Source of the DNA: Macrostomum lignano
Taxonomy: Eukaryota
Direction of reading: 5' to 3'
Length of the DNA stretch: 64,000 nt
Assembly (NCBI GenBank): GCA_002269645.1
Contig: NIVC01000392.1
Location: 124,001-188,000 of the forward strand
How positions within the stretch are numbered: the first letter of the stretch is position 1; the number at the start of each line of letters is the position of its first letter. A program made the position numbers and the translations under genes. Shown in pieces: positions 1-64,000 of the stretch. The notes under the pieces are model-generated. The model did not search any database. It was given only the letters and a program-made list of their open reading frames with translations, and had not been told where the DNA came from.

Positions 1-723
1 TAAATTTTTACATTATGGCTGTACTTCTGGCATAATTTAGAGCGTCACATCAAACGTTCTAATGTACGAGTATAATAACGAGGCTTTTCACATTACCATT
101 TCCAGAACCAGAATCGGTTCGGATATCTTCCAAGAAAAAAAGCAGTATAACTATTTACATGTAACTTTGCTGAACATTTGACTGCCTTAACAAGCGCAAC
201 GATTTAATGCAGTTTCCCACTTTTAAGCAGTATCATCATTATAAAAACGCGCGTTACAAGCTGTTGAAACCCGCGCATTTTGAAGCCGCTAAATTCCAAT
301 CTGGGTTAATAACAACAATAGCAGTTATAATAATTCCAACAATAAAAGCTCTCTAATCCGTTTAAATGCCAGTAGCCGATTTACATGTAATAGCTCTTTT
401 TACTACACCTTGTCGCCAAATCGTTCGTCCATTCGCCGGATTTACTGGATACCCTAAAAAGGCCATCTTTTTTGTAATTACGAGCCAGAAGGTATTCTAT
501 TAGCAACGTATTAAAAAAGAGAAAGAAAAAAGTCAACGGAAAGCTGAAACATTTGTAGGATTTGCAGTTGATCATAAAGATGTTTTATTGAAATTTTAGA
601 TCAGTTTAAATTTCAATCATGTATTGTTTTGTTATTGTTTCAAAAGTTTAAATTGGGCCAATGAAATTTCGGCCCTAACATTGGTATTTCTAGTTTCAGA
701 TCTTGATTTGCTTCTACTCTTCA

Positions 724-1755
724 TCACATATTTGTTTCAACGCTTCTTTCGTCGCGTCGAGTGCCTCGGCTGCTCGGGGCCGGGCTTTTTGACGCGGCAC
801 CGGCCACAGGACGGCACAGCACGAAGCGAGTGAACTGGCGATGGAAAACCAGGTAGATGAGCGGATTCACCAGCGAGTTGATGGCTGACATGAAGGGAAA
901 CACGAAGTAGTGCACCACGAATGGCAGAGCGTCGAAGTACGTTCCCAGGTTCCAGGCCATGTAGTTCACAGTGTCGGGCAGGTTGAACACAATGAACGCC
1001 ACCACGGTGAAGCCAATAAGGATGGTGAATCTCCTTGACGCCGATTCCGAATTATTTGACGAAGACGACATTTTAGCCGACCTGCGCAGGTGAAAAATGA
1101 TGACGGCGTAGGAGCTGAGCATGCAGAGAGTTGGCAGCAGCACAGTGATGCTGGTGCTTGCGACGCTCAGAGGTCGCAGGGCGGCTTCGGGCACTCGATT
1201 GCGACTGTCGCAGATGATCTCAGAGTTAGTTACCGAGTTGTTGCCCTCAGCATCGCCGTCAACTGCAGCTGCCTCTCCTGGCACCTGTTGCGGCCAATAC
1301 GACAGCAGGTTTAGCGGCACGTAAGCAAGGAAGCTGACCAGGAAGATGGTGGAGTAGAAGAGCTTCAGCATGTACCGCTTGCGTCTCTGCCACCAGAAGT
1401 GGCAGCAGATGCAGAGACAGCGCTCGATAGTGAAAGCGAGCGTGTTGTAGATGCTGCAGTTGATGGTGTACCAGAACAGCATGGCACTGTCGTTGCCAAG
1501 AATGCAGAACAGGTACCAGCTGGAGTCGAGGGTGTCGGACTGACTCGGCCGCGGGATGGACTGCAGCTGCACGAACACGATGTTGGTTGACAGGACCAGC
1601 AGGTCGAAGACAGCCTGGCTGCGAACCAGAGCGGTGGCGGATTTCGAAGCAATTTTGTGTCGCAGTGCGAACACCAAGAGTAGAGCGTTGAGCAGAATGC
1701 CGACGGAGGACAGGGGCAAACTGATCAGCAGGAGCTTCTGGCCTAGATCGCTCAT
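724..1755 (-). CDS. Intronless class A (rhodopsin-like) GPCR, 343 aa, orphan/peptide-receptor-like
   Basis: Seven hydrophobic segments; TM1 GILLN, TM2 AVFDL, TM3 end TIERC (DRY equivalent), TM6 FIVFNLP, TM7 NPLIY followed by helix-8-like FHRQFTRF. Confidence 0.88.
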   Translation of the reverse strand: MSDLGQKLLLISLPLSSVGILLNALLLVFALRHKIASKSATALVRSQAVFDLLVLSTNIVFVQLQSIPRPSQSDTLDSSWYLFCILGNDSAMLFWYTINCSIYNTLAFTIERCLCICCHFWWQRRKRYMLKLFYSTIFLVSFLAYVPLNLLSYWPQQVPGEAAAVDGDAEGNNSVTNSEIICDSRNRVPEAALRPLSVASTSITVLLPTLCMLSSYAVIIFHLRRSAKMSSSSNNSESASRRFTILIGFTVVAFIVFNLPDTVNYMAWNLGTYFDALPFVVHYFVFPFMSAINSLVNPLIYLVFHRQFTRFVLCRPVAGAASKSPAPSSRGTRRDERSVETNM

Positions 1756-1771
1756 CTTAATCTAAGGTTCC

Positions 1772-1853
1772 CTGGAGAATGCGTTGAAATTCAGGTTTTA
1801 GTTGGAAATCAGTTGGTTCTGAACAAGCTCAAACCCATATGACACACACTTAC
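1772..1853 (-). other. Putative 82-nt 5'UTR intron of GPCR1
   Basis: Minus-strand donor CTG|GTAAGT at 1853 and acceptor TTCTCCAG at 1772, 16 nt upstream of the ATG. Confidence 0.4.
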
Positions 1854-1920
1854 CAGTTTTACCTTGATAGTATCCTGTCCCGGATGCAGACCTGGGGAAC
1901 GGCAGGTGGAACAGCTTCAA

Positions 1921-1931
1921 CTTTATATAGG
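1921..1931 (-). promoter_or_regulatory. Putative TATA box of GPCR1
   Basis: Minus strand reads CCTATATAAAG about 70 nt upstream of the putative UTR intron donor. Confidence 0.45.
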
Positions 1932-1980
1932 GAACTGGGGAGTTGCACAACAGTTTCAAATGCCTACTGATTGGCTCTAG

Positions 1981-2410
1981 AGAGATTTAGAGACAACCCT
2001 AGGGGAGATTTAGAAACGACTCTAGGGGAGATTTAAAGACAACTCTAGGGGAGATTTAGAGAAAAATCTAGGGGAGATTTAGAGACAACTCTAGGGGAGA
2101 TTTAGAAACGACTCTAGGGGAGATTTAAAGACAACTCTAGGGGAGATTTAGAGAAAAATCTAGGGGAGATTTAGAGACAACTCTAGGGAAGATTTAGAAA
2201 CGACTCTAGGGGAGATATAGAGACAATTCTTAGGAGAAATTTAGAGACAATTCTAGGGGAGATTTAGAGACAACTCTAGGGGAGATTTCGAGACAACTCT
2301 AGGGGAGATTTAGAGACAACTCTAGGAGAGATTTAGAGACAAATCTATGGGAGATTTAGAGACAACTCCAGGGGAGATTTAGAGACAACTCTAGGGGAGC
2401 TTTAGAGATA
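1981..2410. repeat. 21-bp minisatellite (CTAGGGGAGATTTAGAGACAA), ~20 copies
   Basis: Tandem periodicity read directly. Confidence 0.95.
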
Positions 2411-2645
2411 CTTATTTTTCGTATCGCTGGCACTACTGTCAAGCAGGGAACTATGAATATTCAAAACCCAACACAGCAATAACTTGTAATCAAAAGATTA
2501 TGAAAAGAAAACCAGCGTGGCCATCCAGCTTTATTTAGGGCATTGAAAATCTAAAAACCATTCATCCAACCGACACAGAGCGCAAATTGTTCAAAAACAA
2601 AAATTGCCATTTCAGCATATAATTCACGTCGGGTTTTGTTGGAAA

Positions 2646-4748
2646 TCATTTCCGACACCTCAGCACCGCCCAGGTGACGGATCGGCGCGAGTTCGCCGAG
2701 GCCGCTTTCGCCGCCGCGGCAGCCGCAGCCGCTGCCGCCGTGTCGGCCGCCAGATTACACTCGGCTTGCAGACGCTGGTCGAACATTTCAGCTGGCAGGT
2801 GGACAATTATCGAGCACCGCCGGCACGGCTTCGTGGCCATCGCAGTCGGCGAGGACTTCCGCCGAAGCCGCTGCTGGTTCAGCTGGTCCACTGCCATGGC
2901 GCTGATCCCCGACTCAACCGAGATCGAGTTGCGCTCGTCAATCCGTGAGAACACGGCCGGCTTCTGTCGTCGCAACGAGGCCACCGCCGCTGGCGAAGAC
3001 GACGCCGCTGGAGACGCATTTTCTGTCGAGTGTCGTCGTAGACGACGTTGCAAAAACCGAGCGCCGCGACGGAACAGCTGGTAGTGCCAGTTGCCGCGCC
3101 GGCTGCCGCTGCCGAGTGGCGTCGCGAGTCCCGCTGCGGCCGACTGAGCCGACAGGCGGTTCCTCGTCGCCGTGGTCCACGGTGGGAACGCCGGCGAGGC
3201 AAGTCTGGCGGCGGCAGCGGCAACGTCGATGGCTGCAACAGCCGGACTGCCGTGGATGGTCAGCTCGAGTTCGCTGCTGCTGTCTTCCACGTCGTCATCG
3301 TCATCGTCGTCGTCATCCAAGTCGTCGTCGTCGTCGTTGGAGTCGATGATGCCGGAATTTTCCGTGCCTTCATTGACTGCGTCCGCTTGCTGAGCTGCGT
3401 TAATCGCGTCTTCTTGTTCGTCAGTTTCGTTCTCAAGCTCGCCAGCGCGTAGATCCTCCTCTGCCAAGCCCGGCTCGTCTCCGGCAACGTCAACCTCCTC
3501 TTCGTCGTCCGTGTCTTCGTCCGCTTCCGTGGTGTCAGTGCCGTCTCGATCCTCGCCTGCGGTGAAGTCGTCTTCCTCGATAGTGGCCGAACCGGATTCT
3601 TCGCCAAGAGCAATCGACGTGTGAATTGTGACTTCAACCACTCCAACGACGTTTGTCTCGTAGTGTATAGTGTGAAAATGCGCCTCATCAAGCACAGCAT
3701 CCATGCTCTCAATTGCAGTTATTAATTGCTCACTGTCAGTAGCCGCTTGCTCAATCAGACAGTCGATTGCGTTGCCAATAGCTTCCACTTTTGGCTCGTT
3801 GCTTGTAACTTCCTCTTCTTCCGCTTCCTGATCTGCAACTTCCGCTTCCTGATCTGCAACTTCCGCTTCCTGATCTGCAACTTCCTCTTCCTGATCTGCA
3901 ACTTCCGCTTCCTGATCTGCAACTTCCGCTTCCTGACCTGCAAATTCCGCTTCCTGACCTGCAAATTCCGCTTCCTGATCTGCAACTTCCGCTTCCTGAT
4001 CTGCAACTTCCGCTTCTTTGCTAGTGGATTCTGCTTCCATTGTATTTTCTGTAACCTCTGTTTTATCTTTTTCAACTTCTGCTTTCTTGACTGAATCTTC
4101 AGCTTTCTTAGCGTCATTAGCATTGAATGTCTCGTCCTCAACATTCACTGTCTTATCCTCAATATTCACTGCCTTATCCTCAACCGTCGCTGTCTTGTCC
4201 TCAACGGTCGCTGTCTTGTCCTCAACGGTCGCTGTCTTGTCCTCAGCGGTCGCTGTCTTGTCCTCAGCGGTCGCTGTCTTGTCCACAACGGTCGCTTTCT
4301 TGTCCTCAGCGGTCGCTGTCTTGTCCTCAACGGTCGCTGTCTTGTCCACAACGGTCGCTGTCTTGTCCTCAACGGTCGCTGTCTTGTCCTCAGCGGTCGC
4401 TGTCTTGTCCTCAGCGGTCGCTGCCTTGTCCTCAACGGTCGCTGTCTTGTCCTTAACGGTCGCTGTCTTGTCCTTAACGGTCGCTGTCTTGTCCTCAACG
4501 GTCGCTGTCTTGTCCTTAACGGTCACTTTCTTGTCCACAACGGTTACTGTCTTGTCCACAACGGTTACTGTCTTGACGTCACACTCGTTTGGTTCGCTAG
4601 ATGAAGCTGTAGGAGCGTCGGGACGAAGTTCTTCATCGTTCTGTTTCAGTTGCTCGGAAGACATCGAAAAAGTGATTCGCGGAGGAAAAGGTTGCAAAAA
4701 TATTCTTGAAACTTTTCTATGCTTCAAACGAATCGTTTCTGAGCACAT
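2646..4748 (-). CDS. Acidic, low-complexity (probably disordered) protein with two in-frame 7-aa repeat tracts and a C-terminal RVxF-like motif; ATG at 4748 or 4664
   Basis: ORF over 2 kb; the GC-rich non-repeat part resembles neighbouring exons; 21-bp repeats encode TVEDKTA (~4165-4575) and QEAEVAD (~3820-4015); poly-D and poly-A tracts; ends RRSVTWAVLRCRK*. The ORF-track start at 4853 is TTG and is not accepted. Confidence 0.6.
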   Translation of the reverse strand: MCSETIRLKHRKVSRIFLQPFPPRITFSMSSEQLKQNDEELRPDAPTASSSEPNECDVKTVTVVDKTVTVVDKKVTVKDKTATVEDKTATVKDKTATVKDKTATVEDKAATAEDKTATAEDKTATVEDKTATVVDKTATVEDKTATAEDKKATVVDKTATAEDKTATAEDKTATVEDKTATVEDKTATVEDKAVNIEDKTVNVEDETFNANDAKKAEDSVKKAEVEKDKTEVTENTMEAESTSKEAEVADQEAEVADQEAEFAGQEAEFAGQEAEVADQEAEVADQEEEVADQEAEVADQEAEVADQEAEEEEVTSNEPKVEAIGNAIDCLIEQAATDSEQLITAIESMDAVLDEAHFHTIHYETNVVGVVEVTIHTSIALGEESGSATIEEDDFTAGEDRDGTDTTEADEDTDDEEEVDVAGDEPGLAEEDLRAGELENETDEQEDAINAAQQADAVNEGTENSGIIDSNDDDDDLDDDDDDDDDVEDSSSELELTIHGSPAVAAIDVAAAAARLASPAFPPWTTATRNRLSAQSAAAGLATPLGSGSRRGNWHYQLFRRGARFLQRRLRRHSTENASPAASSSPAAVASLRRQKPAVFSRIDERNSISVESGISAMAVDQLNQQRLRRKSSPTAMATKPCRRCSIIVHLPAEMFDQRLQAECNLAADTAAAAAAAAAAKAASANSRRSVTWAVLRCRK

Positions 4749-5094
4749 ATTTATTATTTTTCTTTCTAAGCAAAGAATAACATGAGCAACTAAATTGTCT
4801 ATGGAAAGGTGGTGCCTCTTGTGAACGAATACGAGCGAGGTTATAATTACCAATGAACATTTCTTTAAATAACTTAGCTCGTCTAACTATAGTGTTTGCT
4901 AATTTAAATCTACCTGATTAGTTATTGAGTTTGATTTATATCAACTATCGCAGTTTTAAGCTCAGTATTTTGAAGTCAATAACTTTTACATTACACGGAC
5001 GTTAACGCCGGACTTCGGGTACTTCGTCGGAGGTGCGAATATTGCACGGGACTTCGTCACCAGCTTTGTGTACTGCATCCCATTGACATTATTT

Positions 5095-5298
5095 CGATTG
5101 TCTGCCTCCAAAATCATATGCACAATCTACCATTGTCTGTCTCCAGAACCATAGACACAATCTACCATTGTCTGTCTCCAAAACCAAAAGACACAATCTA
5201 CCATTGTCTGTCTCCAAAACCAAAAGACACAATCTACCATTATGTGTCTTCAAAACCAAAAAGACACAATCTACCATTATCTGTCTTCAAAACCTCCA
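5095..5298. repeat. 33-bp tandem repeat, ~6 copies (ACAATCTACCATTGTCTGTCTCCAAAACCAAAAGAC-like)
   Basis: Tandem periodicity; the minus strand encodes LVLETDNGRLC. Confidence 0.9.
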
Positions 5299-5490
5299 AA
5301 ATCGATAGATTTCTTAGAAATAATTTTTATAAGTCTATCAATCGCTTTGCTAGCTGCTTTGTCACGGAAAAATATCGACGACTAAAAGCAGTAACCGTGC
5401 TGGTCAGGAGACTCCTTATTAGTCTCCCATTCGTTGGCAATTGAGCTATATCTAAAATGAAAATGACCGGTCGATATGATTTTATGACAG
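5270..5490 (-). pseudogene. Retroviral-type (RVE) integrase core remnant, Polinton-like
   Basis: Translates ILDIAQLPTNGRLIRSLLTSTVTAFSRRYFSVTK...*KLFLRNLSILEVLKTDNG, matching the D...NG...D(A/V)FS(R/K)...LQTDNG integrase pattern; contains an internal stop. Confidence 0.55.
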
Positions 5491-5699
5491 ATTGATCCAG
5501 CTATAATCTGCTTCAATCACAGCATCAACGAATAGTCTCTGTCTCTAAAAATGAAAATTTTCTGACAGCAGATCCGTAATTTCTAGTATTTTGATTCTCC
5601 AGAGTTTACATTGATTGAAAGCGTTGGACAGAGAAAGCACGGATTATCCAATCGACTTTTGTTTTAGCTTTCAAGCTTTGAATCAAGCCGATCCGTCAT

Positions 5700-6250
5700 T
5701 TGCAAAATTCCCATGCAAGTTTTGGTTTATTGAAGGCACTGGAGCCAGAAAGGGAGGCTTGATCAATCAAATGTCATGTCGATATGTCATTTTTACATAT
5801 TTTTGCCTAAAAAGTAGCGTATCATTTTCATAAAAATTCGTCTGGATGTAACGGCTGTCCGAACAAAATATTACAATTTTAATTGACTCCTGTTCGACAC
5901 GGGTACGCTCTGATCCTCTAAGCTCATATTTCACAACGTCGAAACGTCGGCATTGTGAAAGTTCCACCTTCTGATGTTTTTACCTTGGGAAAGAATGTGC
6001 TTTCGACGTTGTGAAATTTCGATTTGTAAACCCCCCCTTCCAGTTTTGGGCTTAGAAATCACATCTGTCACTAGCGCAAGTCAGCGCTAAAATTCAGCTC
6101 GATTTCATCCCTCGACGTAATTTAAAAAGACCAGCGACGTTCATCGATACGACGGGTACGTCACCAGATGTTGGCCGAGTGGTAAAATTAGAAGCAACTC
6201 CCAATATCCATTCAACACGATTCCCTATACCGATAGAGGAATTGTACAAA
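5700..6250 (-). pseudogene. Possible Polinton minor capsid (penton) remnant
   Basis: GIVLNGYWELLL resembles the I.L.G.WEVGL N-terminal motif; later IVIFCSD and LAPVPS are weakly similar; heavily degraded. Confidence 0.3.
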
Positions 6251-6559
6251 TTCCAATTTTTGTTAAAAGATTCTGCACATGCGTGTTCTTTGGATTAATT
6301 TTTTGTAGCTAAAAACGCGAGGTCCAAAATGCAGGTCTATAGTAGAGTAGGCCTAAGATCGTCTTCTAAGAACTAAGGCCTAAGAACAGATCAGAGTAGG
6401 CCTAAGGCAAATACTTTCGTATTGTCTCTATTGCGCACCGGTAGGTAAGTCACAGCATCAGCAGCTTTTGTTACGGCAGTCTTCATCGAGTCCATGAAGA
6501 TTAGCTGGATTGTCAGACATGCAAAATGGTTGAATAGCGAACAAGAAACGGCTTTCTAA

Positions 6560-6960
6560 AAAATATCCTATTCGATCGAGCAGAAAAAGAGAATTGCGTG
6601 CCTCAATTTCATATCCGCGAGCTGAATTCAAGCCCTGAAGCCGTTTTTCCAACTGAGCTTTCATTGTAAATTGAATTTTATTTCAAAAAATACAACGCAA
6701 AGATGATATTTGTACAAGAAAATAGTTCAGTCGATAGTTCTTCGCATTCCCTCTACTTAAAGTAGTAACATAATGCATTTTGTTTTTGTTTAAACAAAAT
6801 CGAGCAAAGCTTCTCAGCTCAGTATTCGATGTTTTTTACCCCTGAACAGATCCAGAGAGCTACCCAATGTTTTCTGTGCAAATTGCTCCGGTCTGTGTTT
6901 ACGATTTACGATGGGATATACATAAATACGTAATAGTCTCGGGCAGACGACGCGCAAAAA
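6560..6960 (-). pseudogene. Polinton/adenain-like cysteine protease remnant
   Basis: IVNTDRSNLHRKHWVALWICSG at 6840-6905 matches the IVNTD...HWVA motif carrying the catalytic His; multiple stops. Confidence 0.62.
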
Positions 6961-6989
6961 TACGTTAATTAGTTACGCCAGATAGAATT

Positions 6990-7600
6990 ATAGTGTTGTC
7001 TACTTCAATACAGATCCAGGCACCACGTCGTGGAACTCCGCGTCAGATGCAGCTGGTTGTCGAATAGGCCGCTCGCGATGACTTTGTAGACTCTGTCCAT
7101 TGCAGTCGCGAAGCGCAGTAGTTCCAATCGTACATCGCCTTCGATCTTTATATACCTGTGCGCCGGCTCCTCACCCTATACGTCACTGCACAGTCCGAAA
7201 GTGTAGATGGTGCAGTGTAAGCCAGCTTTGTACTCTAGCAGAGTGAATCCCAGGTCGCGGATCTGCAGATGCCACCCGGCAGCTTCAATGTAGTTGTAAT
7301 CGAAGTCACTGTAATCGATTTCAGGAGGTCTCGGACTCTCATCGGCACCGTGTCCACCCTCCCATTAAAGGCCTTGTTGCTCATCAAGGCCGTAAGTGAA
7401 AGTTTCGGAACACCGCTTGGGAAGAGATTCTCGTCCGTGTAGTTAAACGTACCAGTCGTAACAGTAAGCGCGCTCATTTGAAGCTGATTCAGTGGATAGA
7501 TGGCATTGCGATGTTTCAACCCTAGCAACACCACGTCGAATGCCGGTGCACAGATGACGGCCAGTCCAAAAGTTGCCCCAAATTCTGGCGGCCAGGTCCA
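6990..7600 (-). pseudogene. Polinton major capsid protein (double jelly-roll) C-terminal half remnant
   Basis: NAIYPLNQLQMSALTVTTG...ENLFPSGVPK...MSNKAFNG, then (new frame) GFTLLEYKAGLHCTIYTFGLCSDV*...GDVRLELLRFATAM...VIASGLFDNQLHL. These correspond to the AKYPI..LF.GQLPK..N.AFNG and Y..F.L..D...G..RLEL.F...FDN.I.I consensus. Confidence 0.75.
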
Positions 7601-8348
7601 AGAACTGAGGTTTGCTTAACAGACATATCGTAATCCTATGAATCTTTGGTCGATCAGTCGTATTGAATGGTGTCCTAATGCGTTTCCCAATCAGTCTTGT
7701 GCGTTTTGAGGTTTACTGTTTAATCTCTTTCCCGTACCAATTCCGGCATTGGCGTTTAAGGTGGTTTTTAGTAATCTTTTGCTCTAATTGTTTTTAGGAT
7801 GTAATGCATTCTTTGCTTGTTATTTGCTATGCAGGCAATAAAGACGGTTTTGTACCGTTACTTTTAGAGCAGTGGCATGTTAAACTACCGGTACAGTGAA
7901 TCATCTTACCTGTAATAATTTTAGAAGCAGTCCGTGAATGTCCCTACACCACACAGTGTCAGGCTAAGTTTGTGCGTCCCAATTCGTCAGACGAAGCAAC
8001 GATACAATCCAGTGCGTCCCAACACCTGGTAGTAACTATAAACTATTACATATACTCGTACCATGAAGCAGGGTCTTATGCTTACGAGTACCACAGAAGG
8101 TAAAAATGTAAAAGCCATTATAGATATTAGGTCAGAAGTTGAGAGTTGTTGGGAGTAAATTCTCAACAAAGAACTGCACATTCCGTTCGATGTACTCGTA
8201 TATTAGATGTAAGGAGGGGCTGCAGCTCCAAGATCTACAACGCCCAGAAAACGGAAGCCCGAACAAAAATACAGACCGAAAAACTTCGAATAATCAAATA
8301 TAATATGTCAGACCAGCTCTACGCGTTTGGGGGCCCGATCTATGAGGA

Positions 8349-9735
8349 CTGCCGCGAGCAACATGCGAGGACGCGCACGTGCCACGGACGATCAGCCGGA
8401 GCCACGAACAGAGTATTGGGTGCAGCAGCCCGACTTCTTCAGGTAACAAGGGGAGAAAAAGTTTAGCGTACGCTTAATTTATTTGTGTTTTGATTCAGTT
8501 TGATTGTACTCAACGCCAATCTCCCAGCGCGTAACCTTCAGAGGTCAAAAACCCTCTACACATCCGGTAAGTGGACTGCAGACTCTGCGCCTTTCAAATA
8601 CCCGGTAGGTGCACCGCATAAAAATCCTTTTCACACTGCTCACATGCAGATGTTGGCTACTGCCTCCGGCGGACAGGCCACTGGGCACTGATCGGTGAAT
8701 TCCGCGGGTTCCTTTCGGTCGCGGGCATGGGCGACCACGCGAAACCACGGATACTACGCGTAACTGATGAACGAATAATGTTCGGACCCTAAGCTTGGCC
8801 CATCTAGAGCCGCCGGTGCCAGGCCGTGGGAGTGTAGCATCTTGCTATAGTTAGCAACAGCCTAGAGTTTCCATAAGTTATTAAATTTCTAGAAATTTTC
8901 ATGCATCTGCACTTTCTACCTCGTATAAATAGCGATTCTTCTTAATTGTTAAAAAAGTTTGCTTGACAAAATATTTCTACGTATAAGCTACGCATTTCAT
9001 ATAGTTGAACTATTGGCCACATTAGTATTTCCTGCATTTACTTCTAGTAGTTACTATGCATAATACACAAGCGTAGGAAATTCCAGAACACTGTAAATTT
9101 TTCTATAAATAAATATACGCCACGCACTCAGCTATACCAAGCCTCTCTTCACTGACTAATCGAACGTCTAAAAACCTCAAAGAATCACCTCACCGCCTTC
9201 ACGCCTCATTTATTTTGTTAACCCGCTACAAGTACAATGACTTTTGCATTTTGAATTTTATATTGTGATCTAAAACAAAAGGAAACATGACAAAAATTAA
9301 CTTTTGGCGTTGACAAGTTAGTTAGCTACCATGCAATGCCAATCCCGGAGTTTTTATCGAGATTGATCGGCCCCAATCCCGGGATCCTGTCAGGTCCAAA
9401 AATTGTCCGCTTTTGTGATCCATGGCTATTGTGGCCATGTGTTGATTCCATCGCCAGCTCATGCATTTCAAACACAATGTCCCGGATGTTAAGATAAAGT
9501 GCAAATAGGTGCAAATAGAACTAGAAACAAACGAAACGCTGGTTTAACCTGCCAGGAAATTTTGAGGCAGCAAACAACGCACGAGAGAAAACACCATATG
9601 ATGAAGCCTAGGACAACTGGACTAAAAGGCCTGTTAGTAACGAATTGATTTTCTTTGTGAAGAAGCTAGCTGACCCTTTGGATTGTTGGGCCGAATTTAT
9701 TGGCCGAATTTATATTATTTATTGATGTGCGAATC
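8349..9735 (+). repeat. Dispersed repeat R1, copy 1 (contains ~400 bp absent from copy 2, ~9240-9640)
   Basis: Collinear blocks shared with 15797-16725, e.g. GATTGTACTCAACGCCAA, CCTTTTCACACTGCTCACATGCAG, CTGCCTCCGGCGGACAG, CTTCACTGACTAA..GAAC.TCTAAAAACCTCAAAGA. Confidence 0.8.
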
Positions 9736-11299
9736 GACATAAGGCATGAATTTGTTTCGATCTGCTTGCCGATAGGCCTGCTTGCGGTAGGCTGAGACGC
9801 GGTAAGGCAGTTGTGTGTGAAGCGTGACCTCTCGATAATCCTACATTGTTTATTTTGGGAGTTGTATTTTCGAATACAACGAATACAAGGAATACGACAA
9901 ATTGTGTCTATTTTCGTCCAAAAACCAATTCAAAACGGCTAGGACACAACTTCCAGGACGGGAATTGTTCACTAAGTGATTCTAGGGATTTGTGTCATAG
10001 GCATTTTCCACTTGGCGCAAGCCAAATGATGGCCATAGACAAAACGTCTGGAACGAAAAGTTAAGCGAAACAGTCTGAAATTACCATAGACGAAACATGT
10101 TAAATGAAGTTGTGGTATTATAAGCAGGAACTCTGCAGCAGAGGATACATGTTCCTGTTTCTTCTGTTTGCCCTAACCTCTATTCATGCCACTCATACAA
10201 ATGATAAATTGGTCGAATTTGCCGATTGAAAGCATTTAAGGCTTGAATGGAAATGAGGTCAACTTTCTCAGCGACTTGAGTATGGGTGGACGTGACGAGG
10301 CGAATGACGAAGAGTTGATGGAGTTCATCCGATTCATTGAATGCGGTAACGATGATGCTCTGCCACCACTGCCAAGCGAAGAAGAGGCTTGCCCCGAGGA
10401 TCCCATGCGGAACAACCATGCAATTCGGCCGATGTGAGTTTAACGTGTAACGATGTGAGTGTAAAAAATATCCTCGCAAACGCATTGATACAGGAATATA
10501 TAGATTTCTCATCTGCAAATGGGTACATCCAAATATAACCCGTTGGGAATATCCAAAGATGGGGGGCAGCTTGACCATAGACTATTCGCAGATAAGCAAT
10601 CTGTTGTATTCCTGTTTCGATGCCTGAAAGGCGCGCAAAAATTTACTTAGTTCACAATTTCCGTCGACGCAATCGTTTGTGGCCCAAACGAAACTAGGCA
10701 CAATCAAATTAAACATTTCAATGATCATCAAAGCGACTCCAATCATAGACTAAATTGCTACCACACAACTATTTGCCCTAGCGCTTTAAACCGAAATGAG
10801 TTGCACTTGGAGCAGATATCAAAAATAAAAAACTGTTAAGCGGTAAGTTCTTATATTTGTAGTAGATTCTTTACTTGAAAGTATTTTAAATAATAAATTC
10901 ATGCATACTTTCTTTAGTTACCTAACGGCAAGCGAAAGGTAAATGAACTAGGCAAGATGTCCAACGCTCTGTCTACTTCGCTATACGGAGCCAGTTCGTC
11001 GTCTGCGACCAACGAGACGTCGGTAGCCATAGTTGAACCATGTGATGATAAGGATTCTTCGGGGGACCCAATGCTATCTCCGGTACCCCCGTGGGCTCAA
11101 AACGTAAGGCAGTCGGAACTAGGGATTGCAATCCCGAGATCCCCGGGATTTTTTGTTAACATTTTTACAAAAAGTGTTGTAATATAAACATAATTGGGCC
11201 CACAACTAGTTTATTATACTGCGCTAATTTCCGTTAATTGCCTCACGTCGCGTGGCGCCTTTTTAAAACCTCTTCAACAAGACGGTGAAGATACGATTT

Positions 11300-12604
11300 G
11301 TCACTCGTATTTGTCACTCTCCGTTTCAGTCGGATGGGTCGAAATCGGGCCATAGACACTTTCTTTCTGCTCAGACCCTGCATTCCCATTCCAGTCGGAA
11401 AGACCACAGAGTAAAAGATTTTATACATATAGATGTATGTATGTATCCTCTGTGAGTTTGGAACTTTCTGTCACAGACGGAAGAGTTTTATATTAATTTG
11501 CAACATTCCCAAAGTGTTCCAAAAGGCATGGCTTCGAGAAGACCTCTACCCAGGTAGGCTTTACTGGCTGAAAAATGCAGACTCGGTCTTGATTCCGACA
11601 ACGACGAGTCTGAAATCAGCCCTATGGCTTCTGGAGCGGAGCACGCTAGTCACAGGAACAGTGCGGAAGGATCGCGGAATTTCCATGCTTCTTCAAGAGC
11701 AGAACATCCAGCCAACTTCTTCGAGATTCGCGAGGAACAGCTATGTTCTGGCGTGCATGTTTGTTGACAAAAAGCAGAGCGGAACGAAGATTGTCTATGT
11801 GATTGACACTTCGGGCGAGGCGGGCTGTGTCAAGGTTACTCGAATTCGCCAAAGCGGCGTGGAGGAAGTGATCCAAAAGCCGGTTTGCATCGCCAACTAT
11901 TCGTCTTTTATGGGCGGCGCAGATCGCCTGGACAGTGGACTCCAGCCGTACCATCCGAACAGGAAGACGCAGAAATTGTTTCAGAAGCTCGGTTTTCACA
12001 TCATCCTCCTTCTGGTTCGCAATGCTTGGATCGTTTACCAGAATGCTGGAGGAACAAAGAGCTTCCTCTGCTTCCTAGAAGTTGCGATCAGGATTTGATT
12101 GAACAGTCTGGGCCAGACAGACGTTGCGTTTCGGTTCGGGTCGGTCGGGCACCCGCCGCAGCCGGGCACATTCCAAGCAAGTCGGGCCAGGTTGTTGGGC
12201 AAAATCGACCGAGGCGTCGATGCCGACAGTGTCAAAAAGAAGACAGTGTACGTCTGCTCGCAGTGTCCTGGCGTCCCGTCACTGTGTCTTGTGAACTGCT
12301 TTGGCACGTGGCACAATAATTAAAGAACCATTGTCATCTTTTAAAGTGTTAGAAAGCTTTGAATGCTTTTGAAATTTGAATGAAACTTTCCTGCTATGTT
12401 TGCTGGTTTGTTACTGTTGTTACTGTTAATACGAGCCATCTTTGCAAAGTTTGTTGGCTTTACTTCTATTATTGGTCGAGTTCGACCCATAGCCGACTGG
12501 AACGGTGGGTAGAGAATTTGTGCGCTGGCCATAGACATTTTGAACCGACTGCGCTGGGGACTTGTAAGTGGTCGAAAACTACCTTCCCGACTTCTTAAGG
12601 TTAA
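11300..12604 (+). mobile_element. piggyBac DNA transposon remnant: DDD transposase C-terminal half, Cys-rich domain and right end
   Basis: TGTVRKDR, KPVCIANYSSFMGGADRLD and LLVRNAWIVY motifs; the C-terminal RRRCRQC / TVYVCSQCPGVPSLCLVNCFGTWH zinc finger is split by a frameshift and preceded by an in-frame stop; terminus ...AGG followed by TTAA (12601-12604). Left end not found. Confidence 0.88.
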
Positions 12605-14467
12605 ACCCCGCATCACAGATTTAAATGTGAAATTTATTCCTATGTAAATTTTGATGTATGATTTGCTTCTTTATTATTACTTTTATACTACTTACTCAAA
12701 TACGTTACAAGATAATGCTGTTTTTCATCTACGAAAAGATCATTATCTCTATTACAATCAAAAATGGAAGCAAAAATACATTTAAATGTAGAGCATATTT
12801 TGCCTTTAAATTTCAACCCAAAAGCTTAAAAATCAGTATTTTTCTGATCCCGGAACAGCGACTTCAATACGAAACGTCAAGCAGCATCGAATTCTCGTGT
12901 TCAGACTAAACGCGTTAGGATGTAACAGTAGTTGGCTTTCAAATGTTACTTTGCTATTTGTGCGTTGATTTTAAGGTGCATTATTGCACGCTGATTGCAA
13001 GTTGTCTATGGCAAAAGTTCTCATTATCTTGTCTCACTTGTTGGCTAGACCATATGACAATGGTAGATTGCGTAGAAGGTAGAAAGTGACTTTGCTACGC
13101 GCACTCGTGTTTGGCCAATTTTTCAGCCTCTTACCTACTACGCAACGTCACTGTCCATAAGACACATACTGTAGAGGCCGTAGCGTAGTCTGGCGGCCAT
13201 TATTTCAACGTGCCGGAAGCGGTCAGTACTTCAAAATTTTTTATCACGCTTCAATTGGCTGTTTTGAGAGTTATTTTACCCATAGACGACTGAGATGTGT
13301 GTCTTGGTTTGACCATAGACAACACTGTGATGAGTGCTGATTTCGTTTGCGTCTTGCAAGAAATCAGGAAAGCGGGTAGTACGAGTGAAAGCTACTTGTC
13401 TTGTCAAACAACTATGGCTGGTGCATCTCGTCAAACAGCCCCGCTTATTAATTGGAAAAATCTTCTTGTCGACGACTGAACGAACCGACCGTGCGCCCTA
13501 TGCTTCAGTGGAGGTGACGCAGGAGATGCGGGTGAAGCATGGTAAGCATAATATGTCAACATTGTAAGTAAATTAGTGGCTACACTAATGGCTATATAGA
13601 AACTGAATTTTTTACATTGTCCATTAATCTGCAGGTCGGATGGATTCGGAACGCGCAGTTCGCTTCTTCGAGAACTGCCACTTCAAGAATTGCACGTTTC
13701 AGTTTTAATGAGCAACTTCTGATGGACAGTCTATGACTATACTGTGTTGTTTTTGTGCTTAATGTGCGCGTTTTCCATTGTTTAGCAATTTGACGATCAT
13801 TATTCACATTTTTAGTGCAGAACAATCCATTACTACAAACAATGCATTGTCTGTAGGATCGTCAAACAGAAAAACAATGCAAAGAATCAGCGGTCGCAGC
13901 ACGTGACAACGATTTGTCTATGGCTCGCCAAAATCATGATTATCTGAATTGTATCACGCTGGAGCGTGTTTGATGCATTATTTATCGTGCAAAAGTCTAT
14001 GGTGATTTTGTACTTGAACAATAGTAACCAGCGTGCATCTAATGCATTCAATACACGGAATACAATATGAGCCGTAATCATCCAGGCATTTTTATTCTGC
14101 CAATACTTAATGTAGCTTATTAGCGAGGTGCAGAGAGTGACCCACCGGATAAAAAATTTCAACTGCAAGAAGCCGCATACTCAAGAGGCAAAGGCACGGC
14201 CTAATTTTCGAAAGCTGTGCGCGCATCCGCTAACATCTAGTCAAAAAGTTCTTAATTCAAAGCCGGACAGATTTTACCAACCGCCAGTGGCCGTAGGGAA
14301 GAGAGAGAGGCGAGCGCGCGCCCAGACATGCACTTTTCGTGTCGAAGGAATTCACTGCTGGCTTGCGATGCTCGTGCAAATATAGACAAACTTGCTTCTG
14401 CGGCCGCTGAAGGACTAGTAGAGACTTCTGTCGTTAATAGATCTTATACTCACTATATAAGTATAGA

Positions 14468-14712
14468 GGGTTGTAGCCTAGTTGTTAGAGCATGGGACTC
14501 ACGACTTGAAGGACGGGGGTTCGATTCCCGACCCCACTGGAACAACTTGTGTCCTTGAGCAATGCACTTAACTCTGCATTGCTTCAGTTCACCCAGCTGT
14601 AAAATGGGTGCCAGCATTAGCTGGGGTAATTGAGGGTGTGTGGCGACCCACAGTCTGCGGCTGAGCTGTCGGTTGCACATCTGCCCATTAGGGCAGGTGT
14701 AATCAATTATTT
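14468..14712 (+). mobile_element. tRNA-derived SINE with CORE-like central domain
   Basis: A-box TAGCCTAGTTGTT and B-box GGTTCGATTCCC, then TGTGTCCTTGAGCAATGCACTTAACTC...CAGTTCACCCAGCTGTAAAATGGG (14548-14608), resembling the MIR/CORE consensus; AT-rich tail. Confidence 0.75.
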
Positions 14713-15096
14713 TATACATGTATTATTAATTCTCACTATGCTTAATCTGCCGAGCAACCGTCTTTGTCAACCCCTTGAAGCGCGACACTTGTTGTACAAA
14801 TTTGTTGGCCCTCGATAATTAAAGAGTGGTTCTTATATAGGCCGCAGAAACGCTTACTCCTTCCGTGCAAACAGGCCGATCCTTGTGTTCCATCATCAAC
14901 AGTTTTTTCTCTTTCAAAGTATCTATATCTATACAAGCACCGGCTTCTTCTGTACTTTTGACGTCAATTACAAACTTTACGAACTGATCGATTAATGCTT
15001 CTCGTGACAACAGATCACCATCGCCGCTCTCGATGGCTTCTCCATGAATGACCGCTGACAGAACGACTGACTGAGCTCGGGACTCCAGACTCGAGG

Positions 15097-15379
15097 CTCG
15101 ATTCCAAGTGCAGTCACATTAATTTGGGGCTGAATTGGAATCTCGGCTTGGCTCTGCTCGTGAAATTAACAGTCTTAAGGGCCAAGCCCCAAGGCGCAGT
15201 GAAGTGTACATGCCTAACGATAAAATAAAGTTAGGGCCGCTGTACACTCCTGTGTGAGTGTGTGCCTGCGTACGTATCCGCGCGCTTGTGTGCCTGCTCA
15301 GGGAAGTCGGCGGAATGGGCAGCAATGCCTCTCGCCGGTTGTGTGCCTATGTCGCTTAAAGTGCGCCAGGGTGCACACA
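15097..15379 (+). repeat. Dispersed repeat R2, copy 1
   Basis: Reverse complement of 32063-32338 over ~280 bp, with long identical runs. Confidence 0.85.
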
Positions 15380-15796
15380 ACCCCCCTGCCTCTAATAGTG
15401 AACGAGGCTTGGCAGACGAGATGTAGTAAATGAGGCTGGTGTATAATTAGAGCCTGAGAGCGCAATGGGGGTTAGAAAATAATCGCAAAACCCCCCAATG
15501 ACCACGCGCAGTTGTGACTAACTGGTTAGGGATTGATGGTCCGGCTCTTGGTTCGAGCTCTCGCGCCTTCCCCCACCACCCCCCATTTTGCATGCAGCTG
15601 ATTGGTTGAACGCATTATTGTCTCTCCTCTGCCTTTTTGCCTATCTGGCAGTCGGCTAGCTGTTTAGCTGCGCTGGGCGGCTCTGATTGGCTGGGCGCTA
15701 GGCTCTCTCTCTCTCTATCTCTCTATCTCGCCTATTCTCTCTGCCAAGCCGATCACTTATTATTTGGTCAGCTGTTGCAAAGAATGTAGATTTCGG

Positions 15797-16725
15797 CTGC
15801 CGCGTGCAACATGCGCGGACGCGCACGTAACTTAAGGGCGATCAGCCAGACTTTTTCGTGAAACTATAGAATCGCGCTTCGCGGGTGTTGTACAGCATGA
15901 TGATACACATTCTTTCCTGCTCCCGATTTGTGTTTCGATTCGGTCTGATTGTACTCAACGCCAACCCCCTGTTGTGTCTAAGCTTCAGAGGTAAAAAAAC
16001 CGCGCCTCGCATCACGCTTCACGGTAAAGTGGACCTTGCAGACTCTGCGCCCTTCAAACAGGTGCCATCGGCATAATAAAACCCCTTTTCACACTGCTCA
16101 CATGCAGGCGTCCGCTATACTGCCTCCGGCGGACAGCCCACTGGGTGACCGCCATGCGTATTGATGCGCGGATGGTCAGACCCTATGCTTGTCCCACATA
16201 TAGAGCACCTTAGTTAGCAGCGTCTTAGAGTTTCCATACGTGATTACATTACCAGAACTTTCCATGTACCCGCGCTTTCTATAAATAGTAATTCTTTCTA
16301 ATTGTCAAAATTAAGTACTTTTTCCTTTTTCTGCGAATTTCTTTAAAAATATATTTCCATGTTATATGCTCCGCTTCAAGAATTAATAGTAATTCCTGCA
16401 TTTACTTCTAATACTCGTAGTTGCTATACCTTATACAATACTATATAATTTGTTATAGTCGTAGAAAATTCCAGCGCACCGTAAATTCGTAAATTAAAAA
16501 TACGCCAGGCACTCGGCTAAAAACCAAAGCTCCCTTCACTGACTAACCGAACATCTAAAAACCTCAAAGAGTCACCGCCTTTACGTCTTATTTATTTCGT
16601 AAACCCGCTACCGGAGCAATGAATGAGGTCGCATGAATTGATCCGCAGAACTGATTTTCACCGTGAAGAAGCTGGCTGATCCTAGAATTGTTTGGCCGAA
16701 TGCGTGTTGTTCATTGATGCGTGAA
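15797..16725 (+). repeat. Dispersed repeat R1, copy 2
   Basis: Diverged direct repeat of 8349-9735. Confidence 0.8.
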
Positions 16726-17077
16726 TTGTTATAATGGCGCAAGTGATAGTGCAGCCATCTGTTTGCCTTGCTTCCTAAAATTAAAAGGCAGCTGTTCTTG
16801 AATGAAATTATGAATTGCAGCCAACTTTTGTGTCTGCAACAGGGCTGTTCGAGTACTATGTACTCGGTACTCGTTTATTATCAAGTTATGACGAGTATTA
16901 ATATATGCCCGAGTTTCTTTCCTAGAAAAGGGAGGAAATATCAACTTTCAAAAATTGATTCTTCACGTGAAGTTTAAGATTTAAAAAAGATACACAGCTC
17001 AGTAGCTTTGCATTTTTATTTTGCTCACTGTTTTTGTATTTGTGTGATATAATTAAATTATGTATAGGGCTGGGCGA

Positions 17078-18190
17078 GTGACTTGGTACTCGGTCACCCC
17101 TGGGTTAGACTGCTCAGTAGTCTGTCACTTCTGGGTTAGAATGCTCGGTACACGGTCACCCCTGGGTTAGACTGCTCGGTAGTCTGTCATATCTGGGTTA
17201 GAGTGCTCGGCACCCGGTCACTCCTGGGTTAGAGTGCTCGGCACCCGGTCACTCCTGGGTTAGAGTGCTCGGCACCCGGTCACTCCTGGGTTAGAGTGCT
17301 CGGCACCCGGTCACTCCTGGGTTAGAGTGCTCGGTACCCGGTCACTCCTGGGTTAGACTGCTCGGCACCCGGTCACTCCTGGGTTAGAGTGCTCGGTACT
17401 CCGTCACTCCTGGGTTAGAGTGCTCGGCACTCTGTCACTCCTGGGTTAGAGTGCTCGGCACTCGGTCACTCCTGGGTTAGAGTGCTCGGCACCCGGTCAC
17501 TCCTGGGTTAGAGTGCTCGGTACCCGGTCACTCCTGGGTTAGACTGCTCGGCACCCGGTCACTCCTGGGTTAGAGTGCTCGGTACTCCGTCACTCCTGGG
17601 TTAGAGTGCTCGGCACTCTGTCACTCCTGGGTTAGAGTGCTCGGCACTCGGTCACTCCTGGGTTAGAGTGCTCGGCACCCGGTCACTCCTGGGTTAGAGT
17701 GCTCGGCACCCGGTCACTCCTGGGTTAGAGTGCTCGGTACCCGGTCACTCCTGGGTTAGACTGCTCGGCACCCGGTCACTCCTGGGTTAGAGTGCTCGGC
17801 ACTCGGTCACTCCTGGGTTAGAGTGCTCGGCACTCGGTCACTCCTGGGTTAGAGTGCTCGGCACTCGGTCACTCCTGGGTTAGAGTGCTCGGCACTCGGT
17901 CACTCCTGGGTTAGAGTGCTCGGCACTCGGTCACTCCTGGGTTAGAGTGCTCGGCACTCGGTCACTCCTGGGTTAGAGTGCTCGGCACTCGGTCACTCCT
18001 GGGTTAGAGTGCTCGGCACTCGGTCACTCCTGGGTTAGAGTGCTCGGCACTCGGTCACTCCTGGGTTAGAGTGCTCAGTACTCGGTCACTCCTTGGTAGA
18101 GTGCTCGGCACTCGGTCACTCCTGGGTTAGAGTGCTCGGCACTCAGTCACTCCTGGGTTAGAGTGCTCGGTACCCGGTCACTCCTGGGTA
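17078..18190. repeat. 31-bp minisatellite (CTCCTGGGTTAGAGTGCTCGGCACTCGGTCA), ~36 copies
   Basis: Tandem periodicity read directly. Confidence 0.96.
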
Positions 18191-18539
18191 AACTGAACAA
18201 ACTCAGGCTGACTGCGACAGCGACTACAAGCCTGTCAAGAATGAATGAATGCAGACACAGCTAACCATGCACTTTAGTTCTGCAGTCACGACTGTTTTTG
18301 GCGAAGAGATAGAGGAAAAACTTTATAATAAAAAATTATAAGGTTGTTAATAGTTATCTTCATTATTATTTCACTTTGCAACATGTAATCTACCATTGAT
18401 CTACATGTAGTACACTGGGAATCGTATTGGTTTCCCTATGTAAAAACTACCTTGATACAACGACAACAGAAAGGGGATCAGTAGATAAAAATTAGCGATT
18501 TATTTCTCAACATAGTCCCCCTCCCAGTCAATGCACTTC

Positions 18540-18860
18540 ATCCTGCAATGCTCAAGTGACCTGATGCCGTCTAAGTACGTCGTAAACCGAGGCGACAAAT
18601 CTAAATTTGCCACTTTCCAGCTTCTTCTGAACAGCGCCGCTCTCTGCTGAGAGGTTTTTTGATACATTATTCATCATGCGGTTGAAGAAGGACTTGACCA
18701 GTCATCATATGATCTTCAGAACAGATTGTGTGACTATAGAAACACCTCTGCAGTTTGTAGGAGTCTGCTTGTTTAAACCTCTTAAAACCTTCAAACAACT
18801 GTGAAGAAAAGCTTTTGTTGAGAAGGAAAATTTTAAGACATGAGGCAATAGATCCCAATA
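18540..18860 (-). pseudogene. Possible hAT-family transposase remnant
   Basis: SAESGAVQKKLESGKFRFVASVYDVLRRHQVT*ALQ resembles the A.GLL..L.S..F...L..DIL...LS..LQ segment of hAT/ZMYM-like proteins; several stops. Confidence 0.3.
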
Positions 18861-19115
18861 ATTAATTTTTTTGTGCGCGTTTACGAACGAGTATTAATTA
18901 ACGCGTGTGGCTTCAAGCTTACGCATAATAACATGTAGACTTATAAAACAACATATGACGTATTACAGTGCATGCATCCTCATTTTAACAGCAAAGTTCT
19001 CCTTTGATATCTCAGGCTGTTACATGGCACAGAAGTTAAGCAATATCACTAATAACTTGTGAATGAATCACGAGCAAAAGAAGAGTGTCGATACAATCGT
19101 TGTGGCTTTAGGACC

Positions 19116-19308
19116 AAGGGGCTTTAACACTAGGGGGCTTTAGCACCAAGGGGCTTTAACACTAGGGGGCTTTAGCATCAAAGGGCTTTAGCACCAAGGG
19201 GCTTTAGCACCAAGGGGCTTTAACACCAAGGGGCTTTAACACCAAGGGGCTTTAACACTAGGAGGCTTTAGCACCAAGGGGCTTTAGCACCAAGGGGCTT
19301 TAGCACCA
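19116..19308. repeat. 16-bp tandem repeat (GGGGCTTTAGCACCAA), ~12 copies
   Basis: Tandem periodicity. Confidence 0.92.
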
Positions 19309-19892
19309 GGGTACATATGAACACAGTTTATCACTCACTTATCTTCGATCTCCTGGATAACATCCCACGAGTTCTCTAACTGGTTCTGTTGACAATATTC
19401 TGCAGTGCGGTACAACAAAGAGCTCGACTGTACGTTGATGTCGTGTCCCCGATGCCCATTATTTCGCGTTGCCGAGTGCAACTAGGGAACGAGAGCAGAT
19501 TATGAAGGCAGAAGAAAGTTGTTAAGCATGCAGTCCCCTTGCTAAAAAAGCCTAATTTTTCAAAGCTACACCGCCTGAATTTGCGCCTCAGTCCTGCTCA
19601 TCCCCTGGGGCAGGATGCATGAGCTTTTCCGCTTTTAATGCGGCGAGGAGCAAGGATCAGCATGATCAGCTAGGAGTAGGTTTCAAATTCACGCTGCTCA
19701 CAAGCTGTAGCTGGAGTTGTAAAAGCAGAAACTTCGCATAGTTTCGGAGCTCATATTTCTACAGTTCGCGCCTCGATCGGGGTCTCAACTTGTTTAATTC
19801 TCGAATAATCTGATTTAGTTCTCCTAGATACTCGTATGTTCGACGTAAATTGAGCAGCTTTATTCAGTGCTGCCTACTGCCTTTTGGCATAT

Positions 19893-20500
19893 CCTGTCCA
19901 GTCTTCCTGTCCTGTCCTGTCCTCTCCTATTTTGTCTTATCCGTCTTGTCCTGTCCAATCATGTCCTATCCTGTCCTATCCTGCCCTGTCCTGTCCTATC
20001 CTGTCCTATCCTGCCCTGTCCTGTCCTATCCTGTCCTATCCTGTCCAATCCTGCCCTATCCTGTCCTGTCCTGTCCTGTCCTGTCCTATCCTGCCCTGTC
20101 CTGTCCTGTCCTGTCCTGTCCTATCCTGCCCTGTCCTGTTCTGTCCTATCCTGTCCTGTCCTGTCCTGTCCTGTCCTGTCCTATCCTGCCCTGTCCTGTC
20201 CTGTCCTGTCCTGTCCTATCCTGCCCTGTCCTGTCCTGTCCTATCCTGTCCTGTCCTGTCCTGTCCTATCCTGCCCTGTCCTGTCCTGTCCTATCCTGCC
20301 CTGTCCTGTCCTGTCCTGTCCTGTCTTGTCCTGTCCTATCCTGTCCTGTCCTGTCCTATCCTGTCCTATCCTGTCCTATCCTGCCCTATCCTGTCCTTTC
20401 TTGTCCTGTCCTATCCTGTCCTGTCCTATCCTGCCCTATCCTGTCCTGTCCTGTCCTGTCCTGTCCTATCCTGTCCTGTCCTAACCTGTCCTGTCCTGTC
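19893..20500. repeat. Pentanucleotide microsatellite (CTGTC/CTATC/CTGCC)n
   Basis: Read directly. Confidence 0.97.
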
Positions 20501-20799
20501 CTCCTCTCCCAGCAGAACTCGTAATAATTGGTGGTACAATCTAGTCACTCATTAATTGCAGATGGAATTAATAATTTATTTATATACATAGTTCTCAAAT
20601 TGCTAATTTGTTCGTGCAAGTCGCTCCTCGTTGTCATTATTAATAATGTATAATTGACAAACAATTGATAATTTCAAGCTAACTAAAATTGCAACGTTTT
20701 AGTAAAGTCTCGTGCTGAATACATCTACGGGTTAGTATAGGGGTGTGTCCGCGAGTTCGTAGTTTTCGTGTTTGATTGCTTCTATAGTGTTCCTTAAAA

Positions 20800-21490
20800 C
20801 TCTCCTCTTCATCACTCTCATCTTCACTCTCCATCTCTCCCTACACTCTCCTAACACTCTCCCTCACCCTCTCTACACTCTCTTAACACTCTCCCTCACT
20901 CACCCTCACACTCTCTACACTCTGCATACTCTCTCCCTACACTCTCCCTACACTCTCCCTACACTCTGCATACTCTCTCCCTACACTCTCCCTACACTCT
21001 GCATACTCTCTCCCTACACTCTGCATACACTCTCCCTACACTCTGCATACTCTCTCCCTACACTCTCCCTACACTCTCCCTACACTCTGCACTCTCTCCC
21101 TACACTCTGCATACTCTCTCCCGACACTCTCCCTACACTCTCCCTACACTCTGCATACTCTCTCCCTACACTCTGCATACTCTCTCCCGACACTCTCCCT
21201 ACACTCTCCCTACACTCTGCATACTCTCTCCCTACACTCTCCCTACACTCTCCCTACACTCTGCACTCTCTCCCTACACTCTGCATACTCTCTCCCGACA
21301 CTCTCCCTACACTCTCCCTACACTCTGCATACTCTCTCCCGACACTCTCCCTACACTCTCCCTACACTCTGCATACTCTCTCCCTACACTCTCCCTACAC
21401 TCTCCCTACACTCTGCACTCTCTCCCTACACTCTGCATACTCTCTCCCGACACTCTCCCTACACTCTCCCTACACTCTGCATACATTCCC
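20800..21490. repeat. CT/CA-rich degenerate minisatellite (CTCCCTACACTCT / GCATACTCT units)
   Basis: Read directly. Confidence 0.93.
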
Positions 21491-21684
21491 CATGCACTAT
21501 TTCTACACTTTCTACACAACACAACACAACCGCACACTCACTTTACTTTTCTGTTATATACTGATTAAAAAATCACGCATGAAAAGAACTAAGTTCAACA
21601 CGCACTGAAACACATTCAAACTTTGTACACTGCAGGTCTACAAATACTTTTCATGCAGTTTTGTCAGTGTATAGATATCTGATA

Positions 21685-24600
21685 TCATTGCTGGTTGCAG
21701 CACCTGGCTCGCAGGACCGTGAACAGCCGCTTGAATGCTGCCCGAAACTGTCTATTGCAATAGGCGTAGATGAGGCTGTTAGTTGAGAAATGCATGATGT
21801 AGAGTGTCTGGGCGCACCTGCGAACCAGATTGAATTGCATCATCGATTTCTCGGGAGCGTAGCGGCCAAGTACGAAATGACCAAATAGTAAAGCGATGTA
21901 GTTGGGGAAGCTGCACACCAGGTAGCCCAGCGAGAAACCGATCAGCATCCTCGTTACCTGGAGTTTGAATTGTGCAAATTCGGTCACACAGTAGCTTATA
22001 TTGTCTGTCACACAGTAGCTTATATTGTCTGTCACGTAGTAGCTTATATTGTCTGTCACACAGTAGCTTATATTGTCTGTCACACAGTAGCTTATATTGT
22101 CTGTCACACAGAAGCTTATATTGTCTGTCACACAGTAGCTTGTATTGTCTGTCACACAGTAGCTTATATTGTCTGTTATACAGAACCTTATATTGTCTGT
22201 CACACAGCAGCTTATACTGTCTGTCACACAGCAGCTTATACTGTCTGTCACACGGCAGCTTATACTGTCTGTCACACAGCAGCTTATATTGTCTGTCACA
22301 CAGTAGCTTGTATTGTCTGTCACACAGTAGCTTTTTTATATTGTCTGTTATACAGTAGCTTATATTGTCTGTCACACAGTAGCTTATTTATATTGTCTGT
22401 TATACAGTAGCTTATTGTGTCTGTCACACAGTACCTTATATTGTCTGTCACACAGTAGCTTATATTGTCTGTCACACAGTAGCTTATATTGTCTGTCACA
22501 CAGTAGCTTGTATTGTCTGTCACACAGTAGCTTATATTGTCTGTTATACAGAACCTTATATTGTCTGTCACACAGCAGCTTATATTGTCTGTCACACAGT
22601 AGCTTATATTGTCTGTCACACAGTAGCTTATATTGTCTGTCACACAGTAGCTTATTTATATTGTCTGTCACACAGTAGCTTATATTGTCTGTCACACAGT
22701 AGCTTATATTGTCTGTCACACAGTAGCTTATATTGTCTGTCACACAGTAGCTTATATTGTCTGTCACACAGTAGCTTATATTGTCTGTCACACAGTAGCT
22801 TATATTGTCTGTCACATAGTAGCTTATATTGTCTGTCACACAGTAGCTTATATTGTCTGTCACACAGTAGCTTATATTGTCTGTCACACAGAAGCTTATA
22901 TTGTCTGTCACACAGTAGATTGTATTGTCTGTCACACAGTAGCTTATATTGTCTGTTATACAGAACCTTATATTGTCTGTCACACAGCAGCTTATACTGT
23001 CTGTCACACAGCAGCTTATACTGTCTGTCACACGGCAGCTTATACTGTCTGTCACACAGCAGCTTATATTGTCTGTCACACAGTAGTTTGTATTGTCTGT
23101 CACACAGTAGCTTATTTATATTGTCTGTTATACAGTAGCTTATATTGTCTGTCACACAGTAGCTTATATTGTCTGTCACATAGTAGCTTATATTGTCTGT
23201 CACATAGTAGCTTATATTGTCTGTCACACAGTAGCTTATATTGTCTGTCACACAGTAGCTTGTATTGTCTGTCACACAGTAGCTTATATTGTCTGTTATA
23301 CAGAACCTTATATTGTCTGTCACACAGCAGCTTATACTGTCTGTCACACGGCAGCTTATACTGTCTGTCACACAGCAGCTTATACTGTCTGTCACACGGC
23401 AGCTTATACTGTCTGTCACACAGAAGCTTATATTGTCTGTCACACAGCAGCTTATACTGTCTGTCACACGGCAGCTTATACTGTCTGTCACACAGCAGCT
23501 TATATTGTCTGTCACACAGTAGCTTGTATTGTCTGTCACACAGTAGCTTATTTATATTGTCTGTTATACAGTAGCTTATATTGTCTGTCACACAGTAGCT
23601 TATATTGTCTGTCACACAGTAGCTTATATTGTCTGTCACATAGTAGCTTATATTGTCTGTCACACAGTAGCTTATATTGTCTGTCACACAGTAGCTTGTA
23701 TTGTCTGTCACACAGTAGCTTATATTGTCTGTTATACAGAACCTTATATTGTCTGTCACACAGCAGCTTATACTGTCTGTCACACAGCAGCTTATACTGT
23801 CTGTCACACAGTAGCTTATACTGTCTGTCACACGGCAGCTTATACTGTCTGTCACACAGAAGCTTATATTGTCTGTCACACAGCAGCTTATACTGTCTGT
23901 CACACGGCAGCTTATACTGTCTGTCACACAGCAGCTTATACTGTCTGTCACACAGCAGGTAACATCAAATATTACTACGAGTATAGCTGTTGAGGTACGC
24001 ACTGGCTATGATGGCTATCAATCTAAAGGTCATTAATGTGCACGCAAATCAGCTGAGTGCCGCATACACATGTATCAATACCTGATACTGCTGTCGCTGT
24101 GCCGGCGGTGTGCTGCCGACAAGAGACGAGAGACGCCTAGCAGGGCCGACTTCTTGCAGCTCAACCCCTTCATTTACTGCCCCAACTCCCGGAGGCGAAT
24201 TGCTCCCGTTCCAGTTTTCCTCGGCCGCACGTCGAGCAACGCAAGTTTTTCTTTGACGAGTCAGAAATCTACTGATAGTGCAGGCGACGTATGAGTTGAT
24301 TACAATAAGCAGCAAGCCGGGCACGAATGAGCATACCAGGCTGTCAAGCAGAAACAGCAGCTTTCCGGCTCTCTCGCCCATGCACACAACAGTAGTGTTA
24401 GTTCCAGGGTGCGGCCCGTAGCTCACGCTCCAGTTCACCTGGAATATCGGGCCACATTAGCAAAGACTTGGGATGATACTCGATGACGTCATCAAATGAT
24501 TTATCAATTTTATTGCCTCCAATTCTGCGAGTTCATCCAAGTGTTATTCGATTATCCTACATACACGTACGTCATTAAAGAAAGCTTTGACTCTTTGACG

Positions 24601-26212
24601 TCATTAAACGATGTTTTGATTCTATGACGTCATTAAACGATGTTTTGATTCTATGACGCATTTAACGATGTTTTGATTCTATGACGTCATTAAAGAAAGC
24701 TTTTGTTCTATGACGTCATTAAAGAAATCTTTGACTCTATGACGTCATTAAAGAAAGCTTTGGTTCTATGACGTCATTAAACGATGTTTTGATTCTATGA
24801 CGTCATTAAACGATGTTTTGATTCTATGACTTCATTAAACGATGTTTTGATTCTATGACGTCATTAAACGATGTTTTGATTCTATGACGTCATTAAAGAA
24901 AGCTTTGATTCTATGACTTTATTAAACGATGTTTTGATTCTATGACGTCATTAAACGATGTTCTGATTCTATGACGTCATTAAACGATGACTTGGTTCCA
25001 TGACGTCATCAAACAATGCCTTGGTTCTATGACGTCATTTGTGGCGTTTGTGCCATGGACAATGAACTTTTCCTGTTTTCCGTATGCAACACCCCGGCCC
25101 CTTGTCTGAATCACTGCGTCTCTGTCTGGTTTCTCATCTCCGTCTCTCTCTCTCTGTCTGTCTGTCTGTGTGTGACTCACCTCATTGTCTGTATCCCTGC
25201 ACTGTCTATGTGCGTCCCACTGCCTTCCCTCTACGAAGCTCGGGGCGTACCCACCCCAAATATACTGAATATGAGCCTCCCACTCTGCTTGGGAAGGGGG
25301 GCATCCCTTTCCGGTATCTCTCTGCAATTTTCAGTTCAACAGAGCAAACTATTTTGCGGTACAAGCCAGCCTTTGCCTTTCAAGGTTATTACATTATTAA
25401 ACGATGTTTAAATTTTATGACGTCTTTCCAGCGACGCTTTGATTCTATGATGTGGATGTCCTCAAACAGTGCAAACTCAGCTTGAAATTAATTTATGACG
25501 CCATCAAATGATGAGTATATGAGGTCATCGTATGATAGTTTATTACTATAATTTTTGTTGATTTGAGTGACCAAGTATTACTGTAATACTGAACTTGGCA
25601 ATAGCTACTTTCAGTAGTTGAGCTCACCTGAAGATTCCAAGTCAATCCAACAGCCGCCACCGCATAGGTGACAATTTTAGCCTTCACAGCTCGCGACCAC
25701 CCGGTGCCGTAGCCGCGACCACTGGCCCCGTCGGGACTGACGGATTGTGGACCGACCTTCATGCCGCTGGAGCTCCCGCCCGCTTCACCACCGCTATTGT
25801 TGCTGAACGCAGCGTCCACCTCCTGGCCAACTTCGACACCGCCGTGATTCCACAGGATCATAAATCGATCTAAGGTGATGGCCACCAGCAGCCAAGCGCT
25901 TAGAAACGTAGCCAAACTGTACACATAGTACAGACCGTAGCAGGCTGCCGCAGACAGGTGCTGCAGGTTCAACCAGTCCACAAGACAGAACACCACCAGC
26001 AGGGTGAAATCATTCAGAGACAGCCATCGGAGCAACGCAGACAGGTAGTGCCGTCGCACCGGTTCGGCGCAGAACACGCAGAAATTGATTAGATTGGCTA
26101 GAGAGCCGGTGCACAGTAGGGCTGTGTCTACACTATAGAGCAATGCCATAGCGATGCTGTAGGCCTCAACAGCCAGGCTTGTAACGATTGAATCGTGGGA
26201 GAAGTTCCGCAT
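21685..26212 (-). CDS. 3-exon class A GPCR, peptide-receptor-like, 404 aa; exons 26212-25628, 24438-24082, 21957-21685
   Basis: All junctions are GT-AG, phase 0 and frame-consistent; TM1 GSLAN, TM2 LSLND, TM3 AITLDRF, TM5 SFVPGLLLIVIN, TM6 YLVCSFP, TM7 TNSLIY, helix 8 NRQFRAAF. Confidence 0.87.
21983..23958. repeat. 24-bp minisatellite (CACACAGTAGCTTATATTGTCTGT) filling GPCR2 intron 2, with internal block duplications
   Basis: Periodicity; the diagnostic variant GTTATACAGAACC recurs at ~22177, 22545, 22955, 23295 and 23731. Confidence 0.97.
24590..25037. repeat. 29-bp minisatellite carrying TGACGTCA (CRE palindrome) in GPCR2 intron 1
   Basis: Unit TGACGTCATTAAACGATGTTTTGATTCTA, ~15 copies, most with the intact octamer. 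Confidence 0.93.
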
Positions 26213-26569
26213 GACTGACCGCTTCTGTGTGATTCAGGAATGATGCTACAGGCCTGCGTGAATCTGCTGCCAAGACGCATTCTGTATGTATGGCAGCTGC
26301 AGGCGCCTGCTATTGGTCCACGAGCTAAGGACCAATAAGAGTGCGAGTTGCGACACTCACGGCATTGCTTAGGGGGGCAGCATGGGTCTCATGAATTAAA
26401 GATTCGGCTTGTTTATCTTTACTAGATTGGGAGCGGAATTATCTGGATAGGAACTTGGGTCATAGAATATCTGGGAAGGCAAGTGCAGCTGTCTACATGT
26501 AATTGCAAAACGCCTTATATTTGAGTAAAGCTAACACAGTTTTTTAAGTTATAAAGTATGACCGTCTGT

Positions 26570-27200
26570 CTGGCTTAGTGTCTGTCCGTCTCTATGTGCT
26601 TAGTGTCTGTCTGTCTCTATGTGCTTTGTGTCTATCTGTCTCTATGTGTCTTAGTGTCTGTCTGTCTCTGTGTCTTAGTGTCTGTCTGTCTCTATGTGTC
26701 TTAGTGTCTGTCTCTATGTGTCTTAGTGTCTTTCTGTCTCTATGTGTCTTAGTGTCTGTCTGTCTCTATGTGTCTTAGTGTCTGTCTGTCTCTATGTGTC
26801 TTAGTGTCTGTCTGTCTCTATGTGTCTTAGTGTCTGTCTGTCTCTATGTGTCTTAGTGTCTGTCTGTCCCTATGTGTCTTAGTGTCTGTCTGTCTCTCTG
26901 TGTCTTAGTGTCTGTCTGTCTCTATGTGTCTTAGTGTCTGTCTGTCTCTATGTGTCTTAGTGTCTGTCTGTCTCTATGTGTCTTAGTGTCTGTCTGTCTC
27001 TCTGTGTCTTAGTGTCTGTCTGTCTCTATGTGTCTTAGTGTCTGTCTGTCTGTCTCTATGTGTCTTAGTGTCTGTCTGTCTGTCTCTATGTGTCTTAGTG
27101 TCTTAGTGTCTCTATGTGTCTGTCTGTCTGTCTGTCTGTCTCTATGTGTCTTAGTGTCTGTCTGCCTCTATGTGTCTTACTGTCTGTCTGTCTTGTCTTT
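26570..27200. repeat. ~26-bp GT/CT-rich minisatellite (GTGTCTGTCTGTCTCTATGTGTCTTA)
   Basis: Read directly. Confidence 0.94.
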
Positions 27201-28004
27201 TTGTTTGTCTGCGTCTGTGTGCCGTTTTCAGGTTTTACTGTCCTCTTTTAGAAAGCGAAATTCCGGCCATGCAGGTCGTATTTTTTGTGACAGTAAAAAA
27301 CAGAGAGGTGTTCCTGGAAACAACAATGTTGATTCTGTCCTCTCGTCCACTTTATACGCGACAGTCTGAATTTGGCGATTAAGGGGATGGAAGAATGGAA
27401 AATTGAAATTAGAAATCGGATTTTAGGATCAAATAGCAGCTTATTAGGTAATTTATAAATTAATTAGTCTAATTAGACCAACCGTCTCAAAGTTTAATTT
27501 CCGCATAAAAAGCGAAATCCCAGCCTACTAATCCCCTTGCAAGAGACAAGGAAGCCTAGCAACGAAACTGAGACAAAGAAAAAACCTTTTTGACTTCAAG
27601 CACCGCCGTTTTTATTAAACCGAAGGCAACTCAAACAAATTAATTAATTATTATTAGGAAATATCGACAGCTATAGTGGATAACACATTACAATACGATT
27701 CTCGAACTGTTTTCTTTTCTTTAACGTGTATAAACTAGTAATAATTACCCTACGTTTTATAAAGTACATTTTGGTGTCACTAAAGTTTCAGCTACCGGAA
27801 CTCTGAGGCAAAATCAATTTCTAAAGACAAAAAATAATTGAAACAGGTTCAACTAAAGTAATTAAACAGTAGATAATGAATGTGCCAATAAATATCACCT
27901 GTAATCGGATAGCAAATTGTAATAACCAATGAGATGTGGATCAGGGTAAATAAACAATAGGGAGATTACATGTAAGGATATGGTTTCTGGGGTGAGACAA
28001 AAAT

Positions 28005-28745
28005 GGGGAGATTAATTATGGGATTGTGGAGAAGATTAGAGATGGGGATTCTGGTAAGAGGGAGAATGGAGATAAGAGATGGGGATTCTGGGAAGAAGGG
28101 AGAATGGGGATTAGAGATGGGGATTCTGGGAGGAAGGGAGAATGGGGATTATAGATGGGGATTCTGGGAGGAAGGGAGAATGGGGATTAGAGATGGGGAT
28201 TCTGGGAAGAAGGGAGACTGGGGATAAGAGATGGGGATTCTGGGAGGAAGGGAGAATGGGGATAAAAGATGGGGATGTTGGGAAGGGAGAATGGGGAGAT
28301 CAGATATGGGGATTTTGGGAGGAAGGGAGAATGGGGATAAAAGATAAGGATTCTAAGAAGAAGGGAGAAATGGGGATAAGAGATGGGGATTCTGGGAAGA
28401 AGGGAGAATGGGGAGATTAGAGATGGGGATTTTGGGAAGAAGGAAGAATGGGGAGATTAGATACGGGGATTCTGGGAGGAAGGGAGAATGGGGAGATTAG
28501 ATACGGGGATTCTGGGAGGAAGGGAGAATGGGGAGATTAGATACGGGGATTCTGGGAGGAAGGGAGAATGGGGAGATTAGATACGGGGATTCTGGGAGGA
28601 AGGGAGAATGGGGAGATTAGATATGGGGATTCTGGGAGGAAGGGAGAATGGGGAGATTAGATACGGGGATTCTGGGAGGAAGGAAGAATGGGGAGATTAG
28701 ATACGGGGATTCTGGGCGGAAGGGAGAATGGGGATTAGAGATGGT
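28005..28745. repeat. ~40-bp purine-rich minisatellite (GGGAGATTAGATACGGGGATTCTGGGAGGAAGGGAGAATG)
   Basis: Read directly; four G-runs per unit. Confidence 0.93.
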
Positions 28746-29439
28746 TGATTGTAGGCACAGATGCTCTTCGGTAGAAGTGAAGTCAAAGAAGCATGTACAG
28801 AAAAATCAAGGCTAGGCTTTCATGCCTCCAGAAGCAAAAGAAAAAACCAATAAAGCACGCTAACGATTCTCATTAAAAATCGTTTGCAGTTGAAAAAAGT
28901 GCATAATGCACTTTAACATATACGCGAATGTTCCCTGTTTGATCTTCAGTTCTTGCCTAGCAACTAACTAGGAGATTAAGCGATTAAAGCAAATTAGCGA
29001 CAATGTGCATACTATTATATATAAGCAATAAAATTGCAATAGAGTAAAAAAGCAAAAAGATGGAAAAAGAAGACTTAATGAATAAAAACAGGAACTAAAT
29101 ATCAGGCCAAGATGCCGCCCTCATCACAGGCTAATCATACAATAAGTTAACCAACTAATGCCCATGAACACCCACACACAAATATTTATCGATATATTAA
29201 TTAGGACAGGTAATTAACAATAAAATTACGTAAATAACAGATTTCTAGGATTTAAAAGCTACAGGAATTCAATGCCTGAAAATAAGTCTGCAGCTTATAA
29301 TGGTACAGACTTAAACAGGATTTATACTTTACAGATATTCTGCTTGTAGCACTCGAAACTTTAACACTAAAAAAATCGCAATAGGTGTTGATTAAAACAA
29401 CACAGGCCGGATCGGCTTTGCACCCTCAGGTCAGGAGAG

Positions 29440-32400
29440 TTATTTTGCTTTCTTCTTGGTAGCGACATCTTCTTCTAGGAGAGTTCTCAGATCGGCCAGA
29501 GCCTTCACGATGGTTCCGCCGAAACGCTTTGAGTCCTGCGAGATAGATTAGCAATCCATTTTATTCTAACTCAACTATATATGATTGGCTAGATTAGCAA
29601 TCCATTCTATTCCAATTCATGTATATATGATTGGCTAGATTAGCAATCCATTCTATTCCAATTCATGTATATATGATTGGCTAGATTAGCAATCCATTCT
29701 ATTCCAAGTTATCTATATATTATAGGCTAGATTAGCAATCCATTTATTCCAATTTATCTATATATGATTGGCTAGACTAGCAATCCATTCCATTCGATAT
29801 TTAAGCAGCAAAAGCTACACGAACCGTCTTGTCGCAGCTGACGCGACTGCTGACGTGAAAGAAGACGGTGTTCTCCCCAGCAATGATGTAGGACACACCA
29901 TAGCCGTCCTGAGACACGGGCCCGAAGCCGCCGCCAGCGCTCAAAAAGTCGGGATGCTTCTCCAAGTCCAGCACGTTAGTCTGTCCGTGCGGAGTCTGCG
30001 AGGTGGACAGCTTCCACTGGCAGTGCAGCGCCTTCTCCAGGAAAGGCGACTGGGTCTTGCAGTACTTGGACACCACGTACAGGGTAAACAGGTGCCGGTC
30101 CACGCCTTTGCCAGTCATGGCGTCCCGGTACATTGTCTGGTGCTTCTCCGAGGCTTGCCGGAGCAGGCGGACAACTTCCTCATTCTGGAAAAAAACAGCG
30201 ATTGGGTTAGGCGGGGTCACGTGACCTCTGCTGGGCCGGATTGGTTGAACGATACGAACCCCTATTGGATAAATAAGACGCGGTCACGTGACCTCTGCTG
30301 GGCCGGACTGTTATGGCCCACCCTATCAAATCATTTATAAATTTTAGGCGGAGCTCTATTAAGCTTGCACGATCAAAAGTACCTTGTCTTGATCGAGGAG
30401 AAAAAATGCACACTTTTTATATTGCTGCCTTTTTATTCGATACCCCTTTTCGTATTTCAGAGCCAGTGAATAATGTGTCAGTAGTGTAATTAGATTTTTG
30501 CACTAATTAAATTTAGAAAACATTTTCCTTTACTTACTTCTGTAAGTAGTGTAATTAGATTGTCTCCCTAATTAAATTTAGACAACATTTTGCTTTACTT
30601 TCTTCTGTAAGTAGTGTAATTCGTTTTTTCTCACTAATTTAAATAATTTGAATTCAAGGTTACATTTTACTTTACTTTTTACTGTCAGTAATGTAATTCG
30701 ATTACTAACTAATTAAGTTTAGGCTACATTTTACTTTACTTTCTTCTGTCAGCAGTGTAATTAGATTTTCTTACTAATTGACTTTAGGCTGCATTTTAAT
30801 TCCCTCTCTACAGTCAGTAGTGTAATTAGATTCACACTAATTAAGTTTAGGCTACATTTTACTGTACTTTCTACTGTCAGTAGCCTATCGAGAACCAGTT
30901 GCACAGCGCCGCAGGTGAAACTCACGCTAGCGCCGCTTTCCATAGCGCGAACAAACGCGCACGACTCGTTGGTGCAGGACCGGACGGTCTCCGTGCGGCC
31001 CTCCTTGAACAGCCGGGTCATGGAGGCCTCGTAGGTCAGGCAGAACTCGCCGCCGCTGTCCCTGAAGTACGCCAGCTGCAGGGCCAGCTGGATGAACGCG
31101 TCGGGGCTCATCGAGCAGCGCTTCATGGCGCCTTTGCCGAACTGCCGGTGGACGACCAGGTGAAGGTCGACGTCGTTCAGCAGGTCGGTGGCAACCCGAA
31201 GCTGGCTGGCAATGACGGAGCGACAGGCGTCGTTGAGGTCCCACTGCAGGCGGATGGGGTTGGGCACGTTGTTGCGCGTCTGACCGCGGCAGTGACCGTT
31301 GGACCGGTAGCTGTGGGAGCGCAGCAATTCAATGATGATGCTGATTGATAAGATTCAAAGTACGAGGGCTACTTTTAGATAAGTTTCGAATGTTGAAAAA
31401 GTTTTGCAAATCATTTTCGGTAAGCTGACAAAATATCGAGCTTGTGAAAGCGACCGCAGTTCAATGGTTATTCATAGGATTTTTATGTGGGGGGACAAAG
31501 CCAAGAACTCAGCATATACTCGTACATGTACATGACTAAACTCCTACATGTCTAGTATTTTAAGAATCGGTGTTGTCAGCGCTCATTTTGGCGCCGCAGG
31601 CACTCATTTTGGCGCCTCAGGGATTCCTTTTGGCGCCGCAGGCACTCATTTTGGCGCCTCAGGGATTCCTTTTGGCGCCGCAGGCACTCATTTTGGCGCC
31701 TCAGGGATTCCTTTTAGCACCGCAGGCACTTATTTTAGCGCCGCAGGCACTCATTTTAGCACCACAGGCACTCATTTTAGCACCGCAGGCACTCATTTTA
31801 GCACCGCAGGCACTCATTTTAGCACCGCAGGCACTCATTTTGGCGCTCTGAAGAAAAATTATTGATTACCACCACAACGGGTCACAAGGTGGGGGGGGGG
31901 AAACACTGGTATGTACCCCATATCATGTCCTCCGTAGCCTGATTCATATAATTAGCTAGATTAGCAAATCTTTAATACCATCATTTATAGAATTGGCTAG
32001 ATTAGCAATCTATTCAATTCCATCCATATGATTGGCTTTTATATTTATTAGAGTCAGGAGTCTGTGTGCACCCTGGCGCACTTTAAGCGACACTGTCACA
32101 CAACCGGCGAGAGGCATTGCTGCCCATTCCGCCGACTCCCCTGAGCAGGCACACAAGCGCGCGGATACGTGCGCAGTCAGACGCACAGGCACACACTCAC
32201 ACAGGAGTGTACAGCGGCCCTGACTTTATTTATCGTTAGGCATGTACACTTCACTGTGCCTTGGGGCTTGGCCCTCAAGACTGTTAATGCACGATCAGAG
32301 CCAAGCCTCAAATTAATGTGACTGCACTTGGAATCGAGCTTGGGCCGCTGGCACATCAGAGCGCCGCGCCAGACCACCATCGACAGTCTTGGCTGCCTTG

Positions 32401-35400
32401 AAACGCAGACTGCTCGCTGAGAATGTCTATGGCCAAGAGACCATTGATACTGCACTCGCGGCCATAGACAACAAAGTCAAATCTGTCACTTGTGATTTGT
32501 CGAATTGTCAGCTAATAAAAAAACAGAACTCCGGAAAAAAATTAAAAAATCCTTACCAATCTTCGACAATATCGTAGTTGAACACAACGGCTTCCCACAT
32601 CTGCGACATCACGGGAGCGTCGGCCCTGAACAGTGAAGGGTAAACCACGTGACACTATACTAGTGATATAAAATGATGAAATTAATTTAAATTATTGGAC
32701 TAAATAAAAGCCAACTTACCAGCTGTGCTCGCAGTTGACGCCAACCTGGAAAGATAATAAGAAAACAAATCTATTATTTTATCAGTTTTTAATCAATTTT
32801 AAAAACACGACACTTCTAAGAAAAGCAATTATTTGAAAAGAAACAATTATAATACGAGCTCGTAGAAAATTAGGACCGCAGCGCATGCTTTGGCGATTGT
32901 CTATGGCCAAAATCGTGTATAGGGAGAGCATTGAATTTAAGACACGGCCAACCATATTCAGCCCATGCTTTGGCGATTGTCTATGGCCAAAACCGTGTAT
33001 GGGGAGAGCATTGAATTTAAGACACGGCCAACCATATTCAGCCCATGCTTTGGCGATTGTCTATGGCCAAAACCGTGTATGGGGAGAGCATTGAATTTAA
33101 GACACGGCTAACCATATTCAGCGCATGCTTTGGCGATTGTCTATGGCCAAAATCGTGTATGGGGAGAGCATTGAATTTAAGACACGGCTAACCATATTCA
33201 GCGCATGCTTTGGCGATTGTCTATGGCCAAAACCGTGTATGGGGAGAGCATGGAATTTAAGACACGGCTAACCATATTCAGCGCATGCTTTGGCGATTGT
33301 CTATGGCCAAAATCGTGTATGGGGAGAGCATTGAATTTAAGACACGGCCAACCATATTCAGCGCATGCTTTGGCGATTGTCTATGGCCAAAACCGTGTAT
33401 AGGGAGAGCATTGAATTTAAGACACGGCCAACCATATTCAGCGCATGCTTTGGCGATTGTCTATGGCCAAAATCGTGTATGGGGAGAGCATTGAATTTAA
33501 GACACGGCTAACCATATTCAGCGCATGCTTTGGCGATTGTCTATGGCCAAAATCGTGTATAGGGAGAGCATTGAATTTAAGACACGGCCAACCATATTCA
33601 GCGCATGCTTTGGCGATTGTCTATGGCCAAAATCGTGTATGGGGAGAGCATTGAATTTAAGACACGGCCAACCATATTCAGCGCATGCTTTGGCGATTGT
33701 CTATGGCCAAAATCGTGTATGGGGAGAGCATTGAATTTAAGACACGGCCAACCATATTCAGCGCATGCTTTGGCGATTGTCTATGGCCAAAACCGTGTAT
33801 GGGGAGAGCATTGAATTTAAGACACGGCTAACCATATTCAGCGCATGCTTTGGCGATTGTCTATGGCCAAAATCGTGTATGGGGAGAGCATTGAATTTAA
33901 GACACGGCTAACCATATTCAGCGCATGCTTTGGCGATTGTCTATGGCCAAAACCGTGTATGGGGAGAGCATGGAATTTAAGACACGGCTAACCATATTCA
34001 GCGCATGCTTTGGCGATTGTCTATGGCCAAAATCGTGTATGGGGAGAGCATTGAATTTAAGACACGGCCAACCATATTCAGCGCATGCTTTGGCGATTGT
34101 CTATGGCCAAAACCGTGTATAGGGAGAGCATTGAATTTAAGACACGGCCAACCATATTCAGCGCATGCTTTGGCGATTGTCTATGGCCAAAATCGTGTAT
34201 GGGGAGAGCATTGAATTTAAGACACGGCTAACCATATTCAGCGCATGCTTTGGCGATTGTCTATGGCCAAAATCGTGTATAGGGAGAGCATTGAATTTAA
34301 GACACGGCCAACCATATTCAGCGCATGCTTTGGCGATTGTCTATGGCCAAAATCGTGTATGGGGAGAGCATTGAATTTAAGACACGGCCAACCATATTCA
34401 GCGCATGCTTTGGCGATTGTCTATGGCCAAAATCGTGTATGGGAGAGCATTGAATTTAAGACACGGCCAACCATATTCAGCGCATGCTTTGGCGATTGTC
34501 TATGGCCAAAACCGTGTATAGGGAGAGCATTGAATTTAAGACACGGCCAACCATATTCAGCGCATGCTTTGGCGATTGTCTATGGCCAAAATCGTGTATG
34601 GGGAGAGCATTGAATTTAAGACACGGCCAACCATATTCAGCGCATGCTTTGGCGATTGTCTATGGCCAAAACCGTGTATAGGGAGAGCATTGAATTTAAG
34701 ACACGGCTAACCATATTCAGCGCATGCTTTGGCGATTGTCTATGGCCAAAATCGTGTATGGGAGAGCATTGAATTTAAGACACGGCCAACCATATTCAGC
34801 GCATGCTTTGGCGATTGTCTATGGCCAAAACCGTGTATAGGGAGAGCATTGAATTTAAGACACGGCCAACCATATTCAGCGCATGCTTTGGCGATTGTCT
34901 ATGGCCAAAACCGTGTATAGGGAGAGCATTGAATTTAAGACACGGCCAACCATATTCAGCGCATGCTTTGGCGATTGTCTATGGCCAAAACCGTGTATAG
35001 GGAGAGCATTGAATTTAAGACACGGCCAACCATATTCAGCGCATGCTTTGGCGATTGTCTATGGCCAAAACCGTGTATAGGGAGAGCATTGAATTTAAGA
35101 CACGGCTAACCATATTCAGCCCATGCTTTGGCGATTGTCTATGGCCAAAATCGTGTATGGGGAGAGCATTGAATTTAAGACACGGCTAACCATATTCAGC
35201 CCATGCTTTGGCGATTGTCTATGGCCAAAACCGTGTATGGGGAGAGCATTGAATTTAAGACACGGCTAACCATATTCAGCGCATGCTTTGGCGATTGTCT
35301 ATGGCCAAAACCGTGTATGGGGAGAGCATTGAATTTAAGACACGGCTAACCATATTCAGCGCATGCTTTGGCGATTGTCTATGGCCAAAACCGTGTATGG

Positions 35401-38400
35401 GGAGAGCATTGAATTAGGACACGGCTAACCATATTCAGCGCATGCTTTGGCGATTGTCTATGGCCAAAACCGTGTATGGGGAGAGCATTGAATTTAAGAC
35501 ACGGCCAACCATATTCAGCCCATGCTTTGGCGATTGTCTATGGCCAAAACCGTGTATGGGGAGAGCATTGAATTTAAGACACGGCCAACCATATTCAGCC
35601 CATGCTTTGGCGATTGTCTATGGCCAAAATCGTGTATGGGGAGAGCATTGAATTTAAGACACGGCTAACCATATTCAGCGCATGCTTTGGCGATTGTCTA
35701 TGGCCAAAACCGTGTATGGGGAGAGCATTGAATTTAAGACACGGCCAACCATATTCAGCGCATGCTTTGGCGATTGTCTATGGCCAAAACCGTGTATGGG
35801 GAGAGCATTGAATTTAAGACACGGCCAACCATATTCAGCCCATGCTTTGGCGATTGTCTATGGCCAAAATCGTGTATGGGGAGAGCATTGAATTTAAGAA
35901 ACGGCTAACCATATTCAGCGCATGCTTTGGCGATTGTCTATGGCCAAAATCGTGTATAGGGAGAGCATTGAATTAGGACACGGCCAACCATATTCAGCCA
36001 TGCTTTGGCGATTGTCTATGGCCAAAATCGTGTATGGGGAGAGCATTGAATTTAAGAAACGGCTAACCATATTCAGCGCATGCTTTGGCGATTGTCTATG
36101 GCCAAAATCGTGTATGGGGAGAGCATTGAATTTAAGAAACGGCTAACCATATTCAGCGCATGCTTTGGCGATTGTCTATGGCCAAAATCGTGTATGGGGA
36201 GAGCATTGAATTTAAGACACGGCTAACCATATTCAGCGCATGCTTTGGCGATTGTCTATGGCCAAAACCGTGTATAGGGAGAGCATTGAATTAGGACACG
36301 GCCAACCATATTCAGCCCATGCTTTGGCGATTGTCTATGGCCAAAATCGTGTATGGGGAGAGCATTGAATTTAAGAAACGGCTAACCATATTCAGCGCAT
36401 GCTTTGGCGATTGTCTATGGCCAAAATCGTGTATGGGGAGAGCATTGAATTTAAGAAACGGCTAACCATATTCAGCGCATGCTTTGGCGATTGTCTATGG
36501 CCAAAATCGTGTATAGGGAGAGCATTGAATTAGGACACGGCCAACCATATTCAGCCCATGCTTTGGCGATTGTCTATGGCCAAAATCGTGTATGGGGAGA
36601 GCATTGAATTTAAGACACGGCTAACCATATTCAGCGCATGCTTTGGCGATTGTCTATGGCCAAAATCGTGTATAGGGAGAGCATTGAATTTAAGACACGG
36701 CTAACCATATTCAGCGCATGCTTTGGCGATTGTCTATGGCCAAAACCGTGTATAGGGAGAGCATTGAATTTAAGACACGGCTAACCATATTCAGCGCATG
36801 CTTTGGCGATTGTCTATGGCCAAAACCGTGTATGGGAGAGCATTGAATTTAAGACACGGCCAACCATATTCAGCCCATGCTTTGGCGATTGTCTATGGCC
36901 AAAATCGTGTATGAGGAGAGCATTGAATTTAAGACACGGCCAACCATATTCAGCCCATGCTTTGGCGATTGTCTATGGCCAAAATTGTGTATGGGAGAGC
37001 ATTGAATTAGGACACGGCCAACCATATTCAGCCCATGCTTTGGCGATTGTCTATGGCCAAAATCGTGTATGGGGAGAGCATTGAATTTAAGACACGGCTA
37101 ACCATATTCAGCGCATGCTTTGACGATTGTATATGGCCAAAACCGTGTATGGGGAGAGCATTGAATTTAAGACACGGCTAACCATATTCAGCCCATGCTT
37201 TGACGATTGTCTATGGCCAAAACCGTGTATAGGGAGAGCATTGAATTTAAGACACGGCCAACCATATTCAGCCCATGCTTTGGCGATTGTCTATGGCCAA
37301 AATCGTGTATGGGAGAGCATTGAATTTAAGAACGGCTAACCATATTCAGCGCATGCTTTGGCGATTGTCTATGGCCAAAATCGTGTATAGGGAGAGCATT
37401 GAATTAGGACACGGCCAACCATATTCAGCCCATGTTTGGCGATTGTCTATGGCCAAAATCGTGTATGAGGAGAGCATTGAATTTAAGACACGGCCAACCA
37501 TATTCAGCCCATGCTTTGGCGATTGTCTATGGCCAAAATCGTGTATAGGGAGAGCATTGAATTAGGACACGGCCAACCATATTCAGCCCATGCTTTGGCG
37601 ATTGTCTATGGCCAAAATCGTGTATGGGGAGAGCATTGAATTTAAGACACGGCTAACCATATTCAGCCCATGCTTTGGCGATTGTCTATGGCCAAAATCG
37701 TGTATGGGGAGAGCATGGAATTTAAGACACGGCTAACCATATTCAGCCCATGCTTTGACGATTGTCTATGGCCAAAATCGTGTATGGGGAGAGCATGGAA
37801 TTTAAGACACGGCTAACCATATTCAGCCCATGCTTTGACGATTGTCTATGGCCAAAATCGTGTATGGGGGAGCATTGAAGCTAAGCATTGAATTTTGTCT
37901 TGGAAAGAATTTTTGAATTCCTAAATAAAAAGTGAAAAATTCTATATAAGTAAATATTTCAATAATTAAATACAGATTGGGATTAATGGGTGGTTTTTGT
38001 TTTAATTCTCTTAAGGGAGAAGTTTTTTATTTTATTCATTTATTTAGCTTGAGCAGTATATATTGTATCAAAGCTTTATTAGTTTATTACTGCAAATTCT
38101 CCATAGCACTAGCTAGATGGCTTACATTTTCAATGCAAGAGAAGACCATAACAGGTTGGATGTTTGGCAAGGATAGGTAAGAGACATGTCATTTGTGGGT
38201 CAAGGATAGGTCATTAACAGCTGGTCAGACGTGGGTCAAGGATAGGTAAGTAACAGCTGGTCAGACGTGGGTCAATGATAGGTCAGAAACAGCTGGTCAG
38301 ATGTGGGTCAAGGATAGGTCAGTAACAGCTGGTCAGATGTGGGTCAAGGATAGGTCAGTAACAGCTGGTCAGATGTGGGTCAAGGATAGGTCAGTAACAG

Positions 38401-41400
38401 CTGGTCAGATGTGGGTCAAGGATAGGTCAGTAACAGCTGGTCAGATGTGGGTCAAGGATAGTTCAGTAACAGGTCAGATGTGGGTCAAGGATATGTCAGT
38501 AACAGCTGGTCAGATGTGGGTCAAGGATAGGTCAGAAACAGCTGGTCAGATGTGGGTCAATGATAGGTCAGAAACAGCTGGTCAGATGTGGGTCAAGGAT
38601 AGGTCAGTAACAGCTGGTCAGATGTGGGTCAAGGATAGGTCAGTAACAGCTGGTCAGATGTGGGTCAAGGATAGGTCAGTAACAGCTGGTCAGATGTGGG
38701 TCAAGGATAGGTCAGTAACAGCTGGTCAGATGTGGGTCAAGGATAGGTCAGTAACAGCTGGTCAGATGTGGGTCAAGGATAGGTCAGTAACAGCTGGTCA
38801 GATGTGGGTCAAGGATAGGTCAGTAACAGCTGGTCAGATGTGGGTCAAGGATAGGTCAGTAACAGCTGGTCAGATGTGGGTCAAGGATAGGTCAGTAACA
38901 GCTGGTCAGATGTGGGTCAAGGATAGGTCAGTAACAGCTGGTCAGATGTGGGTCAAGGATAGGTCAGTAACAGCTGGTCAGATGTGGGTCAAGGATATGT
39001 CAGTAACAGCTGGTCAGATGTGGGTCAAGGATAGGTCAGTAACAGCTGGTCAGATGTGGGTCAATGATAGGTCAGAAACAGCTGGTCAGATGTGGGTCAA
39101 GGATAGGTCAGTAACAGCTGGTCAGATGTGGGTCAAGGATAGGTCAGTAACAGCTGGTCAGATGTGGGTCAAGGATAGGTCAGTAACAGCTGGTCAGATG
39201 TGGGTCAAGGATAGGTCAGTAACAGCTGGTCAGATGTGGGTCAAGGATAGGTCAGTAACAGCTGGTCAGATGTGGGTCAAGGATAGGTCAGTAACAGCTG
39301 GTCAGATGTGGGTCAAGGATATGTCAGTAACAGCTGGTCAGTTGTGGGTCAAGGATAGGTCAGTAACAGCTGGTCAGATGTGGGTCAAGGATAGGTCAGT
39401 AATGAACCCAACTTGGTAACTAAGCGCTTACCCGTCCATTGGCGAACACGATCAGCGAGAAGGACTTGTCGAACCAGCGGTTCCGCCCGTTGCCATGCAA
39501 CAGGCTCTTGGCGAAGTGGTCCAGCTTCGAGTCGTCCTTGGGATCGTAGTCGGCCTCTTCATCGTCCAGCACAAGGACGAACGCCGCCCGCTCCACAGCG
39601 TCCAGACTGGTCTTGTTGACGCCTCGCCTAAAGAAGTCTTTGCGGGCTCGAGCCCAGACCTTCCGCTCGCCTGCCGTTAGGGCCGCCAGCTCCGCCTCGC
39701 CTGGCGCAGGCGGCGACTTGTCGTCAACGATGCGCTGGAACTGCGCCTCCAGCTCGCACGGCTCCAGCCAGCGGTTGCCGTAGTGGAAGTACACCTTGTA
39801 GAATCGGCCAGAGTGGAACACGGCAATGTGCCGCGTGTCGTTCAGGTGCATCAGGTAGTCGCGCTCCTCGCCTTTGGGTCGATGAGAAATTAGCGTGGGT
39901 TAGTGGAGGGTTACTGGCGACAAGATCAAAGAGCCGGTAAGTTCAAGTTAAGCGGTAATATCAAATGAGGCCGCATGATCAAAGACGGCGGTAAGATAAA
40001 AGAGAACGGTAATATAAAAGGAGGTGGTAAGATCAAAGACGGCGGTAAGATAAAAGAGAACGGTAATATAAAAGGAGGTGGTAAGATCAAAGACGGCGGT
40101 AAGATAAAAGAGAACGGTAATATTAAAGGTGGTAAGATCAAAGACGGCGGTAAGATAAAAGAGAACGGTAATATTAAAGGAGGTGGTAAGATCAAAGACG
40201 GCGGTAAGATAAAAGAGAACGGTAATATTAAAGGAGGTGGTAAGATCAAAGACGGCGGTAAGATAAAAGAGAACGGTAATATTAAAGGAGGTGGTAAGAT
40301 CAAAGACGGCGGTAAGATAAAAGAGAACGGTAATATTAAAGGAGGTGGTAAGATCAAAGACGGCGGTAAGATAAAAGAGAACGGTAATATTAAAGGAGGT
40401 GGTAAGATCAAAGACGGCGGTAAGATAAAAGAGAACGGTAATATTAAAGGTAGTAAGATCAAAGACGGCGGTAAGATGAAATGAAGCAGCATCTGTCACG
40501 CCATTGCTGTTGCTTACCCACCAACCCCCTTTTGAGAGGCTGTATATACTATCTTAAATCTGCTAAATAAATTTTATCAGTTCGGGCAGAGGCTATGAAA
40601 TTCTTCTCCAAACTTGTCGGTGATTAAAACGAAAAATAATACACCCTCTGGCTTTATGCTGAAGAAAACTTTAATCCTGCATACGGATTTCGTCCATAGC
40701 GACCTTTTAACGTTCACATCAACCAGGGCGTTGTGAATAGCCACCCCACCACCCTATCCCTGTTCGAGACAAAACCCCGTAGGATGATCATGTTAACCAG
40801 GGCGCATCCACTGCTTCACTGAGGGCTTGATCTTTACCGGCTGCTCTGGGGCGGGTATTGCCTGCCATCTTCCACTAACGAGGATAAGATGCTCTTTCAG
40901 GAAAGTCTGCACCTGGGTGAGAACACCTCGGTTTTCCAAGCCGAAATCTGCGCTATTGAGCAGTGCGCCCAGCACCTGATCCCGGCGAACATTAAGAAAT
41001 TCAATATTTATGTTTAAACTGATAGCTAAGTCGCTATCAAAGCCTTAATCGCGGAAAAAATTTCCACTGCAACTGTGTCTCAATGCTCTGTGCAATCTCT
41101 CTCAGTCCTTAACAGGATTAGAATTACCTGGACAATCGGTCACAGCAATATCCTGGGCAATGAGCTCGCAAATTCTCTCGCCAAGCTGACAGCAGCAACC
41201 CATACGGCAACCACCGTCTGATGAGGCTACCCATTCCTAGGTCCCAAGTCACCCGCCAAAGAAACAAGTAGCTTCGGTAAGATTAAAGGAGGCGGTAAGA
41301 TCAAAGGAGGCGGTAAGAGCAAAGGAAGCGGTAAGATCAAAGGAGGCGGTAATATTAAAGGAGGCGGTAATATCAAAGGAGGCGGTGAAGATCAAAGGAG

Positions 41401-43247
41401 GCGGTGAAGATCAAAGGAGGCGGTAAGATCAAAGGAGTCGGTGAAGATCAAAGGAAGCGGTAAAATCAAAGGAGGCGGTGAAGATCAAAGGAAGCGGTAA
41501 GATCAAAGGAAGCGGTAAGATCAAAGGAGGCGGTAAGATTAAATGAAGCGGCAAGATTAGAGGAGGCAACTCAAAGCAAAATAACTCACCAGGAATCCTA
41601 GTGGTGGCGAACTGTCTCTCGTACTGCCAGCTGCACAGAGGCACGAGGTTCTGCACCATGAGTGGCTGCATTGTCTGCCTGCTGATGTTGCGCCAGTAGC
41701 GCAAGAAGCCCCAGGCCATGTTTGCCGCGCGGGCCACCTGCGTTGGAGGGGGAACTAGTTAACCTGCTCAACTGGGAATTCGCTAACCTACTCAACTGGG
41801 AATTCGCTAATCTACTCAACTGGGAATTCGCTAATCTACTCAACTGGGAATTCGCTAACCTACTCAACTGGGAATTCGCTAACCTACTCAACTGGGAATT
41901 TGCTAACCTGCTCAACTTGGAATTCCCTTAACTACTCAATGAGCAATTTTTACTAAAAATCATCAACAATTACAAACAACCTTGGCTCACCTGAACATTA
42001 GACGGGTTAAGGAGCACGGCATCAACCCCATAGTAGTTGGAGTTCACCATGATGGGGTCGCGACTGTACAGGTAGACGAACTCCTCCCACCAGTCGCTAA
42101 CGTAGTTATTAGTCCAGTAGTACTTCAGTTTCAAATAGAATTGCAATTTCCAAGACTCTTTGGCTAAGAAATCTCGGGCCAGAGCTCGAGTCTCGGCCAT
42201 CTCAGATTCGCTAAGCAGCGGCTCCATGCTAAGCAGGTAGCGATCCACCGTCTTCTTCACTGGCGGAACTGGCAGCGTTGGTAGGCAGCCCTGGAAATAA
42301 AGTAAAGTAAAATGATAATTTCAATACATATCGGCTGAGCAAATGTACAAGCCTACTGTAAAATCTTTGATCTCAAAAAACCAATATTTCGATACATATC
42401 GGCTACTATTCATACTAATTAGGACGACAAAATAGAAACAATAATTTCGATACATATCGGCAATTTTCATACCTTTAAAGAAGACAAAATAGAAACAGTT
42501 ATTTCAATACTTATCTGCTATTTTATTCATACTTTTAGGACGAGAAAATATAAATAAATAAACTTCCGATACAACCGATTCTTCCGATTGGTCGGCACCA
42601 ACCAAGAAGACAAAATGAAAACAATAATTTCGATACATACCGGCTATTATCATATAAATTAGATGAATATATTTATTAGGAGACAAACTATTGCATAAAC
42701 AATTATTTCGATACATATCGGCACCAACCAAACAACTCACCTGGAAGCTAAACAAACTAGCCCCAGACGACCAGAGCAAGACGCGGCAGGCGCCGTACCA
42801 CAGCTTGGTCCGCCAGGAGGTCGGGCCGCGCACCTCGTACATCCAGCCGTGATAGGCCAGCAGCTGACTCTGCACAGACTTGTACACTCTGGCAACGGCT
42901 AGCCAGGAAAAGCCGGAGAAGATCGACACGGCCAGGTAGCGATTATACGGAGCCGGCACGGTGACAAATCGACTAATTAGGCTTTCAATTTTTGCTCCGC
43001 ATCCAAACGTTGGATCCCGGCCTAGCAGTGCGGCGCTGGTGCCGCCAAACAGGGCCAGACAGAAACTCTTGGGCCCCATCGGGTAGGTGCTGTTCCATAC
43101 CCGGTTCTTCAGCCTGCCGATGCCTTTCTTGTAGCTGCGCACTATTGAGGCGAACACTTCGCGTAGCACCGTGTGATCAAAGTCCAGCTGGATGCCTTCG
43201 TCCGTGATGTTGAAAGCAAACACCACCGCTTGATGAGCTTCGGCCAT
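29440..43247 (-). CDS. CPT1: Carnitine O-palmitoyltransferase 1, paralog A, 776 aa; exons 43247-42741, 42290-41991, 41737-41590, 39871-39432, 32745-32720, 32625-32557, 31310-30926, 30184-29825, 29535-29440
   Basis: N-terminus [10 protein letters not shown], two TM segments, [20 protein letters not shown], catalytic [40 protein letters not shown] and KLSTSQTP. Nine GT-AG exons join in frame (2331 nt). Confidence 0.95.
29545..29800. repeat. 46-bp variant of the 42-bp satellite family, inverted relative to the large array, filling CPT1-A intron 8
   Basis: Unit AGATTAGCAATCCATTCTATTCC...ATATGATTGGCT is the reverse complement of the 44-54 kb array core. Confidence 0.9.
30475..30885. repeat. Degenerate intron-7 repeat (GTCAGTAGTGTAATT...CTACATTTTACT), shared with CPT1-B intron 7 (~58170-58415)
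   Basis: The same motif blocks occur in both paralogs. Confidence 0.8.
31583..31850. repeat. 21-bp tandem repeat (alternating 42-bp dimer at first) in CPT1-A intron 6
   Basis: GGCGCCGCAGGCACTCATTTT / GGCGCCTCAGGGATTCCTTTT. Confidence 0.93.
32063..32338 (-). repeat. Dispersed repeat R2, copy 2 (CPT1-A intron 6)
   Basis: Reverse complement of 15097-15379. Confidence 0.85.
32881..37878. repeat. 80-bp satellite, ~62 copies, in CPT1-A intron 4
   Basis: Unit GCGCATGCTTTGGCGATTGTCTATGGCCAAAATCGTGTATGGGGAGAGCATTGAATTTAAGACACGGCTAACCATATTCA. Confidence 0.98.
38195..39402. repeat. 36-bp minisatellite (GGTCAGATGTGGGTCAAGGATAGGTCAGTAACAGCT), ~33 copies, CPT1-A intron 4
   Basis: Read directly. Confidence 0.97.
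39975..40480. repeat. 54-bp (3x18) minisatellite in CPT1-A intron 3
   Basis: GGTAAGATCAAAGACGGC-GGTAAGATAAAAGAGAAC-GGTAATATTAAAGGAGGT. Confidence 0.95.
40806..41195 (+). mobile_element. Non-LTR retrotransposon (LINE) RNase H fragment, degenerate, antisense in CPT1-A intron 3
   Basis: CFTEG...GAG / [15 protein letters not shown] / IYV*TDS*VAIKAL / [21 protein letters not shown] match the RNase HI motifs of LINE ORF2 (YTDGS, VFQAE..AI, DSQAAL.AL, WVPGH.GI.GNE.AD.LAK). Confidence 0.85.
41272..41560. repeat. 18-bp minisatellite (GGTAAGATCAAAGGAGGC), same family as 39975-40480
   Basis: Read directly. Confidence 0.92.
41755..41935. repeat. 24-bp minisatellite (CTGGGAATTCGCTAACCTACTCAA) in CPT1-A intron 2
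   Basis: ~7 copies. Confidence 0.92.
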
Positions 43248-44214
43248 GATTCGTCATGAAGATAAACAATTTCTGTGTGTTTATAATTGATAATTAAACA
43301 ATTGCTATTGTGTTCATCATTGAATATGAAACAACTGCTATTGTTATTATCATTGAATATTAAACAATTGCTATTGTTATTATCATTGAATATTAAAGTG
43401 ATTACTGATTACAAACTCATAAACACAATCAATACACTCATTATGAGTCGATAAGCACAACCGATAAACTATAAATAAATTATGTGATAAACACAACTGA
43501 TAAACACATTATGAGGTGATAAACACAACTGATAAAGTCATTATGATGTGATAAACACAACCATTAAACTACTTATGATTTGATAAACACAATTGATACT
43601 CTAATTTAGGTCACAAACACAAATCTACTCATTGGGTCATAAGCAGATTCAGTCATAAATACATTCCTTATGCTTAATACACTAATACACCTAGTATACT
43701 TAATACACCTAATTTTAATCAGACTTAAAAATAAAATAATGAAATCAATTAGCATTATTTATGTCCAACAGAATTGTCTCCGCAAAAAAGCAAAACATGT
43801 ATGATTCGTGTTCTTTCTTAATCTAAGAATCAATGTAAAATGCTACAATTGTACAACAGAACCCTATAAACAGAGCCAATGCAGAAGACAACGGCAAAAA
43901 CAGGATAAATTAAATATTAATTAAAAATCAAAGGGTTTGTCAATAATTATTGTAAATCGCTTATAAAAAAAAGTAGTTCGCAATAAAACGCCAATAAAAT
44001 TTTAAAAAACAAGATAGAAAAAAGTTTATATGATGCGGTAATTTAGGCAACTTTAGTCATTAGAACTATAATGTTTTAGGCCCTTAAATGCAACTAGCTC
44101 GTAAAACCGATGGTGTCAATTAAGACAATAAAACGCTATATCTCACAATTTCAATAAAAGATAAAATTATGGACTGGAGTGTATTTACTAATGCCTAGCT
44201 ATTGCACAGAAACT

Positions 44215-47200
44215 AATAGATGAATGGATTACTAATCTAACCAACCATATAAATGATGGAATTGAATGGATTGCTAATCTAGCCAACCATATAAATAATG
44301 GAATAGAATGGATTGCTAATCTAGCCAACCATATAAATAATGGAATAGAATGGATTGCTAATCTAGTCAATCATATAAATGATGGAATATAATGGATTGC
44401 TAATCAAGCCAACCATATAAACGATGGAACAGAATGGATTGCTAATCTAGGCAATCATATGAATAATGAATTAGAATGAACTGCTAATCTAACCAACCAT
44501 ATAAATGATGGAATAGAATGGATTGCTAATCTAGCCAACCATATAAATGATGGAATAGAATGGACTGCTAATCTAACCAACCATATAAATGATGGAATAG
44601 AATGGATTGCTAATCTAACCAACCATATAAATAATGGAATAGAATGGATTGCTAATCTAGCCAACCATACAAATGATGGAATAGAATGGACTGCTAATCT
44701 AACCAATCATATGAATAATGAATTAGAATGAACTGCTAATCTAACCAACCATATAAATGATGGAATAGAATGGATTGCTAATCTAGCCAACCATATAAAT
44801 GATGGAATAGAATGGACTGCTAATCTAACCAACCATATAAATGATGGAATAGAATGGATTGCTAATCTAACCAACCATATAAATAATGGAATAGAATGGA
44901 TTGCTAATCTAGCCAACCATACAAATGATGGAATAAAATGGACTGCTAATCTAACCAACCATATAAATGATGGAATAGAATGGATTGCTAACCTAGCCAA
45001 CCATATAAATGATGGAATAGAATGGATTGCTAATCTAGCCAACCATATAAATAATTGAATAGAATGGATTGCTAATCTAGCCAACCATATAAATGATGGA
45101 ATAGAATGGACTGCTAATCTAACCAACCATATAAATGATGGAATAGAATGGACTGCTAATCTAGCCAACCATATAAATAATAGAATAGAATGGACTGCTA
45201 ATCTAACCAACCATATAAATGATGGAATAGAATGGATTGCTAATCTAACCAACCATATAAATAATGGAATAGAATGGATTGCTAATCTAGCCAACCATAC
45301 AAATGATGGAATAGAATGGACTGCTAATCTAACCAACCATATAAATGATGGAATAGAATGGATTGCTAACCTAGCCAACCATATAAACGATGGAACAGAA
45401 TGGATTGCTAATCTAGACAATCATATGAATAATGAATTAGAATGAACTGCTAATCTAACCAACCATATAAATAATGGAATAGAATGGATTGCTAATCTAG
45501 CCAACCATATAAATAATGGAATAGAATGGATTGCTAATCTAGTCAATCATATAAATGATGGAATATAATGGATTGCTAATCTAGCCAACCATATAAACGA
45601 TGGAACAGAATGGATTGCTAATCAAGGCAATCATATGAATAATGAATTAGAATGGACTGCTAATCTAGCCAACCATATAAATGATGGAATATAATGGACT
45701 GCTAATCTAACCAACCATATAAATGATGGAATAGAATGGATTGCTAATCTAGCCAACCATATAAATAATGGAATAGAATGGATTGCTAATCTAGCCAACC
45801 ATATTAATAATGAAATAGAATTAATTGCTAATCTAACCAACCATATGAATGATGGAATTGAATGGATTCCTAATCTAGCCAACCATATAAATGATGGAAT
45901 AGAATGGATTGCTAATCTAGTCAAAAGTATGAATGATGAAAATCTAACCAACCATATAAACGATAGAATAGAATGGATCGCTAATCTAGCCAACCATATG
46001 AGTGATGGAATTAAATGGATTCCTAATCTAGTCAATCATATGAATGATGGAATTAAATGGATTGCTAATCTAACCAACCATATTAATGATGAAATAGAAT
46101 GGACTGCTAATCTAACCAACCATATAAATGATGGAATAGAATGGATTGCTAATCTAACCAACCATATAAATAATGGAATAGAATGGATTGCTAATCTAGC
46201 CAACCATACAAATGATGGAATAGAATGGACTGCTAATCTAACCAACCATATAAATGATGGAATAGAATGGATTGCTAACCTAGCCAACCATATAAATGAT
46301 GGAATAGAATGGATTGCTAATCTAGCCAACCATATAAATAATTGAATAGAATGGATTGCTAATCTAGCCAACCATATAAATGATGGAATAGAATGGACTG
46401 CTAATCTAACCAACCATATAAATGATGGAATAGAATGGACTGCTAATCTAGCCAACCATATAAATAATAGAATAGAATGGACTGCTAATCTAACCAACCA
46501 TATAAATGATGGAATAGAATGGATTGCTAATCTAACCAACCATATGAATGATGGAATTGAATGGATTCCTAATCTAGCCAACCATATAAATGATGGAATA
46601 GAATGGATTGCTAATCTAGTCAAAAGTATGAATGATGAAAATCTAACCAACCATATGAATGATGGAATAGAATGGATTGCTAATCTAGCCAACCATATAA
46701 ATGATGGAATAGAATGGACTGCTAATCTAACCAACCATATAAATGATGGAATAGAATGGATTGCTAATCTAGCCAACCATATAAATGATGGAATAGAATG
46801 GACTGCTAATCTAACCAACCATATAAATGATGGAATAGAATGGATTGCTAATCTAACCAACCATATAAATAATGGAATAGAATGGATTGCTAATCTAGCC
46901 AACCATACAAATGATGGAATAGAATGGACTGCTAATCTAACCAACCATATAAATGATGGAATAGAATGGATTGCTAACCTAGCCAACCATATAAATGATG
47001 GAATAGAATGGATTGCTAATCTAGCCAACCATATAAATAATTGAATAGAATGGATTGCTAATCTAGCCAACCATATAAATGATGGAATAGAATGGACTGC
47101 TAATCTAACCAACCATATAAATGATGGAATAGAATGGACTGCTAATCTAGCCAACCATATAAATAATAGAATAGAATGGACTGCTAATCTAACCAACCAT

Positions 47201-50200
47201 ATAAATGATGGAATAGAATGGATTGCTAATCTAACCAACCATATAAATAATGGAATAGAATGGATTGCTAATCTAGCCAACCATACAAATGATGGAATAG
47301 AATGGACTGCTAATCTAACCAACCATATAAATGATGGAATAGAATGGATTGCTAACCTAGCCAACCATATAAACGATGGAACAGAATGGATTGCTAATCT
47401 AGACAATCATATGAATAATGAATTAGAATGAACTGCTAATCTAACCAACCATATAAATAATGGAATAGAATGGATTGCTAATCTAGCCAACCATATAAAT
47501 AATGGAATAGAATGGATTGCTAATCTAGTCAATCATATAAATGATGGAATATAATGGATTGCTAATCTAGCCAACCATATAAACGATGGAACAGAATGGA
47601 TTGCTAATCAAGGCAATCATATGAATAATGAATTAGAATGGACTGCTAATCTAGCCAACCATATAAATGATGGAATAGAATGGACTGCTAATCTAGCCAA
47701 CCATATAAATAATGGAATAGAATGGATTGCTAATCTAGCCAACCATATTAATAACGAAATAGAATTAATTGCTAATCTAGCCAACCATATTAATAATGAA
47801 ATAGAATTAATTGCTAATCTAACCAACCATATGAATGATGGAATTGAATGGATTCCTAATCTAGCCAACCATATAAATGATGGAATAGAATGGATTGCTA
47901 ATCTAGTCAAAAGTATGAATGATGAAAATCTAACCAACCATATAAACGATAGAATAGAATGGATCGCTAATCTAGCCAACCATATGAGTGATGGAATTAA
48001 ATGGATTCCTAATCTAGTCAATCATATGAATGATGGAATTAAATGGATTGCTAATCTAACCAACCATATTAATGATGAAATAGAATGGACTGCTAATCTA
48101 ACCAACCATATAAATGATGGAATAGAATGGATTGCTAATCTAACCAACCATATAAATAATGGAATAGAATGGATTGCTAATCTAGCCAACCATACAAATG
48201 ATGGAATAGAATGGACTGCTAATCTAACCAACCATATAAATGATGGAATAGAATGGATTGCTAACCTAGCCAACCATATAAATGATGGAATAGAATGGAT
48301 TGCTAATCTAGCCAACCATATAAATAATTGAATAGAATGGATTGCTAATCTAGCCAACCATATAAATGATGGAATAGAATGGACTGCTAATCTAACCAAC
48401 CATATAAATGATGGAATAGAATGGACTGCTAATCTAGCCAACCATATAAATAATAGAATAGAATGGACTGCTAATCTAACCAACCATATAAATGATGGAA
48501 TAGAATGGATTGCTAATCTAACCAACCATATAAATAATGGAATAGAATGGATTGCTAATCTAGCCAACCATACAAATGATGGAATAGAATGGACTGCTAA
48601 TCTAACCAACCATATAAATGATGGAATAGAATGGATTGCTAACCTAGCCAACCATATAAACGATGGAACAGAATGGATTGCTAATCTAGACAATCATATG
48701 AATAATGAATTAGAATGAACTGCTAATCTAACCAACCATATAAATAATGGAATAGAATGGATTGCTAATCTAGCCAACCATATAAATAATGGAATAGAAT
48801 GGATTGCTAATCTAGTCAATCATATAAATGATGGAATATAATGGAATGCTAATCTAGCCAACCATATAAACGATGGAACAGAATGGATTGCTAATCAAGG
48901 CAATCATATGAATAATGAATTAGAATGGACTGCTAATCTAGCCAACCATATAAATGATGGAATAGAATGGACTGCTAATCTAACCAACCATATAAATGAT
49001 GGAATAGAATGGATTGCTAATCTAGCCAACCATATAAATAATGGAATAGAATGGATTGCTAATCTAGCCAACCATATTAATAATGAAATAGAATTAATTG
49101 CTAATCTAACCAACCATATGAATGATGGAATTGAATGGATTCCTAATCTAGCCAACCATATAAATGATGGAATAGAATGGATTGCTAATCTAGTCAAAAG
49201 TATGAATGATGAAAATCTAACCAACCATATAAACGATAGAATAGAATGGATCGCTAATCTAGCCAACCATATGAGTGATGGAATTAAATGGATTCCTAAT
49301 CTAGTCAATCATATGAATGATGGAATTAAATGGATTGCTAATCTAACCAACCATATTAATGATGGAATAGAATGGATTGCTAATCTAGCCAACCATACAA
49401 ATGATGGAATAGAATGGACTGCTAATCTAACCAACCATATAAATGATGGAATAGAATGGATTGCTAACCTAGCCAACCATATAAATGATGGAATAGAATG
49501 GATTGCTAATCTAGCCAACCATATAAATAATTGAATAGAATGGATTGCTAATCTAGCCCACCATATAAATGATGGAATAGAATGGACTGCTAATCTAACC
49601 AACCATATAAATGATGGAATAGAATGGACTGCTAATCTAGCCAACCATATAAATAATAGAATAGAATGGACTGCTAATCTAACCAACCATATAAATGATG
49701 GAATAGAATGGATTGCTAATCTAACCAACCATATAAATAATGGAATAGAATGGATTGCTAATCTAGCCAACCATACAAATGATGGAATAGAATGGACTGC
49801 TAATCTAACCAACCATATAAATGATAGAATAGAATGGATTGCTAACCTAGCCAACCATATAAACGATGGAACAGAATGGATTGCTAATCTAGACAATCAT
49901 ATGAATAATGAATTAGAATGAACTGCTAATCTAACCAACCATATAAATGATGGAATAGAATGGATTGCTAATCTAGCCAACCATATAAATAATGGAATAG
50001 AATGGATTGCTAATCTAGTCAATCATATAAATGATGGAATATAATGGATTGCTAATCTAGCCAACCATATAAACGATGGAACAGAATGGATTGCTAATCA
50101 AGGCAATCATATGAATAATGAATTAGAATGGACTGCTAATCTAGCCAACCATATAAATGATGGAATAGAATGGACTGCTAATCTAACCAACCATATAAAT

Positions 50201-53200
50201 GATGGAATAGAATGGATTGCTAATCTAGCCAACCATATAAATAATGGAATAGAATGGATTGCTAATCTAGCCAACCATATTAATAATGAAATAGAATTAA
50301 TTGCTAATCTAACCAACCATATGAATGATGGAATTGAATGGATTCCTAATCTAGCCAACCATATAAATGATGGAATAGAATGGATTGCTAATCTAGTCAA
50401 AAGTATGAATGATGAAAATCTAACCAACCATATGAATGATGGAATAGAATGGATTGCTAATCTAGCCAACCATATAAATGATGGAATAGAATGGATTGCT
50501 AATCTAGCCAACCATATAAATAATTGAATAGAATGGATTGCTAATCTAGCCAACCATATAAATGATGGAATAGAATGGACTGCTAATCTAACCAACCATA
50601 TAAATGATGGAATAGAATGGACTGCTAATCTAGCCAACCATATAAATAATAGAATAGAATGGACTGCTAATCTAACCAACCATATAAATGATGGAATAGA
50701 ATGGATTGCTAATCTAACCAACCATATAAATAATGGAATAGAATGGATTGCTAATCTAGCCAACCATACAAATGATGGAATAGAATGGACTGCTAATCTA
50801 ACCAACCATATAAATGATGGAATAGAATGGATTGCTAACCTAGCCAACCATATAAACGATGGAACAGAATGGATTGCTAATCTAGACAATCATATGAATA
50901 ATGAATTAGAATGAACTGCTAATCTAACCAACCATATAAATGATGGAATTGAATGGATTGCTAATCTAGCCAACCATATAAATAATGGAATAGAATGGAT
51001 TGCTAATCTAGTCAATCATATAAATGATGGAATATAATGGATTGCTAATCTAGCCAACCATATAAACGATGGAACAGAATGGATTGCTAATCAAGGCAAT
51101 CATATGAATAATGAATTAGAATGGACTGCTATTCTAGCCAACCATATAAATGATGGAATAGAATGGACTGCTAATCTAACCAACCATATAAATGATGGAA
51201 TAGAATGGATTGCTAATCTAGCCAACCATATAAATAATGGAATAGAATGGATTGCTAATCTAGCCAACCATATAATAATGAAATAGAATTAATTGCTAAT
51301 CTAACCAACCATATGAATGATGGAATTGAATGGATTCCTAATCTAGCCAACCATATAAATGATGGAATAGAATGGATTGCTAATCTAGTCAAAAGTATGA
51401 ATGATGAAAATCTAACCAACCATATGAATGATGGAATAGAATGGATTGCTAATCTAGCCAACCATATAAATGATGGAATAGAATGGATTGCTAACCTAGC
51501 CAAACATATAAACGATAGAATAGAATGGATCGCTAATCTAGCCAACCATATGAGTGATGGAATTAAATGGATTCCTAATCTAGTCAATCATATGAATGAT
51601 GGAATTAAATGGATTGCTAATCTAACCAACCATATTAATGATGAAATAGAATGGACTGCTAATCTAACCAACCATATAAATGATGGAATAGAATGGATTG
51701 CTAATCTAGCCAACCATATAAACGATGGAACAGAATGGATTGCTAATCTAGCCAATCATATAAATGATGGAATAGAATGGATTGCTAATCTAACCAACCA
51801 TATGAATGATGGAATAGAATGGATTGCTAATCTAACCAACCATATGAATGATGGAATAGAATGGATTGCTAATCTAACTAACCATATGAATGATGGAATA
51901 GAATGGATTGCTAATCTAACCAACCATATGAATGATGGAATAGAATGGATTGCTAATCTAACCAACCATAGAATGATGGAATAGAATGGATTGCTAATCT
52001 AACCAACCATATGAATGATGGAATAGAATGGATTGCTAATCTAACCAACCATATGAATGATGGAATAGAATGGATTGCTAATCTAGCCAACCATATGAAT
52101 GATGGAATAGAATGGATTGCTAATCTAACCAACCATATGAATGATGGAATAGAATGGATTGCTAATCTAACCAACCATATGAATGATGGAATAGAATGGA
52201 TTGCTAATCTAACCAACCATATGAATGATGGAATAGAATGGATTGCTAATCTAACCAACCATATGAATGATGGAATAGAATGGATTGCTAATCTAACCAA
52301 CCATAGGAATGATGGAATAGAATGGATTGCTAATCTAACCAACCATAGAATGATGGAATAGAATGGATTGCTAATCTAACCAACCATATGAATGATGGAA
52401 TAGAATGGATTGCTAATCTAGCCAACCATATGAATGATGGAATAGAATGGATTGCTAATCTAACCAACCATATGAATGATGGAATAGAATGGATTGCTAA
52501 TCTAACCAACCATATGAATGATGGAATAGAATGGATTGCTAATCTAACCAACCATATGAATGATGGAATAGAATGGATTGCTAATCTAACCAACCATATG
52601 AATGATGGAATAGAATGGATTGCTAATCTAACCAACCATAGGAATGATGGAATAGAATGGATTGCTAATCTAACCAACCATATGAATGATGGAATAGAAT
52701 GGATTGCTAATCTAACCAACCATATGAATGATGGAATAGAATGGATTGCTAATCTAACCAACCATAGGAATGATGGAATAGAATGGATTGCTAATCTAAC
52801 CAACCATATGAATGATGGAATAGAATGGATTGCTAATCTAACCAACCATATGAATGATGGAATAGAATGGATTGCTAATCTAACCAACCATAGAATGATG
52901 GAATAGAATGGATTGCTAATCTAACCAACCATAGGAATGATGGAATAGAATGGATTGCTAATCTAACCAACCATATGAATGATGGAATAGAATGGATTGC
53001 TAATCTAACCAACCATATGAATGATGGAATAGAATGGATTGCTAATCTAACCAACCATATGAATGATGGAATAGAATGGATTGCTAATCTAACCAACCAT
53101 ATGAATGATGGAATAGAATGGATTGCTAATCTAACCAACCATAGGAATGATGGAATAGAATGGATTGCTAATCTAACCAACCATATGAATGATGGAATAG

Positions 53201-53857
53201 AATGGATTGCTAATCTAACCAACCATATGAATGATGGAATAGAATGGATTGCTAATCTAACCAACCATAGGAATGATGGAATAGAATGGATTGCTAATCT
53301 AACCAACCATATGAATGATGGAATAGAATGGATTGCTAATCTAACCAACCATAGAATGATGGAATAGAATGGATTGCTAATCTAACCAACCATAGGAATG
53401 ATGGAATAGAATGGATTGCTAATCTAACCAACCATATGAATGATGGAATAGAATGGATTGCTAATCTAACCAACCATATGAATGATGGAATAGAATGGAT
53501 TGCTAATCTAACCAACCATAGGAATGATGGAATAGAATGGACTGCTAATCTAACCAACCATATGAATGATGGAATAGAATGGATTGCTAATCTAACCAAC
53601 CATAGGAATGATGGAATAGAATGGACTGCTAATCTAACCAACCATAGGAATGATGGAATAGAATGGATTGCTAATCTAACCAACCATATAAATGATGGAA
53701 TAGAATGGACTGCTAATCTAACCAACCATAGGAATGATGGAATAGAATGGATTGCTAATCTAACCAACCATAGGAATGATGGAATAGAATGGACTGCTAA
53801 TCTAACCAACCATAGGAATGATGGAATAGAATGGATTGCTAATCTAACCAACCATAT
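44215..53857. repeat. 42-bp satellite array (~9.6 kb) between the CPT1 paralogs, with higher-order structure
   Basis: Unit AATCTAACCAACCATATGAATGATGGAATAGAATGGATTGCT. Confidence 0.98.
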
Positions 53858-54194
53858 GGATTTTCATTCATGTTATGCATTGAAAAATCAGTACATGTTC
53901 AAACGGAATAGCAAAGCAAGGTACTGGAAACGCAAGTCTGAACAGCAGGTCATAAAATATTAGTAGACTATCTGCATGGATATAATTGTGTTATATTTCT
54001 CGAATTCAGCTTCCAGTTTAAGTACAAACTTAACGGGATAATGTTACAGTATAACGTAGCAATAAATCAAAAAAATATTGCACAGATATTGACAGAATAT
54101 TGCACCAATGTAATAAACTACTCATATAATTATTTAGTTATATTCAACTCATAATAGGCAGGGTTCGCAAAGCAAAATCGACCTCAGACAGCAG

Positions 54195-57100
54195 TCAAAA
54201 CAGATTTTTCACATCCAGCAGAGCCCGGCAGATCTGCTCGCCGAACCGACGGGAGTCCTGCAAAATGATTGATTAGTGCATTAGCTAGGAACAGTGTGTG
54301 CACTGCAACATCAGGATCGCTTGACTGAGATTCGGGAGATTTCGGGATTTAGGAACTAGGAATGCAATTTAGGGATCGCACAATCTTGAAATTTAGCATA
54401 CGAGCGCGTAAGATTTTAGGAACTGAGAATCTGGGATCTGGGATCTGACATCTGGGAGCTGGGATCTGACATCTGGGAGCTGGGATCTCAAGAACTAGGA
54501 TCTGGAGTCTGAGGACCCATGACATAAGGACTAGGGAACTAAGGATCTGAGAATCTGGGATCTGGGATCTGACATCTGACATCTGGGAGCTGGGATCTGA
54601 CATCTGGGAGCTGGGATCTGACATCTGGGTGCTGGGATCTGACATCTGGGAGCTGGGATCTGACATCTGGGTGCTGGGATCTGACATCTGGGAGCTGGGA
54701 TCTGACATCTGGGAGCTGGGATCTGACATCTGGGAGCTGGGATCTCAAGAACTAGGATCTGGAGTCTGAGGACCCATGACCTAAGGACTAGGGAACTAAG
54801 GATCTGAGATCTGAGGATCTGGGATCTGAGGATCTGGGATCTGAGGATCTGGGATCTGAGGATCTGGGATCTGAGGATCTGGGATCTGAGGATCTGGGGA
54901 TCTGGGATCTGAGGATCTGGGATCTGAGGATCTGGGATCTGAGGATCTTGGATCTGGGATCTGAGGATCTTGGATCTGGGATATGACATCTGAGGATATG
55001 ACATCTGAGGATCTGACATCTGAGGATCTGACATCTGAGGATCTGACATCTGAGGATCTCGGATCTGAGGATCTCGGATCTGAGGATCTCGGATCTGAGG
55101 ATCTCGGATCTGAGGATCTCGGATCTGACATCTGAGGATCTGGGATCTGAGGATCTGGGATCTGAGGATCTGGGATCTGGGATCTGGGATCTGAGGATCT
55201 GGGATCTGAGGATCTGAGGATCTGGGATCTGAGGATCTGGGATCTGAGGATCTGGGATCTGAGGATCTGAGGATCTGGGATCTGAGGATCTGGGATCTGG
55301 GATCTGAGGATCTGGGATCTGAGGATCTGGGATCTGAGGATCTCGGATCTGAGGATCTGACATCTGAGGATCTGGGATCTGAGGATCTAACATCTGAGGA
55401 TTTAAGGCACAGCAAAAGCTACACGAACCGTTTTATCCGAGCTGACGCGGCTGCTAACATGGAAGAAGACGGTGTCCTCCCCAGCAATGATGTAGGACAC
55501 ACCGTAACCGTCGTGAGACACGGGCCCGAAGCCGCCACCGGCGCTCAAGAAATCCGGATTCTTGTGCAAATCCATTTTGCTAGTCTGTCCGTGCGGAGTC
55601 TGCGAGGTGGACAGCTTCCACTGGCAGTGCAGCGCCTTCTCCAGGAAAGGCGACTGGGTCTTGCAGTACTTGGACACCACGTACAGGGTGAACAGGTGCC
55701 GGTCCACGCCTTTGCCAGTCATGGCGTCCCGGTACATTGTCTGGTGCTTCTCCGAGGCTTGCCGGAGCAGGCGGACAACTTCCTCATTCTGGAAAAAAAG
55801 AGACAGTTTGAGTAAGTAAAGAGCCAATTTAAATTAACCGATAGGCCGCCACTTGCACTAGCTTAGTCTCGTAAGGAGAGATTGGAGTGTAGTTATAGCT
55901 AGAGTTGGATTAAAGTTTGGGCTTTAGACCTTAACGGAAACAGTTCGTTATAATAACAAAATAAATTCCGATACAAAGCTTTGATTTTTCTCTGGCAACA
56001 ATAGCCTCTTCTTCTAGTCTTTTGTCGGCTGTTTTACTTGCCCTATTATTTAGCTAATTGCTGAACTGTAGGAATTGCAATAGGTATTTATTAAGTGACT
56101 CTCGTTTACTGACTTTTAGGTGGCAAAGGCGGTGCAAAAACTTCCCTGCAGCTATTAATCTTTAACTACTTTTCTTCTCGCTATGATCTGCTGCATCAAT
56201 AGGGTGCATTATAATCTTGTATAGCTTACAGATTCACCAATTCATTAATCTTACAGATTCACCAATTCATTAATCTTACAGATTCACCAATTCATTAATC
56301 TTACAGATTCACCAATTCATTAATCTTACAGATTCACCAATTCATTAATCTTACAGATTCACCAATTCATTAATCTTACAGATTCACCAATTCATTAATC
56401 TTACAGATTCACCAATTCATCAATCTTACAGATTCACCAATTCATTAATCTTACAGATTCACCAATTCATCAATCTTACAGATTCACCAATTCATTAATC
56501 TTACAGATTCACCAATTCATCAATCTTACAGATTCACCAATTCATCAATCTTACAGATTCACCAATTCATTAATCTTACAGATTCACCAATTCATCAATC
56601 TTACAGATTCACCAATTCATTAATCTTACAGATTCACCAATTCATTAATCTTACAGATTCACCAATTCACCAATCTTACAGATTCACCAATTCATTAATC
56701 TTACAGATTCACCAATTCATCAATCTTACAGATTCACCAATTCATTAATCTTACAGATTCACCAATTCATCAATCTTACAGATTCACCAATTCATCAATC
56801 TTACAGATTCACCAATTCATCAATCTTACAGATTCACCAATTCATCAATCTTACAGATTCACCAATTCATCAATCTTACAGATTCACCAATTCATCAATC
56901 TTACACATTCACCAATTCATCAATCTTACAGATTCACCAATTCATTAATCTTACAGATTCACCAATTCACCAATCTTACAGATTCACCAATTCATTAATC
57001 TTACAGATTCACCAATTCATTAATCTTACAGATTCACCAATTCATCAATCTTACAGATTCACCAATTCATCAATCTTACAGATTCACCAATTCATTAATC

Positions 57101-60100
57101 TTACAGATTCACCAATTCACCAATCTTACAGATTCACCAATTCATCAATCTTACAGATTCACCAATCACCAATCTTACAGATTCACCAATTCATCAATCT
57201 TACAGATTCACCAATTCATTAATCTTACAGATTCACCAATTCATTAATCTTACAGATTCACCAATTCATTAATCTTACAGATTAACCAATTCATTAATCT
57301 TACAGATTCACCAATTCATTAATCTTACAGATTCACCAATTCATTAATCCTACAGATTCACCAATTCATTAATCTTACAGATTCACCAATTCATTAATCT
57401 TACAGATTCACCAATTCATTAATCTTACAGATTCACCAATTCATTAATCCTACAGATTCACCAATTCATTAATCTTACAGATTCACCAATTCATCAATCT
57501 TACAGATTCACCAATTCATTAATCTTACAGATTCACCAATTCAATAATCTTACAGATTCACCAATTCATTAATCCTACAGATTCACCAATTCACCAATCT
57601 TTCAGATTTATGAATTCACAAATCCCATAGATTTTTGCCTACTGAATAAAAACATCAAACTTAGGGCAGTCTACGAGTCTACGATTATCCAACTAATGGA
57701 AATCTTAAATTCCAAAGCACCTGAATTATGATTAGTCATTATTACCTAAGAGGATTAAAGATTAAACACAATCAGACAGATAAAAGTCATCTTACACGCC
57801 GGCACTTATCGAAATTACCAAAGTGACAACTAACAGACATAGCTAAATACCGATATTGGATGGATGTCCCCTAATTAAAGAGTACTAACAAAACAAAAAT
57901 CTTACTTACAAAATGAAAACATAGTTTACATATTATCGTCCGGACAATACCTTTCACGTCTACTATGAGTAGAATGAATATAAAATGACTAGTAATATAT
58001 AGTTTAGGTCGGTTATTTTTTCTTTTAACTCTTAGTGTTCTACTTGACTAATAAAGTACACATTTAAAATATAATACTTTCAAATACTTAACTACTATTC
58101 ATATAAGTATAATCACTATTTGTTTCAATTGAATCTAGTGTCTACTGGAATTTCAAATTTCTTGCTAATCAAAATAAAGCTACATTTTGACTGTACTTTT
58201 TTCTGTCAGTAGTGTAATTGTAGTTAGATTTTATTAATAATTAAATTTGAACTTAACTTTCTACTGTCAGTAGTGTAATTAGTTTTTTCTCACTAATTTA
58301 AATAATTTAAATTAAGGCTACATTTTACTTTACTTATTACTGTCAGTAGTGTAATTCGATTACTAACTAATTAAGTCTAGGCTACATTTTACTGTACTTT
58401 CTACTGTCAGTAGCCTATCGAGAACCAGTTGCACAGCGCCGCAGGTGAAACTCACGCTAGCGCCGCTTTCCATAGCGCGAACAAACGCGCACGACTCGTT
58501 GGTGCAGGACCGGACGGTCTCCGTGCGGCCCTCCTTGAACAGCCGGGTCATGGAGGCCTCGTATGTCAGGCAGAACTCGCCGCCGCTGTCCCTGAAGTAC
58601 GCCAGCTGCAGGGCCAGCTGGATGAACGCGTCGGGGCTCATCGAGCAGCGCTTCATGGCGCCTTTGCCGAACTGCCGGTGGACGACCAGGTGAAGGTCGA
58701 CGTCGTTCAGCAGGTCGGTGGCAACGCGAAGCTGGCTGGCGATGACGGAGCGACAGGCGTCGTTGAGGTCCCACTGGAGGCGGATGGGGTTGGGCACGGG
58801 GCCTTTCGGTGTGCCCTTGCAATGACCCGTCGCAGTGTATCTAAAAGCATAAAAATATTCAAGTAGACATGTCAACTAAAATATTTGCTGAAAAATTAAC
58901 GAGCTACTTTAAGTACAAATGTGAGGATTTTTGTAGAAATTTAGTCCTAAGCGGGTAAATGAAATTATGGAATTACCCAGTGTCTGGCACAATGTCATAG
59001 GTGATGACAGCCTCTTCCCACAATTGCGACATTACTGGAGCATCGGCCCTAAAGTAGTAAGGTAAGCTTTTTTATTATCACTAAAATTTCCGTAAAATAA
59101 ATAGCAATAAAATACAACTTTTATATTAAACTTACCAACTGTGTTCTGCGTTGACGCCAATCTGTAACCAGTTAGATAGATGAGCGTAAGATTCACTTGA
59201 TATTATAAATAAAAATTTAAAAAATTATAAATAGACATTTTTACAATACTGTTAATTGTGTCTCGTCAAACCGGTTACCTAGTAGTAGTAGCTAGTAGTT
59301 AGTAGCTAGCTAGCATAGGCCACTTCCGGTCAGAACTACTATTCGTAGGTATCATCAGGGGCCACTTCTGGTCTGAACTGCTATTCATAGGGATTATCAA
59401 GACCACTTCCGGTCTGAACTTTTATCCATAGTGATTATCAGGAGCCACTTCCGGTCTGAATTGTTATCCAAATAGATTATCAGGGGCCACTTCCAGTCTT
59501 AACTGTTATCCATAGGGATTATCATAAGCCACCTACAGTCTGAACTGCTATTTCCTACGAAATCATTTCCGGTCAGGAGAATAATAACTAATGACACTCA
59601 AAATACGCATAATTTCAGCTTAGCTCACCCGTCCATTGGCGAACACGATCAGCGAGAAGGACTTGTCGAACCAGCGGTTCCGCCCGTTGCCATGCAACAG
59701 GCTCTTGGCGAAGTGGTCCAGCTTCGAGTCGTCCTTGGGATCGTAGTCGGCCTCTTCATCGTCCAGTACAAGGACGAACGCCGCCCGCTCCACAGCGTCC
59801 AGACTGGTCTTGTTGACGCCTCGCCTAAAGAAGTCTTTGCGGGCTCGAGCCCAGACCTTCCGCTCGCCTGCCGTCAGGGCCGCCAGCTCCGCCTCGCCTG
59901 GCGCAGGCGGCGACTTGTCGTCAACGATGCGCTGGAACTGCGCCTCCAGCTCGCACGGCTCCAGCCAGCGGTTGCCGTAGTGGAAATACACCTTGTAGAA
60001 TCGGCCAGAGTGGAACACGGCAATGTGCCGCGTGTCGTTCAGGTGCATCAGGTAGTCGCGCTCCTCGCCTGTTCAATTCATAGACAGGTTTATTTTTCAA

Positions 60101-63041
60101 ATTGACTGGCACTTTAAATCCAGATAATGAAACTTATCAAAACCTAACTTTTTTTAAAAAAGCGCCACTTCTAATCCTGAAGAATGACACTTTAAATTTT
60201 TATTGAAAAATGGCACTTTAAATCTTGAAAAATGGCACTTTAAATCTTGAAAAATGGCACTTTTAACCTTGAAAATGGTGCTTTTAATCTTGAAAAATGG
60301 CACTTTCAATCTTGAAAAATGGCACTTTTAATCTTGAAAAATGGCACTTTTAATTTTGAAAAATGGCACTTTTAATTTTGAAAAATGGCACTTTTAATCT
60401 TGAAAAATGGCACTTTCAATCTTGAAAAAGGGCACTTTTAATATTTATTTAAAAATGGCACTTTCAATCTTGAAAAATGGCACTTTCAATCTTGAAAAAT
60501 GGCACTTTCAATCTTGAAAAATGGCACTTTCAATCTTGAAAAATGGCACTTTTAATTTTGAAAAATGGCACTTTTAATCTTGAAAAATGGCACTTTCAAT
60601 CTTGAAAAAGGGCACTTTTAATCTTTATTTAAAAATGGCACTTTAAATCTTGAAAAATGGCACTTTTAACCTTGAAAATGGTGCTTTTAATCTTGAAAAA
60701 TGGCACTTTTAACCTTGAAAATGGCACTTTTAATCTTGAAAAATGGCGGTTTTAATCTTGAAAAAGAACTGGCTCACCTGGTATCCTAGTAGTGGCAAAC
60801 TGTCTCTCATACTGCCAGCTACACAGCGGCACCGTGTCATTCAGTAGAATCGGCGGCATCTCCTCCCGGCAGATGCGGCGCCAGAACTGCAGCATCGCCC
60901 AGGACACGTTTGCCGCCCTGGCAGCTTGAATCCGGGTTGGCCTGACGAATATCGCGTCCACTGCGTAATAGTTGGAGTTCACCATGATTGGGTCGCGGCT
61001 GTACAAGTAGACAAATTCTTCCCACCAATCGCTGACGTAGTTCGGAGCCCACCAGGATTTCAGGCGCAAATAGAATTGCAACTTCCTGGCAATGCCCGTG
61101 CTCTGCGGGTGTTGGTATAAACACCTCTATCTATCTACTTCTGTAGCTACCTTTAGCTACCTGTGTAGCTACCTCTATCTACTTCTGTAGCTACCTCTAG
61201 CTACCTGTGTAGCTACCTCTAGCTACCTGTGTAGCTACCTCTAGCTACCTGTGTAGCTACCTCTAGCTACCTGTGTAGCTACCTCTAGCTACCTGTGTAG
61301 CTACCTCTAGCTACCTGTGTAGCTACCTCCTTCCACCTGTGTAGCTACCTCTATCTACCTGTGCAGCTACCTCTATCTATCTGTGTAGCTACCTCAATCT
61401 ACCTGTGCAGCTACCTCCACCTGTGTAGCTACCTCTCTCTATCTACCTGTGTAGCTACCTCTCTCTATCTACCTGTGTAGCTACCTCTAGCTACCTGTGT
61501 AGCTACCTCTTATCTACCTGTGTAGCTACCTCTTATCTACCTGTGTAGCTACCTCTTATCTATCTGTGTAGCTACCTTTATCTACCTGTGTAGCTACCTC
61601 TATCTACCTGTGTAGCTACCTCTATCTACCTGTGCAGCTACCTCTATCTACCTGTGCAGCTACTTCTATCTACCTGTGCAGCTACCTCTATCTACCTGTG
61701 CAGCTACCTCTATCTACCTGTGCAGCTACCTCTATCTACCTGTGCAGCTACCTCTATCTACCTGTGCAGCTACCTCTATCTACCTGTGCAGCTACCTCTA
61801 TCTACTCGAGTAGGTTATGTACCCTTGTAGTAGCTACCTGTATCTGCTTGAGTAGTTACAATCTTGTACCCCCGTATTAGCTACCTATATATACTCTACC
61901 TACTTCTAAAGCTAACTCAGCCTATTTTGTGTCGCCTCATTTTACCTTTGTCCACCTCACCGCACTATCCGCTATTGTAGCCTGACTCACTCGGCCAAGA
62001 TTAAGAAAACCCACCTGAAATTCGGCAGCCAACCGTCGCATTTCAAGCATTTCCTCGTCGCCAAGCAGCGACTCCATGGAGACCAGATACCGGCGCACCG
62101 TGTCGCCAACGGACGGCAGCGGCAGACGGGGCAGCGAGTTTTGAAACGAAAACAAACCCGGCCGACGATTTCTTAACAGAGTTTTGGCCAGAACCGCCCA
62201 CACTTTGGTCGGTCGCGACACCCGACCTCGGGCTTCGTACATCCAACCGTGATAGGCTAGCATCTGGCCAATCAGCAGCTTATAGATCAGCACTACTAGT
62301 AGCCACAGTATGCAGGCTATTAGCGCGCAGGAGGCGTACGTGTCGTGAGGCGGCACCACGCCTAAGTAGCTGCATAGGGGTATCAAAAGGATTAAATACA
62401 AAACTATGAATAGGATTAGTGATGAAAGGTGCATGGAGTGCCAAGGTGGGAGACAGAGAAATAGGCTTGAGAAGGGCTGAGAGATGGAGGTAAGAGTAGT
62501 GTGGGAGGAGACAGAGAAGTAGGGTTGGGAAAGGCTAGGAGAGGGAGAGATAGTAGAGTGGAAGGGGGAGGCAGAGTAGGGTGAGAAAGTCTGACAGAGG
62601 GAAGTAGAAGTGGAGTGGGGGAGGGAAACAAAGTAGGGTTAGAGAGGCAGGGAAAAGACGTTACACCGAGACTACAAAGAGGCTTCATGATAGGCTCAGA
62701 GCATCCGCAGTAGAGAACTCTTAGTACAGAGAGTAAATAATGTGTAAACTGTTTGCCACTCACCGCACAAGCAACGGGTTGAGCTGTTTCACATAGCCAA
62801 ATGATAGATCGTTGCCAAACATAGTGGCAAAGATCATCACTAACATCATTGTTAGCAGGCTGCTCGGCTTAGCAGGATAAATTCCATTGCGCAGTCGGTT
62901 TTTAAACCTGGCGTACCACTTTTTATAGGCTCGAACTCCGGAAGCCCAGACGCGTAGCAGGGCGTCGTGATCGAATTCAAATTCGACGCCCTGGTCGGTG
63001 ATATTAAAAGCGAACACTACAGCTTGATGGGCCTCGGCCAT
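54195..63041 (-). CDS. CPT1: Carnitine O-palmitoyltransferase 1, paralog B, 767 aa; exons 63041-62764, 62369-62015, 61102-60778, 60068-59629, 59161-59136, 59048-58977, 58840-58456, 55788-55429, 54257-54195
   Basis: [10 protein letters not shown] start, two TM segments, [22 protein letters not shown], catalytic [18 protein letters not shown] and KLSTSQTP. Nine GT-AG exons join in frame (2304 nt). Confidence 0.95.
54430..55400. repeat. GATCT-based short-unit repeat (GATCTGAG/GATCTGG/GATCTGAC) filling CPT1-B intron 8
   Basis: Read directly; includes a duplicated block containing CTCAAGAACTAGGATCTGGAGTCTGAGGACCCATGAC. Confidence 0.95.
56225..57600. repeat. 25-bp minisatellite (TTACAGATTCACCAATTCATTAATC), ~55 copies, CPT1-B intron 7
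   Basis: Read directly. Confidence 0.97.
59318..59575. repeat. ~42-bp degenerate repeat (CCACTTCCGGTCTGAACT...) in CPT1-B intron 4
   Basis: ~6 copies at ~42-bp spacing. Confidence 0.85.
60110..60760. repeat. 22-bp minisatellite (AAAAATGGCACTTTTAATCTTG) filling CPT1-B intron 3
   Basis: Read directly. Confidence 0.95.
61125..61805. repeat. ~22-bp minisatellite (TAGCTACCTCTATCTACCTGTG) in CPT1-B intron 2
   Basis: Read directly. Confidence 0.94.
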
Positions 63042-63839
63042 GGTTTTGTTTCGATTAGCTGCAGCTGAGACAAACAGCAAAATCTATTTGATTATTAAAT
63101 AGCGAGCGAAGACTCTTTTATACAACCTTTACCCCTTCGGTCTCTCTGTCTGTAACCCCAAAGGCTGGTCAAAGGTTATTATCACAAACACAACTATTTT
63201 AGTAAAGATTTCCTCTGTGTACTATGAAACCTTCTAAAGATTGGGTTTCAGGCAAACTAGAAAACTTGCAGAAGTTGAATCCAGTTTAGGCTTTATAATA
63301 CAAAGTAACACCTAAACATAAGGTGGATCTAAGCGCGTCCTATAGGTGAATATGTTTACGAATTTTCTTATCTAAATTTGTCACTAGCAACGATAAGCGG
63401 ACATTCTCCAAGCCAGTATTTTTATAACCAAACCTTCAAGCTATTTTTATCAATGCAAAAAGATTGCTCCGCGCCAGAGGGCAGAGACAAGAAAACGACC
63501 TTTCGACTTAAACGATTGAAACTTTACCCCCCCCCCCCCGAGGGCAAAGTCTCATTGTAACCTTTTAAGCTTTCTGTTAAGTTATCAGATCATAAAATCG
63601 CTATATCGTAATCATATTTTAGAAAAATTATGAAAAACTACTGACAACTCAAGGTAGGAAAAGATAGTAAGGGACAAGTGAAAGACTGAATTTTACAGAA
63701 TAGTACCCAGAGACTGTCACCCAGTGTATACATTTCGGTCAAAAACACCAGCATTGAAACATAATGTTACTTTTAATTTGTCAAACACGACAGAACATCA
63801 TCGCAAAACAATGCACGACTAGACTATAACTACTCTAGT

Positions 63840-64000
63840 TACTGTCTGTGTCAGATTAACCTGACAACTAATCCAGTCTGTGTCAGATAAGCCTGACAGC
63901 TAATCAAGTCTGTATCAGATAAGCCTGACAGCTAATCCAGTCTGTATTCAGATAAGCCTGACAGCTAATCCAGTCTGTGTCAGATCAGCCTGACAACTAA
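63840..64000. repeat. ~32-bp tandem repeat (GTCAGATAAGCCTGACAGCTAATCCAGTCTGT), runs off the window end
   Basis: ~5 copies. Confidence 0.88.

What the first reader, a model, noticed from the sequence alone, without database searches (positions are those of the whole stretch)
29440..63041. Tandem CPT1 paralogs are a patchwork: homogenised catalytic exons, diverged regulatory and membrane parts
Seen: exon 4 (440 nt) differs at only 3 positions by my count, all synonymous, and identity stops at both splice sites. Exon 7 differs for its first ~45 nt ([14 protein letters not shown] vs [14 protein letters not shown]), then has ~4 synonymous differences, with identity running on into intron 7. Exon 8 is near-identical up to TPHGQT and then diverges. 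Exons 1-3, both micro-exons and exon 9 are heavily diverged. Both copies keep E3/H5, the catalytic His, the YEASM Met and STS. Established: the N-terminus and TMs govern malonyl-CoA sensitivity and targeting. Inference: an ancient duplication with recurrent gene conversion of the catalytic core while the regulatory modules specialise.
Basis: partly seen in the sequence, partly recalled or inferred. Interest (0 to 1): 0.7.

Follow-up and report, generated by a model that had tools for sequence, protein, structure and literature searches.

The report
Gene-conversion mosaic in tandem flatworm CPT1 genes
Two neighbouring, anciently duplicated carnitine palmitoyltransferase-1 genes of the flatworm Macrostomum lignano have kept three stretches almost identical by copying DNA from one gene to the other, while the rest has diverged beyond recognition; this is a clean example of a well-known process.

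Summary
The window is Macrostomum lignano (assembly Mlig_3_7). Two intact nine-exon CPT1 genes lie head-to-tail on the minus strand: B at 63041-54195 and A at 43247-29440.

Exon 4 (440 nt) differs at 3 synonymous sites, and identity ends at both splice sites. A second tract runs from codon 14 of exon 7 to 78 nt into intron 7. A third covers the first 208 nt of exon 8.

In these tracts A-B dS is 0.03-0.04, the same as between the three subgenome copies of the locus. Elsewhere A-B dS is 0.7 to above 2. The same exons are saturated against two other CPT1 paralogs (B versus C, exon 4: dS 1.6), so silent-site constraint does not explain it.

The mosaic recurs in all three subgenome copies. Protein models from an independent assembly show it at the amino-acid level.

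Interlocus gene conversion between old tandem paralogs is well supported. The label "catalytic core versus regulatory modules" is only roughly right, because the catalytic His lies on an unconverted micro-exon. Specialisation is untested.

This is a new example of a known phenomenon, of modest interest. In passing: intron positions differ strikingly among the four paralogs.

The parts
54195..63041 (-). CPT1 paralog B (9 coding exons, 767 aa). It is the upstream gene of the tandem pair.
   Evidence: 100% tblastn match to UniRef A0A1I8H8H2 (P0002) apart from two model errors. GT-AG model. The exon 2 donor at 62015 is supported by NCBI PAA83981.1 and UniRef A0A1I8ID19. Pfam CPT_N + Carn_acyltransf.
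29440..43247 (-). CPT1 paralog A (9 coding exons, 776 aa). It is the downstream gene.
   Evidence: Exact spliced match to NCBI PAA83980.1 / BOX15_Mlig017169g2 (P0001). Pfam CPT_N + Carn_acyltransf.
39432..39871 (-). Conversion tract 1, A copy: the whole of exon 4 (440 nt).
   Evidence: 3 synonymous differences from B; dS 0.03, dN 0. Identity ends at both splice sites in all three subgenome copies.
59629..60068 (-). Conversion tract 1, B copy: the whole of exon 4.
   Evidence: B versus C dS in this exon is 1.63.
30848..31268 (-). Conversion tract 2a, A copy: exon 7 from codon 14 to its end, plus the first 78 nt of intron 7. Weaker homology continues through a 65-nt tandem repeat to about 30661.
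   Evidence: 4 synonymous differences in 343 exon nt. The 78 intron nt are identical in all six copies.
58378..58798 (-). Conversion tract 2a, B copy.
29977..30184 (-). Conversion tract 2b, A copy: first 208 nt of exon 8 (through TPHGQT).
   Evidence: 1 difference in 208 nt. The upstream intron is not homologous beyond the polypyrimidine tract.
55581..55788 (-). Conversion tract 2b, B copy.
29806..29976 (-). Zone of intermediate divergence, A copy: exon 8b plus the first 19 nt of intron 8 (unusual GTTCGT donor, identical in A and B).
   Evidence: 83% identity over exon 8b. With exon 9, dS is 0.69 against 1.42 for B-C. Read as an older conversion.
55410..55580 (-). Zone of intermediate divergence, B copy.
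41590..43247 (-). Unconverted 5' half of A (exons 1-3: N-terminal regulatory peptide, TM1, TM2, start of the acyltransferase domain). Introns at CDS 507 and 807.
   Evidence: 59% nt identity to B; dS 2.4, dN 0.40. Intron positions.
60778..63041 (-). Unconverted 5' half of B (exons 1-3). Introns at CDS 278 and 633.
32557..32745 (-). Unconverted micro-exons 5 (26 nt, carries the catalytic His) and 6 (69 nt) of A.
   Evidence: dS 1.3 and 3.3 against B. His472 lies in exon 5.
58977..59161 (-). Unconverted micro-exons 5 (26 nt) and 6 (72 nt) of B.
44222..53857 (.). 42-bp satellite array (about 232 copies) that fills most of the 10.9-kb spacer between B and A.
   Evidence: Tandem Repeats Finder.

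Best explanation
A and B are old tandem CPT1 paralogs of Macrostomum lignano. Both are intact and under purifying selection. Non-reciprocal homologous repair (interlocus gene conversion) has repeatedly copied sequence between them across the three longest blocks of uninterrupted homology.

Those blocks are exon 4, the 3' 343 nt of exon 7 with the start of intron 7, and the 5' 208 nt of exon 8. In them the pair is as similar as the three subgenome copies of each gene are to one another.

Everything else has escaped conversion and is saturated at silent sites. That covers the N-terminal peptide, both TM segments, the start of the catalytic domain, the two micro-exons, two surface loops and the C-terminal tail.

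Shown: the mosaic, its statistical significance, its absence in other paralog pairs, and its presence in three subgenomes.

Inferred:
- Conversion has been ongoing rather than a single event.
- Tracts stop where homology stops (non-homologous, minisatellite-filled introns; hypervariable loops).
- The diverged N-terminal/TM module gives A different regulation or targeting.
For: 1. dS by partition. A-B is 2.41 (exons 1-3), 0.03 (exon 4), 1.91 (exons 5, 6, 7a), 0.04 (exon 7b-8a) and 0.69 (exon 8b-9). For B-C, B-D, A-C, A-D and C-D every partition is 0.8-2.3. Copies of one gene in different subgenomes give 0.00-0.11.

2. Permutation: 0 of 20000 shuffles reach the observed identical run, for all sites and for third positions.

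3. Segment trees. A and B copies are reciprocally monophyletic with long branches in the unconverted partitions. They are intermingled, within 0.005-0.01, in exon 4 and exon 7b-8a.

4. Among the six exon-4 copies there are 12 variable sites and none is a fixed A/B difference. Mean A x B difference is 4.7, against a mean within-gene difference of 5.0.

5. The same boundaries occur in contigs C392, C890 and C1332. These correspond to the three subgenomes described in PMC10733133.

6. Protein models from the independent ML2 assembly show the same B-then-A tandem and the same shared exon 4, at the amino-acid level.

7. Identity runs 78 nt into intron 7, so the template was DNA there.

8. No third locus in the genome resembles the diverged exons of A.

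9. All 12 CPT1 genes are intact. The unconverted part of A has pN/pS 0.07 among subgenome copies.
Against: - No reads were available. Mlig_3_7 was polished with Pilon using Illumina and RNA-seq reads (PMC5730564). Fine-scale SNP sharing among six near-identical exons could therefore be partly artefactual, and true A-B divergence in the tracts could be somewhat higher.
- No orthologues from other Macrostomum species could be retrieved, so the classic test (converted exons group by species) was not run.
- The direction of transfer is undetermined.
- The order of the duplications is unresolved. Under LG+C20 the four paralogs form a polytomy, and an A+B clade is not rejected (p-AU 0.23).
- The GC3 rise in the tracts (0.84-0.88) is small relative to paralogs C and D (0.73-0.84). 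GC-biased conversion is not demonstrated.
Confidence: 0.85

Rival explanations
1. Assembly or polishing artefact. The near-identity of exons 4, 7b and 8a was created by collapse of reads, or by Pilon polishing with multi-mapped Illumina/RNA-seq reads. RNA-seq polishing would act on exons only.
For: Mlig_3_7 was polished with Pilon using both Illumina shotgun and STAR-mapped RNA-seq reads (PMC5730564). About 36% of the assembly length lies in scaffolds that are chimeric between subgenomes (PMC10733133). The exon-precise limit of tract 1 is what exon-only polishing might mimic.
Against: - Polishing can only correct small differences. Reads from an exon about 25% diverged, as in B versus C, would not map.
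- The flanking introns are not merely variant; they cannot be aligned.
- The six exon-4 copies still differ at 0-8 sites, so they were not flattened.
- Tract 2a runs 78 nt into an intron.
- Three contigs show the same mosaic, and ML2-assembly protein models show it at the amino-acid level.
Confidence: 0.03
2. No conversion. Instead, strong constraint on the nucleotide sequence of these exons (splicing enhancers, RNA structure, codon bias) has frozen silent sites since an old duplication.
For: The tracts are GC3-rich (0.84-0.88) and encode highly conserved protein.
Against: The same exons are saturated at silent sites between B and C (dS 1.63 and 0.83), B and D (0.90 and 0.86) and C and D (0.94 and 0.90). 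Identity also extends into intron 7.
Confidence: 0.02
3. The reverse history. A is a recent duplicate of B, and its diverged parts (exons 1-3, 5, 6, 7a, 8b-9) were overwritten from a third, distant paralog.
For: By symmetry, a mosaic alone cannot say which class of segment is the converted one.
Against: - A six-frame search of the whole 764-Mb assembly finds A-like exons 1-3 only in the three A copies. The next best matches are 44-52% identical.
- All introns except the start of intron 7 are non-homologous between A and B.
- Introns 1-2 are at different positions. That needs a long independent history for the whole gene bodies.
Confidence: 0.03
4. A variant of the main explanation. Exon 4 was converted through a spliced RNA/cDNA template (transcript-templated repair), and that is why the tract ends exactly at both splice sites.
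For: Tract 1 coincides with exon 4 to the nucleotide in all three subgenomes.
Against: - A DNA template with non-homologous introns predicts the same limits.
- The neighbouring exons 3 and 5, which would be contiguous on a cDNA, are not converted: there are 7 silent differences in the last 19 codons of exon 3, and a difference at the first base of exon 5.
- Tract 2a includes intron sequence.
Confidence: 0.06

Closest known systems
Mosaic divergence of tandem paralogs through interlocus gene conversion. Examples: HMA4 in Arabidopsis halleri (bioRxiv 10.1101/2025.10.29.685298), GOT1 paralogs in Tigriopus (PMC3728101), theory in PMC3924837. Classic cases from my own knowledge: gamma-globin, RHD/RHCE, red/green opsin.
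   Same: Neighbouring paralogs carry blocks of near-identity, at the level of allelic divergence, interrupted by islands of high divergence. dS is heterogeneous along the gene. Segment trees are incongruent.
   Different: Here the unconverted parts are saturated (dS above 2) and cover most of the gene, so these are islands of conversion in a sea of divergence. One tract is exon-exact because the introns share nothing. The pattern is replicated in three subgenomes of a neopolyploid.
Animal CPT1 (carnitine O-palmitoyltransferase 1; vertebrate CPT1A/B/C).
   Same: CPT_N and Carn_acyltransf domains. E3/H5, the EHSWAD His, the YEASM Met and STS are present. About 50% identity to mollusc, annelid and vertebrate CPT1. 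The ancient 26-nt micro-exon and four other intron positions are shared with Capitella.
   Different: The four M. lignano paralogs form their own clade on a long stem and are not orthologues of vertebrate A/B/C. The TM segments of paralog A are weakly hydrophobic (Kyte-Doolittle 1.1-1.3, against 1.5-2.8 in B, C and D).

Membership tests
Interlocus (ectopic) gene conversion between paralogs | Paralogous tracts whose silent-site divergence is far below that of adjacent paralogous sequence, beyond chance. | tested here: met
   dS 0.03-0.04 against 0.7 to above 2. 0 of 20000 permutations reach the observed run.
Interlocus (ectopic) gene conversion between paralogs | The low divergence is specific to the interacting pair and is not an intrinsic constraint of the segment. 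| tested here: met
   The same exons give dS 0.83-1.63 for B-C, B-D and C-D.
Interlocus (ectopic) gene conversion between paralogs | Phylogenetic incongruence: converted segments group by genome or locus, and unconverted segments group by paralog. | tested here: met
   Tested within one genome only. A and B copies from three subgenomes intermingle in exon 4 and exon 7b-8a and are reciprocally monophyletic elsewhere. The between-species version is not testable with these tools.
Interlocus (ectopic) gene conversion between paralogs | Non-reciprocal transfer with an identifiable donor and acceptor. | tested here: inconclusive
   With outgroups the exon 4 tree is (D,(C,(A=B))), and the A=B branch is short, which hints at a B-type sequence. 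However, relationships among A-D are unresolved under a better model.
Interlocus (ectopic) gene conversion between paralogs | The pattern is real in the DNA and not an assembly product. | tested here: inconclusive
   Three contigs and ML2-derived protein models agree.
CPT1 (outer-membrane carnitine palmitoyltransferase 1) | Carn_acyltransf catalytic domain with the catalytic His, plus the CPT1-specific N-terminal regulatory peptide. | tested here: met
   PF00755 (E 1e-182 and 1e-178) and PF16484 (E 3e-19 and 9e-17) in A and B respectively. His472/473, E3 and H5.
CPT1 (outer-membrane carnitine palmitoyltransferase 1) | Two transmembrane segments between the N-peptide and the catalytic domain. 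| tested here: inconclusive
   B, C and D have two hydrophobic 19-mers (Kyte-Doolittle 1.5-2.8). In A the corresponding peaks are only 1.14 and 1.31. No dedicated TM predictor was run.
CPT1 (outer-membrane carnitine palmitoyltransferase 1) | Malonyl-CoA-sensitive long-chain acyl transfer to carnitine. | not testable with these tools
   Needs an enzyme assay.

The most novel reading that the evidence does not exclude
The limits of conversion may be set by gene architecture rather than by protein function.

Paralog-specific intron turnover has cut the 5' half into homology blocks of at most 278 nt. Seven intron positions in alignment columns 175-351 are absent from Capitella, and five of them are unique to one paralog. 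This fragmentation may insulate the regulatory N-terminus and TM region from homogenisation.

The minisatellite arrays lie 30-135 nt from exon 4 on both sides in both genes. They may act as break-prone sites that keep feeding conversion of the long exons. If so, intron gain and minisatellite-rich introns would be a mechanism that lets part of a duplicated gene escape concerted evolution.
Probability: 0.12. Interest if true: 0.6.

Novelty: new member of a known kind. Interest (0 to 1): 0.3.

Why it matters
This is a very clean, internally replicated case (three subgenomes) of partial concerted evolution. Two enzymes share nucleotide-identical segments of the catalytic domain but have N-terminal and membrane modules that are only about 45% identical at the protein level.

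It matters in three ways:
- It is a caution for dating duplications and for orthology and Ks analyses in the neopolyploid M. lignano. Whole-gene Ks of this pair (0.56) matches neither of its two histories.
- It is a natural domain-swap pair for asking how the CPT1 N-terminus and TM segments set malonyl-CoA sensitivity and targeting.
- It shows that short-read or RNA-seq quantification and RNAi against exons 4, 7 and 8 cannot tell the two genes apart.

It does not change what is known about gene conversion.

Tried and rejected
- Looked for orthologues in other Macrostomum species. The 5.8-billion-protein search returned only M. lignano sequences above 58% identity, so species-level exon trees could not be made.
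- The look-up of encoding contigs returned no record for P0001 (an independent assembly or transcripts) or for P0007 (Lineus).
- An exact-match spliced model of P0004 failed on all three D contigs, because that protein comes from another assembly. A mismatch-tolerant search timed out. The D model was built by hand instead.
- 'B is sister to C, so A-B is the older split' looked supported under LG+G and GTR+G (79-94%). It dissolved under LG+C20, and the AU test does not reject A+B (p 0.23). I dropped it as an argument.
- GC-biased conversion: GC3 is only slightly higher than in paralogs C and D. Not claimed.
- Introner-like origin of paralog-specific introns: intron 2 of C is single-copy apart from a dispersed repeat fragment of 100-190 nt inside it. 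Not supported.
- Literature searches found no report of gene conversion in CPT1 or in M. lignano.
Full report
IDENTITY OF THE REGION

A draft translation of the downstream gene found Macrostomum lignano proteins as the only close hits.
- NCBI PAA83980.1 (BOX15_Mlig017169g2, P0001) matches the downstream gene, here called A, exactly.
- UniRef A0A1I8H8H2 (P0002) matches the upstream gene, here called B.

The window is contig C392:124001-188000 of a 764-Mb assembly with 5269 scaffolds. That fits Mlig_3_7 as described in PMC5730564 and PMC10733133.

Both genes are on the minus strand, with B 5' of A. They are separated by 10.9 kb, of which 9.6 kb is a 42-bp satellite.

GENE MODELS

A depth-first search for GT-AG models that reproduce the proteins gave nine coding exons for each gene (coordinates are in the parts section).

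For B, the UniRef model retains 30 nt of intron 7 and uses a downstream donor for exon 2. The donor at 62015 (EFQ|STG) is the one used by NCBI PAA83981.1 and by UniRef A0A1I8ID19.

Both proteins carry CPT_N and Carn_acyltransf. Both have E3, H5, the EHSWAD His, the YEASM Met and STS.

Nei-Gojobori dS by exon of A:

| Exon | dS (A versus B) | Note |
|---|---|---|
| 1 | saturated | |
| 2 | 2.1 | |
| 3 | 0.90 | |
| 4 | 0.03 | 3 synonymous differences in 440 nt, dN 0 |
| 5 | 1.3 | |
| 6 | 3.3 | |
| 7 | 0.126 overall | 24 mismatches in the first 42 nt, then 4 synonymous ones |
| 8 | 0.23 overall | 1 difference in 208 nt, then 26 in 152 nt |
| 9 | 0.81 | |

Flanks:
- Around exon 4, only the ag and gt dinucleotides are shared with the introns.
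- After exon 7, intron 7 is identical for 78 nt in all copies and then shares a 65-nt tandem repeat.
- Before exon 8, only the polypyrimidine tract is shared.
- After exon 8, the first 19 nt of intron 8 are identical, with an unusual GTTCGT donor.

The longest identical run (206 nt overall, 68 third positions) was never reached in 20000 shuffles; the maxima were 82 and 39.

CONVERSION, NOT CONSTRAINT AND NOT ARTEFACT

The genome holds four CPT1 paralogs (A, B, C = P0003 type, D = P0004 type). Each is present three times, on different contigs, and all 12 are intact.

The triplication matches the three subgenomes (S, L1, L2) reported for this assembly, with about 2% SNP divergence (PMC10733133).

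Partitioned dS:
- Every paralog pair is at 0.8-2.4 in every partition.
- The only exceptions are A-B in exon 4 (0.03) and in exon 7b-8a (0.04).
- Those values equal the divergence between subgenome copies of a single gene (0.00-0.11).
- B versus C in exon 4 is 1.63, so exon 4 has no intrinsic silent-site constraint.

Segment trees agree. A and B are separate long-branched groups in exons 1-3, in exons 5-7a and in exons 8b-9. They are intermingled in the two low-dS partitions.

Among the six exon-4 copies, none of the 12 variable sites is a fixed A/B difference. One three-site haplotype is shared by A on C1332 and B on C890. The mean A x B difference (4.7) equals the mean within-gene difference (5.0). 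Tract 2 keeps three fixed differences, so it is slightly older or converted less often.

Exon 8b-9 has dS 0.69, half the B-C value, and A and B share the start of intron 8. I read this as an older conversion event. Together with the three separate tracts, this supports recurrence.

Why assembly error is unlikely:
- The same limits are seen on three contigs.
- The six copies still differ from each other.
- Protein models from the ML2 assembly show the same B-then-A tandem, with a shared exon 4 at the amino-acid level.

One caveat remains. Mlig_3_7 was polished with Pilon using Illumina and RNA-seq reads. Single-SNP patterns among near-identical exons should therefore not be over-read.

The reverse history (A recent, with its diverged parts imported) fails for two reasons. 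No other locus resembles the diverged exons of A. The gene bodies also differ in introns throughout.

WHAT IS NOT ESTABLISHED

The four paralogs form a Macrostomum-specific clade on a long stem. Their branching order is unresolved.
- The B+C grouping seen with simple models disappears under LG+C20.
- An A+B clade is not rejected (p-AU 0.23).

So 'ancient' rests on three things: silent-site saturation, unalignable introns and different intron positions. It does not rest on tree topology. The direction of transfer is also open.

The phrase 'catalytic core' is loose, for three reasons.
- The catalytic His lies on the unconverted 26-nt micro-exon.
- The unconverted exons 2-3 belong to the acyltransferase domain.
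- The converted blocks are the longest stretches of uninterrupted homology (440, 343 plus intron, and 208 nt). A homology-length limit therefore explains the tract map as well as selection does.

On specialisation, only two things are shown.
- A is the fast-evolving copy in the N-terminal/TM part: dN is 0.40 to B, C and D, against 0.15 for B-C. That part is nonetheless under purifying selection now, with pN/pS 0.07 among subgenome copies.
- Its TM peaks are weaker than those of B, C and D.

The role of E3/H5, the N-peptide and the TM segments in malonyl-CoA sensitivity and targeting is established knowledge for mammalian CPT1A. I cite it from memory and did not test it here.

COMPARISON WITH WHAT IS KNOWN

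Mosaic divergence of tandem paralogs under interlocus gene conversion is well described (bioRxiv 10.1101/2025.10.29.685298; PMC3728101; PMC3924837). No report for CPT1 or for M. lignano was found.

This is a new member of a known kind. It is unusually clean and is replicated in three subgenomes.

SIDE OBSERVATION

Intron positions differ among the paralogs.

| Gene | Intron positions in the 5' half (alignment column/phase) |
|---|---|
| A | 175/0, 276/0, 325/1 |
| B | 93/2, 217/0, 325/1 |
| C | 93/2, 257/0, 351/0 |
| D | 93/2, 217/0, 307/0 |

Further downstream, 472/0, 480/2, 638/0 and 758/0 are shared by all four, and 504/2 is absent only from D.

Capitella teleta CPT1 shares only 93/2, 472/0, 480/2, 504/2 and 758/0. 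Seven positions in columns 175-351 are therefore candidate lineage-specific gains, and five of them are unique to one paralog.

Most of these introns consist largely of minisatellites. The intron 325/1 is shared only by A and B and forms the 5' edge of the converted exon 4.

One tested intron (intron 2 of C) is not a multi-copy element.

Noticed in passing
window 41590-43247 and 60778-63041; loci L040/L041 (C2598), L047 (C1592), L048 (Capitella): Intron positions in the 5' half differ among the four M. lignano CPT1 paralogs. Seven positions in alignment columns 175-351 are absent from Capitella CPT1, and five of them are unique to one paralog. A has lost the ancient 93/2 intron. D has fused exons 6 and 7. 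This suggests unusually active intron turnover after the duplications.
   Followed up: partly
window 29544-29795, 30476-30883, 31582-31846, 32879-37879, 38194-39402, 39922-40481, 41275-41567, 41760-41939, 54419-55401, 56225-57608, 59318-59552, 60166-60765, 61130-61805: Most introns of both genes are built largely of a private minisatellite (units of 18-80 bp, up to 63 copies). Some arrays start within tens of bases of the splice sites. Array lengths differ between subgenome copies; intron 7 of B is 2.7, 3.0 and 5.7 kb.
   Followed up: partly
window 44222-53857: A 9.6-kb array of a 42-bp satellite (about 232 copies, AT-rich) fills the spacer between the two CPT1 genes. A related 46-bp repeat lies in intron 8 of A (29544-29795).
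   Followed up: no
window 29806-29824 and 55410-55428: The first 19 nt of intron 8 (GTTCGTGTAGCTTTTGCTG, a non-consensus donor) are identical in A and B in all six copies, although the adjoining exon sequence is only 83% identical. This could be a splicing element or the trace of an older conversion.
   Followed up: no
window 54195-63041 (gene B): Public models of B are faulty. UniRef A0A1I8H8H2 retains 30 nt of intron 7 ([10 protein letters not shown]), uses a downstream exon 2 donor and lacks exon 9. NCBI PAA83981.1 goes out of frame at the exon 6/7 junction. ML2 models A0A1I8ID19 and A0A1I8I6L0 fuse B and A into one protein.
   Followed up: partly
G000 contigs C392, C890, C1332 (A+B); C2598, C67, C2871 (C); C1592, C356, C282 (D): M. 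lignano has four CPT1 paralogs in three subgenome copies each, giving 12 intact genes. They form a lineage-specific clade on a long stem relative to other spiralian CPT1s.
   Followed up: yes
window 724-1761, 21685-26233 (minus strand); 11433-12098 (plus strand): Upstream of the CPT1 pair there are 7TM/GPCR-like open frames. One is interrupted by a large minisatellite at 22-24 kb. There is also a transposase-like open frame. None was examined further.
   Followed up: no
L047 (C1592) intron 3 of paralog D: A tRNA-like sequence (GGGGCTGTAGCCTAGTGGTTAGAGCG...GGTTCGAATC) sits inside the D-specific intron, next to a 24-nt minisatellite. It is probably a SINE or a tRNA-derived insert.
   Followed up: no
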